64,000 nt of DNA from Psammoneis japonica (lineage: Eukaryota). Where the stretch lies: NCBI GenBank assembly GCA_008632985.1, contig QPGO01000077.1, positions 186,001-250,000 of the forward strand. Reading direction: 5' to 3'. Numbering within the stretch: the stretch's first letter is position 1; every line of letters starts with the position of its first letter. Below, one piece after another: positions 1 through 64,000 of the stretch. The translations under genes and the position numbers were made by a program. The notes under the pieces are model-generated. The model made no database searches, was not told where the DNA came from, and saw nothing but the letters and a program-made list of their open reading frames with translations.

Positions 1-2830
1 CATGCGTCTGCGTCTTTCAGGTGACTCAGAAAAGGTGTGGAAATGGTGACAGGCTGCACTGACAAACCTTGGCATGAAAGAACAAGACGCTGAAGGAGCG
101 GAGCGTGCTCCCACAGCCAAGACACCATTGGATGCCAGGACAGCTTCGATTTTTCGACTGTGGCAAACATCAGTCAACTCCTAAGATTCTTTGTTGTTGG
201 AAACAAAACAATCACCTCGGGACAACCACGGAGCAGTTCTTGACAAACAAAAGGCTTTTCAGAAGCTGCGCAAATGCCAAGAGAGTTTCAATCAGATGAC
301 GCTCAGCAACCACATCCAACTCAAAGAAAAGGCAGACAACAAAGAGAATGGTGCATCAGTGAATGATTTGTTGGAAAAGGTGAAGGGTGAATTGTCGCGC
401 ATTAAACAGAACAACAGAGCCAGGACTTGTCAAAAGCAGGCATGAGCTGCTGAAGCAGTCAGCACCCCAGAACTGACACGCAATGAAAGTGAAGTGGAAG
501 AAGTCGCCACAGACTTTCTTGACAGCAATTCTGTGCAAAGGCACCAGCTGACATCTGCAAAATGGTCCTCCAACAATCCAGCAGCATGCAAAGATTTGTT
601 TGGGTTTCAATCATTTCCAGAACTCAAGTTGATGGTGTCGGCTTTCTTTCGTGAGGTTCTTCTTGCAGTGCCAGATGCATGTTTTGACAAGAAGGGAAAA
701 AAGCTGAAATGTCATCCTCCAAAGCCAACAACACATTTGAGCAGGTTCTTGTCATCAAGTGCTTCATGCATTGTTGTCCTGTGTGAAAGCATGCAGGATG
801 GACCTTTGGCGTTGCGCGTTGAACCATTTCCGATTGCCTGGACCGTTGGGCACCTTGCTGGGCCACGCTTGGTGAGTTTCTATCCACACTTCCCACACAA
901 AGAAATTGTTTTGACAAGGAACGTCCAGATAAATTCATTGAACACAGACTGGAAAAGACTGGCTTTCTCATGGACGGCAAGGACACCTTCTTGACAGAAG
1001 CAAAGCGCAAGGATGATGCTGCATGTTGCAACCAACAAAGCAACAAAATGCATGGCTCAGCCACTTGATGGGTTAATTTTGTGTCATGTTGTGTGCTGAC
1101 TTGTGAGCACACTGGAGCATTTGGGGCAAGAGCCAAAGAGAATGCCCTTGTTGAAATGACAGGTGAATGCCCGGTTGAGACAGCACCATTGGCAGAATGG
1201 AAGGACCATGCTCTGAAGCATCCAAGTCATGAGATGTTGAAATGCTGGATGGCGCTTGATGATGTGGTGATGGGAAAGACTTTGGATGGTTTGACTGAGA
1301 CTGTTGCACCAGAGTCGCTTCATGCATTGTTGTCCTGTGTGAAAGCATGCAGGATGGACCTTTGGCGTTGCGCATTGAACCATTTCCGATTGCCTGGACC
1401 GTTGGGCACCTTGCTGGGCCACGCATGGTGAGTTTCCATCCACACTTCCCACACAAAGAAATTGTTTTGACAAGGAACGTCCAGATAAATTCATTGAACA
1501 CAGACTGGAAAAGACTGGCTTTCTCATGGATGGCAAGGACACCTTCTTGACAGAAGCAAAGCGCAAGGATGATGCTGCATGTTGCAACCAACAAAGCAAC
1601 AAAATGCATGGCTCAGCCACTTGATGGGTTAATTTTGTGTCATGTTGTGTGCTGACTCATGAGCACACTGGAGCATTTGGGGCAAGAGCCAAAGAGAATG
1701 CCCTTGTTGAAATGACAGGTGAATGCCTGGTTGAGACAGCACCATTGGCAGAATGGAAGGACCATGCTCTGAAGCATCCAAGTCACAAGATGTTGAAATG
1801 CTGGATGGCGCTTGATGATGTGGTGATGGGAAAGACTTTGGATGGTTTGACTGAGACTGTTGCACCAGAGTCGGAAGACGAGTTGAGCTTGGTTGAAGAG
1901 GGAGAGAGCAACAGAAGGAGACAAGGTGTGGTTTTGGATTTGTCAAATGCAGACTGGAGCAACATCGGATCTGAAAGTGACAAAAAGCTGGGTCTGCAGC
2001 AGTGATGAAAGAAGCACAGAAATGGATGATGATGACAATGAAGAACAAACGTCAGATGCTGTGGACTGTGGGAATGACAGCAAGTCAGGTGCGTGCAATG
2101 TCAGCGCTCTTGCACTGGCAGAATTGTGTTTCAACAAAAGGATGGATTTGCTTGACAAGGGAAAGAAACTTCAAGAGGAGGGGCTGAAAAAAAAAACTGC
2201 AATTGTCCAAGAAGATGAAGCAGAGGTTGCAGCATTGAACAAGAAGGCATTGGGAATGTTGCCTCAAAACTCCCCTGAGAGTTTTCTTCAGCAACTTGAA
2301 CTCCTGAAGCGTCTGCACCAGTTGCATGACAACAAATGTGTGGCCCAATGCATGCTCAGTGCATGTCGTGAAATGACAAAAGAGTTCTGTTGGGATGTTC
2401 TTTGCTGGTTGGGCAGTTCTTTGGCACCGGACGATTATGAGTTGACAATCAATGATGCACTGCCACAAGAAGTCCATCTTTGGTTGCACAAAATGCCACC
2501 CAACACAGAGTGCTTGGCAGACAAGGGGTTTGAGAAGACTGAGCAACTCATGCTGCACTTTCCCAGGGTGAGAACTCCTTGAGTGCTTTGGGCAAGGAAA
2601 GCAAAACAATTTGATGTTCTTGAGCTGGGTGACAAAAAGGATCTGTGCAGAATGCGACACCCAATGGAAACTTCCTTTTCTTGGCTTTCCACAAAGCAGG
2701 GTCTTTGTGACATGGTGCCACACAAGAACCTTTGCATGGTGCCCAAGCCCCTTTGAATGCCTGGAAGCAACAGTGGCCTGCCTGAAGACTGCTGGGACCA
2801 GCACTTCTCAACAAATGCAAACAGGGGTCC
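1..2830 (+). pseudogene. PIF/Harbinger-ISL2EU superfamily (DDE_Tnp_4-type) transposase, decayed; 5' end may lie outside the window
   Basis: Cross-frame translation gives HTH_Tnp_4-like 'TFGVAR*TISDCLDRW', first catalytic 'FLMDGKD', 'SNKMHGSA', 'FGARAKE', second catalytic 'CLADKGF' (Y->C), 'VRTP' and 'QFDVLE..RHPME'; multiple stops and frameshifts. Confidence 0.75.
761..1872 (+). repeat. 556-bp tandem duplication inside the transposase (761-1316 / 1317-1872)
   Basis: Direct comparison of the two copies; I found 7 differing sites. Confidence 0.95.
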
Positions 2831-2863
2831 ATTCATGCTTTGCTTGGTCTTTTCATGCTTTGC

Positions 2864-3560
2864 TCATGCAGCGCTGCACTTTGCCAACTCTTGACAAACA
2901 ATCAGTTCCACCAACATGGGCAGCTGATTGAGGGGTGACGGTGGCATTGCATCCTTGAACATCTCTCTGTCAACACACTGTTGCATTTGACGGAACATGC
3001 ACATCATCGCAAGAATGTGCAAACACATTGCTCGTCTGTCACAGCATCCGCAGCATGAAAATGGATGCTGCAACAGTTCCTTTGAGTCTCCATCAAACCC
3101 AACACAAAGAGAGTGTCCTTCTTGCATTTTCTTTGTCTCAGCTGACTCCTCATTGGATGATGCGATGTCTGTTTTCATTGACGGAATGCTTGCAGCTTGA
3201 AAGCCATGCCAACGACCCATCAACCAGTGTTTTGCACAATTGGAACTGTGTTGCATCAACAAGCAAGCTCCCTCATTGCAACAGCAACAGAGCACATTCA
3301 AGATTGTGTTTGTTGCCCTTTGGATAAAATTGTTGAATAAAATCCATGTCAGTTGGCATCAGTCAAGAAACCAGTGCAAAGCACTCATCATGATCCCACC
3401 TGTCAGTGTTGCTTGCAGGTTCCAACACTTCGTGAACCAGCCAATGCCCAATCTGCATTGGAGCCTCATCAGGGGGGAGCAAGCTTCTGCCGCATGCCAC
3501 AAGATCTGTGACTGTTGCTTCCAACTTCTGCCCATCCATCAGAGCATGCATTGTGGTGAT
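2864..3560 (-). pseudogene. SWIM zinc-finger accessory gene, convergent with the transposase (ISL2EU-type ORF2 C-terminus)
   Basis: 'SIPSMK...HSLCVGFD...FSCCGCCDRRAMCLHILA' matches the CxC-xn-CxH SWIM pattern preceded by a PSM motif; an upstream frame reads 'DFIQQFYPKGNKHN'; frameshifted. Confidence 0.6.
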
Positions 3561-4008
3561 TCATCCTGACCACCTTTCTCACAGGCAATTTTTAATGCCA
3601 TCACAGCACCAAATGTTGAGGTTTCAAACCTTGACAGTTGTGCACATGGTGACATTTTATTGAATGTCACAGTTCACAATTTTTCACTGTTGGAACCCAC
3701 CATTCCCTGTGGGATCCAACCCTCAACTGTGTGTGTTCTAATCATTCCACCTTCAGAATGCCGTCCCTTTTTACCTTTTCACTGCGATGTTCAAAACTTC
3801 TTTTAAATGACAAATTGCTGCTGATCACTGCATTTCATGGGTTTAAGGAAAGCTCCATTGCAAACACTGGTTGTCAAATGACAGTTTAGATCATGCAACA
3901 ATGACCACCAAAACACTTCATTGCCACGTCACAACTGTTTGCAATGAACACTAATGCATTGCTTGTCCGCTTTCCATTCTCACACTAACAAAAGGCTCCA
4001 CTGCTTTT

Positions 4009-5290
4009 TCACACCGCAGCTCGCCCATCATCTGAATCTACATTCTTTTTGCTTCCCTCATCACTTTCTTCATCCTCTTCTTCGCTGTCCTTGTCGCCTC
4101 TGTTCTTGTCCGTTACCTCTTCCTCCTTCTCCTCATTGTCACTTGAAAGCTTTAACGTTGCCTGTGTTCTTGCCTCCTTCCCCACTGGTTTTTTCTTTCT
4201 TTTTGCTCCCTTGCTTCTTTCGTCACTCTTCCTTTTCTTGCCTTTGCTGTGCCATGTGTTGAACTGCATGCCTTCCTCACTTGACCTGTCTTCCTTCACT
4301 TCTGCAAGCAGTTTGTTGAATTGCAACATCCCTTCATCCTTCCACGAGTCTTGCCACCTTGACGGGTCCGTGCACTTGGGTGTTGGTTCTGACTCTTCCT
4401 CATCCTCTTTGTCTGAGTCCCCCCCCCCCCCCCCCGCTCCAACAGTCTTTTCATGATGGGCCTTGTGCTCCAAACTCTTCCAGTGGTTGTCCAATGTCAA
4501 CAGCCCCAGAGCCTTGTTGCTTGCCGCAGTCAGACCGGGTGCCTTCATCTCAACGGACTCCACCTTCTTTCTCCATGTTGTGGTGCTCTTTGTGAATTTT
4601 AGGATGTTTTTGTAGAACCAAGCATCACAATTGTTGTCACTGTCTCCTCCTCCCAAGTTGCCAGGAGTGGTTCTTCATCCGCCGTCTGATCATTCTTCTT
4701 CCTCTTCTTCTTCTTCATTCCCCTTCCTCTTGCTGCTGGTTTCTTCTGACCATGTGTCTCCTCGGCTTTGTTCTCTGTCAACACAACTTCAGCAAATGAG
4801 GGCACAGCAGTGTCAAGCACGACCACACTCAACATGCAGTGCACCACAAAACACTTGCCAGCCATTGCATTGTTCTTGATCACCTGTGTGACGGTGCTCC
4901 TTTTTGTGTCAATTGCATGCATGACGCACTTCTTTGCCCAGTCTTCCCATGCTCCTGCCCAGTCTCACTTGCTGCAATTGCCACCGGCTGTCTTTTTCCT
5001 GATGAGCCGTGACACTTTGCCACTGCTTGCCATGTCCATCTTGACAAGGAACTTTGCCTTCGGGAACAGTTCCTTCCGTGCCACCTCTTCCACCTCTCTC
5101 TTCACAGACTGGTGATCCCCAGCAGCTCCCACCCACACCAATGCCGCTGTTGGCCTTGGGCTGGTTGGTTGATCTCCAGCCACCCCCACACTTTGTTTCT
5201 TCTTCTTCCTTGCCATTGCCTGTGCCTGTGCCGCTGTTGCAAATTGTCTGGTGGCTCTGTGCCTTGGGGCCCCAGTTTGTTTCACCATTG
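4009..5290 (-). pseudogene. Transposon accessory protein of the diatom 'SDEA..LL.LEN.W...KYT...GW..EG..RFN' type (Plavaka-associated), decayed
   Basis: 'LFPKAKF', 'SNKALGLLTLDNHW', 'PKCT', 'SWKDEGMLQFNKLLAEVKEDR', basic/acidic tail; probable intron at ~4788-4858. Confidence 0.55.
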
Positions 5291-5668
5291 CAAAAATTTC
5301 AAACCTCTCTTTTAACACTAAAAACCTGATGCTTTTCACCAATGATTCTCTTTTCTCAAAAGCAACATAAACAAGAATTAACCAAAACTTTTAGCGCATG
5401 CACAATTTGTCAATTTTGCCATTCCTCACCATCTTTTGAAAATTTCGAATCCATGCAAATTCCAGTTCAAACCTCTTTGTTGCTGCAATGTCAAAATCCA
5501 CTTCCACACTGTTCAACAACATGCACAAGTGTCTTGCTTAAAAAATCATTTTTAAGAGGTGCACCCACAAAAGTTGTTTTTGCTGCAATGAACAAACAAC
5601 ACACATGCTTTGATGACATTCTGGTTTCTCGCTTGTGCTGCAGTGCATCCATCCTTTTTGGTGCCAAA

Positions 5669-6877
5669 TCATTTTTTCCAGTCCACTTCGACATCTCCCT
5701 CCAACCTTGCAACTCTAAACCTGCTGTGACGCCCAACGTCAGAACAATCAGTCATGTGGATGAAAGCCGTTGTCTCTGCTTGGACACATCTCACGAAACT
5801 GTCTGCTTGAACATGCCACAGTCTCTCCACCCAATGCCTTTCCTCTCTCCTGGTTTGAAAATTCTGCCGCTCACAAATGACACCTGCATTCTCCTTTGCA
5901 ATTAAATCCCGCATCCATTCATTGACTGTCCTTGGAGACAATGGAAAGAACTCCATTTCCTCACAGAACCAAAGTCTTTCATGGCAGTCCTGCAAGATGT
6001 CATGCTGGAACCACTTCGCCAGTTTCAATGCATTGCAAACGATGACCTTGTTGTCCATCATGCCTCCCCAGGGTGATGTTTCTCCCAACAGTCCGCAAGT
6101 GCCCATCTTGTCCATTCCATAAGTTGGCAAGCTGATGCTCGACTTCTGTCTTAATGCCAAAATGTCTCTTGTGTCCATGACCAGTTTTGCATCGTCAAAC
6201 AAGGACCCCGCTGCAAATTCATCCCTCAGATCACTCTCTCCTTTGTTGTGGCAATGACTGTTGACACACCACATCCTTCCTTGCCTGTCTTGGTGCGTCG
6301 CGATGCAGCTCCAATGCTCCTTGCACTTGTGAGCATTGACCCCACGATTCATGACACTGTTCACCCAGTGCGGGTCATTGTGCATGGAGAACATGCGTGT
6401 GCTGGCATGCATGCACTCAATTGCTTTGTCACTCCATCCCTTCAAATGGTTGTGCACCCAAACCATGTGGTTGCATCTCTTCTTCCATTGTTCCTCCCAT
6501 GTTGACCGGCAATCATCATCATCCAAATGCCAATCTACACTGGAGAACACACGAAACAGGTCCATGCAGTCACGGTGGAGGTGAGGGTCAACTGCATGTT
6601 CAGCGCTCGCGCACTCAAACCAACTTCTACCAGTGTCATCAGAATTCACCGTCCCACCTGAGTCTGTTGATTTTGTCAATTGCTCCACTTCGTCAAAAGC
6701 CGCATCACACTCCGCTTGTGGCATGAGTTGTTTTCTCATGTTGTTTGTCATGTTTGTCAACGCATCAAATTTCTGCCAGCAGTCGTTTGGCCAACGGGCC
6801 ATCAATCTGTCATTTTGTACAACGACATTCATTGTTGACAATGATGTGTTCATCTTCTGCTGCAGGTGTGGGTGCAC
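5669..6877 (-). CDS. Transposon-associated 402-aa protein, possibly a Ulp1-like (C48) cysteine peptidase, hypermutated
   Basis: Long intact ORF with a single Tyr; 'HWSCIATHQDRQGRMWCVNS' (HW...YxD/NS-like) and 'MGTCGLL' (catalytic Cys-like). Confidence 0.35.
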   Translation of the reverse strand: MHPHLQQKMNTSLSTMNVVVQNDRLMARWPNDCWQKFDALTNMTNNMRKQLMPQAECDAAFDEVEQLTKSTDSGGTVNSDDTGRSWFECASAEHAVDPHLHRDCMDLFRVFSSVDWHLDDDDCRSTWEEQWKKRCNHMVWVHNHLKGWSDKAIECMHASTRMFSMHNDPHWVNSVMNRGVNAHKCKEHWSCIATHQDRQGRMWCVNSHCHNKGESDLRDEFAAGSLFDDAKLVMDTRDILALRQKSSISLPTYGMDKMGTCGLLGETSPWGGMMDNKVIVCNALKLAKWFQHDILQDCHERLWFCEEMEFFPLSPRTVNEWMRDLIAKENAGVICERQNFQTRREERHWVERLWHVQADSFVRCVQAETTAFIHMTDCSDVGRHSRFRVARLEGDVEVDWKK

Positions 6878-7343
6878 CCCTGCTGTGCTTTTTGCAGTGC
6901 AGCATCACGGTGAGGTGTGTCCACATTGCTTGTGACTGTCACATCACAACTTGCTTTCTCCTTTCCACAGAACAAAAACCTTTGCAATCTGTTGTTCATG
7001 CTCAAAGCAATCAATGATCCCAATGCATTTGATTCATTCCCACCTGTTGATGTTTTCATTGACAGGAAGAACGCAATGCACCCATGTTTTCACGCCAATT
7101 CGTGTCGTGTTTTCCTTGCTTTCTGCCACAATCATTTCACTTTTCACGATCTGAACCAGTGAGGCCCTTTGTCCACACATGTGTTTGTGGAGCCCACAAA
7201 CATCCCAATGTGTCCAAATGGAAGGAAACGCTGGTTGGCAGGTTGAGGATGGTGCGGTTGCATGTCCATGTTGCAAATGATCCTCCACGCGGACACTCAC
7301 CCATTTCCATCACAACCTGCAATGTTTTGCATTTGCTCGAGAG

Positions 7344-8008
7344 ATGTCAAACTTGTCGCATCGAGAGACAGTCGCAACCTGCCCATTGCCGGAGTTGTCC
7401 ATCAGCGTTGCAGCTCACACTTCTCCCGGCAGCAATGACATCTCTCGCAGACAGCGGTCAGCAGATCTTGACCTTTCTTCCTCATCAGATGACTTGTCAC
7501 CACCCCAGCTGAGGAGGTCCAGATGTGGTGCGTCTGTTGTGAACATCTGGCTTGGGCCAACTGCTGATGAACATGACCAAACCGATGCACTGTGGTCACC
7601 ACCATTTGATGATGACATTTCCCCTCTTGGGTCATGATGCAATCACGAGGAGAGCCATCACATGTCTGTGGACATGTTTTTGGAAGAAAGTGAGTCAGAC
7701 AGAAGCCAACTCGTTTGACGCGTTGCCAGATGTCACAATGGACGCCTCCGAAGTCACAAATCATGACGAATCAAACACCTCTGATGAAGACGAGGAATTG
7801 CTGAGTGATGACAGCCAATTGGGAAAGGTGCACCAGAGCCCAGCCAAAGATGCATTTGCCTGCTTGCCCTCTCTTGGCAACATCAACGGTGCTTGCGCAG
7901 AGCTTTGTAAGCTCACAGATGACTGCAGAGCACCGCTTCACCTGTGCGACAAGATCGCAAAGTTCATTGAAAGACACTGTGGCAGTGCATTCCAGATTGG
8001 CACACTGC
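7344..8008 (+). pseudogene. N-terminal fragment of a Plavaka-like transposase, truncated at ~8009
   Basis: Acidic N-terminal region, then 'CAELCKLTDDCRAPLHLCDKIAKFIERHC', which is the APLYLYD.I motif with Y->H/C changes; divergent from the accessory ORFs. Confidence 0.55.
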
Positions 8009-8100
8009 CAGAGGACTCAACCGGTCCCGGCATCCGTGACTGAAATTTCACCATGGTGAAGTGCGAGAGTCAAATCATTCGATTGGACTCAACCGGTCCC
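8009..8100. repeat. Putative element terminus: CAG start, 16-bp direct repeat GGACTCAACCGGTCCC (8013, 8085), palindrome TTCACCATGGTGAA (~8047)
   Basis: Seen directly; coincides with the truncation point of the Plavaka-like ORF. Confidence 0.5.
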
Positions 8101-8779
8101 GATTTTGCATCAAAAAGGCATGTTTTACTTTGATGCATCTCGCCATGGCATGCATCATTGGGTTGATGCATCTTTCATGGGGGATCTTTTTCTGCCATTG
8201 TTGTGAAGAGGTTGATGCATTGGTTTGGTTTTCTGGGGGGCTTTGGTTTTGACACATGGTGCAAACGGCAACATGCCTCGACTTGTGACTTGATTGCTGC
8301 AGGGTGCGTGCAACATGTGAATGGTCGACAATGTTGCGACGGTGAGTTCTCTTTGTGTTTTGTCAATTCATGTCATTTTCCCATTCACCAAAGATCATTG
8401 TTGTTTTTTGTTACAGCGTGTGAGGTCGATTGATCGTCTCGTACGGTCGATTGTTGCATCTGTGATGTTGGTGTCTTTCTCATGGCGTTTGCACCACCAC
8501 AGTGCATCCGTTTGGGAGCCTCATGCTTCGTCTCACTCTTTGTCCTTTGGCGCATCTATTTGTGCCATTTGTTTGGACTCGTGACAAGCTTGACATGTTT
8601 TTGGAGGTCTTGGTCGGCTCACAATCACAGCATGTCGTTTTTCGGTGACAACAATTTCATCGTGGAACCCCACAAATGTGCGGGGACCCGCAACCAGGAA
8701 ATGTGTGGAGTTGCACGTGCATGCATGGGGACCATTTACGTGGGTTTCATTGACCACTCAGTGGTTGGTGATTGCAGAC

Positions 8780-9465
8780 TTTTTCGTGTCGGTCCGGCAG
8801 TCGGGCAGTCGGGCAGTGGGGGGGTCGGGCAGTCGGGCAGTCGGGCAGTCGGGGGGTCGGGCAGTCGGGCAGTCGGGCAGTCGGGCAGTCGGGTTGTCCG
8901 TCTGAATTTGAAAGTGTGTCCCTTGGATTTTGAAAGGGCATGGGTTGTTCAGTGCAGATGAATTCTTCGGATTCTTGGAATTGTCATTGAGGACATGAGA
9001 GGTTGTGGGGACATCCTAAAAAATCGATAAATTCCCTACGACGGGTGCGTGGCACGGTTTTTCAGGAGAGCTCGAAAGTTCTGAAAAATTGGGATTGCCG
9101 GCGTGGCATGTTCAAAAATGTGTTCAGTTGTGTGCAAAGACAATTTATCGTGAATTCTACATGAAAAAGTCACATTGGGGAAAACACATCAAACAATGAG
9201 TGAGTTTGTGCGATGTGCCATTGTGGCGATAAATTGGAAAAAAAAGAGTGTCCGTGCACCTCGCTGCAGCCCCAAAAATGGCATGAGACATCAAATGTGA
9301 CGGTCATCCGCGTCACCGGTGCGGTGGCCACACCACTCAGCCACCACAATGCCTTCCCCGGCAGTGGGGCCCTGCGCACGTACAGGCAATGCAGCATGCA
9401 ACGGCACACACACACCCACACCCACAAAGAAAGACAAGTGGTCAATGCTCCCCACAGGCCTGGTT
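8780..9465. mobile_element. Dispersed repeat copy 1 (probable DNA-transposon terminus ending ...CAGGCCTGGTT)
   Basis: Colinear homology with 17755-18368; homology ends at the same motif in both copies. Confidence 0.85.
8795..8893 (+). repeat. 8-bp minisatellite (GTCGGGCA)n
   Basis: About 12 tandem units with some GGGGGG variants. Confidence 0.95.
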
Positions 9466-10241
9466 GTTCCAGAGCTGTCTCGCGAACTGCCAGGCGTTTT
9501 TTCGAAATTTTGTCGTAGAAACTGTGCCAGTTTTGCATGTGTGGGCTACGTTTTTCAGCGCCAAATACAAAAATGCACGTGGACCTCTACAGGAGGGTCC
9601 CCGCGCATTTGCGGGGTTCCTCGATGAAATTTCTTGACAGTGCATGCCGTGGGAACAAAACGATGCGATGGAGTCTCGGGGACACTCACGACGTTGGCAT
9701 TTGTCAGACAGCCTTGCCACAGTCCAAAGAAGGCAACACTGTGAGTGTGTTGTGAATGATTGAGTTTTGCACTCGTTTTGACGAAACTTGCACACCCAAC
9801 GAGCCTTTTTTGGTGCGCCTCGATCATGCGTGCAGGCATCTGGTCCTTTTTGACCCTTTCCACCTGCCCTTCAACCACATTGTCATCATTGTCTAAGACG
9901 CTGTATTGTCCACATTATTTTGGGAGATCTTTGTGGTGCAACTGCAACTCTGGGCTTTGCAATGGGTAAAATGTGAAGGTTGAGGCTTGTGTTGGCGGGC
10001 TCATTGCCTCCTCTTGAATGCGCTGATGCCACGAACCGCTGATGGCACTTGGGGGCATAAAAACTGGCAAGGCAACTCAGCTCTACCTTGAAAAGGTGCC
10101 CTGGTGAGTGTGCTGTGACATGTGACCACAATGGATTGTCATTGTGTGCGTTGTAAAACTCACATTTTCATTTTGCCTGTCATTTTCCAGCATGACTGTC
10201 TTGACCGTTAAAGCTTGCAGTGGCATTTCCAGGCCCATGTT

Positions 10242-13200
10242 CTACATGATCGATGTCTTTTGACAACACAGCAGTTGTTCGTTTGGGGAGTCAGGTGTGA
10301 ATCTTTCAGCATCTAGTTGGGTCCAGAGAGGTGTGCGTGATGGATGAAATGTGGACCAGGTTGTGGATGGAATTTGGCGCATGTGCCATTTTTCTCTACG
10401 GCAGAGTTGGCAAGTGCATGGGTGTGTGAGTCTGGATGGACTCTCTCTTGAGGGATGCTGCTCTAAAGTGCTTTGCTCTAGAGCAGAACTTGGTGCAAAA
10501 GGTGAGAGATCCATCATTTGTGATTTTCCACTCGTCGCGGCATTTTTGGCATTGTCCATTGACGACGGAAAGTTGGGTGATCCATTTGCAGGTGTGATTG
10601 TGTGGCTCTCAGCATTCTAGTTGTCTTTGAGGGTAGGATTGCACCACATGTCCTCCAGGAAGCATTGTCATTTGCTGCACAGCAGATGTTGCTTGAGGGT
10701 TCATGCATTGTCGCGGCACGGTGATGCTGTCGCTCTTGCTTCTGCGCACAGTCACACTGGAATTCATGCGATCATCTGTCAGTCAGCCAGCAGGACCGGC
10801 TCAGGCAGTGGGACTGGTTGAGTCAGCCAGCAGCAGGAGCAAACTCATGGAGAACCTTCACAAATCATTTCCTGGTCCCGAACGCGAGATGATTCCAGTT
10901 GACCTTGACAGCGTCACTGGGGAATGGGGTGAAATTTAGGGTCGTCGTCAACACCCTCCAAAATTTCACACTCGGTTAACCCACATGGCTTGCGGAGATG
11001 CTGGCCAGAGGGAGAGAAGGCAAACAGGTCTTGTCATGAACATGGTCCATGGAACACACAATCAAAAATGCAGGTGCAGCGATTGTTGGAATTCTCACAC
11101 AGTTTGTGCTCAGTTCCGTTCCAACTGTGCTCTTTGGTTCCTGTCTCTGATGATGTCCTTTGGTGCATGAGCGGCCTTTCTTCCAGTTTGACATGTCCCA
11201 GTTGTGCGGCAGCTCCGGAATTGAAGACAGGATGCACAATGTTGTTCAGTCTTGGATGGTCCTTCACTGCAACACCAGCTAGCACCAGACATTGCAGCAC
11301 CAACATGAGACAAATCTCACTAAAATCTGCTCCCCGGTCTGCCCAAGCATCACACGCCACCTTGCACCATTGTCCCATTAAATTGGGACAGAACTCATGG
11401 GTGTCGATGTTGTCGTTCACCCAGAGAAGTGCAGCATGGATTTTGTCCACCATTTTGTCAACTGGGTCATTTGCCGTGGCGACGTGCCTCTGGTCTAGAA
11501 ACACCTCCAAAAACTTCTCGTACGTCAAATTGGCAGGGCTGATCCTTCCAACCTGTGGGTCGCCGAACAACACGCCAAATGCATTCATCAAGCAATCAGC
11601 AAAATTCACAAACGGGTCCATGCCTTTGCAACAAAGGTTGGGCAGATGCTTGTCCCCCACATGGTAAAATCGGTGATGTCCAGTTGGATGACCCGCATGG
11701 ATCACCAACCGGATGACTCGTTTTGGGTCTGGCCCCAATCGGCACACAATGTTTTTGAAACTGCAGAGCACTGTGACTGGAGCAGACAAGTGAAAGTCCC
11801 TGACTGGGAATGTCGGGAACTTGAGCCAATCCATGTGCACCTTGGCGTGTGAAGATTCGCCGCCTCTGCCTGTCACAACATTGTCCCATGGCCTGTTGTC
11901 GTCAAGGGAAAGATGCTTGAATGCACTGCTGGAAAGCGACACGTTGGGGTGGGAGGGACCATTGTGTTGCAAGTCCAAGTCTTTAAGTGCAAAGTCAAGC
12001 TGAGCTTGACATGTCACACTGGTTGTCATGGCATTCACCAATGGTGGCTCTGCTGTTGGCAACAACCTTGAAGGACCATGTGTCGCCAAAGGCATCCACA
12101 ATAAAAAAACAACCTGTGGCTGTTTTCCTGTGTTGATGCCAGGTGCAGTTTTTGACGTCACAGTGACAATCACAGACTTGACCCCAGGAAATGCACAATC
12201 CCTGCATGGCAACGTCCTTGCGTTTAAAGAAAAGACAACCCATTTTGTTGCACAACTCTTTCGAATGCTCCTCGCACCAAAGCAACCAGTTGAATGGTGG
12301 CGGATTGCTCAGTTTCCTCAGCTCTACCTCGTTTTTGCAAGGCCAAATCAAGTCGAGAATGTCTGCTGCCATGGTCTTGATTTTGGAGGACTCGTTTGCG
12401 TCGAAGTCATCATCAGACTCAAAAACATGAAGTCTGCAGGTAGCCTTGGGCTTGGCAAGTTTGGCAGAGCCGGGCAACTTTGGATGATGCACTTGCCCTG
12501 CACAACCAAACTTTGTCCTGCATCCTTTGCCATTTTGAACTGCAACCGGTCCATCATGACTCAAATTGGACTCACCCTTCAACAAAACAAATGGCAGAAG
12601 GGCAGGAATGCACACACAAAGGCACCCAAAGTGCCCTTTTTGCAGAGAGTTAGCTTGTCAGGCAATGGAGAGTTCCTCGGAGAAGTGATCAAGGTGAGGA
12701 GGGTGCTTGGTTTGGACACGAGATGCGGCGACGGAATCACACAAAGAAGTTTTGTTTGAGAAAGTGTGTCAGTTTTCCTGCAAGTTGTCTGCCAGGCAAA
12801 AGTTGGCGGCAGAATGATGAAGCACACGATCAGTGTTGGTGGCTTTGCCAATGATGTGCAGGTGTGACAAATGAGAAACAACTTCCTTGGAGGTGGTGGG
12901 CCGACACTTGGATGGATCAAAGTGATTGCGGAGTGTGGACTTGTCCAGCCACGACATGTCATTGGGGTTGATGGGAGGAGATGCATCCACAGGAGGATTT
13001 GCCAAAACAGATGGAGGAGAGGAGTGCCGTTTCGAGGGAGCACCTTTGGAGGCAGGAGAAGGTTTTTGGTTTTCCATGATTTCTGAGAGTGACAGAAGGT
13101 CGGCAGTGAGAGTCTGGTGCACCTCCCCAGACAATGCAACATCACCAGACAACAAAGGAGGTGCTGGTTTTGGGTGAGATGCAGGCTTGGCCTTCTTGTT

Positions 13201-14679
13201 GGGGACAGTCAAGGAAGGCTCTGGTGGGGCATGTGCAATCACAGGGTGTGAGGAGGTGCCGTGAGACAACAGATGCAGGCAGAAGGTTGAAGGCAGGAGG
13301 TGGGGGGGGGGGGGGGGGGGTGCTCACCATCGCACAAACAGGTGCCATCTTTGCAGATCCTCTTAATTTTGCATTTGGTTTTAGATTTGTGCTCTCGTTT
13401 GTTGTCATCTTCCAAGCAGTTGGCCCTCTGATCACGCATTCTGCAACAAAGCATTGTGAGCCGCTTGCTGCACCTGGGTTGGATGCCAGTTTGCTCCTTG
13501 GGACAACGCTTCCCAAATTCATGATTCAACATGGAATTGATTTTTTCTTTGTGTGCCTCCTGGCATGCAAGGGAATTGCCTTGCATTGTCGCTGTGTTCT
13601 CAATGTCACCGATTTGGTCACCAAGGAACCCCTTGATCTCATCTGCCTGGGAACCAGGATCATTGGTGTCGCACACAACCAGCAAGCTGTTGACAAACAG
13701 GTGCCATTTCTTTTGGGTGTTGACATGACAAAAAATCTTCAGGAACCAACAATTTGTGTCCTTTGGTTTGTGCTGAACGTAACGCATGACAATGTCAGTG
13801 ACAAAGCATGCACCATGGAGGTCTTGGGCTCGTTCGTTGATCAAATTTTGGAGACTTTTGCAACTTAAAAATTGGAAACAAGGCTGACCAGATGCGGGAT
13901 CATTTGGGTCGTTGCTGGTGATGATCACATGGACAAATTCTGCCATTGCCCAGATGTTGCGGTGGAGAAGCATGTGGTTCTGCTGTTCTTTTTCTGTCTC
14001 TCTGGACATTTTGGAGAAATGGAGAGCCTCCTTGAGATTTTTGTGTCGAAGGACACACTCACCTTTCAGCGCGCAAGATTTCTCAATGGACCAACCTTGA
14101 GTCATGATGCAGGACCAAATGTTGGGACAGCCAAGAGTTTTCCTTACAATGTCATTGGTGCGGATAATTTCAGCAACATGTGAAACACAACGTAACTTTG
14201 GCTTGTGACAAAGGAAGGGAAGAGCAAGGAATTCTGGAGAGGGGGTCCAATTTGTCATCTCCAAAAACTGCTTTTTGGATGCACGCGTTGCGATTGTGCT
14301 TTTGAGCTTGGGTCCAAACAATTTGAATCCAAAACCATTGGTGAAACATTCCATTTCATCAAAACTGCAGTCCTCTTGGCAAATTGGAAGGAAGGGTCAG
14401 GGTCGACCTTGTCGTCAGACGGGGTGAAGCAGTTGGCCACCATGGCCAACAGTCAGTTGCCGATTCACATAGAATGTGCAGGAATTGCAACAGTGCACAC
14501 TCTTGTCAAATGTGTTTTGGGGAGAGGATGTGCTGTTGTGAAACAGGTGGAGCATTGTGCATGCAGAAAATGCAACAAAATCCAGGTGGGGAGCTGTTGA
14601 CTGGAGTTCTGGTGGGTGCAGGTGAAAAACAATGAGCCAAGTGCTCATGTGGCCAACTTGGGCGTAGAAGAAATGCCAT
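10242..14679 (-). pseudogene. Large (~1,400-codon) decayed transposon-borne gene: N-terminal C2H2-like finger, Pro-rich linker, HxDxxN motif and a helical domain with an E-h-x-LCE motif
   Basis: Consecutive minus-strand ORFs 13239-14354, 12769-13269, 11995-12615 and 11034-12212 join through frameshifts; motifs 'CIFC...HILSPKH', 'CHCDVKN', 'SGAAAQL...TEHKLCE...DCVFHG..QDLF'. Confidence 0.55.
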
Positions 14680-14918
14680 CCTCTGTGGTGGTGCAAGAGT
14701 GTGTTGGAGCCATTGAAAAGAACTGTCAAAGTTAACGTTCAATAAATTTGTCAAAACAAAACTTATTTTTCGCAAATGAAACACATGTTGAAAGTCATTG
14801 GCAAATTTAAATCAAAACAAAACGGTGACAATTACACACATAAAAAGGCAACAACAATTTCAACATGACTCTCATCTTTGCAAGTGAAGTTTAAACATGA
14901 CAACATGCTTGCACACCA

Positions 14919-16242
14919 TCAAATGTTCCGAACAAGACAAAGGAAAGTGAGCACCACTGTGTTGCAGCCTCTGATGTCCACTGCAATGGGGCACCCCATC
15001 CGAGCTGATGTCCAACACTGCAGCACATCCGTTGGCATGCATTCCACCGGAACTGCATCAAAGTTTAATTGTGCATGCATGGGAAGCTCTTTTCCTTCTG
15101 CTTTGGCATTCTCAAGAGCACTGCACGTGGGTGTTGGAAACATCTCAGTGGTGCACCATTCAGAAATGTTGGGCCTTTGAATCAACACGCTCATTTGTAG
15201 TCTGCAGCGGACACAGGAAGCAACTGAAACGGATCGAACCCTGTCAGGTCAGTCCAACCCTGACAACCTGTGTCTGAATTAAGAGGAGTCAATGGGACTA
15301 AATTTCCATGCTCATTGAGTGCAGGGCAATGATTGAACAGTGCAATGGCATGGTCAAAATTCTTCGTGCAATTGTCAGGGATCAACATGGTTCTGAATTC
15401 ACCCACAACAGCCTCTGCAACGCAAGCACCAGAAAAATCATCATCAAGCCTCGGCAGAATCCTCTTGAATGTTTTTTTGAAACCAATGTTGTGCACCAAA
15501 CTACAGCAATCAGACCCAAGAAGATTTGCCATCGCTGCCCAATGTTCAAAATCAAAAGCAGTGATGGGACAATGTTTTGGAGGCAGAAAGTCCTTCTGAT
15601 TGTAGACCTTCCATGTGTCATTCTTTGTGCCAGTCTTGAAAGGAACCATTTTGGCACCCAGTGTGATTGTGTCTCTGTCTTCTGTCATTGCTGCATCAAT
15701 CCGGCCTTCTGCTTCCATCTTAAGTGGCTGGTGCTCTCGGCCTTGAATGGTGCACAGTCAAAAAGGATTCCCTCAGGCTCCATCCACTCTTTTGTCAAAT
15801 GAGATGTCATGTCAGGATTGGGACTACAAAGATCTCTTGTGCATTTCAGAGACTCTCCACAGTCAGACTTGCAAATGGGAGACCCAGCCTTTCCTTTTGC
15901 AACATGCTCCTCCAACCACTTCTTTGCTTTGTTTGTCTTTTTGTCTCAGGTCTCTCTTGCAACGCTCTTCATGGGATGCCGAAATCCATCAAAGACAGAG
16001 AATGGAGTGATGCTGGCAGAGACAAGCTTCCAGTGGCTTGACTGCAGTGATGCCAATGAACTCTTCAGTGGATGCGCAGGATTGGCCATCAATCACCGTG
16101 TGGTGGCATCAGTGTGGCAAGCCTCATGGAGCCACACTGATGCATCAATCCCAACCGTCTGCCCTTCTGTGTGTCAAAAAGGCATTGATTTGCTTTTGTT
16201 GACAGCGCCAAGCACCTCAATCCAAAGCTCCCTGATTCCCAT
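14919..16242 (-). pseudogene. EXO1-like XPG/FEN1-family 5' nuclease, decayed, inside the repeat domain
   Basis: 'MGIRELW...GQTVGIDASVWLH...ITPFSVFDGFRHPMK' (XPG-N); 'CAPFKAE...GRIDAAMTEDRD' (XPG-I); 'LLGSDCC..HNIGFKK' (H3TH, with DY->DC); in-frame TGA stops consistent with CGA->TGA. Confidence 0.85.
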
Positions 16243-16819
16243 GGTCAACACAGCCACTGCAAGAATGACAGTGCTGCTGATGATGTGGGCAAGAAATTCT
16301 GAAATCTCAGAAACTCCCCCAAAATCTTCTCGAGTGTGACGCGTGCATCTGGCACATGCCACCACTGCTTGTGAAGGATGAATCCTCATGTGGCGGCATC
16401 TTTTTTTACACAGCTTGTGATTTTTCAACTTTCTTGCATTTTGCAATGCCTCTGAGCACCCCTGAGCACTTGTGAGTGTGCCCAACTCCCATCAGGGCCG
16501 ACAGACATGCACTTAAGCTGCACTTGTCAGTGGTTGTTGTGCTCAACAAACTGCTCTTTTCACCAAAGTCATGCTGCTTGTGGCTTGTGGCAAAGAACAA
16601 GCCACAACTTTGCAGAAATGCTGGCAATTGAGGGTGCACAGCTGGCTGCTGCAAACATGCCCATGACTGCCAACCAGGGTGCCCCGGACCCCTGCACAAA
16701 GCACAACTGGGGCACTCAACAATGTTGCCTCTTGTTGGGAGCACCAAATCAAGCCAAATGTTGCTTCTGAAGCTGATCTTGCTGTCAAGCAAAAAGCCAC
16801 TGAAGACATGCTCTCCAGC

Positions 16820-17180
16820 TCCAGGCAGGGCTCTGTGCAGCGCTGGGCTCACAGAGCTCTGCGCACAAGCTTTTCAGTGTGAGAGCTTGGCCAGTGGATG
16901 TGTTTGTCTTTTACACAACACAAATGACCAAGTTTGTGCTGCAGCTGTGCCACTTGACACTTGGCCTTTTTGAGGGCTTGTCCCCACCCTGTGCCACTTT
17001 TGAGACATTTGAGAGTGGCACTGTGAAAACACGTCGACAGTTGTTGAATGGACAGCTTGACAAATGTGCCAAAAAATGACACAAAATTGTGCCCAAAGCC
17101 ATGCAGAGGCGTGCATGTGTGACATGCAGTGGACAAAAAACTTTGACATTGCAGCCCAGCATTGCAAGGTCCTCTCCAGC
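16820..17180. repeat. Diverged dispersed non-coding repeat, second copy at ~19920-20280
   Basis: Shared blocks GACATTTGAGA.TGGCACTG, AAAATGACACAAAATTG and TGCAAGGTCC; starts with a GCTCTGTG/CACAGAGC hairpin. Confidence 0.7.
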
Positions 17181-17754
17181 CTTGTGCTGGAGTGCATCGG
17201 AAAAAGTCAAATGGGGGCAAGTCCAGATTGTGTGACAGTTCCAAGCCAAGAAATGTGTGATTGAATACAAGAACAACAATGGAGTGACAATTGCACATGA
17301 GTCAGAGAGAGAAAATGCCGGGACAAAAAAATTTGTCCCGCAGGTGTGAAAAAAGTTAAACAGATGGCCAAATTCTGGCACATTGACAGGGGTCGTCAGC
17401 CAGAACTGGCACAAAAGAGATGCAGAGCTGTGCATCAAGTGCTTGCATGTCAAAGGGGAGCCAGCCCACAGCAATGACCATCATCTGTTGAGGAGTTTGT
17501 GGCACAGCAAAAATTGATCCACGCCATGTAAAAAGTGCAACACAGCAGCCATGGGTGGAGACACCACAGAAATCACACAGAAACAAATTTTCTTGGATCA
17601 AAACAAGAGTTGCCTTGTTCGACAGAGGGTGCTCAGAGGTGCTTGGAATGGGGCACAACTTCTTCATTGGCCTTGCATTTGTCAAGATCAAGAGCAAAGA
17701 AATGACCGCCATTTTCCTGCACTTTGCCGTGCAATCACAACTGAAAATGTTTGA

Positions 17755-18368
17755 TTTTTTCGTGCGTTGGGGGGTCAGGCGGGGGTCCGCCCATCCAAAT
17801 TTGAGAGTGTGTCCCTTGGATTTTAGAATGGCATGCGTTGTTTAGTGCAAACAAATTGTTCAGATTCAGAGAATGATCATTGAGGACATTGGAGGTTGCG
17901 GGGACATCCTTAAAAAATTGACAAATTCTCTGCGACAGGTGCCCGGAACTGTGTTTTCTAGAAGAGCTCAAAAGTGCTGTAAAATTGGGATTGCCGGCAT
18001 GGCATGTTGAAAAATGTGTTGAGCTTTGCACAAAGAGAATTTGTTGTGAATTGCACATGAAACAATCATGTTGGAAAAAAACATCGAACTGACAACAAGT
18101 GAGTTTGTGCAATGCGCCATTTTGGCAACAAATTGGGGAAAAAAGAAAGAGTGTCCATGCACCTCACTGCAGCCCCAAAAATGGCATGAGCCATCAAATG
18201 TGATGGTCATCTATGAGAACAGTGTGGTGGCCATGCCACTCTGCTGCTGCAGTGCTGGCCCCGGCGGCAGGGCCCTGCACATGTGTGCAGGCAATGCAGT
18301 GTGTGCAACAGCACACACCCACACCCGCAAAGAAAGACAAGTGGTCAATGCTCCCTGCAGGCCTGGTT
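17755..18368. mobile_element. Dispersed repeat copy 2 (homologue of 8780-9465)
   Basis: Direct alignment; this copy has lost more TA and CG sites than copy 1. Confidence 0.85.
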
Positions 18369-19049
18369 TTCATGCATTGACTCATTTGCAGTTTTGGAAT
18401 GTTGTTGCAGCTTGCATGATGCCAATGGTGACTGGCATCAAAAGCAGAAGTTCTCACATCTCCAATGATGCATCTGCCAAGTCACCTGACTGCTCAGTTG
18501 GAGAGAATGAGAAACACAGTGCTTTTCTCACTTTTGCCACACTTCACCATGTAAAAATCAACTGAGCACAATGATCCATGCCATTTTCATGGCAAAATTG
18601 GGGTCACATTGTCAAGCACAATGAATCCACCTTTGTGCCATTCCCACTTTGTGTAAATTCTCTGTCATCCCTTGAGCAATGCCAGCAGTCCAACTCATCC
18701 GTCATTGTTGTCAAGGTCCAACTCGGCAAATTGACATCACTTTTGTCAAAGGTGACATTTCTGGCAAATGGCTTTTTTGCCAAAAGAGAAATTGAACCTG
18801 TGCAGTTTGTTGGTCCAAGAGCACACATGACAAAACGGGGCTTGGTGGGGTCCTTGGCCGTTGCCTTGTCACAAGCCTCACGAGCTGGCTTTGCACCACA
18901 CAGCAATTCAGTTCATGCACATGGCATCCACACTGGCGGCAGCAGTGGATGATGATGATGACTGTGATGCATCCAAGGTAGAAGCAGTTTTTCTGCCACC
19001 ACCATCTCTTCCACCACTGCTCCCTTGCAGTTGTTGTTTGAGTCATTGC

Positions 19050-19290
19050 AAAATGCTCTTTTGCCAACAGTTGCTGTTTGGGATTTAAATGCAACATGTG
19101 TCAACAGGCAGTTTGGGTTGAAGGTGATTCATTCTTGTGCAGATTGGATTGAAGTGAAGTCATCAAGGTGCACTGTTGATGATGTTCCATCAAATCTCCC
19201 AATTCTGTGACATGCTCACCATTCAAAAAGAGTTCCATCATGCAACAACCAACACCAAAAATGTTGCTGGCAGGTGTCCTGTTGTTGACG
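19050..19290 (-). pseudogene. Fragment of a VPS15/PIK3R4-like protein kinase C-lobe
   Basis: 'TPASNIFGVGCCMMELFLNGEHVTELGDLMEHH...LHKNES..QTAC*HMLHLNPKQQLLAKEH' resembles Vps15 subdomains IX-XI. Confidence 0.6.
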
Positions 19291-21479
19291 TCTTTGTCAT
19301 GAATCATGGCAGCTGTTGCTGACAACCTGTTTGTTGTTCTTTGTTCTTGAAGGGTGGATCATCATTTGTTGGGAGTTTTTTTCAGAAAATGCATCAACAA
19401 GATGGTGCTGCAACAACAAGATGTTCACAAGATGGCATCTCTGATTGGGCCAACACGCCAGCATCAGTGGGTGCAAAAAATCTCCCACAAGCAAAAAATT
19501 GAAACTTAAAGATTGATCAAATGAGTCCCAGATGGATCAGCATGTTTGTTGTTGTCTGCCACACAAAATGCCCACAATGTCAGCCTCCACTGTGCATGCC
19601 CGCAATTGCAAATTTCGTGTTGCACTTTTTTGCCTGGCACCTGCCATCTGCTGTTCTTGCAATGCCGCAGCAGTGAAGTCACCTCAGTGACAACAAAGAA
19701 AAGCTCCACTTTGACAATTTCTTAATGCCTTCCCCCATTTGCCCCTCCCAGCAGAAACAAAGTGAGGGTGGTCCATTGGTCGGAATGGGCCATGTTGTGG
19801 CCCTTCCAGACCTGATGAAAAGCAAAGCTCAAATGAAGATGGTGTTTTCCAATTCAAGAAAAAATCTTCAACAAAAATGAGTGGCTTCCCTCTGACTTAA
19901 GGACAGTTGTTGACATGTGCTCCAGCCCAGGTGGGGCTCCATGTGTGATGTTGGGCTGTGCTGGAGTTCTGCATGTGAGCTGCACAGTGCAAGAGTTAAG
20001 TTGACAGGTGCACTGAAAAAAGCCAAGTTTGCAGTGCAATTGTGCCTCTTGACAATCAACATCTTTGGAGATTTGCCTGCCCTGCACCATTCTCAAGACA
20101 TTTGAGAATGGCACTGCAACAAAAAACAAAATGTCAAAAGTTGTTGAGTGGATGACCCAACAATTGCACCACAAAATGACACAAAATTGCACCAAAATCA
20201 TGCAGAAATGTGCTTGCACAACATGCAAGAAATGAAAAAACTTCAATGTCACAGTCTGGTGCTGCAAGGTCCCACCCAGAGCTGGAACACATCTGCTGAT
20301 GAGCGCCGGCCAAAGAAGGTCTCAGGAGATGTTGGCAAGAATGGAGTGGCAAACAAGAAACAGCTTGCAAAGAAACAAAAAAGTCCATGGCTGAGCTCAA
20401 AACAATGATGATGTTTGTCAACATTTTTTCAATTAAGTTCTGCAGCAAATCAATTTGTCACATGCTGGGAGTTCCTTGTCACCATTGATGCAGGCTTCTC
20501 ACTCAAGTGCAGTCATGCAAAGAGATCCTCAAAAGAGTGCAAGTCTGCCATTTCACTGGAAAAACAACAAGAGCCCAAAAGTGTCAAGCACAATTGCAGT
20601 TTTAAGACAAATTGTTTGCTGGCTGGACCCAGCTTTGAAGAGGCAGAAAGTTGAGAGGAGGCATTGGTTGCCAGCTTGAGTCACATCATTTGAGTTGACA
20701 CACAGTGACAACTGCACTTCCAGTGTCAAAGAGCTTTCAGTGGCAAAAAGAAGATGGGTGCAACATTCTGCAGCATTGAGCCAAAAGAGCTTGGAGTTGC
20801 AGCTGAAGTCATTGCTGACCCAAACTCTTCTCACTTGCAACTCCACACACTTCTGCATGACTGCATCCCCCAGACAGATGCTCAATCATGTCTGATGACT
20901 CCCAAAATGCAAGGGAGCATGCAGCCAAAGCACACCCAAAGGGGAAGCAGCACCTTGACAACAACCAATCTGCAGGAAAGCTGGTGAATTTCAAACCTCT
21001 TTATGAAGATGAAGAAATTCAGCTTCCCAACACAGACTTGTGCTGCAAACAATGAAATGAACTCATGGAATCTGCCATGGACAATTCACACAGGATGCAG
21101 CAAGAAGGCTGTGGACTTCCTCCAAACCCTGAAGAGATGGAGTCCAGGCTTTGACTGCAGGATGAAATGCAACTCTGAAACTTGATGCCAGACAGTTCTT
21201 TGGGTTTCTCAAACAGTGCAACAAGAGCATGGATCCATTGTGGCATCACTGTTTTTCTCAGCACCATGAAGACAAAACTGAACAGAGTCTCCCCAGGAAA
21301 CACATTGGTCCAGCATCTCATGTTTCAGACCCATTAAAGCAGGAGTTGTGGGCAGCATTGCAGAGCAAGGAAGGTGTGGAAAGTGTTGCAAAGTGAGGAA
21401 GGTGCCACATGGAAATCACTGGTGCAAAGCAAGAGGTGGAAAATGTTGCAAAGCAAAGAAGATTTTGTTTGAAGCTGCG

Positions 21480-22442
21480 CCAACACACTGGCTCAGGTGT
21501 GCAGCTGCTGCTCATCAGCTGTTGGAACATGTTTCCAAGTGCAACCAGTGAACTCCCGCCATCATCAACTTGATGGACTGGCAATCTCACACAGTGCTCA
21601 TTAAATGACATTCCAAGAAACACATTGGCATGGTCAAACTTGTCCATGACCTTCTCCCAACAAACAAGATTGCTCATTGGTGTGATCCCATCTACCCACA
21701 TCATTGTCTGACTTGTGAACATCCCATGGACAAGGACGGAGATCACATGCTCTGGTGCCCAAACAACAAAGCTTGGTGCAGAAAATTTTTGCAAGGGCTT
21801 CACAAATGTTGCGATCACATTGATGCCATTCCTCCACTTCAAGATTTCCTGATGGCCTCTTTAGAAGCTTGGTTCAATGAAGAAATGACACACACACCAA
21901 CAAGGTGGGCTGTTGCTGCAGAACTCTGTGGGATGCTCAGTTGGACACAGGATGGTGGCAGGTTTTTAACGGATGCTGCTCTTGCCTCAGGAATGTCTTG
22001 CAATCTGGCCACTTGCGCGATTCAGGTGTCCTCCATCAGCACCAAGAGGAACACAAACAACCCCCAAATTGGACAGTTCAAACAGGATCTTGCACATGGA
22101 AGCAGTGGCAGGAACTCTGGGAAGAGCACAACCAGTTAGTTTGTGGTTGTGATGTTGAATCTAGGAAATCTTCCCAATGGCACCAAGCAGAGGCACCAAG
22201 CTGACAGCAACACACAACAAATGTCAGGAGCATTTGATGAAAGATCAAGGAGTGTCGTTGGACACACCAGCAGAACACAAGATGTTTTCTCTGCTGCCAG
22301 AGCCCAGAATTGGATCTCAATGGTCCACCCCAGATTGAAAGAAAGTTTGAAGGAAGCAAAGCACCAAGCACTTTGTGGCACACTCACCATTGCCAGTCAT
22401 GTCCGTTGGGCATCTCCTGCTGGAGGTGCCACAACCGGCTGA
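21480..22442 (+). mobile_element. Non-LTR retrotransposon (diatom Ambal/L1-like) ORF2 3' fragment
   Basis: 'MDWQSH...KLVHDLLPT...CLTC...DGDHMLWCP' (CCHC finger), 'QLDTGWWQVFNG', 'WKQWQELWEEHN..VCG.D'. Confidence 0.75.
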
Positions 22443-23419
22443 TTGCACAAACTTCTGCCACACCCCTTGCAGGGCGCATTGGAAGTGTGGGTTAGCTGGC
22501 ACCGGTGTTGCTGGGCAAAGGTGCAACGGCACTTTAAAATCAGGTTTGGTTTTTTTTTTTGGAATGCACACATTTGCCAAAATGAAATTCCAGTGGTGGG
22601 CCAAACTTTGTTCACTCCTCGTGAGAGATCACAGAGTGCACAGAAGATGGTTTTGACCATGCTTGATGTTTGGCTTGTTGACTGCAGTCCTGGAAAAAAT
22701 GTGGTGTGGCCACCTTCAAGTGGCCCCATTTTGACAACAAGTGATGCTTTTTTGAAGCTTCCAAGTGTGGCATGTGCAAAAGAAGTGCCAGATCTTTCAC
22801 AACACAACACACCAAAACAACCATGGAAATGCTGCGATTGCTTTTGTTGTTTGCAGTTTGCTGCACCCTTGTGAGGCCCACCTCTGCAGCAGAAGGGTGA
22901 GCAACTCAAAGAGATGCTGTTGAACACACAGCAGATCAACTTGAGCCACTTGTGGGCACAATGAGTCTTGCGGCAATGCTCCAGCATGGTTCAAGCAAAG
23001 AAGTTTGAGGCGGCGAATGTCAGCTCAGATGTTGGCACCACAAGCCCTGCCTTTTTCATGAAAATTGCCTTGTGAGGATGCTTCACAAGAGTGGAGAAAC
23101 CTGTCAAAAAGATCAGCTGATGGTTGGAAAGAAGGGTGGCACTTTTGGTCATGACACTGTGACACTTTGCACAAAAGAGTGTGGAAAACAATCCAGAGTG
23201 ATGGTGCCAAGCATGCATTCAACAGCCAGCCTTTCCTGTCCCAGGAGTGGACAAATGACATCGCAATGGTTGGGCCAACAAGCACAGTGCCAATGTCACA
23301 CAATTGCCACATTTTGTTTTTGCTGCATGTTTGTCTTGCAGAAAAGAGCATCATTAAAAAGAAGGAGCCTCGAGATTGAGGCATGATTGTCACAACATGA
23401 TCCGAAAGTGGCGAGGAGC

Positions 23420-23545
23420 TGGGGAAGCAGATTCTTTTGTCAAAATGAAGAGCATCACTGGCACTGAGGAGGGTGTTTGTGTTGCAATGTTGGAAGACAA
23501 TGGGTGGGAGTTGAAAAGATCCATTGAAACATTTTTTCAATCGGG
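23420..23545 (+). pseudogene. UBA-like domain fragment at the edge of the hypermutated domain
   Basis: 'MKSITGTEEGVCVAMLEDNGWELKRSIETFF' fits the UBA_4 pattern; the upstream part could not be reconstructed. Confidence 0.5.
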
Positions 23546-24063
23546 CCAATGGCAATGGCGCAGAAGGAGGGAGAATGAAGAGAACTGTTTTGTTTTGTTG
23601 GCTGACGCGCCTTTGTTGTGCAAGATGTTGGATTCTAAGCTCTTTACTTCTATCATAATTTATAAGCTTAAGAAAACCAGTTTTTGATCTTTGCTTTACA
23701 TTTTACCTTTTTCGGTTGTCTACAACGTGACTTGCAACACACTTGAGCCAGACGAGAGAGCACGAACTTTTGTCATGAGGTGCTCATGAGCTTTGCGGAT
23801 TTTGGGCGCTTGCGCTGTAGCTCTGTCGGTTCGTGGTCGGTTATGTTCGTGGGCCGGCCGCGGCCGCAATGGCGTCGAAGCGAAGGCGTTTCAGCGTCAC
23901 AGTATATCGAAACGAAACGGAGTGCCTCCCGTCAAGCTGATTATTGTACCTCGCTTAAAATTAGCTTGCTTCAGTTGAAGTACTGTTACGCCTGAGAGCA
24001 TACGTAGAAAGCCAACAGAGCTGCAAAGATACCTGACGATTCGACAACAACAAAAAATTGAAC

Positions 24064-25071
24064 ATGGGCGAAGAGGAAATTCGTCTAGACTGTTGGACGG
24101 GGTCGATCCCAATTGTGTTGAGTTTGGCACCGACATCACTCTCATCTCCAACAATGCCTCCTCCTATACACGTGATGCTGTCTCGAATGACTCTTTTGCA
24201 CGTGGGGCTTCGGAGCGCCGTGATGCGTCTCCACAAATTTGCTCCCGCTGTCATCTCCATCAAGGGTGGAATACGCAACGAACCTGATCCGGGTACCGAC
24301 ATGCCGTCATGTGATGAAGAGCAGACGTCGACTACCACTGTAATTGAATCTTCTACAAAAGACTATCCAGTGTGCTGGTTTGAAGATGAAGAAACACAAA
24401 TCGCGTTACGTTGGCATGTGTTTGTTGGAGTGTTGTTTGATTTGAAACGACGCAACAAGGGAAGAGCAGCACTGCCTTGGAAAATACGCTTGCATTTCAC
24501 GTCGTATCCCTCGAGTCAGATTCTACCAATCGATACGACGGACGGCGTTTGGACGACTATGGAACGCACGGTTATGAATTCTCTCAAGCAATCTCTTTTT
24601 CTGCAACACGGTTCCTCCAAAGTTGCCATGAACATGTCAAAACAGTCACACCATCGAGTATGGGATTCTATTGTTACATCAAATTATCAGTTGTATCGCC
24701 AAGTCAATCCTGATTTGCAAGCCAAATGTGCTCCTTCGGGAGGCAGAAATAGTGGGGTGCAGTCATTTCCTGTGCGACTCTTGATCGATTCCAAACCGCC
24801 AATACAACGACCGTGTCCCGCATATTGCAGAGAAACTGATGCAACAAAATCAGCTGATCAAGAGGCGCCCTATACTCTAGGAGCCTTGTTGGCAGATTGG
24901 AGTCCTGAGTTATTTGTGGTCCAGCCGGATGGATCTGTCACCCCCGAATCAAATCATGTCGTGTACTGCGTGCAAGGAATCGAACCACCATTGTCGTCAT
25001 TCATTCAAGACCTATGGTCATGTCTCTGTCACCCCGATCATTTTTTGTACATTGTCGTCACGACAAGATGA
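24064..25071 (+). CDS. ATG5: Autophagy protein 5
   Basis: 'WTGSIP', 'WFE...LRWHVFVGVLFDL', 'LPWKIRLHF', 'NSLKQS', 'VQGIEPP', 'HPDHFLYIVV'; intact and intronless. Confidence 0.93.
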   Translation: MGEEEIRLDCWTGSIPIVLSLAPTSLSSPTMPPPIHVMLSRMTLLHVGLRSAVMRLHKFAPAVISIKGGIRNEPDPGTDMPSCDEEQTSTTTVIESSTKDYPVCWFEDEETQIALRWHVFVGVLFDLKRRNKGRAALPWKIRLHFTSYPSSQILPIDTTDGVWTTMERTVMNSLKQSLFLQHGSSKVAMNMSKQSHHRVWDSIVTSNYQLYRQVNPDLQAKCAPSGGRNSGVQSFPVRLLIDSKPPIQRPCPAYCRETDATKSADQEAPYTLGALLADWSPELFVVQPDGSVTPESNHVVYCVQGIEPPLSSFIQDLWSCLCHPDHFLYIVVTTR

Positions 25072-25284
25072 TCTTACAAAGGTGGCAAAGAATGCTCTCT
25101 TTTTCCTTCGGGTGCCTCTTGCACGGTCGCTATTCAAGGCGATTTTCAGTCGGAGGTCGAACTCGTTCCTCCTGGCGTGCCACAAATGCGACAATACAAT
25201 TTTTATAGAGGCTTATCCTTTGCTTAATAGAAAGGGAGTGTGTTCATTCGTTTTTCTTGCAATATCTCTTCTGCCGGTAACTAC

Positions 25285-25289
<5 letters not shown>

Positions 25290-25319
<30 letters not shown>
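25290..25319. repeat. (CT)n microsatellite
   Basis: Seen directly between two convergent genes. Confidence 0.95.
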
Positions 25320-25320
<1 letters not shown>

Positions 25321-25366
25321 GTAGAGAGAAGTACAACTAGAATCACGTATCATATAATTTGCAGTT

Positions 25367-26894
25367 CTACTCGCTTGATGCCGTGGGCGTTTTCCCACAG
25401 ACCCACGGATGATTCTTGACCTCTATAAGCGACAAACGCTTCCGTGGATCTTCCATGAACATGCTTTGCAACAAATCAGTAGCCTCCTCGCTCACTTCTC
25501 TGTTCCAAGCTCGAAGCATCCGTCCTAGCTGCCCAGATACCACCATTCGAAACCGTGGGTCTTCTGGTAGAGCCACCTCCCACGGGGGCAATCCAACTAG
25601 CATGATGAACAGTACAACAGCAGCTGACCACAAATCCACGGCAAATCCATCAAATGCCTTGCGGCCTTCCAGCAATTCTGGGCTAGCGTAGATTGGATTA
25701 CGACCACAGTGTGCCAACGGCTTGATGAGACGACGCAAATGTCCACCAGACGCGTCTGTTACTTCACCCTCGTCTCCTGCAAACGGAACACGGAGGTACA
25801 TGCCGAAACTTGGAATAACAACGGCAGTGCGATACTTATCAACTAAAATATTCTCAAGCGTTATATCTCCATGACACAGTCCGACTCTTTGTAGATGTGC
25901 CAATGCCTATATGTGCGGTAGCAATCAAAATGCAAGAGAAAAAACAAAGCACCATGAAAATGGAAAGATTCGTTACATCATACAGCAGCAGATAGCCAGA
26001 GGAGAACACAACTCACCTCTAATATGTGTTTGAACCAATACCGTGCCATTTCTTCCGGAAATCTTCCTGCCTGACATACAAATCCAAATAAGTCACCAGA
26101 CGAGCAAAATGGCATAAATACGAGCAAGTAGTCGTCGTCTTTGAGGATATCAATGGCACCCAATAGGTGTGGATGGACGCCATCCCTTGAAACATGTTGC
26201 ATGACAGCCACTTCCTTTTCGGGATCTTCAAAATGCAGGTCTCGTATCTTTTGCCATGACATTATCTTTACAGCTGCTTTCTCCTCTGTCACCTCCCATT
26301 GTACATCGTGCATATCGTTTCGAGACTTTAGGACCGTGCACGACTTGACTACGCCGAAGATGCACTTTTTCAGTTTTCGTCCAATCCAATAGGCTCGTTC
26401 AGGAGGGCTACCGTCCGGATGTCGCTCGTAGATGACATTCTTTACCTCCAATACATCCTCTGTTACAGGATTGTACACAGCCGCATCAATGCGTTCCGCT
26501 CGTCCAACAACTGCCGGATCGAATGCCAGAGGCGCTAGAGGCGGACCTGAGTTTTCAATGTCAGTGAAGGAAGCTGCGGCATTTTCGAGAAACGCTGCTT
26601 CCCTGTTGAAATCGGGTCCACTCTTCAGTTTAGACGGTGTGACGATGATGCTTTCTCTTTCAGATCTTTTGCTACTACTGTTTTCGACTGCAAGCGGTTC
26701 CTCAGCGGACACATCAGCAGCTTCATGGTCTGCGGCAACACACAATAACCAAAGGAATGATGGAATCGGCGAAGAAGGCAGAGAAATACGATTAAAAGGA
26801 AGAATTAATAAGAACGAGAACGTATCCTCGACTCACTCATGCATGCATTGTTGAGGTCCCCACTTAATTTTGCCTCATGATTATTCACCTCCAT
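25367..26894 (-). CDS. Ser/Thr protein kinase (CAMK-like diatom family), probable pseudokinase; exons 26894-26837, 26729-26017, 25906-25367
   Basis: AAVK, HGDITLEN, YASPE and DLWS motifs; two phase-consistent GTGAGT...AG introns. Confidence 0.85.
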
Positions 26895-27516
26895 GGCGCC
26901 AGCCTGCGGTATCAAGCAACACGAACAAAGTCCTCTACTCTAGTAGGAAATGCACCTTATCAGGTAGAAGTTACAAGTGATTGTAATCATTGTGAGGCCA
27001 AATGAGATGAGAACCAGGTGCTTGACGCCAGTTTGTCACTGACACGACTGCCGAACGCGGCACGGCATGTCCGTCGCCGATTGGTCACTCAACATTAGAA
27101 AAACGCGAGCAATACCGACAAAAAGTCTCACAGTGTACTGAAGCTGCTTGTTCTGCTTTTCATCGAACACAACGTTCCCCTATCCGCGACTGTCAAGAGT
27201 CAAGAACAACTTTACTGTATCATTACAGCCTGCAAGGTTTTTGCCGTTTTCGCAAGTCGCGCGTCGCGCGCGATATGGGTCGGAGGGAGTTTTGATAGAA
27301 CCCGGAGGATGTCGATTACCACTTCAATACCTGTGGTATTGGTTTTGCGTAGAATCTACGCAGAGGCGTCATCCGCCATCCACGCACAGGCCCGTTTCGT
27401 TCGCCTCATTTTTTTTGGAACTTTGAACTTTCTACTCTAGTAGTAGAGATAGTTGTCGGAGTTGCCACAATCTAAAACGCTGAACCAACGTGTGACATCG
27501 TTCTATTCTTAAGAAA

Positions 27517-28629
27517 ATGATGGACGCCATTGTTCAGTTGCTCCGCAATGGGCTTTGCTGTGTCAAGGATTTGAATCTATTTCGCGACACCTTTCTTTAC
27601 GATCACACGCTGACTGCCTTGTACTACGACGCTCCGCCTCCCCTGAACCAAACGACACCGTTGGAAGTTTTTATCTCCGTTTGTCAGTTCTACGCCTTTG
27701 TGTCCACCACGTTAGCGGGTGTTCGTCTCGTGAGCAAATCTTGGGGCACGCTCCGTCGATTAAACACCTTGATTCGGTTGCGGGGGACACGCGCTCGACC
27801 GAAACCCAGTGTGGCCGATGTGATTGTGGACGAAAGCATTGCCAACGAACACTTGTCAACACGCCGATCGCTTTTGGTGGGCGTGTGTTTGATTTTCATC
27901 GGAGTTCCCTTTTTCTGGTTGTTTGCCAACAGCTGGCATGTTACCGAACGAGATTGGATCGGCGGCCCACTCGGACTGATTTACGCTCTCATCTCCATGG
28001 AAGTGTTTTTAGTTCCACTGCTTGTGCACATGAAGACCGACGGCGACGCACTAGTTAACAAGTCTGTTCGAATGACCAATGTATCGCAAGAATTGTTGCA
28101 AGAGGGTAAACTACAGAAAACACTAGACGAGGAAATGTACTCTTGGATTGTTCCCGGTGGCTTTAACCCGTACTGGAAGTCCAGCACGTTTGCCATTGAG
28201 TGTGTGGATGACAATATTGAAGAAAAGCTGTTGACAAAAGAAGTGGATGAGATTCAGCGGTTTGTTTCGAAACTAAAAGACTCGTCAGACGATTCGTCCA
28301 AGACAACGCTGATGGACGCTGCAATTCGGTTGCAAGACGAGGCACCCATTGTTCGAATGGAAGGACGACGCGAATATGTTTATCTCGTTATTAACTTTAT
28401 TGCGTTCTACGGCTACTTATTGGGTATTGTGGCTTACTATCACGACGAAGAACAAAATCAGGACACCTACCTTCGGCGCCTCAAGCTGGGTTTGTCCAAC
28501 GAGGACGCGGATTGGCATGGTAATTTCGCGGGAGATTTCATGTGGACAGTCGAACCAGTCCTTATTCTGTCAAGCCCCATGTTGATGTCATGGATGAAGC
28601 CGACTAGCAAAAAGATGAAACAGAATTAA
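27517..28629 (+). CDS. Uncharacterised multi-pass membrane protein (370 aa)
   Basis: Intact ORF with several hydrophobic helices and normal composition. Confidence 0.8.
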   Translation: MMDAIVQLLRNGLCCVKDLNLFRDTFLYDHTLTALYYDAPPPLNQTTPLEVFISVCQFYAFVSTTLAGVRLVSKSWGTLRRLNTLIRLRGTRARPKPSVADVIVDESIANEHLSTRRSLLVGVCLIFIGVPFFWLFANSWHVTERDWIGGPLGLIYALISMEVFLVPLLVHMKTDGDALVNKSVRMTNVSQELLQEGKLQKTLDEEMYSWIVPGGFNPYWKSSTFAIECVDDNIEEKLLTKEVDEIQRFVSKLKDSSDDSSKTTLMDAAIRLQDEAPIVRMEGRREYVYLVINFIAFYGYLLGIVAYYHDEEQNQDTYLRRLKLGLSNEDADWHGNFAGDFMWTVEPVLILSSPMLMSWMKPTSKKMKQN

Positions 28630-28789
28630 GAGATGCATTTTAAAATTCTACCAAATCCATAAAATCATTTGACTTTGGAACTGGCTCTCAGAAATGTGGG
28701 ATAGAAGCAAGCCGATGCGCAAAGAATGCTTCGTTTCCTCCAACATTTTGGCAAGTCATTGAGAATTGGTCATAGGAGATTTCAAGTGA

Positions 28790-30130
28790 AATCTTGGATG
28801 CCTGCTCATTGCCACTTGGCAAGAGAATAATCAGGCAGAAAGTTCAACAAATGCACCCCACTGGCCAATCAAGCCACAACAATTGCGAGTCAGTGTTTTC
28901 ATTCTCAAAGCTTGCAGGTGAGAAAAAAAGGAAAATTTGCCAAAGCACTGGCATTTTCTGCTGTGCAAAACAAGGGTGCACCATTGTGCTGGTCAGTGAG
29001 GAGCAATCAGGGACATTGTTGAAAGCAGCATCTCAGCAAAGACAAAGAATGCACACTGCTCTGCCTCCAGACATGGACTGTGGTCCTGCTGTGCCCAAAG
29101 CACCCAAAAAAATGCCACAAGTCCAGCCTTTCTGTTGGGTTGCACTTTGTGGTGGCAGCACACTGCTGGCAGGTGGACTCCATCATGCGGCAGACTGCCC
29201 CTTGCCACCAGCTGCAAGACAGTCAGCACAGTGTCAGGTTCATGGGGGGGGAGCAACATTTTGGCTTCTGTGTGCATGCCATGTGCATGGGGGGGCTTTT
29301 TTTCCATGTGCAAGGGCAGCCATTTTTCAAAGTCATCTCACTTCAACTCAAAAACTTGTGTGTGTAAAAAGCATGACAGACAAAACCACTGCAACCACAA
29401 ATGCCAGTGTGTGTCTCATGACCAACCTTTTCAACCATGGCAACAAGAGCTGTGATGACTTGTCAGACTGGTCAGCATGGTGAAAAAAAAAACAAAATGA
29501 GCATCGTCATCTCTCATCTTGTTTTGTTGTTTGTTCTCTCTTTTTTGCAGTGCTTTAAGATTTGCGCTGCTTTTGAGCACTGTGCTTCAGCAAACACTCC
29601 TCTGCACCTTGGTTGGATGATGGCTGGGAGAGCTGCTGCAACCTGCAGAGGGAGAGCAGCTGCTTTTTGGAGCAGCCAGTGCATTGCAACAAATGACTTT
29701 TTCTTGGCTCTGAAGACAGCTCATTTGCAGTGCCATTCCAAGAGTGCAAGCTCTTTGTCCAAGCAAGACTCTTTGCTTTTTCGAACTGGAACGATGAAAT
29801 TTTGCTTCTTTCAACGAAGCTCTCCAGGCGCAAGTGCAAAAGCCACAACAGCAAAGCTCTGAAATGACAGAATAATCCACTGCCTGCACTCACACATTGT
29901 TGTCCATCAGAGATTGGCAACTGGGCAATTGCTGCAACAAGCTCAAGCACTGGAGTCAACGGCAGCGCACCCCCATGAGCAACAAAAACGGCTGTGTCAG
30001 TTTCACACTCTGAAGCAATTTCACAACCCAGCTCTTGTGTCACTTGCTCCATTTAACCCACAGAGATCAAGGGCCAAGTCATTTGGCATTTTGCTTTGTG
30101 CAATTCATCAAGATTGTTGTGGCCACAATG
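28790..30130. mobile_element. Isolated TpA/CpG-depleted repeat remnant of unknown family
   Basis: Same compositional signature as 1-23.6 kb, lying between intact genes; no recognisable protein motif. Confidence 0.65.
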
Positions 30131-30595
30131 CATGAAAAGCGGTGACAAGATGGCTCAATTTGCACCGTCAAATGACCAAAATTGAAAATGACCGTTCTTT
30201 TCTTTTGTGGTCGTAAAAGAAGTGCTTTCGGCACTCGCACATACAACACTGTGTAAAAAATGCAAACGAACGAGCGCGGTCACCACATTGTGACCTTTGG
30301 TTGTCGAAGATTGAAGATTTATGCCGATAAAATATAAATGACAACCGATCATGAGAGACATTGTGGTCGCACGGCGGAGAATGTCCATTCCTACTTACTG
30401 GAGAGCTAGTAGATAGTCCTGTACAGGATCGTAGAGGGTCATCGGTCATCGACGACCAAAACTTGCATTGCAACCTGCACCTTGTGCATGTGCGAGCAAC
30501 GAAATAACAGGAGAGAAGAGCAATCAACGACGAAAAGCCACTGAAGAGCAATTAAGATATTGTCACAGATGAATAACAAATACCAGATTACCATA

Positions 30596-33500
30596 ATGTG
30601 GTTGAAGCTAGCACTGCTTTCCACTGCCATGCTAGTGGCTCCCGCTACCGGACAAACCCAGGGAATTGCCATTTGGTCTCAGGATCCAGGTAGCTCTCCG
30701 AGGCCTACGAAATACTCCTTGTGGAACGGAACCAACTTTCAACCTGAAGGCAACATGAACACGTCGCAATCCAACTTATGGCGTATCATTCAGGGTGCAT
30801 ATTCTGCAACACGTGACGAAGCCATTGTCATGGGAGTACAAAGTAGTAGCTCTCTCATTAGAGCCCAAGTTTACAGTGGCGGTGTGTGGGATTTTACAAG
30901 TTTTTCGCTCAGCTCGGCAACACACTCGTATTGGTGGAGCTTTGACGTTCGATACGAAACAATAAGTGGCAATGCGTTGATGGTGTGGGCCGTTGCGAGT
31001 TCGAGCACTGTGAAATACCGAACCTACGACGGTTTAAACTGGAGCAACGAAAATACGATACCGTCAGCGGACCAACCCATCACGAGCGGCCAACACAATG
31101 AACTGCACTTGGAAGCGAGCCCCAACTCCAATGAAATCATTCTTGTTGTTGGTGTCAATAACGCTAATGACTACGCAATGGTGTGGAATGGAACCCATTG
31201 GGGCGATGGCTTTGACATGTCCAATGCGGGCACGAGCGAAGTTGGAAATGTCAATGTGGCGTATGAGCAACAAACAGGAAGAGCAATTGTGGTCTTTCGT
31301 GACAAAAACGTTAACAACTTGCTATATGCTGTATGGAATGGCACATCATGGAGTAGAGGTTCTGTGACAGCACCATCAGGTGTTACAACGAGCCCTCGGT
31401 ATGTTGCAATCGGTTCAGATCCAACAAGTAATCGCATTGCGGTCGGTGTGACAAGCTTCAATTCCGACGGTAGTACCAGCGGGCTTGGCAGATATTGGGT
31501 GGGAATTTGGGATGGAAATAGCACTTGGGGTTATATTGAAAACATAATTGCGACAGGGTCCGTTAACTACCATGGTATAGCCGTAGCCTTTGAAGGCACA
31601 ACTGGTCATGCTCTTACCACTTATCAAGATGGCACTTCTACCGTAAAATACGGAACATGGGAAGGTTCCGGATGGACAACAGGAGAAACTGGCCCAAACA
31701 CTGGAAGCAGTCCAAATGCCATGATGCTCTATTCAGATCATCAAACCAACAACATAATGCTGGCTGTCCAAAACAATGGCGAGGACGTAGACTTTCGTCA
31801 ATGGAACGGAACGCATTTTGGAGACGCGAACGTACTTGGAACAACCACAGGTGAAACTAAGAACCAGCCGTTTCTCTTCATGTGGAAGCCAGCTGCCATT
31901 ACTCCGGCACCAAGTGACATTCCAAGCAACTCACCTTCGGTAGTTCCAAGCGACATTCCGAGTACTACACCCTCTTCCAGTCCTTCGGCCGTTCCAAGTG
32001 TCGCGCCATCAAATGCCCCATCGGCTCTACCAAGCGGTGTGCCATCCCTGATATTATCAGCACCAATGTTCACACAACCATCGGCGGTGCCAAGTGTAGC
32101 GCCAAGTGACAAGCCCTCAGCAGTACCATCAGCTGAGCCGAGCAACATGCCAACAGTGACGCCTTCGGTGGCGCCCTCTGCGATCCCGTCAACGACACCA
32201 AGTGCAGCGCCAACTAATGTTCCCTCACGCACTCCTTCGACCCAACCCAGTGAAGCCCCTTCTACCACCCCATCAACGGTGCCTTCTACCACTCCGTCCG
32301 CTGTGCCTAGTGCTGTTCCCAGTGACGTGCCTTCAACAAGACCATCAACAGAGCCAAGTGATGTCCCGTCACTCATCCCTTCGACGGTGCCGTCTACTAC
32401 TCCATCTACAGTCCCGAGTTTGGCTCCCAGTGACGTGCCTTCAACAATGCCATCTACAGAGCCAAGTGACGTCCCGTCTTTCACACCTTCGACGGTGCCC
32501 TCTACTGCTCCATCTACAGTCCCGAGTGCGGCTCCAAGTGACGTGCCTTCAGCAGAGCCATCGTCTGAGCCTAGTGACCTCCCGTCTGTTACCCCTTCCG
32601 CAGTGCCCTCTACTTCACCGTCTACAGTCCCGAGTGCGGCTCCAAGTGACGTGCCTTCAGCAATGCCATCGGCTGAGCCTAGTGAGCTCCCGTCTGCTAC
32701 CCCTTCCGCAGTGCCCTCCACTTCACCGTCTACAATCCCGAGTGCGGCTCCGAGTGCGGCTCCGAGTGCGGCTCCGAGTGAGGTGCCTTCAGCAGTGCCA
32801 TCGGCTGAGCCTAGTGACACCCCGTCTGGTACCCCTTCCGCAGTGCCCTCTACTTCACCGTCTACAGTCCGAGTGCGGCTCCAAGTGACGTGCCTTCAGC
32901 ATGCCATCTGCTGACCCTCTAAAAGTCCGTCTACTGTCCCGAGTGCGGCTCCAAGTGACGTGCCTTCAGCAATGCCATCGGCTGAGCCCAGTGACACCCC
33001 GTCTGTTACCCCTTCCGCAGTGCCCTCTACTAGTCCGTCTACAGTCCCGAGTGCGGCTCCAAGTGACGTGCCTTCAGCAGTGCCATCGGCTGAGCCGAGT
33101 GACACCCCGTCTGTTGCCCCTTCCGCAGGGCCCTCTACTAGTCCGTCTTCAGTCCCTAGTGCGGCTCCTAGTGACGTGCCTTCAGCAATGCCATCGGATG
33201 AGCCTAGTGACACCCCGTCTGTTACCCCTTCCGCAGTGCCCTCTACTTCACCGTCTACAGTCCCGAGTGCGGCTCCAAGTGACGTGCCTTCCGCAATGCC
33301 ATCGTCTCAGCCGAGTGACACCCCGTCTGGTACCCCTTCCGCAGTGCCCTCTACTTCACCGTCTTCAGTCCCGAGTGCGGCTCCAAGTGACGTGCCTTCA
33401 GCAATGCCATCGGCTGAGCCGAGTGACACCCCGTCTGTTACCCCTTCCGCGTGCCCTCTACTTTACCGTCTGCAGTCCCGAGTGCGGCTCCAAGTGACGT

Positions 33501-36500
33501 GCCTTCAGCAATGCCATCGGCCGAGCCTAGTGACACCCCATCTGTTACCCCCTCCGCAGTGCCCTCTACTTCACCGTCTACAGTCCCGAGTGCGGCACCA
33601 AGTGACGTGCCTTCAGCAATGCCATCGGATGAGCCTAGTGATACCCCGTCTGGTACCCCTTCCGCAGTGCCCTCTACTTCACCGTCTACAGTCCCGAGTG
33701 CGGCTCCAAGTGACGTGCCTTCAGCAATGCCATCGGCTGAGCCGAGTGACACTCCGTCTGTAACCCCTTCCGCGGTGCCCTCTACTTTACCGTCTGCAGT
33801 CCCGAGTGCGGCTCCAAGTGACGTGCCTTCAGCAATGCCATCGGCAGAGCCTAGTAACACCCCGTCTGTTACCCCTTCAGCAGTGCCCTCTACTTCTCCG
33901 TCTACAGTCCCGAGCGCGGCTCCAAGTGACGTGCCTTCAGGAGTGCCATCGGCTGACCCCTCTACTAGTCCGTCTACTGTCCCGAGTGCGGCTCCAAGTG
34001 ACGTGCCTTCAGCATTGCCATCTGCTGACCCCTCTAAAAGTCCGTCTACTGTCCCGAGTGCGGCTCCAAGTGACGTGCCTTCAGCAATGCCATCGGCTGA
34101 GCCCAGTGACACCCCGTCTGTTACCCCTTCCGCAGTGCCCTCTACTAGTCCGTCTACAGTCCCGAGTGCGGCTCCAAGTGACGTGCCTTCAGCAGTGCCA
34201 TCGGCTGAGCCGAGTGACACCCCGTCTGTTGCCCCTTCCGCAGTGCCCTCCACCAGCCCGTCTGCAGTCCCGAGTGCGTCTCCAAGTGACGTGCCTTCCG
34301 CAATGCCATCGTCGCAGCCGAGTGACACCCCGTCTGGTACCCCTTCCGCAGTGCCCTCTACTTCACCGTCTTCAGTCCCGAGTGCGGCTCCAAGTGACGT
34401 GCCTTCCGCAGTGCCATCGTCTCAGCCGAGTGACACCCCGTCTGGTACCCCTTCCGCAGTGCCCTCTACTTCACCGTCTTCAGTCCCGAGTGCGGCTCCA
34501 AGTGACGTGCCTTCAGCAATGCCATCGGCTGAGCCGAGTGACACCCCGTCTGTTACCCCTTCCGCGGTGCCCTCTACTTTACCGTCTGCAGTCCCGAGTG
34601 CGGCTCCAAGTGACGTGCCTTCAGCAATGCCATCGGCCGAGCCTAGTGACACCCCATCTGTTACCCCCTCCGCAGTGCCCTCTACTTCACCGTCTACAGT
34701 CCCGAGTGCGGCACCAAGTGACGTGCCTTCAGCAATGCCATCGGATGAGCCTAGTGATACCCCGTCTGGTACCCCTTCCGCAGTGCCCTCTACTTCACCG
34801 TCTACAGTCCCGAGTGCGGCTCCAAGTGACGTGCCTTCAGCAATGCCATCGGATGAGCCGAGTGACACTCCGTCTGTAACCCCTTCCGCGGTGCCCTCTA
34901 CTTTACCGTCTGCAGTCCCGAGTGCGGCTCCAAGTGACGTGCCTTCAGCAATGCCATCGGCAGAGCCTAGTGACACCCCGTCTGTTACCCCTTCAGCAGT
35001 GCCCTCTACTTCTCCGTCTACAGTCCCGAGCGCGGCTCCAAGTGACGTGCCTTCAGGAGTGCCATCGGCTGACCCCTCTACTAGTCCGTCTACTGTCCCG
35101 AGTGCGGCTCCAAGTGACGTGCCTTCAGCAATGCCATCGGCAGAGCCGAGTGACACCCCGTCTGTTACCCCTTCCGCAGTGCCCTCCGCTAGTCCGTCTA
35201 CAGTCCCGAGTGCGGCTCCAAGTGACGTGCCTTCAGCAGTGCCATCGGCTGAGCCGAGTGACACCCCGTCTGTTGCCCCTTCCGCAGTGCCCTCCACCAG
35301 CCCGTCTGTAGTCCCGAGTGCGTCTCCAAGTGACGTGCCTTCAGCAGTGCCATCGGCTGGGCCTAGTGACACCCCGTCTGGTACCCCTTCCGCAGTGCCC
35401 TCTACTTCACCGTCTACAGTCCCGAGTGCGGCTCCAAGTGACGTGCCTTCAGCATTGCCATCTGCTGACCCCTCTACAAGTCCGTCTACTGTCCCGAGTG
35501 CGGCTCCAAGTGACGTGCCTTCAGCAATGCCATCGGCTGAGCCCAGTGACACCCCGTCTGTTACCCCTTCCGCAGTGCCATCTACTAGTCCGTCTACAGT
35601 CCCGAGTGCGGCTCCAAGTTACGTGCCTTCAGCAGTGCCATCGGCTGAGCCGAGTGACACCCCGTCTGTTGCCCCTTCTGCAGGGCCCTCTACTAGTCCG
35701 TCTTCAGTCCCGAGTGCGGTTCCAAGTGACGTGCCTTCAGCAATGCCATCGGATGAGCCTAGTGACACCCCGTCTGTTACCCCTTCCGCAGTGCCCTCTA
35801 CTTCACCGTCTACAGTCCCGAGTGCGGCTCCAAGTGACGTGCCTTCAGCAATGCCATCGTCTCAGCCGAGTGACACCCCGTCTGCTACCCCTTCCGCAGT
35901 GCCCTCTACTTCTCCGTCTACAGTCCCGAGTGCGGCTCCAAGTGACGTGCCTTCAGCTTTGCCATCGTCTCAGCCGAGTGACACCCCGTCTGTTGCCCCT
36001 TCCGCAGTGCCCTCTACTTTTCCGTCTACAGTCCCGAGTGCGGCTCCAAGTGACGTGCCTTCAGCAGTGCCATCGGCTGAGCCCAGTGACACGCCGTCTG
36101 TTACCCCTTCCTCAGTGCCCTCTGCTAGTCCGTCTACAGTCCCGAGTGCGGCTCCAAGTGACGTGCCTTCAGCAGTGCCATCGGATGAGCCGAGTGACAC
36201 CCCGTCTGTTGCCCCTTCCGCAGTGCCCTCCACCAGCCCGTCTGCAGTCCCGAGTGCTGCTCCAAGTGACGTGCCTTCAGCAGTGCCATCGGCTGAGCCT
36301 AGTGACACCCCGTCTGCTACCCCTTCCGCAGTGCCCTCTACTAGTCCGTCTGCAGTCCCGAGTGCGGCTCCAAGTGACGTGCCTTCAGCAATGCCATCGG
36401 CTGAGCCGAGTGACACCCCGTCTGTTACCCCTTCCGCGGCGCCCTCTACTAGTCCGTCTACAGTCCCGAGTGCGGCTCCAAGTGACGTGCCTTCAGCAGT

Positions 36501-39500
36501 GCCATCGGATGAGCCGAGTGACACCCCATCTGTTACCCCTTCCGCAGTGCCCTCCACCAGCCCGTCTGCAGTCCCGAGTGCTGCTCCAAGTGACGTGCCT
36601 TCAGCAGTGCCATCGGCTGAGCCTAGTGACACCCCGTCTGCTACCCCTTCCGCAGTGCCCTCTACTAGTCCGTCTGCAGTCCCGAGTGCGGCTCCAAGTG
36701 ACGTGCCTTCAGCAATGCCATCGGCTGAGCCGAGTGGCACCCCGTCTGCTACCCCTTCCGCAGTGCCCTCTACTTCTCCGTCTACATACCCGAGTGCGGC
36801 TCCAAGTGACGTGCCTTCAGCAGTGCCATCGGCTGTGCCAAGTGTTGTTCCATCCACGACTCCTTCTACTGCGCCCTCTGCAACACCATCTGTTGTCCCA
36901 AGTTCATCACCCAGTAATGTCCCGTCGACTGGTCCATCCGATCAGCCAAGTGACGTGCCTTCCCTTCAACCGTCTTCCGTGCCTTCCACAGGCCCATCAG
37001 CTTTCCCAAGTTTGGCACCCAGCAATGTCCCGTCGACTAGTCCATCCGCGCAGCCAAGTGATGTGCCTTCTCTTCAACCGTCTTCGGTGCCTTCGACAAG
37101 CCCATCAGCGGTCCCGAGTTCGGCTCCCAGTAATGTCCCGTCAACTAGCCCCTCCGCTCGGCCAAGTGATGTGCCTTCTCTGCAACCGTCTGCAGTTCCA
37201 TCGACAAGTCCATCCACAGTCCCAAGTGCGACTCCCAGCGACGTGCCCTCCACAACACCATCTGCCGAGCCAAGTGATGTCCCGTCTCTCACCCCTTCCA
37301 CGGTGCCCTCTACTGCTCCATCGACAGTCCCGAGTGCGGCTCCCAGTGAAGTACCCTCAACAACACCATCAGCCAAGCCAAGTGAGGTCCCCTCAACAGC
37401 GCCCTCTACCACTCCATCTACAGTCCCCAGTGCGGCTCCCAGTGACGTGCCATCAAAAACACCATCAGCCGAGCCAAGTGATGTCCCGTCTCTCACCCCT
37501 TCCACGGTGCCCTCTGCTACTCCATCTACAGTCCCGAGTGCGGCTCCCAGTGACGTGCCCTCAACAACACCATCGGCCGAGCCAAGTGATGTCCCGTCTC
37601 TCACTCCTTCGACGGTGCCCTCTACTACTCCATCTGCAGTCCCGAGTGCGGTTCCCACTGACGTACCCTCAACATCGCCATCAGCCGAGCCAAGCGATGT
37701 GCCGTCTCTCACCCCTTCGATGGTGCCCTCTACAACTCCCTCTGCAATGCCGAGTGCTGCTCCTAGTGACGCACCTTCAAAAATACCATCCGCAGAGCCA
37801 AGTGATGCCCCATCTCTCACCCCTTCGACGGTGCCCTCTACTATTCCGTCTGCACTGCCGAGTACAACCCCCAGCAGTGAGCCCTCATCAACACCATCTT
37901 CGGAACCAAGCGATGTACCTTCTGTCACCCCATCAACCGTTCCGTCCGCAGCACCGTCATCAGCGCCCAGTACAACTCCCAGTGGTGTCCCATCGACAAC
38001 ACCGTCATCTCAACCAAGTGCAGCTCCAAGCAGCGTACCATCAGCAACACCTTCGGCCCAACCGAGTGGGGCTCCAAGCAGTGTGCCCTCTGTAGCACCT
38101 TCAGCAGAACCGAGTGATGCTCCGTCCGCCACTCCATCAAATGAGCCATCTAATGCACCCTCGGCAATTCCAAGTGGGCTCCCAGTGATGCACCTTCCAA
38201 AAGTCCATCTTCTGAACCTAGCGACATCCCATCTTTGAAACCTTCGACCGCACCCTCAGCTGCTCCTTCTGCAGTCCCTAGCATGGCTCCAAGTGACGCA
38301 CCATCGACGACCCCTTCGACCCGACCTAGTCATGTCCCCTCCTTGACGCCTTCGACAGTTCCCTCATTAAGCCCGTCTGCAGTTCCGAGTGCAGCTCCCA
38401 GTGATCTGCCATCCACAGCTCCGTCTTCTGAGCCCAGCAAATTGCCGTCCTCTTCACCTTCAAATGCTCCATCGGCTGCACCCTCGACAGTCCCTAGTAC
38501 GGCACCCAGTGATGTGCCCACTGGCGGTCCGTCAATGATGCCATCAAACAGTCCAAGCGCTACGCCGAGTGATGCTCCATCGATGGTTCCCAGTGATCCG
38601 CCATCCCAAGCTCCTTCACCACGGCCTTCAACGACGCCGTCTAGTATTCCATCAACGGTACCAAGCACGTTTCCATCCATTCAACCTTCTATTGTGCCTT
38701 CAAGTGTTCCAACAGGAGGTCCAACTCAGATTCCCTCCAGTACACCATCAGATAGTCCAAGTTCTGTTCCATCTGTCATGCCGACCATCGCACCGAGCAG
38801 AGAGCCAAGCTCACTCCCAACCTCATCCTCTAGTATTTCTCCATCCCAAGCACCATCCCAAGCTCCCACTCTAGCTCCTTCTCCGCATCCAAGCAGTTTA
38901 CCGTCAAGCTCGCCGACAGCGGAACCAAATGCTTCAGTGATATTCCTAATCACAACGAATGGAACTGAAAATGAAATAATCAAAGTCGGAGAAACAATAA
39001 ACTCAACCTACACCATCACCAACAATGGCAATGTGGCTCTTTCCAACATTAACCTCACCGACAACCGAGGCGTAACTCCTACTCTCATTTTTGGAGACAC
39101 TGACAATGATGGAGAGATTGACGTGGATGAAACGTGGATTTTCGAAGCAATCGAGGTCGCCCAGATTGGACCGCAGACCATCACTGGGGTCGTGTCTGCA
39201 GAGATTGATGGACAAAACTTCACTTCGCAATATTCAACCTCGTACGTGGGAGGGGCTCCATCTCTAAGCGTCAATCTGTTGATGAATGATGAGGAAACTC
39301 CAAAAGTGAGAGTTGGTGATCCAATCAACACAACCTACACCGTGACTAACACGGGGAACGTACCTTTATCCAACATTGATATCGCGGACAACCGTGGCGT
39401 GACACCAACGTTGCTTTCTGGGGATACAAACAGTAATGGAGAGCTTGACGAGGGCGAAACGTGGATATTCCAAGTTATCGAGGTTGCTCAATCTGGATCT

Positions 39501-41474
39501 CAAAGCATTACAGGAGCAGTCACGGCCGAGTTAAACGGGGAGGTCTTCGAGACACAGTATTCGACGTTCTACGTTGGCGCCTCTCCGTTGCTCAAGCTCA
39601 CCCTCTTGACAAATGGTTTGAATGAAGCGGGGCCTATTCCTACTGGCACCGACATGGTTTGGATTTTCCTCGTGGACAATGATGGAGATGTTCCGCTTTC
39701 CAATATTACGGTCTTTGACGACAAAGGAGTTACGCCGAATCGAATCCAAGGCGACGTAAACAAAAATGATTTACTCGATCTTGACGAACAGTGGGTATTT
39801 GTACAACCCTTCAAAGCTCAACAGGGCCCGTTCACTAATACGGGATTTGCATCGGGTCTTTTTGGCGATGTGGTGGCCAACGACGAGGACTCGAGTTCCT
39901 ACCAAGGAGTGGGAACCGAGTCACCGACAGTTGCACCCACGACTGCAACTCCAACAGGTTCGCCCTCGCGGCTGCCAACCACGGGTGAGCCAACCCCCCT
40001 TCCTACGATAGACCCCGATCCGTCCATTGCTCTTCAAGCCTCAGCAAACGGCTTTGATATCCTGGTTGTTAGGGAAGGCGAGACCATTACATGGACTTAT
40101 CGAGTCGCCAACACTGGCAATGTTGCCCTTTCCAATGTTGTTGTTACCGGAGGCGCGGAATCCTCCAATCTTGTACTTGGATCTGGCGATTTTAATGGCA
40201 ATAATGAGCTTGATCCTGGCGAAACTTGGGAGTATGACGTAGTTGGAGTTGCCGAAATCGGTTTATTCAGCGTCGTTGGAAGAGTATCGGCAGAGTACAA
40301 TGGTGAATCCCTTTCCGCCGTCGACTCGAATCTATACTACGGAGTATCGCCAGAACCAGAACTTGAAATTCAAGAGGAAACCGACACTGTTCTCAATCTA
40401 ACAACATACACAGTCACAAACAATGGAGACACTCCACTGTCGGATTTACAATTCTCCCCCAAGCAAGGCGTGGAACCGCCGCTCTTGATATCGGGAGACC
40501 TGAATTCCAACGGTGAACTTGATGAGGGTGAAAGTTGGGTATTCGCGGCTGATGGCGTTGCCAATGATGACGAAGAGCCGGTTCTTGTGACTGCAACAAA
40601 TGGAAGCGGCGCGGAGATTACGGCAGTTCCTCCTTCCTACATATCCGCCGATCCTCCGCCGCCACAAAATGCAGCAGTGGAAATTACCGCTATCATTAAC
40701 GGCGGGGATGGCTTGATTGTACCTGTTGGAGAAGATCTGCTATTTGAGTATTATGTCTTCAATTCGGGTGATGCCCCTTTGAGAAACATTGCTGTTACCG
40801 AGATGAATGAAGCCAATATCAATCCCGACTTGAGAACTCCAGACTTTGACAAGAGCAGCAGCGAGACTTTGGAACCAGGAGCAACATTGATATTTCAAGC
40901 CACTGGAATTGCTCAAGAGGGTCTGCAAGAAACTATGGGCGTTGTCACGGCAACTTACAATGACAATACAGTGTCCGATCAAGATCTTAGTTCGTATTTG
41001 GGTGTAGTTGATGGGGAAAATCAAGGCTGTCGACCAAGCGTATGGAGAAAATCCACACAGAACTGGCAACGCTACCGGCCAAGCAGCAAGTTTGACAAGG
41101 TGTTTGGAGTCGAGGCCTTTCCTCGCAAGAGCCTCAACTTTGTGCTCACGCAAACTGGATCAGGCAAGGAAAAAGCCCTAGGCCGACAGGCTGTCGCCGC
41201 GCTTTTGAATGCAGCCAACAACCGGGTTTCGTATGGACTGTCGACCAACCATGTCATTCGTTTGGTCAAGCAAGCGTACGAAACCCGCAACCACGAAGAG
41301 GCAAAAGTCTTGTTGCAGCGGCTGAACAAGCGAACATGTCCATCCCGTCTTGTTGGCAGTGCAAATCCTCCACCCACACGGCGTCCAACTCCCCGTAGAA
41401 CCAGGCGACCGCGAAATAACAACCGTTCCAAAGGAGGCAAGGGCGGCAGAAGAGGCGGCGGCTTGCAATGGTAA
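30596..41474 (+). CDS. Giant secreted adhesin/mucin-like protein (~3,600 aa after correcting about 5 single-base deletions): signal peptide, W-rich propeller-like domain, PSxx stalk, ~5 DUF11/DUF7507-like Ig repeats, C-terminal AVAALLN domain, basic tail
   Basis: 'MWLKLALLSTAMLVAPATG'; ORFs 30560-32914, 32960-, 33451-38238 and 38235-41474 join through 1-bp deletions in repeat units (~32870, ~32900, ~32915, ~33450, ~38180); repeats 'YTVTNTGNVPLSNI...GDTNSNGELDEGETW'. Confidence 0.85.
31900..38920 (+). repeat. Coding tandem array: 12-bp PSxx units, 108-bp (36-aa) core unit, ~1,116-bp higher-order duplication
   Basis: Unit PSAAPSDVPSAMPSAEPSDTPSVTPSAVPSTSPSTV; the diagnostic TCTACTTTACCG occurs at 33457/34573 and 33781/34897. 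Confidence 0.95.
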
Positions 41475-42919
41475 TTTACATTTTTGTGAATTTGAGAGTT
41501 TCAGTCAAATAACATCGAAAAAAGATTAGCCAACCATCGAAGCGCGTCTCAGGCTGAAGTAAAAATAGAATGAATTAAAACTGCAACAGTGACAGCAACA
41601 ACATCAAAAGATACACCGTAAATGTCACACTTCACACTTCACACTCGAACATTGGTCTGGCAAGAGATTTCGGCATGTGGGAAGAATGAAAGAGGTGGCC
41701 GCCGGAGGCGGCCCAGAAGAATAAACTGAAAAGGAGAAAAGGAGAAGAGAGAGAGGAAAAGAAGGAAAAAGGAGAAAAAGAGAAGATGCTGTGGGGCTGT
41801 CAACTTTCGGCCCTTGGCTGGGCTTCTGCCTGCAAAGCAGCTTGTCTGTGACTTGAGGTGCTGCGGTTTTACATGCTTGGCAGCAAAGCTCCCACAGCGT
41901 GCTGGAGAACTGTGGAGTTGTGCCAGTCTGTGGCACAGCTTGACAGCGGCATCTTTTGTGAGGAGTGCTTTGCTGCCAGCCCATCATGGCTTTTTGGGCA
42001 GCTTGTTTTCCAAGCCTTGCCCTGCCAGCTTGGTGGCCACTGCCGCGGATCTGTGTCTTCTTTGTTCTCCAAAATTCAGTGCACACTTTGGCGGGTTTGG
42101 CCCCAGCACTGTGTCCAAACAATTCTCTGAAGTTTCCAAGTGAGAAAATGCAGCATCATCCTCTTTCAAAGATCTTCACAAAGATCCCTGGCAACAAGCA
42201 CTGGCCTTCCCCACCCATGCTGTCAGAAGTGCCTGCCTTGACAAATTCACAGCATCTCTCCCAAAGCATCTGTGGATGCTGCACCCAAATTTTGGCCCCA
42301 TGCATCACAAAATCTTGAGAGAATTTGCAAGATCCACCCCATCACGCACCGCCACCTTTGGGTTTCCAGTGCAGCCATGGCTTCTGCAGCAGGCTGTTAA
42401 CAAACATGCAAAGCAAGTTCCCACTGGGACCTCAAATTGACCTGCAGCCTTCTTCATTCCGGCTGCACCCCTGCTTGAATTCTGGGTGGCCAGCTGAGCA
42501 AAACCTGGCTCTGTCTGTGTTTCTCAGTCCATGTTTCTGGCTTTGTCACATGTGGTGCAAAGTGCCCTCAGGAAAATGCTTGCAGCTGTGCTTGCCCAAT
42601 GCTGTCCCATCAGCCAGTGCCTTGTGGCGCAGCCCAGTGCTTTGCTTGCCAGCTCTCCACTGCAAGCTCCTTGTGGCTGGTCTGGTGTCTTCAAGAAGCA
42701 AACCACACACCCCATTCTTGCCCAAAGAGGGGGGGGCAATCAGACCGATGCACATGCCTGAAAGACACCCTGTGTCATCAGGAGGTTCCACGATGAAAAC
42801 GAGTGAGACGAATGAACAACACCACATCAGCTGCAACGTGCAAAGTGGGAACGAGATTTTGCGAGCAGTTGTCTGTTGTCTTGGTTGTTGCGAGTGTTGC
42901 GCGAAGTCTTGTTGATGTC

Positions 42920-43100
42920 GAATCTACGCCACAACATGCTGACTTTGTACGCCACAAAAACTTCAAAAATTTGTTGCTTTTGTGCTGGGTCTACGCCACT
43001 GGGCGCATGCAGAATCTCATGTCAAAATCACGTGCGCCACTGTGGCACAAAATTTGTGTGCACCCTGAACCATTCTACGCCACCAGTGGCGTAGGCTCTG
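42920..43100. repeat. Transposon-like terminus with reiterated (C/G)TACGCCAC motifs, ending in hairpin CTACGCCAC-CA-GTGGCGTAG-GCTCTG
   Basis: Motif at 42924, 42947, 42991, 43032 (mutated), 43075 and inverted at 43086. Confidence 0.7.
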
Positions 43101-43765
43101 GCATGTTTTTTATGCTTCTGACTTGAATTTTTCCGTTGCCGAGAGCGCAGCAGAAAGCGCGCACATGCGCGCGCCCTCGTCACTCGACGTCCGTCCGTCC
43201 TTCGCTTCACTGCGAGTGGCGTGTGCCAGACCCCCACAGGCTCAGAGCAAACCCCTTGACCTCTGACTTCAAACGGCCGCCACCCTTTTCCCTCCTCACC
43301 TCCAGGAAAAACATCATGCTAAAATTTTCAGATGCCTCCCAGTTAATTGCAATCAGACATTTCTGACAACATGTCAATCTCGTTTTGTCATGGTGTCCCT
43401 TTCAACCAGGCCACACAGCCTCTTGGTGCTTGCATGCAAGCCCTGTCTTTCAGCAGAGCAGAGCACAAACAAAAGACCAGAGAGCTCTGGTGCAAAAAAG
43501 AGAGATGACTTGACTGCAACTCCACCTTCCAAGCCAGCAGTTCTCATCCTTTGAAAATCCAACACATCCATTCTCCAACAGCAGTGAGGAAAAAGCAAAA
43601 GAGCATTTCCTTGCAATTCTGCCAGCCCCCCCAAAGACACAATCTTGACTTCAAGAGGAGAGAAGGGAGGTGGTGCAAGAGGGGGGTTTGCTCTGAATGA
43701 ACAAACTTTGCCGGTGGCTTCCAACGCATGCAGCAAAAGGTTGTTTTGTGTTGGCACACAAAGAG

Positions 43766-44200
43766 GGTGCAACACACAGCTGCTGACAAGAGTCAATGCA
43801 TCACGGCGACATGTTGCAGCCTTTAAATGTCACAAAGGGCATGACAAAAACAACCTTTTGTCTGCATGCATGCTGCATCATGAATTCACAGCGCAACCAT
43901 CAGGCAGGAGGCCAGGGGTTCGAAACCCTGAGTGGGAGTTGTCTGCAGCAACGTTGATCACTGTCGAAAGCGTAAAACTCTGTGCAGTTCTGTGTGTTCC
44001 TTCGCACGTACCCACACTGTTCCGCCAAAACCGTGCAGTGTCAGCACACGTTAGCAAAGAGCCGCATGGATGCGTGATGAATGGGGAGGAGTGCAACACA
44101 CAGCTGCTGACAAGAGCCAATGCATCACGGCGATGTGTTGCAGCCTTTAAATGTCACAAAGGGTGTGACAAAAACAACCTTTTGTCTGCATGCATGCTGC
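43766..44200 (+). repeat. ~112-bp direct repeat (~43766-43876, ~44089-44200)
   Basis: GTGCAACACACAGCTGCTGACAAGAG...CATGCATGCTGCA occurs twice. Confidence 0.9.
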
Positions 44201-46427
44201 AAGGGAGATGTTTGCACTGGCACTCGTCAGTTGGATGACCAAGCCAATGCTGAAGGCCCACACCACAAATGTTTGAAAGCCCTCTGGCTTGCATCCACCA
44301 TGATTTGTGTGGGCTGTTGAGTCAGCTTTGCAGCGTGGTTGACAACAAAGCCTTTCTGGCAGCAGGAAGGTGTGCACTGTGCTTGAAGAATGAGTGCAAA
44401 CAAAAGTGAAACAAATCACGAAAAGTGGAAATTGTGAGATCAATTTTTGCACTTCAATTTTGGGATTCTCTCAAGGAGCTCTCAATGGCCCAAAGCTTCT
44501 GTGTTGCTCCTGCAGAGCAAAGGCCTTTCAGAGAATCTAATCATGACAACAGATTGTCTGGATGTGATCAACATTGACATCTCATGTGTCAACATTGTCT
44601 GTTGATGGCACTTGCAATTTCAGACATCTGATCAGCTCTGCATGATAAATCTGACCTTTGTGTGCATCCATGATTGTTGCACAATTGACACACACAACAA
44701 TGTGCAATTGTGAGTGTGCATGATTTCATCTGCTCAACAAGAACACATGCTGCAGGTGCCCTCTTCTGGCAGAATCATCTCACGAGGAGGTCTCCACACT
44801 GCTGCAACTCTGCGCACACTTTGCAACAGTTTTTCTTTGAAGCAGGACAAAAGTGCACAGACAACAAGCTCTAAGCTGCTTGCCCCATTTGCAATGGGGC
44901 CCCATGGCTTGTGGCAGAACAGCTCCTTGGTGTCTTTTGCCAGCCTCAAAGTGCTCTTGCTGCTCTCTTGACAAGAAACAAAGCCGAGAACACTCCAACT
45001 TTGTGAAAGGCACATGACTTGCAATGAGAAAACATGTTTTCTGAATGAAAGAGCACCTGTCGTGGGCAACATTGAGCAACCACAGTTTTTGCTCTCTCTC
45101 AACAAAAAATGAACAATGTTGGCAGCAGCAAAAATCCAAGAAATGAAAGCTGGTGCATGTGCTGCTCAGAGTGTGAACAAAAGCCTGCCACTTGTGATTG
45201 TCAAAGCAATGTGCACTCTGCACTGTGCACCAGTGTGTTGTGTGCTTCCTGCCAACAACAGCCCAGTGGTCAGCAGCACTCCCCTGTCATCAGCACACCA
45301 ACTTCTGCATTTTCTTGCTTGCATCTCTCCTCTCGCCCAACACATGATGTTCAAAAAGCAGAAATGTTGAGGAGCCAAGGCACTGAAGAGTCATGCACAA
45401 GATGGGTGATGGGATTTGGTGGGGAGCAGAGAGCTGAAAAGGTGGAGGCAGAAAAGGGAGGGCCCAAAGTGCAGACACAATGGACAAGAAGGGGAGAAAA
45501 AGTTTGGGTGGTGACGAAGGAGAGGTGTGCGCACCACATTTGGTGGTGTGGCTGGAGAGGAGGGCAAGGCCGAGATTGAGGCTGAGAAGCTGAGATTCCC
45601 AGGCTTGGGGCGGGAGTGGACAAATGGCAAGAAGAGCTGAGGCGGTCTGGAGACAGCCGTTTCCAGGCCACAAGAGGAAAGTTGAAGGTGAGCGATGAGC
45701 GAGCGAGAGCGTGATGTGCAAGCTCCTCTCTGTCCTCTGTCCGTCCTGGGTTCTCGCACTACGCACGGTAGTCTCAAGTCTACGTCTACGAGTACAAGAC
45801 TTCCCGCGCAAATCATCAAGAACATTTTTATCTCTTCTTCCATAACAATTATATATTTTTTATCTCATTCGGCTTCGCATATTGTTTTTATCCCGAATGA
45901 CTCGTTGAATCCTGCACGTGTGGTCATTTTTTACATGCGTTGTAAAGAATATGAAATTATTAGTGTTTGAAGGATTTTGATAATAACTTTGAAATTAGCA
46001 ATTTTGAAAGAGCTTTCAAAATAAATTCATCTATTTAGAAATATCATTTACTTAAATTTTTATCCTTTATCTTCATTCACAAATAATGTCAGTCCCCCGA
46101 GCTCTGCGTAGAGTCGTGTACGACTTGACAATGCAGCCGTTGAAAGATACCCACCAATTTTTCTGGCCTCAACGTTGCTGTCATCAACACAGAAGCATTC
46201 GTGTGTGTTTGTTGCAGTGGCGCAAGTCACTTTTGCAAGGATAGGCCTACAGCGTCGAATCGCACTTGTATTGCCAGCGTTGAGAACATTTATTACTGCA
46301 TTCCAAGAGCTGCCATCATCTTTAGTTCCTATCGAGAGAACGTTTGAGACTTACGGTATTATTTCTTGTCCGTAAGCAATTTCAAGTCAGCTTCACTCAA
46401 GACTCTGCGGAAACAACACAGAAAATA

Positions 46428-48562
46428 ATGTCTCATCCAATGGACGAACCGTTTGACGAAATCATGGGAAGGATCCCCCCGAAAAAGTCGGTTCAAACCT
46501 CTTCTGATGCTTATGCAGGAGCTTCCAGCACAGTCACTCCCGATCCTTCTCCCACCTACAGCAACACCCGGACCGCGACTACTTCGAGAGGAGCTCCACC
46601 TCCATCCAACGCTTTTGGGCACAATACGCGTTGGGCTCAATACGAACAAGACGATTCGAGGCTCAAACAAGAATCCGATCAAGCCTATGCCACGGCTGTA
46701 GCGGCAGCAGCCGAGCATGCGGCACACCGTCAAGCTTCGTACAGCGACAGTGCGGGCCCCGACGATGAATTTGCGTCACCCAAAACACAATTTCGGGATC
46801 GTTATTACGATGATCCCGAACGTCAAGTTCAAGATCGATTGGCACGTGGCGGGGCCAGTTTGCCTCCACCCGAGCCAAGTACCAGTACCAAGCGGACCGA
46901 GTCTTCTGCCGCGTCTCCTACGGAAATTTTGCGTTCGCTCTCACGCATGAGCCGTGGTGGAGAGGAGGAGCGTGTCGACTTTTCCGAGGATCCTCACGTC
47001 AAGGTGCGCGCCGAAGCCATGAAGGTGTTGGAAATGGCCGATGGACATGATGATGTTGCCTCGACCGCAAGTAGTACCCGAAGGCGCACTCCCAAGGCGT
47101 TGGCTGGATTGGACTTTACCAAGTCGGGTGGCTCGAGCCGCAACAAGCCTTACCGTGATGATCCGCGTTTTTCCGTGGACGACGACGACCATGAAGACTT
47201 GGTGGATGTCGTGGAAGCGGAACGCAACAGCAAGAACCGTGCCTTTGACATGGACGGTGGCGGTGATGACGACAGTGACTCGAAAAACAAGTCTTCGTGG
47301 AGTTCGCGCTATTCCAATCCGCTCAATAGCCACTTGTCGACCCTGACGGGTGGTAACCGCACGTCCAATTCTATTTTGGATGCGTACGATCGTCAACACG
47401 CACGCCAAGCCAGGACGGGACGTGATTCGTCCTTTTCGTCAAGTCCATCGAGTCCGCCTTCGAGCCCGGGTATCTTTGGAAGTGGCTTTAGCTTTCGTCA
47501 AAAGCACGTGTTTGGATCCCAGTCTTCGCAATCGCCCTCCCAGTACAATATTCAAAACCACCGTACCGTCTGGAGTGACGGCGGAAGCAGTCTGCCACCA
47601 CCGACACCGGCTCGCAGTTGGCAAAGCACCATTGAACGAAAGCAAAAGCGCCGTCGTCGCCTTACGATTCTCTTTATTCTCTTGGCTCTTGTCGGTATCG
47701 TTTGTGGCGTGGTGTTTGGTCTCAAGAACAGAAACAGCGGCGGTTCGGGTGGTTCGTTCAGCATGACGGGTGACGGGGTCGGTCAGGTCATTACCTTTTT
47801 TGTCACTGCCAATGTGCCCCTGAACGCCGATGACGCCATGAAGCTCGAGGGTGATTTGGCCGTCGTGCCGGGCAATGTCCACTTTATTGCCCATCTCGGG
47901 AATATTCAAGATTCCGCCGTGACGCTTTGCAACGAGGCGGCCTATGAAGATGTCAGTGTTGTGCTCATGGAAAGCACTGTACCCGTCTTTATGGTGCCGG
48001 GTGCGGACGATTGGAACAATTGTCCCGATCGCACCGAGGCATGGAGGAATTGGCTAGACAATTTTGAAGAATTTGAGTCAGCCTTTCCCAATAACCTTTC
48101 GACCGACCGTCAACTCGGCCGGAGAGAGAATTTTAGTTTTGTCCATCAGGGTGTTTTGTTCCTTGGTCTTCACTTGCTTGCAGGCCCCATTCCCGATCAA
48201 GAAGAGTGGGATTTGCGTCACGAACAAAACCTTCAGTGGGTCGAAGAGAAGCTCTCCGAAGATACGGACAGCTTCCGCGCGGTTGTCATTTTTGGCAATG
48301 CCCGTCCCAGTCAGCAACAGCACTCCTTTTTTGAGGAGGCTGTACGAGAAATCAAAAAGGTCGGCAAACCGACTCTGTACGTGCACGCCAATGGCGGTGG
48401 AGGACTCGAGGAGTACACGCCCTTTGACAAGGTCAAGAATTTGTGGGCTGTCCAAGCCGAAGATGGTGGCTCGAGTCCACCCGTTAAGATTACGTTGGCT
48501 ATGGAAGCAAGCCGTTCGAGGTGGGTCTACCGTCCTTAACCGAGGAAGAGGAGGCGAATTAA
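46428..48562 (+). CDS. Type II membrane protein with a disordered N-terminus and a calcineurin-like metallophosphoesterase domain (degenerate metal ligands); probable 1-bp error near 48497
   Basis: KRRRR followed by a TM helix; 'HLGNIQ', 'VPGADDWNNC', 'ENFSF', 'VIFGNA', 'LYVHAN'; ORF as given ends at 48539, the alternative frame 'GYGSKPF...' ends at 48562. Confidence 0.75.
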
Positions 48563-49302
48563 GAGAGAAAGTCGAGAGTGTTGTTGATCGATTTGTGTAA
48601 CTGCACCGTTGTCCTTTTTCGGTGAGAAAATCGATGAAGGACTAATTCATTAGAAAGAACCTACATAAAATAGTTAGTTAAAAGTTACATAAGAGACAGA
48701 GCGCCACCTTTGTCGTGATGATTTGATGAACTTCATCATATACCTACCAGAAGCAAGATTCGAACTAGCAATTCACTATACACAAATCGTAAGAGGCAAT
48801 GTCAACTGACAAGCTACCGGTAGTTCTAGGCCCTACCAACTGAAATGCTGTACTACCTGGATGTTCACGAAATGAAGTTCTCATTGCCCTGTAACCTTAC
48901 TGTAGCTACGATACGAGTAGAAATTGAAAAATCTGCATTGACCAGGAATCTCTCACACAAGAGGCAGTAGTTGCAGGCTCAATCCTTCCATTGTGCAATG
49001 GCTACTTCTCAGACCATCGGGTCTCTAGCGTACCGTAATCGACTTGTCACATGCGAGAGAAATTTTCGGTGATAACTGTAGGACTTTTGATGTGCTGACC
49101 CCAGCTGACCATGACGGTCAATCCATGCGACGCGACAATTCGGATTGGAACACGAACCGGTTGTATCTTTGAATCACGCGGATGGAATCTTACGCAACAG
49201 CCCGCTTGCACTCGGAGATGAAGCATCCATGGTGCAGTCAGAGAATTCAACAAACTGAATCCCCCAAAGGGTTGGCCTGATGCCCATGGAATACGTCTAC
49301 CG

Positions 49303-49993
49303 CTACACCACCTCCTTTCCATCCCAGTGATGGAACCAATACTCTGTATCACTACCGTCAATCCATACATAAGTCTTTCCTTGGAATGGCATGAGTGTGT
49401 AGAGTTCTGGTTTCCAATACAGTGGTTGAATGCAAAGACGATCAGCGCCCATGTCGTGCAGTTGCTTTCGTACGTGCATGACATGTTCGCGATGTGTCCA
49501 GCCCTCCTGGACGTAGACACAAAGGGTAAAAGGACACTGTTGTTGTCGTCGTCATTGCGACGTCCCTTTGCGGTAGAGCATTTGATGCTTGATACAACAA
49601 AAGGAGTAGACCCCAATGTAGAACTGTCCCATAGACCACGCGCCAGAGCATCCACAGCCGATTGACGTGTTGTTTGGTTGTCTTTAGATTCCACTTGCCC
49701 GAGGTATCTACACCCTGACGAATGGCAAATTCGAGCATGTTCTGATGATCGATTTGATCTTGGGCCTTGTTTCGACAGTTCTGCTTGAGCCGTATAAGCT
49801 TTACACTTGGTTGGATTGGCTTCATGGCGTCGCGCTCCTCTCGAGACCGAAAACATTGTAACCAATCATGCGTCGTGTCGGCAGTGGGTAAGCACGACGA
49901 GTCATCATCACATTTGCTTTCCAGCAAGGCAAGATCCAAAAAGTATCGCCTTGTTTCGCCATCGCTGCTGCTATCGTCCTCTCTCGAGCTCAT
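49303..49993 (-). CDS. Hypothetical protein, apparently split by two frameshifts
   Basis: Natural-looking segments in three successive frames (MSSREDD..., SAVDALARG..., MHVRKQLHDMGADRLCIQPLYWKPELY...EVV*). Confidence 0.4.
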
Positions 49994-50475
49994 TGTCTAT
50001 TCTTCCTTCCGATGTGTGCTGTGCCGTGTTTCTGTGTTCTGTGTGGCACAACGAGTCGGATGGTCCGAATGGGCCACTCTTCTTTCGGTGCTGTTGTGAG
50101 GATGAGCTACTTGATGATGTTTTTTAAAAGATTTTCGTTGGGTCGATCCTCCTGAAAAGTGAGCACAGTGGCGTTGCATTAAGTGAAAAGGTTGAACAAT
50201 ATGCCCATGAGTGCTCACCTGGTCGCCTTCTTGGAATTTCCACGTCTTCGAGTTGAACTCTACCCAACGAGGTGATCTCCACGCCGCACAAGTTTAATCG
50301 ACATGAGTATAAACAGAGGAATAACAAGCCTACTTTCTTACAACCAAACCGGTTGAATAGTATATAAAACAAGCTCTAGAATATATCCCACAAACAATAT
50401 ATATAAAGGAAGACGGCTACTCCGTCACCAGATGCAACACGTAGTATGGTATTCGGCGAGAACTTCCCAAGGGGT

Positions 50476-51684
50476 CTATGATCCCTTTTTGTCCAGTGCC
50501 TCAAGCTCTCGAAAGGCATCTTGGAGTGTCTTGAGCAACTGATGTTGTTGGTTCGTCAGCACTTCCACTCTCTCACTCAGCTCGGCTATTCGTCTCTGGG
50601 AATACATCTCTTCACTCTCGAACGCATGATCGGCTTGTTCGGCATGCATCATGTCGTTTTCGTGCTCTTGCACGGCAACGGCGTCACAGACAACGGCAAT
50701 AATGAGATTGTAGACAATAAAGGACGTAATGGCCACGTATGAAACGAAAACCACCCATGACCATTGGTACACGGCCATGGTTTCTCGTGCAACGCCACCC
50801 CAATCCTCCAGGGTCATTATTTGAAACAGCGTAAGCAAGCTCAAGTCCAGCCTTCCAAAGTAATCTATTTCCGTGTGACCATCCTTGTGCAAGTCCTTGA
50901 AGAGATAGGTGCAAAGCACACCGTAAATGTAAAAGACCAAAAGCAGCAGAGCCGAAATGGCAGCCATGCGCGGCATCACAGCAAACAACGCCACAACCAG
51001 TGTTCGTAGTCGTTCCAGCCGCGTAATGAGTCGCAAGGCCCGAAAGATACGAAAGGCTCGAATAATCTGCATCGAATCAAATGCCCAAGACATGACCACA
51101 ATGACAAGGTCAAAGACAAGCCATCCATCCAAGAAGAGTTGCAGCCCGCGATAGAAAAACTGCATGGAAATCTCCACTGTAAAAATCACGAGAAAGACCG
51201 TATCGGTTGTCTCAAACGCTTTACTCCGGGTGGGGTCGTCTTTGATAAAGTCAAACGTTGCAATACCCATCATGATGGCATTAATAATGATGAGAATCAC
51301 AATAAAGGTTTGAAAGTGCGCATTGTTCACCACCAAACCGGTTAAATGTCTTGCTCGTTTGAGCTTGGCCATCAATCCCGTTTCGTCGTCTGCGACTGAT
51401 TTCTCGGATTGTTCGTCCGCTGTGCCGCCACCGGAAACATCTACACCCTTGTTGTCCGAAGGGGGAGTCTCCATGCTGTCATCACTATCCCCGTGATCAC
51501 CGTGAAAGGCAATTTCCGTTTCCGACGTTTCGTGAAACGCATCGGTCGCGAGGGAGGGTTTACTGGGCTTGTTGAGTTCTCGCGAGAGACTTCTTTTCAG
51601 ATCGAGTTCACTCAGTTCATCCTCCATTTCTAATTTCGAGCTCAATCCTGCGTCTTTATCCTCGTCTTTTACGACATTCACCAT
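50476..51684 (-). CDS. Single-domain voltage-gated Na+/Ca2+ channel (EukCatA/BacNav-like), filter TLEDW
   Basis: 6 TM helices, S4 'RAFRIFRALRLITR', P-loop 'YFGRLD..LFQIMTLEDW', S6 'NLIIAVVC', C-terminal coiled coil. Confidence 0.92.
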   Translation of the reverse strand: MVNVVKDEDKDAGLSSKLEMEDELSELDLKRSLSRELNKPSKPSLATDAFHETSETEIAFHGDHGDSDDSMETPPSDNKGVDVSGGGTADEQSEKSVADDETGLMAKLKRARHLTGLVVNNAHFQTFIVILIIINAIMMGIATFDFIKDDPTRSKAFETTDTVFLVIFTVEISMQFFYRGLQLFLDGWLVFDLVIVVMSWAFDSMQIIRAFRIFRALRLITRLERLRTLVVALFAVMPRMAAISALLLLVFYIYGVLCTYLFKDLHKDGHTEIDYFGRLDLSLLTLFQIMTLEDWGGVARETMAVYQWSWVVFVSYVAITSFIVYNLIIAVVCDAVAVQEHENDMMHAEQADHAFESEEMYSQRRIAELSERVEVLTNQQHQLLKTLQDAFRELEALDKKGS

Positions 51685-52375
51685 TTTAAAATAATATGCT
51701 TTTGTTTCAAGGAATCGGGCAAAACGTCCCGGGTATTTTTGAGGTACCTCAACACACCGTTCTCTGCGTTCTTTCTGTTCTTTTTGTTATCTGAAGTCAG
51801 CCATATAATTCGAATTTGTTGAGTGCTTGTGCTTTCAATCGAGAAGAAGCAAATAAAAAGCTAAACCTTATAGAGGATATATGCAAACAAACAACAGCAA
51901 CAGCAGTGTTCCACAAGTCACAGCGATACTGTACTTGAAGTGAAAGGCGGGGTGAAGCGCTTTCTTCTCACCGCCAAAACCAGCCGCGAAAAAGCAAAAT
52001 GTTGGAGCAGTATGACCAATCCACGTAAACGATATACAGTGTTAAGGCTTATATGCATTAATAATGTATACGCTTTTATATAATATGTAAATAAGCTGTT
52101 TTTCAACGGAAGGCACTTTCACATGGCGTACTGAAAGTACGTACGAAGGACCACGTGCGTCAGACATTTACGTCAGTGCAGAAAAAGTGATACTGAAGTG
52201 ATGACTTAGAAGTGGTCCGTGCGTGGTCAGACCAACCACCCGACGACGACGACACGCGACTCCTCCTCTACGCTCTAGCTAGGACCAACAATGGTCGGTT
52301 ATCGTCCCTATTGCCTGACTAGAGTCCATAGATACACCATAATGCAAACTCTCTATAATCTAATTTAGTTTCAGC

Positions 52376-53464
52376 TTATTCCAATGACACTTCGCCTTCG
52401 TCATCGTCATGAAGCGCCCCCTTTGATCGCAAAAGTAGCTCCAGCTTTAGCGTCAATTCATCAATTTTCCCCTCGAGTCGAGCAACATGTTGCGCAACTT
52501 GTGTGGAGGGAGGAGAGTCATATTTCTCCTCTTGTACCCGCTTTCCTTCTTGCTTTTCGTTGTGAACATTAAACATGGACTCACACAGCACGGCAATTGT
52601 GAGATTCGCCAAGACCAAGGATGCACTCATCACAAAGGCAAGAAAGGGCATCCATGCCCACGGAAACGCTTCCATGACTTCCTGTGTCGTTTGTGCCCAG
52701 TTGTCCAGAGTCATGATTCGAAATAAAGTGAACAACGTTTCATCCATTCGAGAAAAGCAATCCTCACTGGTGACGCCTTGTTCATGCAAGTCCTTGTACA
52801 GAGTTGCAAAGAGGACTGCAAAAATGTAAAAGAAAATGCTCAACAAAAACGTGACGCTAAATAGCTTGGGGACAGCTCGAAGGAGGGCGTTGGAAACACT
52901 CTTGAGGGGCTGAATTCTGGTTGCCAGTCTGAGCGTTCGAATCAATCGAAACGCACGAAGCACCAAGAGAAAGGGCATGAACCACGAAAAGGCAACAATC
53001 ACCGTGTCGTAGAGCAGCCAACCGTCACTGAAAAAATTAACCTTGTGATGGAGTGCTTGAAGAATCACTTCTCCCGAGAAAACAATCAAAAATGTGTAAT
53101 CGAGCACGTGAAACAGCCTCTTTACGTTTTCGTTTGCAAAATCAAATGTTCCAATTCCCAGTGCAATGCTGTTGAGCATGATCAAGACAATGATGGCACG
53201 CTTAAATCGCGCATCCTCCACGATCCGACCACTCCACCGACTGTTCCATTCGACAAAGGTTTGTGGCGGTGGTGCACCCAACACTTCCACGCCGTCAATC
53301 GAATCGGCAAACATGGTTGGTTGTGTGCTGCACGTCGAAAGCTTGTCGTCTTCGGCCAAGACATGAGCCTGGTCTGTTGTGAATGTTTTTGGGACATCTT
53401 CGGGTGTTGTGTCAATGTTGGATGTATTGCATGTCTCATTTTGAGTAAACCATGATGAACTCAT
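52376..53464 (-). CDS. EukCatA-like channel paralogue 2, filter TLDNW
   Basis: S4 'RAFRLIRTLRLATR', 'CFSRMD..LFRIMTLDNW', 'NLTIAVLC'; start codon taken as the Met at 53464. Confidence 0.88.
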   Translation of the reverse strand: MSSSWFTQNETCNTSNIDTTPEDVPKTFTTDQAHVLAEDDKLSTCSTQPTMFADSIDGVEVLGAPPPQTFVEWNSRWSGRIVEDARFKRAIIVLIMLNSIALGIGTFDFANENVKRLFHVLDYTFLIVFSGEVILQALHHKVNFFSDGWLLYDTVIVAFSWFMPFLLVLRAFRLIRTLRLATRIQPLKSVSNALLRAVPKLFSVTFLLSIFFYIFAVLFATLYKDLHEQGVTSEDCFSRMDETLFTLFRIMTLDNWAQTTQEVMEAFPWAWMPFLAFVMSASLVLANLTIAVLCESMFNVHNEKQEGKRVQEEKYDSPPSTQVAQHVARLEGKIDELTLKLELLLRSKGALHDDDEGEVSLE

Positions 53465-53589
53465 GGAGTGGCGTACTTTCCAAAAGTGCGGTGCGCAGCA
53501 CTCGTCTACATACGGACAAACAGCACTAGACTCTACGCACCAAACACAACAAGATTTCACTTCATTACGACAACAGCACGGGAAGTCTA

Positions 53590-54530
53590 TCATGTCGGGT
53601 GCATCGACGTCACTGCGCTTCTTGCGTGTAAAAAATGCATCAATCCACTAATGTCACGCATGCGAATTGGATGGGATGCAGGATCTTGCAAATCTGGTGA
53701 AAAAATCGTCCCCCCGTGCTTCACCGTGTTAAAAACCCCGTGCCAATCCTCCACAATGAATGAAAATCCAACTTTTCGTCAAAATCTGTTGTCGCGTGCT
53801 CACTTCAGTGCTTCATCAATGCGATCGACCGAGAAAACACAAAATGCACCCCAAAAAAAGTGAAAAACAACAGTCCCACCGCGGCCAAAACCTCTACGTG
53901 ATTTCAGTGCCAAGTTGTACGTGCCAAAAACTCTTCGTCACCAATGGCTCAACCAGCTCCCAAAACAACTCGATCATTGTCATTTGACATTGACATCTCA
54001 TTTCTTATCATATCAGTTGTTGTCTCGGTGCATCATAACCTCCCAGTCTGCTGTCGTTGTTGTGTGCGTCCATTGCCGATGTCGCGGCGTCGTTGCCGTG
54101 ATGTTTGTGTGTGAAGTGAATTCAAGTGAACATCTCTACGAATTTTGTAGTGCATTTTTACGTACGTATATTTTGTGTAGATCAGGTATGCGCACCGAAT
54201 TTTTGAAAGTACGCCACTCCATTGTTCACAGCAGTCAATGTGATGAATGAGGAGAGCGAGGGGTTTTATAGAAAAAGCTGAAGAATGAAAAAAAAAAAAA
54301 AAGTGCAGAAAAAAAGTGTGCGGCAGGATTTTTGGAATTTTGAGCGGGCGTGCTGGAAAATTCGGAGTTCTCATGAACATTTAATAATAAGAAGATTGAT
54401 AAACTTGTATAATATAAATAGTTAAGTCATTATTAGAAATCTAAGGCAACGTTTATTTTTACTATCTGAAAGTATTTTATGAATATCTCCACACATGTAT
54501 TATTTATTTAGATGTCGTTTATGTGACAGG
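53590..54530. mobile_element. Probable non-autonomous element remnant between channel paralogues 2 and 3
   Basis: TA-poor but CpG-rich left part and very AT-rich right part; no TIR or TSD confirmed. Confidence 0.35.
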
Positions 54531-54809
54531 TCAGGCCGTGGTACGTGGACTCGTGACTGCTTCATGCACCACGTGGTATAAAAATTGTGTAAGTAGAATC
54601 ATAGTAGATCAGCGCCAGTAGTTTCGACAGTCAAAGAATGTTCACGGTTTCCTGCGACAACAGGACACCTTCAATCTGATCGCATCGATCGATCGCAAGA
54701 CGTGTCGCTGCTTTGTTGTGTGTGTTGCTATTGAGGCGTTTGCTATTGATGAATAGACTGTACTGAAACATTAAAGACAGTGCCCTTTAGAGTTTTATCA
54801 GCAAGCAAG

Positions 54810-56351
54810 ATGGATCGAACATCGGTCCTGGGGAAAATACGGGCATTTCGGAACAAAGAGGGAAGCAACAGCTCGTATCAAAATTTCGAACGTTCCGGTA
54901 CTGAAACACTCGCCAGCAACAACAATAGTGTCGTTCTTCCTCAAGATGCACTCGATCAAAACAACACTCGCGAATCGCTGTTGTCAGTTCAATCAACGTC
55001 GACCGCTCGTGATATGCTTATCAACCTGAATAAAGCTCGCAAGTTCGCGGGAAAGGTTGTAAACTCGGAGCGAGTGCAGTGGTTTATTGTGATTCTCATC
55101 GCCATCAATGGTATTATGCTTGGAATCGGGACATTTGACTTTGTTTCGGAGAATGAGAACGTGAAGAATGCCTTCAATATTGTGGATAAAATCTTTCTCG
55201 TCATTTTCACAATTGAGCTTGGGTTACAGTTTCTCTATCATGGGTGGAGGCTCTTGCTCGATGGGTGGCTTGTGTTTGACCTTGTGGTCATTACCATGTC
55301 TTGGGCCTTTGAATCGATGCAGATTGTTCGAGCCTTTCGAATCTTTAGGGCATTGAGGCTCATCACACGTATCAAGGTTATGAAGCACTTGGTTCTGGCC
55401 ATATTTGGTGTTATGCCTCGTATTATGGCCATTATATTCTTGCTCTGTTTGATCATGTACATCTTCACAGTCATGTTTACGGTTCTCTTTGGAGATTTGT
55501 ACACGGATTACTTCTCTGAATGGGATTACTTTGGACGATTAGACTTGACCTTTTTCACTCTCTTTCAACTCATGGTGAGTCTCTCTGACAAACTCAGTTG
55601 TGCTTCTTTCATGGTCCTATGTTGATGCTGATTCGTGCTTTCTCTGCTCGTACTCTTTTGTTGTAGACTCTTGACGACTGGGCATCCATTGCTAGGCAAA
55701 CGATCGACGCATACAGCTATGCTTGGTTGCCTATCCTCGCATACCTTATCATCACTGGCTTTATTGTGGTGAACCTCATTATCGCTGTGATTTGCGACGC
55801 GATTGCTGACTTGAATGATGATCAGATTGCCAAGATCCACGGGACGTACGAGTCAGAGAGACAGTTGCAGCTTGACGACCCACCACCGGCAAAGACCCGG
55901 CGGACCTCAAGACAGGGAGGGTCGGTGATGGACGAGACGAATAGTGATGCTCCGGTGCCAGAAACCAGCAGCGACGCTGGAAGAGACAGGCGGCGGTCCT
56001 CAAGGCTCAGTTTCATTGGAATTCCCATGGAGTCGAGAAGTGACGCGGCCGAGAACGGCAGCGATACGGGACGAAGAATGTCTCATTCAAAGAAGCAACG
56101 ACGCAGGAGTTCAAATCAAAGTACGAATAGCGCGGCTGAGGCACTCCTCCATAACGATGAAGAAAACGAGGTATAACTTTGCTGACAACCTGGTGACGAA
56201 CGCCAGTGTCTTGAGCGAAAGGAGCATTGACGGTCGAATCGATTCACTTTCGGAACAGGTCGAGGCACTTGCGCAGATTCAGGAAGAAACGCAAGTAGCA
56301 ATGAATCAGCTAACGTCATTTCTTGAGCAGCGACGAAAAAAGGACAGATAA
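54810..56351 (+). CDS. EukCatA-like channel paralogue 3, filter TLDDW; intron 55575-55666; terminal coiled coil in a shifted frame after ~56170
   Basis: S4 'RAFRIFRALRLITR'; splicing GTGAGT..TAG joins FQLM|TLDDW; 'IDSLSEQVEAL' lies in another frame. Confidence 0.88.
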
Positions 56352-56732
56352 AGAGGTGCGGCAGGGGTTGGGACTGGTTGCAGTGGCGACTGGTCCCACG
56401 TCGCTTCATAAACAGTAAACTACATCATATCGAGTAAATAGAATTTTCTTGAACATGCTTTTAACCAGTTTGATTTCCTCGAAGGATCTAAACTTGTGAT
56501 TTGTGCTCTACTACCCTGTTGCGACTCAACTGTTTTTCGTCCCTCGACCGAGATGCATCATACACGTGTTTTTATTTATCACTGGAGCAACAACTATTCA
56601 CTTTTGACAACTAATCCTACTTTTTACATTTAATTCCACTACTAAATCGACAAGCTGCGCCGTATTTTCAATGCATGGCGCCCTCGGCTAGTCGAGAGTC
56701 CCACAGACTCTGCAACAAACATTCATCTGCTT

Positions 56733-59180
56733 TTAGAGCAGAGCCACACCAACAGACGCGGCAATCAGCGCGACAACCAAAGACACAATGCTCTTGCCGG
56801 CATCGGATGACTCCTCGCCTCCAGGACTGTTGGCCCGGGGAATGACATTTGGCGCCGCCGTGGCCACGGTCGGCAAGACACTGGGTGCCTCCGAAGGTTC
56901 ATCAGAGGGCATTCCGCTAGGGCGGCGCTCGGAATACCAGAAGCCTCCATCGTGGGGGATTCAGATGGGCTTGACGAAGGCTTTGTACTCACAGATGGAG
57001 TGGCCGATGGACGAAGACTGGGCTGCCAAGACGCAGAAGGAGCCCCAGTGGGTGGTAGAGTAGGACCTACCGACGGCGTTGTGGATGGGCTCACCGACGG
57101 CACCTTCGTAGGATAGTTTGTAGGCGGCAAAGACGGAGTGCCAGTTGGGGAATGCGATGGTAAGGTGGTCGGATTCGCCGTTGGCTCCTTTGAAGGGGAT
57201 TTCGTTGGATTCATCGTGGGCGAACTGCTCGGCATGTCAGTTGGGGACTGGGACGGCTCATTCGATGGGGCGGCAGTTGGGGTAACGGAAGGAGTGCCCG
57301 AGGGCTTCGTCGTGGGGCTTTCCGACGGACTTGACGACGGCTCCGGGCTTACAGATGGTTCTGCAGATGGACTCAGACTAGGCTGGGTTGACACAGAGGG
57401 GGGCGCACTCGGATGAAGAGTCGGACCAACCGAAGGGACAGCGCTGGGGGCACTCGACGGAGACTCCGAAGGAGAGTTGGATGGCATCGAAGAGGGAGTG
57501 CTACTCGGGGAGTGCGAAGGTGTGGCACTGGGGCTTTCAGACGGTTCCTTTGAAGGCGAGGCCGACGGGGCCAAAGAGGGCGATGTAGTCGGTGACGCCG
57601 ATGGCGCATCAGAAGGTGTAGCGCTGGGGCTCTCAGACGGTTCCTTTGAAGGTGAGGCCGACGGGGATGAAGACGGGGCGGCGCTGGGACTCTTGGACGG
57701 TGCTTTCGAAGGCGAAGCAGATGGAGCCATGGAGGGTGAAGCAGATGGGGACCGGGATGGGGCAGCGGAGGGCTGTGCGGATGTACGCGGGGGCGTTCCA
57801 AAGATACGAACAAGTCCGGTAGACTCTCCATCGGCGTTGAAAGAGTTAACAGAGCCAGCAGCTAGACGACCGCCTTCGCCTGTCATGGACACACCCAATA
57901 GACCGTATCCCAAGCGAGGAGTACCGTCCTCGCCGTAAATGTCAGCTCCAGCGGGAACCCATTCACCGTCAAGATAGTCAAACATCTGCACTATCCCACT
58001 TCGAGTGTTGCGACGATAGGAGGAAGCAGCAATACGGTTTCCGTCTTCAGAGATGGCCACCGTGCGGCCATACTTGTCGTCGAGAGTATTACCTCCAAGC
58101 TCTTGGCCTTTGAGGACCCAGCCGTTAGACGTGATTTCGTACACGCTGACCTTCCCGAATTGTGGGCCAAACATGTTACTGCCTGGAGAACCAACAATTA
58201 CGGTCGAGCCGTCGGCACTCATATCCATTGAAAAGCCAAGACTGTCACCTCGAGAGTCGCCTACAATGTCACGACCAATCTGTACCCACATGTTGTTGAC
58301 GGAGATATAGTCAAAGACCTGCACCATGCCATGATCGTCTTCGTAGTTGGGTGCCGACACGGCGATACGGTTTCCATTTGACGAGACGGCCGTCTTCCAA
58401 CCAAAGCGATTGTGGTAATCAAGGCCGTCCAAGGTTCCCATGGGCGCCCAAACGCCATTGAACTCCTTGAAAATCTCAACACGACCGGTAAAGTCATTGT
58501 GCCGATCCGAGCTTACAATGACACGACTCCCGTCCGGTGTCAAGGTAACGTCCGCTCCATCGGCTTCCATATAGAGCGACACAATGGGAACTGGATGAAA
58601 TGTAGGCGTAACATCGTAGATATCCACTCCGTTTGGATTGATACGGCGAATCGCGATACGGGACCCGTCCTCCGAAAGCGAGATGTGATCACCAATGCGC
58701 TCGTGGCGGTTACCACTGACAAACCAAGTAAGGTTCCAGCCACTGCTAACTTCTTCGTAGATAAAGACACCACCACAGTCCTCCTTCAAGTGACTCTGGT
58801 TGGCATAGGGAGTGCTCCAATCGTGCTCAACGGCTCCAACGGCCAAGCGGGATCCACCAGCCGAAGAGAGTCTGACAGAGGTTCCAAACTTCGTTTGGGG
58901 AGAAAAGACCGCCGCCGGAGTACCGTAGATCTCTCCAAGGTCGACAAAACCATCGGGGGTATCAAGACGACGAGCACCGGCATCAAGCTTGGCAGATCGC
59001 TGTAAAGGAACAGACACGACAGCGAGACCAAGTCGTGAGAACGTCATCACGGTATCAGTTCTGATAGACCAGAAACAGTGAGAGACGGGAACGTTCGACA
59101 CTTACCAAGTTGATACCAACAACGGGAGCAACCAACGCCATAACGGTGGCCAGAGTAAAGGCAAGAACAAGACGAGGCAT
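56733..59180 (-). CDS. Cell-surface FG-GAP/integrin-alpha-like beta-propeller protein with a PS stalk and GPI-like C-terminal signal; intron 59105-59000; 1-bp error ~56922
   Basis: Signal peptide 'MPRLVLAFTLATVMALVAPVVG'; repeats 'FG..V.LS.DG.R.AV.AP...G.V.VF'; corrected end 'GGEESSDAGKSIVSLVVALIAASVGVALL*'. Confidence 0.85.
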
Positions 59181-59975
59181 GATTGCTTTGAGAATCACAA
59201 TGGATTGCTTTACGAAATCCGTCAAGTGAAGAATTGTGAGATATTCTTAGCGTGCAAGTGTAGTGATCCCAGGACGGGCAAATGAAGGTTTTTGGCGATA
59301 TAAGACGAGAATGGTGTTGCGTGATTGATCAATCAGGTTTTGCCAGATCTGAAAACCTGTTCTCATAATCTGCAACGGCTGGTCCGAGAACAACGTAAAC
59401 CTGCCGATTCGGTAACGGCAGCCTGTGTCCGCCACCCCAAACATACCGCAGAATGCAATTTCATGCCAAATTATACGGAAATGTCAAGCAGAATTCAAGC
59501 ATGAACCTCAGATTCTTGGTTCATGCCTTCCAACATTCCTGCACCCATCCTTTCGTTTGATGCCGTTGTGCATTCGTCAGGAACCCAACACGTGACACGT
59601 GAGACCTCTGTTCTCACAATTTAGAAGATCAAGACTGACTCTTTTCGAAGGCCCCTTTTCTTCAACTTATTCTGGAAAGTATACATGATTGGAACAAACT
59701 GTTTTTTGCGACAGCGAATCCATAATCAATACTGTTACCATCGTCATGGTCTCAAGCGAGTTGTCGCTCGTCGTCGGATGTCGGATTCTTTGGTTTCAAA
59801 AGAATTTCAGCAGTTTTTCATCCTGAACACGAAAAATGCAGAAAAACGACGAAAATTAGATTGTCAACATTTTTGACGAATTTTTCGAAAAATGAAAGAT
59901 ACACCCATAACACCCAACACCCTCAACCCTCAACCGGCTTGCAGAGCTTGCAACAACAACAACAAAAGCAACATC

Positions 59976-60785
59976 ATGTCTGCTGCATCAACTCTCTTTA
60001 GTGTTGCCGGAAAGAATGTCTTGGTGACGGGTGGCTCTCGAGGGATCGGGTTCATGATTGCCAAGGGTTTCCGTCAAGCCGGTGCAAATGTCTTGATTAC
60101 ATCACGCGATGCCAACGCATGTGAACAAGCCGCATCGTCGATTGATTGTCAGTTTGTCGCCAGCAACGTTTCGTCAAGACAGGGCTGCAGAGACCTTGTT
60201 GCTCATGCTTCGAATCTTTTTGATGGAAGGTTGGATGTACTCGTCAACAACGCTGGTACTTCGTGGGGTGAACCGTTGGAACGAGAAAGCGGCAAGGCGA
60301 ACTGGGGGTGGGATAAAGTTCTTGATTTGAATGTAAAGGGAATGTTCTATTTGAGTCGAGAATGCGTACCGTTCTTGGAACGAAAGTCGGTCCCTGTGGA
60401 AGATCCTGGACGGATCATCAATGTTGGCAGCATCGCAGGAATAATCCCTCAGGCAGCTCCAACGCATGCATACGATGTGAGCAAGGCGGCCGTTCATCAC
60501 TTGACCAAGAAAATGTGTGCCGATTTTGCCCCGCGAGGCATTACTGTTAATGCACTTGCTCCGGGCTTTGTACCATCGCGCATGAGCAAGGGTCTAGAAG
60601 CTTGGGGCGGGGACAAAGAGGCCCTCGAAAAGGGGATACCTCTTGGCCGAATGGGCAACGACGACGACATGGCTGGAGCCTGCATCTATCTTTCCAGCCG
60701 TGCGGGTTCTTGGTGCACAGGTGTGATCTTGAATGTGGACGGAGGAGCTGTTGGTGCCATGCAGCATCAACTCTCAAGCCTCTAG
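59976..60785 (+). CDS. Classical short-chain dehydrogenase/reductase (RhlG-like) with a C-terminal SSL (PTS1-like)
   Basis: TGGSRGIG, NNAG, YDVSK, NALAPG. Confidence 0.92.
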   Translation: MSAASTLFSVAGKNVLVTGGSRGIGFMIAKGFRQAGANVLITSRDANACEQAASSIDCQFVASNVSSRQGCRDLVAHASNLFDGRLDVLVNNAGTSWGEPLERESGKANWGWDKVLDLNVKGMFYLSRECVPFLERKSVPVEDPGRIINVGSIAGIIPQAAPTHAYDVSKAAVHHLTKKMCADFAPRGITVNALAPGFVPSRMSKGLEAWGGDKEALEKGIPLGRMGNDDDMAGACIYLSSRAGSWCTGVILNVDGGAVGAMQHQLSSL

Positions 60786-60978
60786 TCGATTCTCTTACGA
60801 TGAATGAAGAATTAGTAAAACTAACTTCACCTGCGGAAATGCAGGTGAAAAAAAAAGAATGATACCGTAGAAGCGCCATCCTTCCAAGTCATACATACGT
60901 CTCTAGAGAAACACCTTGCTACTTGTCCCTACTAGAGACACTATCAACCGCGCAACTAATAAACTCTTTCAACAACTT

Positions 60979-62157
60979 TCAAGTCAACATACCTTCAACA
61001 AATCCTTGAGCAACTTGAACTGGGTCTTGACGAAGTAATTGATAGATGACATCAACCGTAGTTTCTTCTCGTTGTAGCTTGCGCTTCTTCGTGCCCTGCT
61101 GCAGCGACGATGTGCTTGAACAGGCGGCGGCTGCCGTCTGAAAGGGATACAAGCCTGTGACTGCATCACGAAGTTGCAACGTATCCGGTGCTGCTTGGAG
61201 GAGCAAATCGTGACACGGCCAGCCATTCTCGAGTGCCAAATGAAGAGCAATTCGTCCTTCATGCGTCGCAAGTCTTGCACTCGGTAAATGAGCTTGAATC
61301 AAGGCATAAATCAAGTTTCGCGCCGAAGCAATGCAGGGACCACCGCAAAATTTGCCACGCAAAATCGCGTGTAATGCATAATCTCCGTCTTGGTCCCGCT
61401 CTGTAAAAAGTCGAGGCTCCAAGAGACTCAACTGATGAAATAACCAGAGAAAGTCTTTGGACTCCTTGGGATCTGCAAATATTTGCGGCTTGGAGCGCGT
61501 AATGTGTCGTATGAGCGCATTAAGCGTGTGGAAGGAACGGCCCTGAGGAACAGTAACCGATCCATACTCTGCAACCATCAACATAGTCTTTACTTTCTCA
61601 AACCAATCGGGACTAATCTTGCGCGACTTGATAGAGCTTGATGGTGAAAAGAGCATGCGATCTAGAGGACACGGGGAAGCAATCGTGCCCTGGAGAGCAC
61701 CTTGAGGATATTCTTCCAGAATTACTTTTGCACCTTGAGCACTAACGTGGTTCATTGCTATCCAAGGAAACGGACAATCTGTACTGTTTGCCTGCTGTTG
61801 GACAATGTGACGGGTCAGTACTCGCAAAACATCGGGCGACGAATGCTGACACGCTGTAAAGAAGCACGACACGTTCAGAAGAAGAGCATCGGGATAGGCA
61901 ATGAGCGCAAGCTCAACGACTTCTGGTGGAGCGTTCCTTGACACTAGCTCCACGAGAAACAAACGACCCATGGGATCAGTATCTATCGAACATTGCGTAT
62001 TCTTCTCTGTGGCAATGGGTTGACTTTGCAAGAGGGCCTTGACCCTTTCCCAATCAACAGCATGGAGACTTTCAGTGTTAGTTGAAGTTAGCAGTGACAA
62101 CGCCACTGCTTTACGATTTACCAAATCATGGTTTTCTAGGCAATCGACAAGACTCAT
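60979..62157 (-). CDS. Hypothetical protein with degenerate ankyrin-like repeats (diatom expanded family)
   Basis: 'GDYALHAIL', 'GRIALHLAL', 'TGLYPFQTAA...VIYQLLRQDP'. Confidence 0.8.
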   Translation of the reverse strand: MSLVDCLENHDLVNRKAVALSLLTSTNTESLHAVDWERVKALLQSQPIATEKNTQCSIDTDPMGRLFLVELVSRNAPPEVVELALIAYPDALLLNVSCFFTACQHSSPDVLRVLTRHIVQQQANSTDCPFPWIAMNHVSAQGAKVILEEYPQGALQGTIASPCPLDRMLFSPSSSIKSRKISPDWFEKVKTMLMVAEYGSVTVPQGRSFHTLNALIRHITRSKPQIFADPKESKDFLWLFHQLSLLEPRLFTERDQDGDYALHAILRGKFCGGPCIASARNLIYALIQAHLPSARLATHEGRIALHLALENGWPCHDLLLQAAPDTLQLRDAVTGLYPFQTAAAACSSTSSLQQGTKKRKLQREETTVDVIYQLLRQDPVQVAQGFVEGMLT

Positions 62158-62682
62158 TTCTCGACTTTATGAAAAATCAAAGAGCTGAGTTAGTCAACGA
62201 AAACTAGTAGGCACATCATGATTTCCTAGAGTTGAGCTATATTCGAGTCGTTGTCGTTGATAAAAAGAGAAGGAGGGGTCTCGATCGATTCGAGGAGTGG
62301 CACGTTTCGACTGACGACAAGAACCGACCGAAAAAAATTCTGTGCCGTCGGGACCACCATTCGATTCGTGTCCACGACTGAATTGCATGGCTGGGAACAG
62401 AAATGAAGTTCGAAAGCTCAAAAAGGAATCATGGTGCAACGTGCTAGTTGTTCTTTCAAGAAGCTCGTATGACATTCTGTAGAACACATCGTATCGACAA
62501 AAGACAGCAGATCACGGATTCCTTCTTTGTCGTTTTCGTCTGTACGTATGCCCTTGTGCTGCGCGATTGGACCTCACCATTATTACCAACTCACTCAAGA
62601 TCTCTCAAAAAGATTCGACGTTCGATGTTCGATGTAACAGACCGCCACTTTGCCTTTCAGCATACGATAAAGAATTCCAGAT

Positions 62683-63699
62683 ATGTTTGCTCGAGTCGCC
62701 GTCTTTCGGTTCTGTCAAAGGGCTCCTATCGGTATCCATTCGTATGCAACGCGCGGCTTCCATGCGTCTCTGAAACTGAACGACAAAGTGCGTAATAATG
62801 CGGGTTGCTGCTGCTTGTCTTTTCCCCGTTTTCTTGCTCTCAATAAAATTGCTGGCGGTGTTTGCCTCCTTTTTTAGTCAATCAAGGTCCTCCCGACGCA
62901 AGTTGTTGTCGCAGCGTTTACAGAGCCGGATGCTGCTGATGAAGCTGCCGCGGCCCTTTGGGATTCAGACGTCGTGTGCTCCAATATTGCCGTAGTTCGC
63001 AAGAACAAAGACAGCAAGGTTAAAATTACGGAATCTGGAAAGATTGGAAAGCTTCACGGAGCTAGTGTCGGATCGTTGCTGGCAGGAGCCTCAGTTCTTT
63101 TGCTGGGACCCACCAGTATTGCTGCCGGTGCAGTTGGAGGAGCCTTGGCGGGTGCCACGACAGCGGGCATGGGTGCCGCCACCGGTGCCGCGATTGGAGC
63201 CTTGGCTGGGGCAGAGGGCACCATGTTGGCGAATGTAATTGCCTCCTTAAGTGGGGGCATTGCCGGGAGCCTCGCTGCCAGCGAGATTGAAACGCTGAGT
63301 CCCGAAAAGATGGACAAGCTGGGAAACATCTTGCAGCCCAGTCAGTCTGCCCTTGTTGCAGTCTTTGATCAAGTCGTTGTTCCCATGGACCAACTGGACG
63401 CGGAGAAGCAAGCTAGACGCGACGAAGTTTTCACAATGCTGGGAACTGACATTGGCAATACACTGCGAAACGGAGAAGATATTGCCATTATGGTTGCTGC
63501 CAGCGACGACGATGAAGAAATGGTGGTGACGCGAATGGCAGTTGGCAGTGAAGCCGCCGACATTTCTCTGCTTGTTATCACGGGAGATGCTGCAGATAGA
63601 GATGATGGTGAACCCGAAGATGAAATCACTTACGAGGTGCAAGACGGACAGGTGCTTTTAGGAGATGGCAAGAAAGGCGAGGTAGAGAACTCTACGTGA
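62683..63699 (+). CDS. DUF1269-like Gly/Ala-rich membrane protein with a mitochondrial-type presequence; intron 62788-62877
   Basis: 'MFARVAVFRFCQR..RGFHAS'; in-frame GT..AG intron; 'AVVRKNKDSKVKI', glycine-zipper helices, 'LQPSQSALV'. Confidence 0.7.
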
Positions 63700-64000
63700 G
63701 CGGGAAATCGGTCTGCGAAATGATCCCCCAGTTTTCTAGAATTTAAATCGTAATAGATCTCTATCGAGGACATGTAAGTGAGGGCGCCTCACCAACTAAG
63801 ACTTATTTACCCGGCTTTCAGTGTGTGACTCGTATATTACTTTCTCAGAGCAAATTAGCACAGAAGTGATTTTCGTTCAATGCGATGCAATCGACGAGAA
63901 ACAGCCTCTACTAGAAAGGTCTCAAAGCCTGTTGGCGTTATTCCTTGTCTCTCGACGAGCTGCCGCAACCACGACTTGAGAAACAATTCATGCCTAAAAA

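Follow-up and report, generated by a model that had tools for sequence, protein, structure and literature searches.

Genes and TpA-poor domains of the window

The window, a stretch of 64,000 nucleotides from a contig of the diatom Psammoneis japonica, holds genes of normal composition beside domains from which TpA and much of the CpG are missing (Table 1). The main domain is a patchwork of multi-copy repeats and low-copy fragments, with an inner stretch (8784-9693) in which CpG depletion is weaker. The ATG5 region was spanned by an X2 contig (23858-25192), and at the introns of the kinase gene X2 contigs jumped from 25905 to 26016 and from 26729 to 26837, with CT..AC ends (GT..AG when read along the minus strand). 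The TA-poor DNA yielded no recognisable transposon or viral domain, so the label 'foreign DNA' is unsupported, and the 'unrelated element families' of an earlier note on this window could not be upheld; in the island at 41787-45638 none of the 28 open reading frames (ORFs) of at least 75 aa had a Pfam match at E <= 0.01.

Table 1. Features of the window, with positions counted from its first letter (o/e, observed/expected)
Feature	Positions	Strand	Remarks
Main TpA/CpG-depleted, TG/CA-enriched domain	1..23629		TA o/e 0.07-0.09, CG o/e 0.28-0.39
Recent tandem duplication of a 557-nt unit (2 x 557 nt), copies 98.4% identical	761..1873	+	9 differing bases
Copy A of a multi-copy family, more CpG kept	8905..9465	+	TA o/e 0.19, CG o/e 0.70
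XPG/FEN1-like nuclease family pseudogene fragment	15194..15757	-	Best relative E 7e-29; Cys for conserved Tyr
Copy B, same family as copy A, further decayed	17798..18368	+	TA o/e 0.15, CG o/e 0.33
Segment with UBA-like ORF (23358-23684), paralogue elsewhere	23312..23793	+	UBA_4, E 2.7e-7
ATG5 gene, internal control of normal composition	24037..25068	+	Three ATG5 domains; 31 TA
Intron-containing protein kinase gene of normal composition	25370..26832	-	Pkinase domain
Small TpA-poor island filling the gap between two genes	28734..30208		6 TA (o/e 0.06), CG o/e 0.18
Third TpA-poor island	41787..45638		18 TA (o/e 0.08), CG o/e 0.33

Conversion of TA and CG to TG or CA

The three TpA-poor domains (28,042 nt) contained 154 TpA, where the TpA frequency of normal DNA in the window predicts 1041 (binomial p = 2e-265). 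A two-state segmentation delimited TA-poor segments at 1-8783, 9694-23629, 28734-30208 and 41787-45638, with o/e ratios of 0.06-0.09 for TA, 0.18-0.39 for CG and 1.66-1.84 for TG/CA, compared with 0.54-0.62 (TA) and 0.82-1.06 (CG) in the normal segments. These limits lie near the borders proposed in the earlier note (~23635, ~28790-30130 and ~41700-45760), the one at 23629/23630 being abrupt on inspection, and its counts were reproduced, with 2 TA in bases 1-600 and the equivalent of 18 per 600 nt in ATG5. The co-depletion of CpG in the same domains had been little stressed there.

In positions 1-23000, all 23 1-kb bins had a TpA o/e of 0.01-0.24, with a mean TG/CA o/e of 1.55-1.98 and a CpG o/e of 0.04-0.80. 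When the ancestral composition is assumed to be that of the flanking genes, the deficit of TA plus CG (7.04% of dinucleotides) is nearly equal to the surplus of TG plus CA (7.01%), base composition being unaltered, and TA loss alone (2.96%) represents about 42% of the TG/CA gain. The dinucleotides other than YR steps, including AA and AT, remained at 0.82-1.18 of normal in the poor domains, and AA and TT showed no depletion (1.04 and 1.18). TG equalled CA (p >= 0.01) in 22 of 23 bins, and the TpA-poor domains had, per kb, 2.9 TAA, 1.2 TAG and 24 TGA stop triplets. Nearly all TA steps and most CG steps in these gene-free, repeat-rich stretches have been converted to TG or CA. The two losses were correlated per bin (rho = 0.47, p = 2.7e-4, 56 bins) and could share a single cause.

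TpA to TpG/CpA hypermutation has already been measured in the chlorarachniophyte Bigelowiella natans, where it affects integrated DNA of foreign origin (Mettrop et al., bioRxiv 10.64898/2026.01.13.699255, 2026 preprint), so that the process, of which the earlier note knew no description in diatoms, is not new as such; the cluster definition of the preprint fits 23 of the 23 bins of positions 1-23000. No report of TpA hypermutation in diatoms was found in the literature.

A flanking-base rule that spares TTAA

The residual TA steps were far from random in context. With flanking-gene composition again assumed as ancestral, TTAA was observed 47 times in the TA-poor domains against ~49 expected, while ATAT was absent (~70 expected) and ATAC/GTAT occurred twice (152 expected). 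TTAA made up 47/154 of the residual TA versus 41/871 in normal DNA (Fisher p = 4e-19), and the surviving sites were evenly spread (KS p = 0.90). TA survival was 0.96 where both half-sites were T[A]A, 0.17 where one was and 0.067 where neither was, a roughly multiplicative series. The complete sparing of TTAA makes the target look like T[A]B. Under the same assumption the products were asymmetric, with a gain of 43 for TTGT versus 12 for TCAT, and the preference at +1 would run C, T > G >> A.

Changes in place between paralogues

In the tandem duplicate, which documents the most recent mutations, eight of the nine differing bases lay inside the TA/CG/TG/CA network (two TG<->CA doubles, one TA<->CA and three CG<->TG/CA). 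Copies A and B were 80% identical; only 4 of the 28 TA plus CG dinucleotides of copy A were kept in copy B and 22 were CA/TG there, compared with 292 of 412 (71%) kept for the 12 non-YR dinucleotides. TA loss appears to be quicker than CpG loss, copy A having a TA o/e of 0.19 versus a CG o/e of 0.70. Diverged copies held TA or CG opposite TG/CA of the window, and also the reverse. Together with the tyrosine changes of the nuclease family, these comparisons, which concern one static sequence in which 7, 28 and 3 sites or columns were informative, indicate that TA and CG turned into TG/CA in place and on both strands.

Tyrosine loss in an XPG/FEN1-like nuclease family

The family to which the pseudogene fragment belongs has an XPG_N + XPG_I layout followed by a C-terminal CxC..CxH. 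Three conserved tyrosine columns had Tyr in 37 of 64 homologue residues, and 20 of the 27 non-Tyr residues were Cys or His. In the fragment of the window, two of them are occupied by Cys (TGC). One conserved Tyr column is Phe (TTT), a transversion, which counts against an account by TpA transitions. Among the family representatives, 8/24 were Tyr-poor (0.84%) and enriched in Cys, His and Met, these relatives being taken from public ENA contigs. Intact relatives kept Tyr and a normal TpA o/e (0.52-0.76), so that for this one affected family the outcome named in the earlier note as contrary to its proposal, consensus or active copies equally poor in TA and with Cys/His at these sites, was not what was found. 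No relative of the family was seen among viral contigs.

The Tyr to Cys/His replacements that the note had read in six motifs stood in part. Homologues could be aligned to GSDCC (minus-strand ORF 15194-15757), where Cys does replace a conserved Tyr, while the ORFs with CLADKGF, APLHLCDKI, PKCT, LRCAA and LMEHH had no Pfam match at E <= 0.001, nor any PDB match for the three of them that were tried. Similarly, the long ORF described as retaining a single Tyr does so (5672-6904, minus strand, 411 codons stop to stop), but it had no detectable homologue and may therefore be a mere product of TAA/TAG loss.

Targeting of the affected domains

The earlier note proposed a candidate repeat-targeted 'reverse RIP'. 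In a homology-triggered form of it, the duplication of a sequence would itself be sensed and TpA mutated in repeats only. The domains are indeed repeat-rich and gene-free; 2538 contig pieces matched 11001-31000 at 80% likeness or more, with up to 36 different contigs at one place, and much of 11001-23006 is multi-copy. A UBA-like copy with a paralogue elsewhere was affected, and diatoms widely carry DNMT4 genes related to RID (PMC9998398). However, with copy number judged by summed contig depth, which is only a proxy, TA o/e was 0.059 in six bins at flanking-gene depth versus 0.091 in ten high-depth bins, and the island at 28734-30208 assembled together with its flanking genes in a single contig of 5058 nt (26035-31000, 11 differing letters). 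Moreover, the border at 23629/23630 falls inside the UBA-like segment, which is shared with the paralogue contig on both sides (47 differing letters over 23312-23583 and 15 over 23656-23793), yet TA o/e was 0.04 to the left and 0.65 to the right. The tandem duplicate, 98.4% identical, differs at only nine bases, and the main target in B. natans is single-copy (bioRxiv 10.64898/2026.01.13.699255). Since segments assembling as unique contigs are at least as depleted as multi-copy ones and the border cuts a duplicated segment, homology-triggered targeting as in RIP is not demonstrated, and we regard it as unlikely. We infer instead that a silent, methylated chromatin state, and not sequence homology, is what is targeted.

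Alternative origins of the pattern

A second candidate of the earlier note, error-prone patch repair, supposes that 5mC deamination frequently produces T:G mismatches, and that these draw in non-canonical mismatch repair with a pol-eta-like polymerase prone to A>G errors at WA. The correlated loss of TA and CpG in the same domains agrees with it, as does the WA hotspot of pol eta, which includes TA. Nevertheless, pol eta also causes transversions and mutates AA, and the undepleted AA/TT makes the WA motif a poor fit; copy A lost most of its TA while keeping much CpG, and we know of no pol-eta feature that would spare TTAA. In B. natans, 230/231 mutations were pure transitions, all on TpA (bioRxiv 10.64898/2026.01.13.699255). 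Patch repair is accordingly given a rather low probability.

It is very improbable that the composition is intrinsic or selected, the DNA having arrived poor in TA and CG (e.g. from a virus) or TA having been selected against. The domain borders do match intergenic blocks, but the signature is common to unrelated sequences, including a host-type UBA gene copy and the nuclease pseudogene, whose family had no relative among the viral contigs and has intact members with Tyr and normal TpA, and paralogues differ exactly at TA/CG versus TG/CA sites.

RNA editing followed by reverse transcription, with ADAR-like A-to-I edits of retroelement RNA copied into DNA, would draw on the ADAR preference for U 5' of the edited A (bioRxiv 10.64898/2026.01.13.699255, discussion). 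A single edited RNA strand should yield one product, against the symmetry of TG and CA; no reverse transcriptase was detected, and the tandem duplicate and a gene-fragment copy were mutated in place. The neighbour preference of ADAR also differs from the +1 order given above, which leaves this route scarcely credible.

The window sequence is real: an artefact of sequencing or of assembly where bases are modified, which the finding of the stretch only in runs of one sample (probably the source sample) might favour, is extremely improbable given that contigs rebuilt from run X1 had 0-2 differing letters over 14856-17647, 20268-22357 and 22843-25280, that diverged copies differ from the window at these very steps in both directions, and that Tyr>Cys/His changes are visible in ORFs of other public contigs.

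Discussion

The best explanation, which we consider probable, is that a TpA-specific A:T>G:C process together with methylated-CpG decay has rewritten old gene-free DNA. The domains would be old chromosomal DNA, largely repeats and pseudogene fragments, altered by two context-specific transition processes. The first, of the same kind as the hypermutation of B. natans, would act on the A of 5'-T[A]B-3' (B = C, T or G) on either strand independently, so that TA becomes TG or CA, and TTAA, being T[A]A on both strands, would be immune. The second would be the common decay by which methylated CpG turns into TG/CA. What the window demonstrates is the composition with its borders, the symmetry of the strands, the context rule and which way paralogous and homologous sites have changed. 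A change from A to G at TpA on both strands, the central proposal of the earlier note, is supported by the composition, the paralogous sites, the Tyr to Cys/His changes and the TTAA context.

Of the 231 mutations found within two integrated viral regions in mutation-accumulation lines of B. natans, 230 were A>G or T>C changes; according to the authors the GC-biased mutations were all on TpA, and 124 TpA-poor, CpA+TpG-rich clusters were described (bioRxiv 10.64898/2026.01.13.699255). The window resembles that system in the target, the products, the involvement of both strands, the discrete regions next to normal genes, and the lasting footprint of clustered TpA depletion with CpA+TpG enrichment. 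It differs in lineage (Stramenopila versus Rhizaria), in a TA o/e near saturation (0.06-0.09 versus 0.45 for the B. natans NCLDV region), and in that no viral origin was detected, whereas the DNA affected in B. natans is integrated NCLDV and virophage. CpG is co-depleted here, while the available text of the preprint does not mention CpG and reports almost no C>T in hypermutable regions; nor does that text give a context past the dinucleotide, in contrast to the TTAA-sparing rule. Our evidence is static sequence, and theirs de novo mutations (bioRxiv 10.64898/2026.01.13.699255).

Fungal RIP likewise acts regionally, spoiling repeats by transition hypermutation and leaving a dinucleotide footprint with sharp borders, but it changes C:G to T:A mostly at CpA and so creates TpA (PMC2621366), whereas in the window TpA is destroyed and GC content unchanged. 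Methylated-CpG decay of silenced transposons, which in diatoms are methylated by DNMT5a (PMC9998398), would account for the loss of CpG and for some of the TG/CA gained; the removal of TpA lies beyond it. APOBEC3 and ADAR in animals are also cases of deaminase-driven mutation against selfish nucleic acids, although APOBEC gives C>T, unlike the strand-symmetric A>G at TpA in resident chromosomal DNA seen here, and ADAR acts on dsRNA and is known only from animals.

As to the chemistry, our leading guess, a tentative one, is that a deaminase, ADAT2/TadA-like or other, converts adenine in DNA to hypoxanthine. The tRNA adenosine-34 deaminases TadA and ADAT2-ADAT3 act on A34, always preceded by U33, and this UA step fits the T[A] requirement; that A seems to be excluded at +1 is not a known feature of these enzymes. 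The B. natans preprint, which cites DNA editing by the ADAT2 enzymes of amphioxus and Trypanosoma, considers the hypermutation in terms of a RIP-like defence for which an ADAT2-type enzyme is a candidate (bioRxiv 10.64898/2026.01.13.699255).

What is new here is the near-saturation, the coupling to CpG decay and the TTAA-sparing context rule. A TpA-specific hypermutation process has quite likely been at work, and the TpA-poor domains would then be the footprint, in a diatom, of a process for which the only earlier report concerns a single unrelated alga.

Composition and borders of the TA-poor domains

A two-state segmentation separated four TA-poor domains from the rest of the window (see Table), with observed/expected (o/e) ratios of 0.06-0.09 for TA, 0.18-0.39 for CG and 1.66-1.84 for TG/CA, compared with 0.54-0.62 for TA and 0.82-1.06 for CG in the normal segments. 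When the analysis was performed in 1-kb bins, all the bins of positions 1-23000 (n = 23/23) presented a TpA o/e of 0.01-0.24, together with a mean TG/CA o/e of 1.55-1.98 and a CpG o/e of 0.04-0.80; low TA and raised TG/CA were likewise observed in 29001-30000 and 42001-45000, whereas the gene-covering bins showed TpA o/e of 0.27-0.99 and CpG o/e of about 0.7-1.3. The 28,042 nt of TA-poor DNA contained 154 TpA, versus 1041 expected from the rate in the normal DNA of the window (p 2e-265), and the edge at 23629/23630 was abrupt by eye, so the compositional anomaly claimed by an earlier note on this DNA is both real and striking.

Base composition was equal inside and outside the TA-poor domains. 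TA decreased from 3.57% to 0.61% of all dinucleotides (a loss of 2.96%, or a roughly six-fold drop in frequency) and CG went down by 4.08%, from 6.08% to 2.00%; the combined loss of 7.04% compares with a gain of 7.01% in TG+CA (from 14.56% to 21.57%), and all the other dinucleotides stayed within a factor of 0.82-1.18 of normal. Decay of methylated CpG alone was rejected, since it covers only the CpG part of the TG+CA gain, the remainder being equal to the TpA loss. GC-biased gene conversion was ruled out because GC was unchanged and TA alone was hit, and the bias of a CpG-oriented T:G glycosylase, in the text available from PMC4041421, would create CpG, opposite to what is found in the window.

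Stop triplets were scarce in the TA-poor DNA (per kb, TAA 2.9 vs 8.8 and TAG 1.2 vs 7.5 in normal DNA), and their disappearance leaves long open frames in all six frames, so that ORF length is here no evidence for genes. Rfam, tRNA and tandem-repeat scans found no features at the domain borders, and a search for terminal inverted or long terminal repeats around the island 41787-45638 found none delimiting it. Outside these domains, the genes recognized by Pfam were ATG5, a spliced protein kinase, three single-domain ion-channel genes, PT-repeat giants and a short-chain reductase, whose best named relatives were all from diatoms (63-76% identity), which identifies the window as diatom DNA.

Table. 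Features of the window, in window coordinates.
Feature	Coordinates	Strand	Remarks
TA-poor domain	1-8783		
Tandem duplicate	761-1317/1317-1873		
Skewed stretch	4001-6000		In TA-poor domain; strong purine/pyrimidine strand skew (GC skew -0.31, AT skew -0.27), TG/CA still balanced
411-codon ORF	5672-6904		No homologue among 1003 candidates
8-nt microsatellite	8792-8893		GTCGGGCA x 12.8, in TA-poor domain; all CpGs kept, unlike surroundings
Copy A of a multi-copy family	8905-9465	+	
TA-poor domain	9694-23629		
XPG/FEN1-like ORF	15194-15757	-	Nuclease fragment
Copy B of the same family	17798-18368	+	
UBA-like gene fragment	23312-23793		UBA_4 E 2.7e-7; paralogue elsewhere; decayed only up to 23629
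ATG5	24037-25068	+	
Protein kinase gene	25370-26832	-	
Long ORF, normal composition	27496-28626	+	No Pfam match, E<=0.01
TA-poor domain	28734-30208		Small island
Three very long ORFs (789, 1603, 1106 aa)	30545-41471	+	GC near 0.60; 108-nt (36-aa) PT repeats, about 66-80% alike, then DUF7507/DUF11 domains; probably a single gene for a giant, repetitive surface protein
TA-poor domain	41787-45638		Island
Long ORF, normal composition	46326-48536	+	No Pfam match, E<=0.01
Long ORF, normal composition	49050-49865	-	No Pfam match, E<=0.01
Three adjacent single-domain Ion_trans cation channel genes	50479-56173	two -, one +	+ gene split by an intron
Similar segments	50815-51306 and 55083-55574	inverted	68% alike
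Long ORF, normal composition	62878-63696	+	No Pfam match, E<=0.01

Sequence context and strand symmetry of the TpA loss

Among the TA words, TTAA was untouched in the TA-poor DNA (47 found vs about 49 expected) and evenly distributed (KS p 0.90), whereas ATAT (0 vs about 70), ATAC/GTAT (2 vs 152), ATAG/CTAT (5 vs 106) and GTAC (5 vs about 75) were nearly erased; TTAA accounted for 47/154 of the surviving TA but for 41/871 of the TA in DNA of normal composition (Fisher p 4e-19). The survival of TA sites was 0.96 with two T[A]A half-sites, 0.17 with one (67/393) and 0.067 with none (40/599), values close to the expectation for independent hits on both strands. The products at half-protected sites were lopsided (tetranucleotide gains, in units of 1e-4: TTGT 43 vs TCAT 12, TTGC 37 vs TCAC 13 and TTGG 22 vs TCAG 12), a pattern that, presuming a flanking-gene-like ancestral composition and an even split of the CpG decay, is suggestive of an A that is refractory before A. 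Judged from the sequence, the target of the TpA process would be 5'-T[A]B-3', the A standing after T and before C, T or G; this wider flanking context, with its sparing of TTAA, had gone unremarked before. TA loss and CpG loss were correlated over 56 bins (rho 0.47, p 2.7e-4), and TpA loss seems to outpace CpG loss, as copy A presented a TA o/e of 0.19 yet a CG o/e of 0.70.

Two mutagenic routes were weighed against this pattern. Error-prone repair coupled to 5mC deamination, that is, WA-motif mutagenesis by pol-eta, predicts targeting of AA in addition to TA, and transversions at A:T, whereas AA, AT and TT were not depleted (AA 1.04 and TT 1.18 of normal), an indirect argument drawn from composition only. 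ADAR-type RNA editing fixed via retrotransposition could also be proposed as the origin of the TG/CA footprint; it predicts A>G changes that are strand-asymmetric with respect to element orientation, along with a reverse transcriptase, whereas TG and CA counts differed at p<0.01 in just one of the 23 1-kb bins and were symmetric in 22, and no reverse-transcriptase domain was found by Pfam in the ORFs of the TA-poor DNA.

Copy number and targeting

Contigs rebuilt from sequencing runs X1 and X2, belonging to one sample only, which is probably the source, were compared with the window. At a likeness of at least 80%, a threshold below which old repeats may by now have fallen and be unseen, 2538 contig pieces were placed on 11001-31000 (262 at >=99%, 405 at 95-99%, 742 at 90-95% and 1129 at <90%), differing from the window by 987 transitions and 378 transversions, with a maximum of 36 different contigs over one place in the TA-poor part, indicating that much of the large TA-poor domain is multi-copy. 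Long unique contigs and a summed depth like that of the flanking genes, a rough proxy rather than a copy number, were obtained for TA-poor 15003-16336, 20339-21672 and the small island, which a single 5058-nt contig spanned along with both flanking genes. Low-depth TA-poor bins (n = 6) had a TA o/e of 0.059 and a CG o/e of 0.14, compared with 0.091 and 0.33 in high-depth bins (n = 10).

A paralogue of the UBA-like segment lies elsewhere, on a 5544-nt contig, and is present also in the RNA-like run X2; between this paralogue and the window copy there were 47 differing letters in 23312-23583 and 15 in 23656-23793. In the window copy, the TA o/e was 0.04 to the left of 23629 and 0.65 to the right, indicating that the hypermutation border cuts through a duplicated segment. 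Fungal RIP is triggered by homology between duplicated sequences, mutating only duplicated DNA and doing so up to the duplication ends; within the 80% likeness of the comparison, this border and the equal damage in low-depth segments speak somewhat against such a trigger, strictly delimited by homology, and a regional, chromatin-type cue would fit both the border and the depth data. The earlier description of the process as repeat-targeted is only partly supported: multi-copy repeats are hit, but so, judged by depth, are low-copy segments. The X2 contigs skipped intron-like stretches in the kinase gene, so this run behaves as RNA-derived; most of the TA-poor bins had little or no X2 cover, and the uncovered parts were not counted as silent. 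An X2 contig over ATG5 starts about 230 nt downstream of the border at 23629.

Direction of change in duplicated DNA and in an XPG/FEN1-like fragment

Three independent comparisons (the tandem duplicate, the copy A/B pair and the XPG-like ORF versus its relatives) gave the polarity of the changes, all of them small samples with CG>TG/CA intermixed with TA>TG/CA. They support the mutational reading of the earlier note (TpA to TpG or CpA), which seems right in substance. The halves of the tandem duplicate were 98.4% identical, and eight of their nine differing bases lay within the TA/CG/TG/CA network (two TG<->CA doubles, one TA<->CA and three CG<->TG/CA), the other being a transversion. Such doubles are expected when the two strands of a single ancestral TA or CG are hit separately, implying that the process was active after the duplication. 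Copies A and B were 80% identical, and of the sites in copy A only 1/7 TA and 3/21 CG were conserved in copy B, versus 292/412 for the 12 non-YR dinucleotides; 22 of the 28 TA and CG sites corresponded to CA or TG there (6/7 for TA alone).

The XPG-like ORF aligned with the H3TH region of human FEN1, with LLGSDCC in place of LLGSDYC and a TGC codon in the window, bearing out GSDCC as a Tyr to Cys change. Relatives of this ORF (24 at E<=0.001, best 7e-29; 12 ENA matches in an indexed search with the family; none among the viral contigs searched) form a family of about 650 aa (proteins P0121-P0144, loci L001-L004) carrying XPG_N, XPG_I and a C-terminal CxC..CxH motif (SWIM-like), which seems to be undescribed; since many of the public copies are short Tyr-poor fragments, the gene itself may belong to a mobile element. 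At the three Tyr-consensus columns where the window ORF lacks Tyr, it had Cys (TGC) at two and Phe (TTT) at one, with Tyr retained at a fourth such column. The 64 homologue residues at these three columns were 37 Tyr, 11 Cys, 9 His and 7 others. Cys or His made up 20 of the 27 non-Tyr residues, as predicted by TAY>TGY/CAY. In eight of the 24 representatives the overall Tyr content was low (0.84%) and that of Cys, His and Met raised, the remaining ones having 3.6% Tyr.

If the anomaly were the intrinsic composition of this DNA, intact copies should be equally TA-poor, a finding that would have refuted the earlier note by its own standard; intact XPG-like relatives at four short metagenomic loci showed instead an ordinary TpA o/e of 0.52-0.76. 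A sequencing or assembly artefact is contradicted by the X1 contigs, which reproduced 14856-17647, 20268-22357 and 22843-25280 with 0-2 other letters.

Pfam scans of TA-poor ORFs (95 at E<=0.001, 142 at E<=1 and 40 at E<=0.01) detected no transposase, reverse-transcriptase, integrase or viral domains, the sole credible matches being XPG_I (E 1.6e-4, below cut-off) and UBA_4. The ORFs holding the other motifs cited earlier as Tyr replacements (CLADKGF, APLHLCDKI, PKCT, LRCAA and LMEHH) had no Pfam homologue; a PDB sequence search with the first three yielded 0, 0 and 1 chance match, and the last two were searched by Pfam alone.

Comparison with known systems and proposed mechanism

The process had been thought undescribed; it is, in fact, preceded by the TpA hypermutation of Bigelowiella natans (Mettrop et al., bioRxiv 10.64898/2026.01.13.699255). 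In mutation-accumulation lines of this alga, the mutation rate of two integrated viral regions is about 1000 times that of the remaining genome; among the 231 mutations in these regions, 230 are A>G or T>C, and all the GC-biased ones are stated to fall on TpA, giving TpG or CpA. The preprint reports 124 TpA-poor/CpA+TpG-rich clusters in the genome and an enrichment of DDE and reverse-transcriptase domains in low-TpA genes, likens the process to RIP and proposes an ADAT2-like adenine deaminase; its available text makes no mention of CpG, diatoms or context beyond the dinucleotide. By the cluster definition in that text, all 23 bins of 1-23000 carry the Bigelowiella footprint, although the target described there is integrated viral DNA, whereas the window holds multi-copy repeats with no detected transposon or viral domain. 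For diatoms, the literature searched contained no account of hypermutation specific to TpA or of repeats poor in TpA. The window would extend to a second major lineage, and in a more extreme form, a phenomenon whose first description dates from 2026, adding to it the coupling with CpG and a testable T[A]B/TTAA-sparing rule. Fungal RIP, in contrast, changes C:G to T:A, raising TpA and lowering GC, the reverse of a six-fold fall in TpA at unchanged base composition.

Diatom transposons are CpG-methylated through DNMT5a, and RID-related DNMT4 genes, of function not known, are widespread in diatoms, according to the text available from Hoguin et al. 2023 (PMC9998398). On that account, the loss of CpG is most naturally read as 5mC decay. 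The best reading of the window would then be two overlaid processes acting in gene-free, probably methylated DNA, namely 5mCpG decay and a faster, Bigelowiella-type, TpA-specific A>G change. The tRNA A34 deaminases naturally act at a U-A step. This preference, along with changes that are all transitions of a single base in a single context, on both strands, and with AA untouched, makes adenine deamination in DNA the leading candidate for the chemistry of the TpA process. A wider and decidedly tentative proposal, which we consider rather doubtful, is that a TpA-specific DNA adenine-deaminating defence might be an old trait of the SAR supergroup, shared by at least diatoms and chlorarachniophytes, aimed by silent 5mC-marked chromatin and not by homology, with a T[A]B specificity that leaves TTAA as the sole surviving TA word; in diatoms it might be a main force killing and erasing transposons, which would explain why so much of their repeat DNA lacks recognizable protein domains.

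Implications

A DNA adenine deaminase that occurs in nature and has so defined a context would be relevant to base-editing research, and the pattern offers a handle for finding the enzyme, which would act on T[A]C, T[A]T and T[A]G, spare T[A]A, and work on both strands of chromosomal DNA beside methylated CpG. In genomes of this kind, gene prediction and repeat classification should account for TpA and CpG decay. If the process is the same as in Bigelowiella, it would account for the difficult annotation of diatom repeats, with Tyr, Ile and stop codons rewritten and false ORFs in all frames, and would represent a second, chemically opposite counterpart of fungal RIP. The hypermutation described in 2026 in one alga would then be no single-lineage curiosity, but a genome-shaping force also in the diatoms, which are among the most important groups of primary producers.

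Follow-up and report, generated by a model that had tools for sequence, protein, structure and literature searches.

In the chlorarachniophyte alga Bigelowiella natans, silent viral inserts undergo a hypermutation that is directed at TpA only, with A>G and T>C changes on both strands that yield TpG and CpA, as set out in a preprint (bioRxiv 10.64898/2026.01.13.699255). The preprint describes clusters of windows that are poor in TpA and rich in CpA+TpG in delimited, silent nuclear regions, reports from mutation-accumulation lines a de novo rate ∼1000 times that of the genome, and discusses ADAR-type A-to-I hyper-editing with its 5′ U preference. In diatoms, methylation of transposable elements (TEs), with DNMT5a, is treated in PMC9998398, which also names the repeat-induced point mutation (RIP) of fungi.

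The window considered here (the whole stretch of DNA analysed, 64,000 nucleotides) belongs to a diatom-like genome, unlike that of the chlorarachniophyte, and carries a pattern to which this hypermutation is the closest known precedent. As in the B. natans regions described in the preprint, TpA gives way to TpG and CpA on both strands, regionally, and in single-copy DNA as well as in repeats, and all 23 bins of positions 1–23000 pass the cut-offs of 0.43 and 1.52 given there, when applied to the o/e measure of this analysis. Several differences stand against these likenesses: the window shows a footprint only, whereas mutations in B. natans were measured according to that text; the depletion is deeper (TA o/e 0.09, versus 0.45 in the NCLDV region reported there); the affected DNA comprises non-coding repeats of short length and a nuclease pseudogene; and a CpG arm runs alongside the TpA arm, whereas ‘CpG’ has 0 occurrences in the text of the preprint. 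The CpG arm resembles the methyl-CpG decay of TEs (PMC9998398) in that CG>TG/CA dominates (16/22 sites), with a CG o/e that is reduced in repeats but ∼1.0 in genes; 11 CA/TG double differences between two repeat copies are as expected from CG ancestors. Methyl-CpG decay explains one arm only, however, and predicts a rise of TA, not a fall. Fungal RIP, which prefers CpA>TpA, is alike in that repeated or silent DNA is destroyed by transitions only and genes are left intact, which gives a two-compartment genome, but RIP raises TpA/ApT. In the window TpA/ApT is 0.09/0.84 with no TpA excess, so fungal-type RIP is rejected, as is a RIP limited to duplicated sequence, since the single-copy stretch 14989–16312 (contig depth ∼64) is depleted as much as the repeats. 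ADAR shares the A>G change at an A after T/U, but its substrate is RNA and a strand bias would be expected; in the window the strands are hit alike, with 106 TG versus 111 CA in the pseudogene, and three TA>TG versus three TA>CA in the repeat pair. We consider it about 75% probable that CpG decay and TpA-directed transitions jointly empty TA and CG from gene-poor, repeat-rich DNA, with the two repeat copies as passengers.

Depleted and gene-bearing compartments

The window falls into two compartments, delimited by a two-state HMM on pyrimidine-purine (YR) steps and by 1-kb bins (Table 1). The five gene-poor blocks (27,000 bases) are characterized by TA o/e of 0.09 (160 TA), CG of 0.35, TG and CA of 1.73 each and a G+C of 0.479, whereas the gene blocks (27,801 bases) have TA of 0.54 (1010 TA), CG of 1.00, TG/CA of 1.19 and a G+C of 0.483. 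The remaining 12 dinucleotides are similar in both compartments; within the depleted blocks AT (0.84), AA (1.26) and TT (1.26) are not depleted, and of the TA contexts TTAA is retained best (o/e 0.36). Added together, the four YR o/e values come to 3.90 and 3.91 in the two compartments, an equality that is expected if only transitions among YR steps occurred. In the depleted blocks about nine in ten TA steps and two in three CG steps have gone over to TG/CA. The HMM borders are sharp, with gene segments at TA 0.55–0.63 and CG 0.82–1.06, and all 23 bins of 1–23000 have a TA o/e of at most 0.24 and TG/CA of at least 1.55, as do bins 29001–30000 and 42001–45000. The depletion, which a sequence-only reading had taken to be global, is instead confined to sharply bounded gene-poor blocks.

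By contig depth the depleted DNA is repetitive. Because TAA and TAG are lacking, long false ORFs fill the depleted blocks, with 129 ORFs of at least 90 aa in ∼27 kb. None of the 129 passed a Pfam cut-off; the depleted blocks thus yielded no viral or TE domain, and foreign DNA is not established as the target. Among the Pfam hits to these ORFs only XPG_I lay near its cut-off, the remaining hits (E >0.003) being treated as noise. At 34 metagenome loci around ATG5 relatives no such depleted block was found, and the process may therefore be rare or lineage-specific. The window's own ATG5 is missing from the protein database, where its best match is at 68%. A 108-nt coding array, the gene-compartment control, has variable columns at TA 2/6, CG 4/14 and TT 4/6, from 24 units with too few sites.

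Table 1. Coordinates of the features of the window, with their basis and composition (dinucleotide values are o/e)
Feature	Position	Strand	Basis and remarks
Depleted block 1	1..8409	.	TA 0.07 (40 TA), CG 0.37, TG/CA 1.73
Recent 557-bp tandem duplication	761..1873	+	98.4% identity; inside block 1
Foldback-like frame around copy 1	8653..9631	.	Inverted-repeat search
(GTCGGGCA)n microsatellite	8792..8893	+	TRF; period 8, 12.8 copies; adjoins copy 1 on its 5′ side
Copy 1, ∼570-bp non-coding dispersed repeat	8905..9465	+	blastn, MAFFT; CG 23, TA 7
Depleted block 2	9695..23603	.	TA 0.09 (86 TA), CG 0.28, TG/CA 1.76; contains copy 2 and the pseudogene
XPG_N/XPG_I nuclease pseudogene, single-copy	15194..16242	-	Pfam domains, homologues, depth ∼64
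Copy 2, ∼570-bp non-coding dispersed repeat	17798..18368	+	blastn, MAFFT; CG 10, TA 6, TG 73
Depleted block 3	28741..30189	.	TA 0.06, CG 0.16, TG/CA 1.82; between two genes
Depleted block 4	41727..42889	.	HMM; TA 0.03, CG 0.23
Depleted block 5	43222..45689	.	HMM; TA 0.06, CG 0.24

Two copies of a dispersed repeat

The paired repeat copies that had been recognized from the sequence alone at 8900–9465 and 17795–18368 are real: within the window, blastn aligns 8905–9465 with 17798–18368 at 80.2% identity over 576 columns (E 2e-142), and all six motif pairs quoted in support occur as written. No third copy was found by blastn in the 64-kb window. The MAFFT alignment comprises 451 matches, 108 mismatches (74 transitions and 34 transversions) and 14 gap columns; a degenerate microsatellite remnant precedes copy 2, and the alignment of the copies runs on into the microsatellite. 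Copy 1 is the younger, CG-rich copy and copy 2 the older, CG-poor and more decayed one, with summed contig depths of ∼11,000 and ∼1,200–1,300, respectively, against ∼64 for single-copy DNA. Copy 2 lies within the depleted block 9695–23603 and copy 1 in an island (8412–9692) classed as ‘normal’, which is CG-rich (0.88) yet already TA-poor (0.20); the loss of TA and that of CG are thus not simply coupled in time. The foldback-like frame of copy 1 is made of inverted arms at 8653–8689/9595–9631 (37 nt, 92%), 8704–8722/9573–9591 and 8740–8758/9437–9455. Rfam and tRNA scans returned nothing, with no sign of a SINE head, and a conserved 21-mer of the repeat had 0 matches in a metagenome scan. A reading of the copies as the two LTRs of one retrotransposon was rejected, as 9466–17797 gave no match to RT, RNase H or integrase and the copies are unequal in age (CG 23 versus 10, summed depth ∼11,000 versus 1,200).

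Between the copies, the excess of instability at TA and CG is far beyond chance. The dinucleotide differences include CA/CG (12), CG/TG (9), CA/TA (5) and TA/TG (4), and CA/TG double differences account for 11 of 13 adjacent double transitions. TA is kept at 1/7 sites of copy 1 and 1/6 of copy 2 (1/12 TA sites being common to both) and CG at 3/21 and 3/10, respectively, whereas the remaining dinucleotides are conserved at 45–90%. Where the 3′ base is conserved, and with strands pooled, C/T differences number 21/104 before G, 9/88 before A, 3/91 before C and 6/117 before T. T is changed at 6/8 sites before A versus 4/120 before C or T (Fisher p 1e-6), and C at 16/22 sites before G versus 5/88 at CC/CT (p 2e-10). 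The six changed TA sites of copy 1 are all CA or TG in copy 2.

The direction of these changes differs between the two steps. CG is asymmetric in the pair, with 16 sites that are CG in copy 1 and TG or CA in copy 2 versus 5 of the opposite kind (binomial p 0.027), a net loss. TA is split 6 versus 3 (p 0.51). At CpA, C/T differences (3/80) match the ordinary rate (5/88 at CC/CT, p 0.72), so that all nine TA/TG-or-CA sites could be ordinary TA gains on a TA-poor ancestor. Neither the direction of TA change nor the ancestral allele can thus be read from the pair alone. The claim that the copies display directly how TA and CG both collapse onto TG/CA is partly supported: for TA, the pair does not display this directly and fits the opposite history that the sequence-only reading had itself envisaged, in which the TA alleles are derived.

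Direction of TA change

The former gene within block 2 has undergone a net loss of TA. This XPG-nuclease pseudogene carries three TGA codons in frame and, near 15700–15760, one frameshift, with XPG_N at 34.5 bits (cut-off 22) and XPG_I at 22.5 bits, just below its cut-off of 24.9. A PDB search returned 0 matches for the N-terminal part and weak FEN1 matches for the C-terminal part (E 0.012), and no relative of the family was found in viral_contigs. Its TA o/e is 0.10 and its CG o/e 0.26, and Tyr makes up 0.5% versus 2.2–4.1% in seven homologues. None of six majority-Tyr columns is kept (now CAT, TGC, TGC, TCT, GTT and TTT), of which only three changed by the predicted single transition, and one majority-Arg column is now TGA.

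Polarisation by the majority letter of the repeat family was read at the best 39 of 1,637 variable places, chosen as ‘best supported’, of which 22 fall in one element (9543–10156) and only 2 in the two copies. Among these best 39, TA>TG/CA occurs four times, with one further double change TA>CG and one minority case, and TG/CA>TA does not occur; CG>TG/CA occurs six times and TG/CA>CG four times. The four context-classifiable transitions of the recent tandem duplication are three CG>TG and one TA>CA, with none at other pyrimidine sites. Of two further repeat pairs, 16928–17128/20023–20227 has no TA in either copy and 43763–43877/44086–44201 no change at TA or CG sites. In simulations started from the window's own gene DNA, CpG-only decay to CG 0.35 gave TA 0.62 and G+C 0.44 (range TA 0.62–0.80, G+C 0.43–0.44), and a sixfold rate at CpG together with a 20-fold rate at TpA gave CG 0.34, TA 0.11, TG/CA 1.76 and G+C 0.51. 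The lost Tyr codons, the family-majority polarisation, the YR sums and the simulation point to TA loss, and in this stretch of the genome the collapse of both TA and CG onto TG/CA holds. The numbers are small: 12 TA sites in the pair, 39 polarised rows (the best 39 of 1,637) and six Tyr columns.

Proposed mechanism and alternative explanations

Under the joint action of CpG decay and TpA-directed transitions, the two copies would be members of a non-coding dispersed repeat family in gene-poor, repeat-rich DNA, on which two context-dependent transition processes would act side by side, both pushing self-complementary YR steps into TG/CA. The change of CG to TG/CA would be the usual decay that methylated CpG undergoes in silenced repeats, and that of TA an A:T>G:C transition that strikes TpA on either strand ∼20 times as often as ordinary transitions occur. 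With genes spared, the genome would be a mosaic with sharp borders; between the copies, CG would show a net loss in the older copy, and TA would lie near a low equilibrium in both, with fast turnover. The TpA arm is probably a targeted, enzymatic process of the kind described for Bigelowiella natans, and adenine deamination is our leading guess for its chemistry.

The alternative that survives best, although we think it rather unlikely, retains the two-ended decay and replaces adenine deamination in the TpA arm by thymine oxidation (5hmU/5fU), through a dioxygenase of the TET/JBP type with 5mC as a further substrate, or by Pol eta resynthesis when T:G mismatches are repaired in methylated DNA. 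5hmU and 5fU mispair with G, and Pol eta is an error-prone polymerase with a WA motif. In favour of this alternative, the borders of TA decay coincide with those of CG decay, and T and 5mC are both 5-methylpyrimidines before a purine. A WA-motif polymerase is, however, at odds with AA>AG (seen as TT>CT), which is not raised in the pair (4/83 and 2/34), and strict coupling of the two arms with a copy 1 that is TA-poor while CG-rich.

Ordinary divergence with CpG decay only is unlikely. It would start from an ancestor that was already TA-poor, with TA alleles newly formed at CpA by ordinary C>T and at TpG by G>A, and TA itself not hypermutable. It matches the ordinary rate at CpA, the symmetric TA split, and the near-equal TA counts of the copies (7 versus 6) despite CG counts of 23 versus 10. 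It leaves unexplained an ancestor and 27 kb of DNA with one sixth of the TA of gene DNA at equal G+C, and is contradicted by the loss of all six conserved Tyr codons from the former gene, by polarised sites with 4–5 TA losses and 0 gains (among the best 39 of 1,637), and by the rise of TA in simulated CpG-only decay.

Removal of TA by selection or biased fixation, whether TATA-like starts or TA/TTAA transposon targets are avoided or GC-biased gene conversion operates, is very improbable. TA>TG/CA is indeed an AT>GC (weak-to-strong) change, the direction that gene conversion favours, and the relative retention of TTAA speaks for this explanation. AT, AA and TT are undepleted, however, CG>TG/CA opposes the bias of gene conversion, and it is implausible that almost all TA in decayed, non-coding and partly single-copy DNA would be under selection. 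Scarcely credible is the miscalling of modified TA and CG sites in the assembly. On some platforms modified bases can be miscalled systematically, as A>G and C>T, but inside depleted DNA the contigs of run X1, which may be the assembly's own data and whose platform is unrecorded, differ from the window at 0/532 positions of 10357–10888 and 2/2,792 of 14856–17647 (contigs of runs X2 and X3 cover next to none of the stretch), and the stops and frameshift of the pseudogene, like the divergence of the repeat copies, are consistent with genuine decay. Finally, a TA shortage that follows secondarily from CpG decay (a ‘mathematical artefact’ of o/e ratios, which PMC3829696 credits to Duret and Galtier) retains next to no probability: TA and CG depletion do coincide in every block, but the reading is refuted by the absolute TA counts (1010 falling to 160 at equal DNA length and equal G+C) and by the CpG-only simulation, in which TA is 0.62–0.80 rather than 0.09 and G+C drops to 0.43–0.44.

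Implications

Full-text literature searches found no report of such TpA depletion in diatoms. The window would be a further case of TpA-directed hypermutation, known so far from one unrelated alga (2026 preprint). A saturated footprint of this kind in a diatom-like genome, present in all large gene-poor blocks of 64 kb of DNA, would indicate a process whose age or distribution exceeds that of a single species. The effect of the process on base composition would rival that of CpG decay in vertebrates, and it would be detectable from sequence alone by the index (TA+CG)/(all YR steps). In annotation, repeats and pseudogenes of the depleted blocks escape domain searches. As a tentative extension, which we hold possible at somewhat less than even odds, diatoms and perhaps the whole SAR supergroup (stramenopiles, alveolates and rhizarians) may have a chromatin-targeted TpA hypermutation for genome defence, by adenine deamination or thymine oxidation, that together with methyl-CpG decay erases both palindromic YR steps from silenced DNA. 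Such genomes would hold blocks almost without TA, and hence without TAA/TAG stops, TATA-like signals and Tyr codons, and on this extended reading the window would offer, at saturation, the first footprint left by the B. natans process in a second lineage, one that is ecologically dominant.

Paired repeat copies differ at TA and CG steps

The two copies of a non-coding dispersed repeat of ~570 bp (copy 1 and copy 2) align by blastn at 80.2% identity over 576 columns (E 2e-142), and the same search found no third copy within the window. The MAFFT alignment contains 451 matches, 108 mismatches (74 transitions and 34 transversions) and 14 gap columns, and every motif pair quoted from the copies in the sequence-only reading was found exactly as written. 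The differences pile up on pyrimidine-purine (YR) steps (CA/CG, 12; CG/TG, 9; CA/TA, 5; TA/TG, 4), with CA/TG double differences accounting for 11 of the 13 adjacent double transitions. TA is present in either copy at 12 sites and common to both at 1, and CG is retained between copies at 3/21 and 3/10 sites; all other dinucleotides are 45–90% retained. With strands pooled and the 3′ base required to be conserved, C/T differences occur before G at 21/104, before A at 9/88, before C at 3/91 and before T at 6/117 places. T is changed before A at 6/8 sites as opposed to 4/120 before C/T (Fisher P = 1e-6), and C is changed before G at 16/22 as opposed to 5/88 at CC/CT (P = 2e-10), so that the differences at TA and CG are genuine and beyond chance. 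TT>CT (that is, AA>AG) exhibits no increase in the pair (4/83 and 2/34).

The split of CG between copies is asymmetric (16 versus 5, P = 0.027), with 23 CG in copy 1 and 10 in copy 2, which makes copy 2 the more decayed of the two. The TA split is 6 versus 3 (P = 0.51), with 7 and 6 TA, respectively. The pair had been read as showing TA>TG/CA substitutions directly, which this split does not support; the nine TA/TG-or-CA sites could be ordinary TA gains on a TA-poor ancestor, the scenario that the sequence-only reading itself had called refuting. The C/T difference at CpA (3/80 sites) is like that at CC/CT (5/88; P = 0.72), and at such an ordinary rate all nine could be gains. What the pair shows is that TA steps of this repeat sequence are short-lived or uncommon.

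The repeat has stops in every frame and gave no Pfam, Rfam or tRNA matches. A (GTCGGGCA)n satellite borders it on the 5′ side, and copy 1 lies inside a ~980-bp frame with inverted arms. The intervening DNA has no RT/integrase, and the two copies are unlike in CG content and in family depth, which rules out that they are the LTRs of one element. Another run from the sample whose contigs are used below covers the window at positions 9628–10263 alone, at a depth of up to ~3,900, and the contigs there have loose ends continuing into unrelated sequence; this segment may be a repeat that some other replicon or organism of the sample also carries.

Depletion is confined to gene-poor compartments

The window-wide observed/expected (o/e) ratios of 0.34 (TA) and 0.69 (CG) are averages over two very different compartments, and the depletion formerly described as global is compartmental. 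The 1-kb bins of 1–23000, 29001–30000 and 42001–45000 have o/e values of 0.01–0.24 for TA, 0.04–0.80 for CG and 1.55–1.98 for TG/CA (bin 20001–21000 holds only 2 TA and 2 CG), whereas gene-bearing bins mostly have TA at 0.45–0.70, with CG at 0.74–1.28. The borders were placed by a two-state HMM on YR steps, and the normal segments are the gene blocks and two islands (Table). Pooled depleted DNA (27,000 bases) has TA o/e 0.09 (160 TA), CG 0.35, TG/CA 1.73 and G+C 0.479, whereas pooled gene DNA (27,801 bases) has TA 0.54 (1010 TA), CG 1.00, TG/CA 1.19 and G+C 0.483. The YR o/e sums are 3.90 and 3.91, respectively, and the remaining 12 dinucleotides are similar in both; the same sums and the same G+C are the prediction of pure transitions from the TA and CG ends to the TG/CA middle. 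The island at copy 1 has normal CG while TA is already poor, so the two losses are out of step. The smaller island sits within depleted DNA.

TAA and TAG are nearly gone from the depleted blocks, which leaves very long stop-to-stop ORFs in all six frames. There are 129 such ORFs of ≥90 aa within ~27 kb, for which no Pfam domain passed the cut-off, and the blocks are thus a trap for gene callers.

Features of the window and their positions
Feature	Positions	Strand	Details
Depleted block	1–8409		HMM
Normal island	8412–9692		HMM; holds copy 1, satellite and inverted arms; CG o/e 0.88, TA 0.20
Repeat copy 1	8905–9465
Depleted block	9695–23603		HMM
XPG-family nuclease pseudogene	15194–16242	−	XPG_N 34.5 bits (cut-off 22); XPG_I 22.5 bits
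Repeat copy 2	17798–18368
ATG5	24037–25071
Depleted block	28741–30189		HMM
Giant PT-repeat ORFs	30545–41474	+	DUF7507 and DUF11 domains
Tandem array in giant ORFs	32309–37931		108-nt (36-aa) unit, Pro/Ser/Thr-rich, ~50 units
Depleted block	41727–42889		HMM
Normal island, 330 bp	42891–43220		HMM; CG o/e 1.23, TA 0.33
Depleted block	43222–45689		HMM
Ion_trans gene	50476–51786	−	single-domain
Ion_trans gene	52376–53647	−	single-domain
Ion_trans gene	54753–55625	+	single-domain

Direction of change from outside the pair

The XPG-family pseudogene lies in a region with TA o/e 0.10 and CG 0.26. Its XPG_I score is slightly below the cut-off of 24.9, its frame is disrupted by three in-frame TGA and one frameshift, and it is single copy by contig depth (~64). 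The family is rare (1.84 billion representatives yielded 24 proteins at E ≤0.001, of which the best is 38% identical), and no relatives were found in viral_contigs. Full-length homologues are ~650 aa long and end in a Cys-rich CCGCYDGR..CSH motif. Tyr makes up 0.5% of the pseudogene as opposed to 2.2–4.1% of 7 homologues, and 0/6 majority-Tyr columns are retained; the codons are now CAT, TGC, TGC, TCT, GTT and TTT, with the predicted single transition explaining 3/6, and one majority-Arg column is now TGA. As a functional ancestor gene must have had Tyr codons, TA loss is the derived state in this region.

The contigs of a single public run were matched to the window at 80% likeness (n = 2,910). 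Positions 8700–14988 are repetitive, with a summed depth, which is not a copy number, of ~11,000 over copy 1 and 1,000–4,700 beyond, versus ~64 for single-copy DNA; judged by depth, this family and the repeats of 9466–14988 would run to about 100 copies or more. The family-majority letter was taken as ancestral at 39 of 1,637 variable places, chosen by the tool, 22 of them within one element. Among these 39 places, the window's copies have at least four TA>TG/CA changes (9543, 9581, 10046 and 10068), a double TA>CG at 9559/9560 and a minority case at 9939, with no TG/CA>TA; CG>TG/CA occurs at least six times and TG/CA>CG at least four. Because TA is ~19 times rarer than TG/CA here, the per-site asymmetry between TA loss and gain is large. 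A recent tandem duplicate of 557 bp within depleted DNA (761–1317 and 1317–1873; 98.4% identical, 9 mismatches) has, among its context-classifiable transitions, three at CG, one at TA and none at other pyrimidine sites.

A TA shortage may also be viewed as a by-product of CpG decay, an idea credited to Duret and Galtier in excerpts of PMC3829696. The gene DNA of the window served as the starting sequence for simulations. CpG-only decay (×10) to CG 0.35 gave TA 0.62, TG/CA 1.45 and G+C 0.44, and a longer run TA 0.80, which rules the by-product out. CpG ×6 with TpA ×20 gave CG 0.34, TA 0.11, TG/CA 1.76 and G+C 0.51, near the observed values. RIP makes TpA, and is ruled out by a TpA/ApT of 0.09/0.84 and by the single-copy DNA affected.

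Character of the process and its precedent

The TpA changes are strand-symmetric (TA>CA 3 and TA>TG 3 in the pair; TG 106 versus CA 111 in the pseudogene), which fits a process on double-stranded DNA and not on a transcript. Surviving TA in the pooled depleted blocks is non-random by flank, TTAA (o/e 0.36) being the most retained, followed by CTAC/GTAG (0.12), ATAG/CTAT (0.02), ATAC/GTAT (0.01) and ATAT (0); this may reflect a sequence preference of the process.

The window is eukaryotic DNA with few introns. Its ATG5 has a best match of 68% overall in a protein collection search, and its best named relatives are all diatoms (Seminavis robusta, 53%; Fragilaria, Mayamaea, Cylindrotheca and Nitzschia). 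The neighbouring Ion_trans genes presumably resemble single-domain voltage-gated channels of diatoms, and two are paralogues arranged as inverted arms (~68–77% identical). A short-chain dehydrogenase gene is also present, and the giant ORFs, whose 108-nt array has higher-order periods of 288, 396, 431 and 468, probably encode a mucin-like surface protein. Excerpts of PMC9998398 describe methylation of diatom transposable elements via DNMT5a, and a RID-like DNMT4, of function not known, in some diatoms. CpG decay of methylated repeats is commonplace, and the CG arm would be of this sort.

For the TpA arm, the one close precedent is Bigelowiella natans. According to a preprint (bioRxiv 10.64898/2026.01.13.699255), two silent integrated viral regions in its mutation-accumulation lines mutate ~1000-fold faster than the remaining genome; 230/231 mutations there are A>G or T>C changes, every one at TpA, and the proposed cause is an ADAT2-like adenine deaminase. 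By our o/e measure, 23/23 bins of 1–23000 pass the cut-offs of that preprint (0.43 for TpA, 1.52 for CpA+TpG). However, the window offers a footprint alone, as against mutations measured in B. natans; the host here is diatom-like, the depletion is much deeper than in B. natans, viral/TE domains were not found in the depleted blocks whereas the targets described there are integrated viral regions, and the window has a CpG arm whereas ‘CpG’ occurs 0 times in the preprint. A full-text literature search found no report of TpA-type depletion in diatoms, and 34 metagenome loci around ATG5 relatives, on contigs biased against repeats, had no 1-kb windows with a YR index, (TA+CG)/(all YR steps), <0.26, versus 0.107 here.

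The collapse of TA and CG onto TG/CA that the sequence-only reading proposed is a real process, although neither its proof of direction by the pair nor its global extent held. Its best explanation, with a probability of roughly three in four, is TpA hypermutation together with methyl-CpG decay in silent DNA. The TpA process of this window would belong with a very recently described kind, that of B. natans.

Follow-up and report, generated by a model that had tools for sequence, protein, structure and literature searches.

A putative two-gene PHIS-type transposon of Psammoneis japonica pairs a DDE transposase with an EXO1-fold nuclease

The stretch of 64,000 nucleotides analysed here (hereafter the window) probably holds one dead copy of a ~5-kb two-gene PHIS transposon, in which a gene for an EXO1-fold nuclease-SAP-SWIM protein converges with that of a DDE transposase, the two proteins presumably working as one complex whose nuclease clears the 5' strand. 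The reading draws on the window copy itself (Table 1), related loci of the same genome, and homologous proteins from other diatoms and microbial eukaryotes.

The split accessory gene of the window copy

The original prediction had described an intronless EXO1-like pseudogene ending in a SAP-like peptide and, separately, a SWIM gene that converges on a transposase and stops soon after its finger, and each of these observations was confirmed. The EXO1-like frame, on the minus strand from an ATG at 16242 down to 14977, lacks introns, belongs to the XPG/EXO1 family and is decayed, showing TGA stops in frame, a frameshift near each of 15736 and 15135, and K in place of one catalytic E; once the stops had been replaced by X, Pfam recognized XPG_N (E 3.2e-8) and XPG_I (E 1.6e-4), and the frame stops just after the SAP-like peptide quoted earlier. 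The SWIM-type frame (3358-2864, minus strand) carries a frameshift near 3195 and a CxC..CxH finger at about 3017-3056, faces the plus-strand transposase remnant, and reaches its stop ~55-60 codons past the finger; intact relatives end 22-100 aa past the SWIM region.

Judged from their sequences, the EXO1-like and SWIM pieces are two halves of one gene in one dead element, split by a later insertion. P0001 (at C499), a diverged paralog, preserves one 660-codon frame with two stops that contains XPG_N, XPG_I, the SAP-like peptide and the SWIM finger. The EXO1-like piece covers its residues 1-424 and ends at 14976/14977, and the SWIM piece covers residue 424 onward from 3536. Because the halves are exactly complementary, abut at one residue and flank an insertion junction with a 2-bp duplication, they represent a single copy rather than two. 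The proposal that both fragments are halves of one EXO1-SAP-SWIM accessory protein is thus supported by the single frame of P0001 and by the same layout in relatives, but its attribution of them to two copies fails, as residues 1-424 and 424-640 are divided by one insertion with a duplicated TC, which rules out two separate copies. A host EXO1 pseudogene was likewise ruled out: the host's own EXO1 stands elsewhere, as a 965-codon frame at C39, and the tree rejects a joint clade.

Table 1. Features of the window copy, its nested insertion and the flanking repeat (positions in the window)
Feature	Positions	Strand	Remarks
Decayed transposase, probably PHIS-type	1..2894	+	HTH, D1 973-975 (duplicated 1529-1531), M, D2 2520-2522, E 2667-2669
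556-bp tandem duplication within transposase remnant	761..1872	+	99% over 300 bp compared
M domain, helical, between first and second catalytic D	2151..2381	+	HMM match E 2.4e-8
Accessory gene, 3' part: rest of SAP-like motif, beta-sheet module, SWIM finger	2864..3536	-	46-57% to P0001 residues 424-640
Nested element with terminal inverted repeats, unrelated, splitting the accessory gene	3537..14976	.	CATCAGAG ends, TC duplicated, 11.4 kb
Accessory gene, 5' part: XPG_N, XPG_I and H3TH core, linker, first SAP-like helix	14977..16242	-	47-56% to P0001 residues 1-424
Right terminal inverted repeat	16300..16370	-	imperfect, two-part, begins AAGCAGTGG
Repeat earlier taken as terminal	17791..18368	.	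80% over 576 bp to 8898-9465; outside this element

Nested insertion and element ends

The same nested element interrupts the XPG gene in two further loci (L055 and L056). Its long frames (5669-6904, 11034-12308 and 13239-14396) matched no Pfam family. Searching the genome at the DNA level yielded 40 matches, comprising the window, four diverged nuclease copies and 35 to the short end of another repeat; the right end of the nested element is repeated at 35 other genome places. Both fragments had also been thought to share a terminal repeat to their right. This repeat is real (80%, 576 bp), but neither copy marks a terminus of the element: the copy at 8898-9465 belongs to a ~1-kb secondary stretch that is missing where L055 and L056 carry the paralogous nested element, and the second copy is found 1.4 kb outside the right end of the element at 16370. 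An 8-bp tandem array with the unit GTCGGGCA (8776-8914) adjoins the first repeat copy inside the ~1-kb secondary insertion.

The left terminal inverted repeat was located 314 bp left of the window (L039:9188), so that the original element, measured between its two ends and minus the 11.4-kb insertion, was ~5 kb long. Terminal inverted repeats are imperfect at both ends of the window copy and of L031/32, extend over ~350 bp at 80% in L062, and were found at both ends in families A, B, D and E. In family D, AT stands directly outside the repeat at 15/16 ends, preceded by C at 13, A at 2 and T at 1. This flanking AT fits an ISL2EU-type AT duplication, although it may instead belong to the terminus. 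The ends of family A fit AT or TA once TpA mutation is allowed for, and the ends of the window copy, read inward, both fit TAA rather than TAA/TTA. Termini read AAGCAG or AGCAG in family A and AGACG or CATAGACG in family D; a start with GG was not encountered.

A probable PHIS-type transposase with an interrupted core

The frame of the window transposase starts ~150 bp left of the window. Its D1, K, D2, P, R and E follow one another in the sequence and with the spacings of the PHIS motif D(19-29)K(29)D(18-40)D(11-19)P(18-28)R(3)E, as given in the accessible part of Han et al. 2014 (PMC4122938), the third position of the motif being E. The gap leading to D2 differs among families: it is normal in L070/L077, reaches ~250 aa including M between D1 and D2 in the window's family, and spans two genes in family D. 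In sister families, a homolog of the M domain forms the C-terminal tail of the nuclease protein. In addition, the transposase N-terminus is Cys/His-rich, without a Pfam THAP match.

The assignment of this transposase to DDE_Tnp_4 was not upheld. The Pfam model was matched by neither the window pieces nor the best-kept paralog, the window is absent among the 23 matches in the genome, and a link exists only indirectly, via relatives. Among 64 relatives, the C-halves of two (P0063 and P0134, in both of which this half follows nuclease and M domains) matched DDE_Tnp_4, P0063 only at profile positions 67-151. The core of P0189, a protein restricted to the first transposase half, had DDE_Tnp_4/HTH_Tnp_4 clusters as its nearest neighbours, at 0.95, and hhalign of this half against a canonical ISL2EU transposase gave a weak match (probability 0.5%, E 0.11). 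The transposase tree was mostly unresolved, with the M lineage supported at 84/95 and standing apart from the Harbinger-like L117. Of the residues specific to the ISL2EU group (Y, L, S, I, H and R), those provisionally placed around the catalytic E (I, H and R) are, by eye, missing from the M lineage and present in L092. The window transposase is probably of PHIS type and not strictly ISL2EU.

Pairing of nuclease and transposase genes across the genome

A protein search of the genome returned 78 matches (67/81 candidates scored), and linkage was counted over 27 fetched loci belonging to the window's family and two sister families. XPG and SWIM share a strand at 15/27 of these loci, and 20/27 have a piece of the transposase on the other strand (one marginal, E 7e-4), compared with 0/5 host XPG-family loci; at the remaining 7/27 the transposase was absent from the stretch fetched. 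The reverse search placed a nuclease gene (XPG/SWIM) beside the transposase C-half at 19/20 loci. C61:293k carries a transposase without a nuclease. Copies with both frames fully open were not found in this genome, and even the young copy L062 has one stop and two frameshifts. YqaJ (PF09588) yielded 0 candidates in the search of this genome.

Several family-D derivatives (L063, L065, L066, L068, L076, L111 and L112) are young and internally deleted, with nuclease ends 92-98% identical, and their sequences suggest recent mobilisation. Beyond these families, a convergent XPG-like gene accompanies 5/14 fetched DDE_Tnp_4 loci of this genome (of the 23 matches). In a second lineage (L118, L119, L120, L122 and L126), the ISL2EU-type transposase is uninterrupted and the XPG gene convergent with it is more distant; the partner gene of L120 shows, by eye, a SAP-like stretch and a SWIM-like motif. 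The tandem element at L080:2011-6503 (C131) encodes a PIN/XPG-like domain, a zinc finger and a SWIM-like motif, followed on that strand by a THAP-like DDE transposase.

Three layouts of the same modules

The families can be described with four modules: N, the first half of the transposase with D1; C, its second half with D2 and E; M, the helical domain; and X, the nuclease-SAP-SWIM part. Three layouts were found, namely N-C with X-M, N with X-M-C, and N-M-C with X, the last being that of the window. At L058/L070 and L077 (N-C with X-M), the transposase core is uninterrupted and M resides on the nuclease gene. At L062, L075 and L079 (N with X-M-C), gene 1 ends after the first half of the core, and M, D2 and E reside on the nuclease gene, so that the DDE triad is, by sequence, divided between two genes in these copies. 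An intron in the family-D nuclease was excluded because L075 reads through, and the breaks in L062 are therefore lesions.

Full-length N-only proteins from other samples (P0187-P0189) end at the same motif as L079, and whole X-M-C proteins were recovered as P0021, P0063 and P0134. The linkage of the N and X-M-C genes refers to three copies of this genome, the outside relatives being proteins without DNA context. An M homolog was present on the nuclease tail in 19 of the best 150 matches of the profile search, and in shallow word-index searches (2 matches for P0001, 0 for the P0004 region) no close relative of the fused family-D protein turned up intact. Two internal inversions, one of C and one of M-C, could interconvert these layouts of convergent genes.

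Nuclease active site, fold and phylogeny

Seven catalytic acids accompany XPG_N, XPG_I and H3TH in intact relatives; in the window copy the nuclease is broken. In the conservation set of 64 relatives, chosen for length, the seven acids are kept in 47/48, 50/53, 54/55, 54/55, 57/57, 57/57 and 61/61 non-gap rows, and the four SWIM ligands in 62-63 of 63-64 rows. These relatives are only 18-30% identical to the first alignment row, yet all seven acids are near-invariant. Pfam detected SWIM in 7/64 relatives and the SAP-like motif as Ish1 (HeH/Ish1) in 5/64, PF02037 in none, and found no Myb match in the partner proteins. The alignment-based model of P0063 (pLDDT 77.8; the single-sequence fold, at pLDDT 33, was unusable) matched human EXO1 with Z 29.6 and rmsd 3.4 over 336, and its residues 514-631 matched ZSWIM8 with Z 8.2 and rmsd 2.9 over 98; SAP-like helices were placed at 435-443 and 456-468. 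The C-half was modelled at pLDDT under 60, and fold searches with M and the C-half gave no clear match, M drawing only generic helical ones at Z about 6.

In a tree of 30 rows, hand-picked from 75 to span clades, 19 element nucleases separated from host EXO1, FEN1 and XPG with support 98/98, and the window nuclease grouped with P0001 (99/91) and Attheya (100/99). Forcing the window and host EXO1 into one clade was rejected (p-AU 7e-87). The EXO1-like copy thus does not cluster with host EXO1, and the original prediction withstood its refuting test. The L092 nuclease fell among EXO1s on a long, compositionally biased branch, and that of L080 lies outside the main element clade, also on a long branch. 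Since both are placed outside the main clade, more than one nuclease capture is possible, and the capture, as far as the tree reaches, may not be single.

Outside this genome, a complete transcript-derived protein of Attheya septentrionalis, named 'Exonuclease 1', has the same XPG-SAP-SWIM layout. A profile search of 1.84 billion representatives gave, among its best 150 matches, 46 that combine the SWIM region with a long match to XPG (26 short-tailed, 17 long-tailed and 3 with the C-half). An XPG cluster of 111 members in the Atlas, most frequent in diatoms, contains this SWIM part; its next structural neighbours include eukaryotic YqaJ proteins, the SWIM-bearing part of which resembles that of the cluster at TM 0.57, a value under the tool's family-naming bar. 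Of 17 metagenome loci, four (L092, L093, L094 and L099) combine an XPG match with ISL2EU-type transposase motifs, and in L092 and L099 DDE_Tnp_4 is matched and the transposase and XPG genes are convergent. Modules can be lost, as P0153 appears without SAP-SWIM. One metagenome protein of 1211+ aa (L087:210-3842) runs from XPG-SAP-SWIM-M into a weak Ulp1/C48 peptidase match (E 0.08).

Sequence surroundings

The first 23 kb of the window are strongly depleted in TpA (O/E 0.05-0.18) and CpG (O/E 0.07-0.78), identifying the region as an old transposon graveyard. In the old copies at 1-23000 and 42000-46000, TpA loss exceeds CpG loss, with O/E down to 0.05. Between the young L062 and the older L075, 159/185 TA sites differ, 123 of them as TG or CA, compared with 129/225 CG sites. 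This pattern looks like a repeat-directed TA->TG/CA mutation process, for which the literature search returned no paper. Host genes for ATG5 and a protein kinase (24037-26832) mark the end of the mutated region. Separate from the element, very long plus-strand frames at 30545-41474 are built on a 108/36-bp tandem repeat and are Pro/Ser-rich and surface-protein-like. Beside a family-B copy, a 1145-codon frame (L057:668-4102) resembles, by eye, a tyrosine recombinase (Crypton-type) with a C-terminal peptidase-like part.

Proposed mechanism and alternative explanations

DDE enzymes nick DNA and join 3' ends, and Rad2-family enzymes cleave 5' flaps and carry out 5'-end resection. In the reading proposed here, the transposase would nick and join the 3' ends, and the tethered nuclease would clear away the flanking 5' strand, or 5' flaps, during excision or integration, which is the job proposed for YqaJ in ISL2EU. 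Both proteins would act together in a single M-docked complex, as suggested by the exchange of M and C between their genes; the gain of transposase domains by the nuclease gene likewise points to one complex. In the families with N and X-M-C, the DDE site would have to assemble from two chains. The occurrence of two unrelated 5' nuclease folds on the same SWIM module argues that 5'-end processing is the selected function.

A broader proposition, which we advance tentatively and whose chances fall a little short of even, is that a widespread PHIS lineage of microbial eukaryotes uses an obligate two-chain transposase with EXO1-fold 5'-end processing, its triad naturally split in some active families and incapable of cutting without the nuclease. 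If true, 5'-end processing by a second nuclease would be a core step of ISL2EU-type transposition, and the system would offer a direct test of the role of YqaJ. A naturally split DDE site would be unusual and could be tested with two expressed genes.

In the main alternative, the nuclease could act after excision, with 5'->3' resection of the donor break leading to homologous repair that recopies the element and so multiplies it. EXO1, to which the nuclease is closest in fold, carries out resection, and lambda-type exonucleases such as YqaJ drive annealing, both of which favour this course, as does the presence of several unrelated accessory nucleases in Kolobok lineages in the accessible text of PMC9587614. 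However, the exchange of M and of the catalytic C-half suggests a nuclease situated within the transposase complex, an arrangement that leaves its timing unfixed, and we regard action after excision as rather unlikely. It is improbable that the second protein serves solely for DNA binding or structure, through SAP, SWIM and M and in the manner of Myb, with the nuclease domain as a passenger: Harbinger transposition does need its Myb partner, according to the accessible part of PMC9179366, and modules can be lost as in P0153, but all seven catalytic acids are near-invariant at 18-30% identity. Despite the dense transposon graveyard and the genuine XPG family matches, a captured host EXO1 pseudogene, or pieces from two separate copies, is scarcely credible given the separate host EXO1 at C39, the tree rejection and the abutment of the pieces with a 2-bp duplication.

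Comparison with known transposons and nucleases

The second gene of ISL2EU and its relatives has a role described as an open question in the accessible part of PMC4482050. Compared with ISL2EU as presented in the accessible literature, the present elements share two genes (transposase and nuclease), the PHIS motif order, an HTH before the core, a size of about 5 kb, AT-flanked ends in most copies, and a SWIM module whose structure resembles the one in eukaryotic YqaJ proteins. In contrast, their nuclease has an XPG/EXO1 fold N-terminal to SAP-SWIM, without YqaJ; their core is interrupted by ~250 aa or split over two genes; they lack the RIHVER motif, and their termini are not GG. The hosts also differ, as the present elements occur in diatoms and other microbial eukaryotes, whereas those given for ISL2EU in the accessible part of Han et al. 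2015 (PMC4482050) are animals only. The original prediction of an ISL2EU-like element with EXO1 in place of YqaJ is therefore right as to a PHIS transposase with an XPG-SAP-SWIM partner, but not as to the ISL2EU hallmarks; with three of these lacking (YqaJ, GG ends and group residues), the elements are best placed as a sister lineage within PHIS rather than in ISL2EU. Its suggestion that the fold swap preserves the activity is conjectural. They differ from PIF/Harbinger in a partner without Myb/SANT, and the 3-bp TWA duplication was not observed.

A literature search, with Repbase, subscription journals and supplements outside its reach, revealed no account of a PHIS element with an XPG partner or of a DDE core divided between genes. 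Accessory-nuclease swaps are already known in Kolobok; the pairing of an XPG nuclease with a PHIS transposase is undescribed in the literature found, so far as the accessible texts extend. KolobokE, D and P resemble the present elements in having unrelated nuclease folds as accessory modules, but differ in belonging to another transposase superfamily with a TTAA target, and XPG has 0 occurrences in the accessible text (PMC9587614). AcademX encodes a nuclease as well, according to the accessible part of PMC10045372. It differs in an unrelated transposase, a 3-4-bp target duplication and the absence of PHIS motifs. We take its nuclease to be XPG-type, which would make AcademX a DNA transposon with an XPG-type nuclease.

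Human EXO1 (PDB 5uzv, 3qea) is the best sequence and structure match of the nuclease domain; however, host EXO1 is without SAP-SWIM-M, is unlinked to a transposase and lies outside the element clade. Diatom proteins labelled 'Exonuclease 1' (e.g. P0011) can consequently be transposon genes, which affects repair-gene counts. In bacterial Tn7, the DDE subunit TnsB handles the 3' ends and a second nuclease, TnsA, with a restriction-enzyme fold, handles the 5' ends. TnsA/TnsB may thus serve as a works-like model, with no homology claimed, for how the two proteins of the present elements could divide the strands between them.

Follow-up and report, generated by a model that had tools for sequence, protein, structure and literature searches.

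The window that we analyzed is a 64-kb stretch of contig C79 from the 91-Mb Psammoneis japonica assembly; a second contig, C375, carries the other allele of the locus described here. Nearly TA-free blocks, in which the observed-to-expected (o/e) ratio of the TA dinucleotide is 0.01-0.2, alternate in the window with genes at an o/e of about 0.5. Three of these genes encode single-domain Ion_trans channels, which we call P1, P2, and P3. P2 (52376-53464, minus strand) is a voltage-gated, EukCatA-like channel gene of 362 amino acids, counted from the orthologous ATG (Pfam Ion_trans, 4.7e-34). Its paralogues P1 (50476-51684, minus strand; TA content normal) and P3 (54810-56351, plus strand; alleles identical) served as controls, and the named database matches of P1 are diatom proteins. 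P1 and P2 are separated by a TA-rich interval (51685-52375; 52 TA, one transversion between alleles) that contains the 3′ region of P2 and the putative P1 promoter. A second TA-rich interval, presumably a shared promoter, runs from the original start of P2 to the divergent start of P3 (54223-54809) and shows no allelic TA difference; in 54225-54809, which holds 41 TA, one non-TA substitution separates the alleles. Contigs from run X2 lie on P1 and P3 and none on 52029-53171, although such contigs show presence and not absence. The 92-nt intron of P3 (55574-55665) is skipped in X2, which behaves like RNA in skipping two GT-AG introns. One-base indels at 56162, 56176, and 56919, which break the reading frames of P3 and of an FG-GAP gene, occur in neither X1 (a short-read run), X2, nor C375 and are probable assembly errors.

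P2 is poor in TA. Its coding region (52376-53461) contains 18 TA in 1,086 nt (o/e 0.23), compared to 36 in 1,209 nt (o/e 0.44) for P1, in line with the counts of the initial annotation. Taken alone, the contrast between the two paralogues is weak (p=0.04). With 10 other ORFs of the window pooled as a reference (TA o/e 0.50), P2 has 18 TA where 38 are expected (Poisson p=2e-4) and a normal number of CG (55 observed, 59 expected, p=0.32). The adjacent segment 53600-53990, also described initially as TA-poor and CG-rich, has 5 TA in 391 nt (TA o/e 0.18; CG o/e 1.13). The TA-erased block nearest to P2 ends near 45600, about 7 kb away, with normal genes between. Elsewhere in the window, TA is normal in a very long Pro/Ser/Thr tandem-repeat gene (30569-41474), and thus repetition inside a gene does not attract the mutational process.

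A genome search placed P2 at a single locus, since only C79 and C375 matched at >90%; at the DNA level it has no paralogue except for one 51-nt match at 76%. The orthologue P0001 is 62% identical, with similar N and C termini (MSSWLF at its N terminus, MSSSWF in P2). The first 43 codons of the 405-amino acid P2 ORF are transposon DNA, the start that corresponds to that of the orthologue being the ATG at 53464. Diatom EukCatA proteins are described as single-domain voltage-gated channels with a single Ion_trans domain, an arginine-rich S4, a TLD/TLE-type filter, and a coiled-coil-like C terminus (PMC6509283). P2 resembles them, as it has one PF00520 stretch with a single six-helix domain, S4 arginines (R170, R173, and R176) that are invariant in a 10-row alignment, the filter TLDNWA, and a C-terminal stretch that, judged by eye, is coiled-coil-like. 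P2 differs from the channels described there in its membership of a divergent subfamily, with the filter TLDNWA, and in its decay. In a comparison with 126 homologues, 48 of 130 conserved columns differ in P2 and 14 of 131 in P1. Since many of the P2 departures are common to P0001, or matched in kind by it, this divergence appears to be largely older than the mutator discussed below. Two more Ion_trans paralogues, 33-36% identical to P2, lie on contig C183 (7394-8100 and 22041-22714), which has sequence in common with contig C217.

When we searched the genome with 52200-54300, about 23 of the 74 matches were near-full copies (86-97%) of one element, the only repeat found in this interval. It is a miniature inverted-repeat transposable element (MITE; 53465-54220, 756 bp), a non-autonomous DNA transposon with terminal inverted repeats that begin GGAGTGGCGTACTTT and a duplicated AT, mostly at an A-AT-T site as judged from the flanks of 20 loci. 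The left AT duplication (53463-53464) supplies the A and T of the P2 start codon, and the right one (54221-54222) adjoins the original 5′ leader of P2. On the minus strand the empty site reads GTGAACA ATG AGT. As the MITE sits within the ATG that corresponds to the start of P0001, its insertion cut P2 off from the 587 bp it had in common with divergent P3. ISL2EU elements of the PHIS DNA transposons are reported to duplicate a 2-bp AT target (PMC4482050). The MITE shares this duplication, which in most copies is preceded by A and followed by T, and differs from the ISL2EU rule in having C before or G after at some sites. Among 44 exact matches to the terminal repeat, which form pairs about 760 bp apart, with several unpaired and none longer, we found no autonomous partner or transposase; an autonomous ISL2EU element would encode a DDE transposase together with a YqaJ ORF.

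Several other repeats lie near copies of this element. Two tandem MITE copies on contig C63 (L050:4248-5766) have one AT in common; TA is heavily mutated there, with no CG change in the copy that was scored. Members of a small family of repeats, about 350 bp long (8652-8747 and 9464-9631 in the window, and loci L036, L053, L055, and L057), are found near several MITE copies. Immediately to the right of the MITE, C375 alone carries a 1.8-kb insertion (window 54248-54252; L032:4153-5956), an element that has terminal inverted repeats and has apparently duplicated 3 bp. This element has at least four near-full copies at 94-97%, and the C375 insertion retains 101 TA.

The two alleles provide an internal clock. 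C375 aligns to 50099-66687 of C79. Short-read contigs from run X1 have a depth of about 50 over P2, as for a single locus, with bubbles of 28 and 34 nearby. Among the X1 variants listed (40 of 144), all 15 in 52807-53283 carry the C375 letter, and X1, which may be the assembly's own sample, showed 22 contig differences compared to 27 in C375. The depth, the bubbles, and the C375 letters at the listed sites argue that C375 is the homologue and not a duplicate. In the flanks (51770-52375 and 54225-59047), one substitution separates the alleles in 5,429 bp; there is none in 51770-52375, and none of the 182 TA in 54225-59047 differ. By contrast, P2 differs by 22 events: 10 doubles, in which one allele has TG and the other CA, eight single TA changes, three CpG transitions, and one other change. 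Of ancestral TA sites, 18 of 33 differ in P2, where the other 15 are intact on both alleles, versus none of 229 in the flanks (p=4e-19); the TA loss is thus derived and recent. The view that P2 had lost TA without losing CpG holds for the CG count; nevertheless, three of 56 CpG sites differ between the alleles. Differences of the TA to TG or CA type span 52504-54152 and are densest at the junction of P2 and the MITE.

Each double requires two separate hits on one ancestral TA or CG. Comparison with P0001 favored TA at codons Y34, I124, and L150, was neutral at several, and favored CG at none, and the ten doubles appear to be ancestral TAs hit independently on each allele. The MITE behaves similarly. 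With the ancestral state taken from eight pristine copies, 21 of its 42 TA are intact in both alleles, five have the same outcome, eight have opposite outcomes, and eight changed in one allele only, the mixture predicted if mutation occurred independently after the alleles split. The mutation rate of TA was about 3,000-fold above background in P2 (at least about 540-fold) and 5,100-fold in the left half of the MITE (at least about 900-fold), although these values are rough, as they rest on one background event in partly coding DNA. At the split, P2 had at least 33 TA, a density like that of P1. The P1 alleles differ by 33 substitutions, of which 4 are TA-type, 27 synonymous, and 6 non-synonymous. 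An excess of TA to TG or CA changes relative to the orthologue, a check raised by the initial annotation, was suggestive only: restoring TA in P2 matched P0001 at 11 of 112 sites versus 4 of 112 for CG, with P1 controls of 3-8 versus 7-10. The nearly identical tract of about 7 kb was probably made by mitotic gene conversion or inbreeding; mitotic recombination between homologues is reported in diatoms (10.1101/2020.11.08.373134). In a transposable element (TE) block that extends past the window edge (63801-66687), C375 and C79 differ by 32 changes, 18 TA-type and 10 CG-type, mostly lost on C375.

To describe the mutation spectrum, we used 14 mutated MITE copies. A>G changes affected 370 of 1,169 TA sites (0.317), compared to 12 of 1,888 AA, 20 of 1,555 CA, and 18 of 1,241 GA sites (0.006-0.015). 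Within TA, the rate was about twofold higher at TAC and TAT (0.36-0.37) than at TAA and TAG (0.19-0.20). C>T changes occurred at 70 of 1,290 CG sites versus at most 0.004 elsewhere, including 6 of 1,558 CA sites. The outcomes in P2 were 14 TG and 14 CA, with no strand bias. Among TA survivors in the erased block at 1-23000, 69 of 140 are YTAR and seven RTAY. Four of the 14 mutated copies had no CG change despite having lost 15-33 TA, indicating that TA loss comes first and is independent of CpG decay. The proposal that the two are separable is therefore upheld insofar as TA loss runs ahead, but CpG sites decay as well, at roughly one sixth the rate of TA.

This spectrum probably reflects A-to-I deamination of DNA with a T-A-Y preference, and a modification of T that is read as C may fit it equally. 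A search for deaminases gave nine PF00383 matches, of which one was translated and proved TadA-like; TadA-like deaminases are, to our knowledge, near-universal, and membership in this widespread family is not diagnostic. A search for TET/JBP proteins found nothing, with the controls also silent. Polymerase-eta-type errors, which prefer WA motifs, are disfavored, since AA was the least mutated context. We also rejected RNA-level editing, as there is no strand bias and the element has DNA-transposon ends; MITEs have no RNA intermediate.

The damage is unevenly distributed. Over the first 400 nt of P2, TA hits affect 18 of 26 site-alleles, versus 10 of 40 farther on (p=8e-4), a gradient to which identical changes on both alleles are invisible and which is compatible both with distance from the element and with the center of a silent interval. 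In the half of the MITE that faces P2, 13 of 23 TA changed on the window allele and 15 of 23 on C375; the corresponding counts for the far half are 5 of 19 and 1 of 19. We extended this comparison to 22 sequences of the family (20 fetched regions plus both alleles, with one of the two tandem C63 copies excluded). At most one of the 42 TA changed in eight of them, compared to 15-38 in the other 14. We scored a mutated sequence as asymmetric when one flank had at most 7 TA per 500 bp and the other at least 15; in all eight such sequences (seven loci), the more mutated half lies toward the TA-poor flank. The remaining six mutated copies have poor flanks on both sides and hits throughout, and over 26 MITE halves (tandem locus excluded) the Spearman coefficient was -0.67. 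From the eight untouched copies and the consistent polarity toward the TA-poor flank, we infer that the mutator targets a one-sided silent domain and not the repeat itself. Three of the eight pristine copies have old TA-erased blocks no more than about 500 bp away, and a pure position rule fits them only if they are younger.

A second mutated host gene was found beside another copy of the MITE. Pfam searches of 71 of 85 ORFs in MITE flanks gave three matches, of which a DnaJ domain alone was credible, so that a clear host domain was found in 1 of 71. This single-copy DnaJ-domain ORF is a remnant on contig C254 (L045:2546-4619), between a 990-bp repeat and a MITE, with a TA o/e of 0.08 and a CG o/e of 0.73. 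It reads MCHPD, with CpG largely kept; J domains usually have Y where it shows C. Of three flanks searched against the genome, two were largely other repeats. On C217, a 3-kb stretch (L053:884-3875) with 1-4 TA and 72-76 CG per kb is open in several frames and had no Pfam match; 500 bp of TA-rich sequence lie between it and the MITE.

Both alleles of P2 carry damage at conserved positions. C236 (TGC, 52757-52759) in both alleles replaces a tyrosine found in P0001 and in 98% of 126 homologues, none of which has cysteine; the Y to C change noted initially in EDCFSR is thus real and derived. The accompanying Y to H change in ALHH fared less well: H139, which aligns with the sibling tyrosine, is also histidine in the orthologue (ALHYR) and is therefore old, but the next residue, H140, is a candidate, as both H140 and H227 are tyrosine in P0001. 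On the window allele, A220 replaces a threonine present in all 126 homologues, and on C375, P150 replaces a leucine present in 99%. The S4 arginine R173 (CGA, 52946-52948), conserved in 100% of homologues, is TGA on C375 through a CpG transition that is not among the 40 of 144 X1 variants listed. P2 has thus stayed open on the window allele, as was first described, but not on C375. Y152, R249, and L283 are non-TA departures at conserved sites in both alleles.

We saw no purifying selection on these hits. Allele-specific TA hits were non-synonymous in 19 of 28 cases, compared to a neutral expectation of 65% (p=0.84), whereas the allelic differences in P1 (27 synonymous, 6 non-synonymous) bear the mark of purifying selection. 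The window allele may retain residual function: its reading frame is uninterrupted, and synonymous changes make up 7 of its 15 hits (not significant, p=0.42). The earlier suggestion of accelerated paralogue evolution is not borne out: with no selection, a stop on C375, and much divergence old enough to be common with the orthologue, the locus looks like decay. P2 is apparently undergoing pseudogenization and not a demonstrated adaptive acceleration.

We consider it probable that MITE insertion created a silent domain in which a TpA mutator is turning P2 into a pseudogene. The MITE entered the start codon and would have severed the gene from its promoter, ending transcription. The insertion is on both alleles inside the nearly identical tract, having probably been carried there by gene conversion or inbreeding. 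Together with the half of the MITE that faces it, the P2 body would then form silent chromatin, a domain of about 1.7 kb bounded by the presumably active promoters of P1 and P3. Here the mutator worked on the chromosome itself, hitting either strand and the two alleles independently and turning TA into TG or CA. Slower CpG deamination followed, and the outcome would be loss of the gene. The enzyme, if a T-A-Y-preferring deaminase as the spectrum suggests, was probably recruited by the silent chromatin. TEs of the diatom Phaeodactylum are reported to carry DNMT5-dependent CG methylation with H3K9me2/3 and H3K27me3 (PMC9998398). Such methylation would explain the slower CG to TG or CA changes and offers a candidate recruiting state, but cannot itself produce TA to TG or CA changes at P2. 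By analogy, chromatin bearing 5mC, H3K9me2/3, and H3K27me3 is a likely recruiting state.

The initial annotation proposed that mutation spread from a neighboring element. In one such reading, the MITE itself would nucleate mutation through small RNA or homology recognition, much as in repeat-induced point mutation (RIP), and leak outward, with the P3 promoter blocking one side and P2 as collateral, transcribed or not. An adjacent element does exist: the MITE is the sole repeat in 52200-54300, hits in P2 fade with distance from it, and the closest erased block is about 7 kb off beyond normal genes. However, mutation does not radiate symmetrically, as the TA in 54225-59047 do not differ between alleles; the mutated half of the MITE faces the poor flank while its far half is nearly clean (15/23 versus 1/19 on C375); and 8 of 22 near-identical copies are essentially untouched. 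We regard nucleation by the MITE as unlikely.

Still less probable, in our judgment, is that P2 was already silent or dying and that the MITE inserted into a domain headed for mutation anyway. Such a history could account for the non-TA departures shared by both alleles (Y152, R249, and L283) and for the two further elements that target this spot or sit close, such as the 1.8-kb insertion on C375. At the allele split, however, P2 still had its 33 or more TA, and the MITE hits arose independently on each allele, indicating that most of the mutation followed insertion; the window frame, in addition, has no stop or frameshift. That the differences are assembly or sequencing artifacts, or codon-usage drift of a divergent paralogue, is largely refuted and scarcely credible, despite the nearby indel errors and the divergence of the P2 subfamily (48/130 departures versus 14 for P1), since the differences affect only a single dinucleotide within a single 1.7-kb span, all 15 X1 variants listed in 52807-53283 agree with C375, and 14 element copies show the same spectrum.

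A broader rule can be proposed tentatively, and we think it could well be wrong: all DNA lying farther than about 1 kb from an active promoter would lose its TpA, even where it encodes host genes. Destruction would be the default, keyed to silence and not to foreignness or repetition, striking both alleles thousands-fold above background before CpG methylation leaves a trace, and shared by diatoms and rhizarians. One small insertion in a start codon would then suffice for the irreversible erasure of a gene. More generally, the locus offers a built-in clock for a mutation process that has hardly been described. Because otherwise identical alleles have opposite TA outcomes and the MITE lacks an RNA intermediate, the process is recent, fast, and chromosomal, and it strikes each homologue separately. 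Single-copy host genes are within its reach, and neighboring active genes limit its extent, so that the targeting rule, repeat or silence, is testable at one PCR-sized locus. In such genomes, recently inactivated genes can be recognized by low TpA at a normal CpG content, and open frames are poor evidence of function, since TAA and TAG stops are erased too.

The closest known system is in the rhizarian alga Bigelowiella natans, where two integrated viral regions are reported to mutate about 1,000-fold faster than the rest, at TpA only (Mettrop et al., bioRxiv 10.64898/2026.01.13.699255). Those regions, 25-186 kb and viral, were measured in mutation-accumulation lines, and an ADAT2-like A-deaminase was proposed. 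As there, a single-copy and presumably silent region is targeted at the P2 locus, the effect is regional, and transitions of TpA to TpG or CpA fall almost only at TpA and on both strands (TA at 0.317 versus 0.006-0.015; equal numbers of TG and CA). Our rates agree with the roughly 1,000-fold regional value, roughly, given the one background event. In contrast, the target here is not of viral origin but a diatom-type host channel gene and half of a DNA MITE, spanning 1.7 kb, with CpG decay following. In the Bigelowiella account we found no case in which a TE triggers the erosion of a named host gene or of an allele pair, and its supplements list TpA-poor genes that may include host cases.

RIP in ascomycetes likewise hypermutates TE DNA through transitions at specific dinucleotides and leaks into neighboring single-copy genes (PMC3105345), and at P2, too, an adjacent single-copy gene is hit. 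The direction is opposite: RIP makes TpA from CpA or TpG by C:G to T:A transitions, whereas TpA is destroyed here. RIP also needs repeated sequence, whereas at our loci the damage is one-sided, many identical MITE copies are untouched (8/22, possibly because they are younger), and P2 has no DNA-level paralogue beyond the 51-nt match. In Leptosphaeria, leakage is proposed to diversify effectors that selection retains (PMC3105345), in contrast to the hits in P2, on which we saw no selection. A literature search on diatom TpA depletion, TEs, and RIP, with subscription papers mostly outside its reach, found among the papers listed no report of a TpA-erasing process in diatoms. The P2 locus adds a pair of alleles with opposite outcomes inside a homozygous tract, a DNA transposon in a start codon as the probable trigger, a polarity that extends across the element family, and the lack of selection on the hits.
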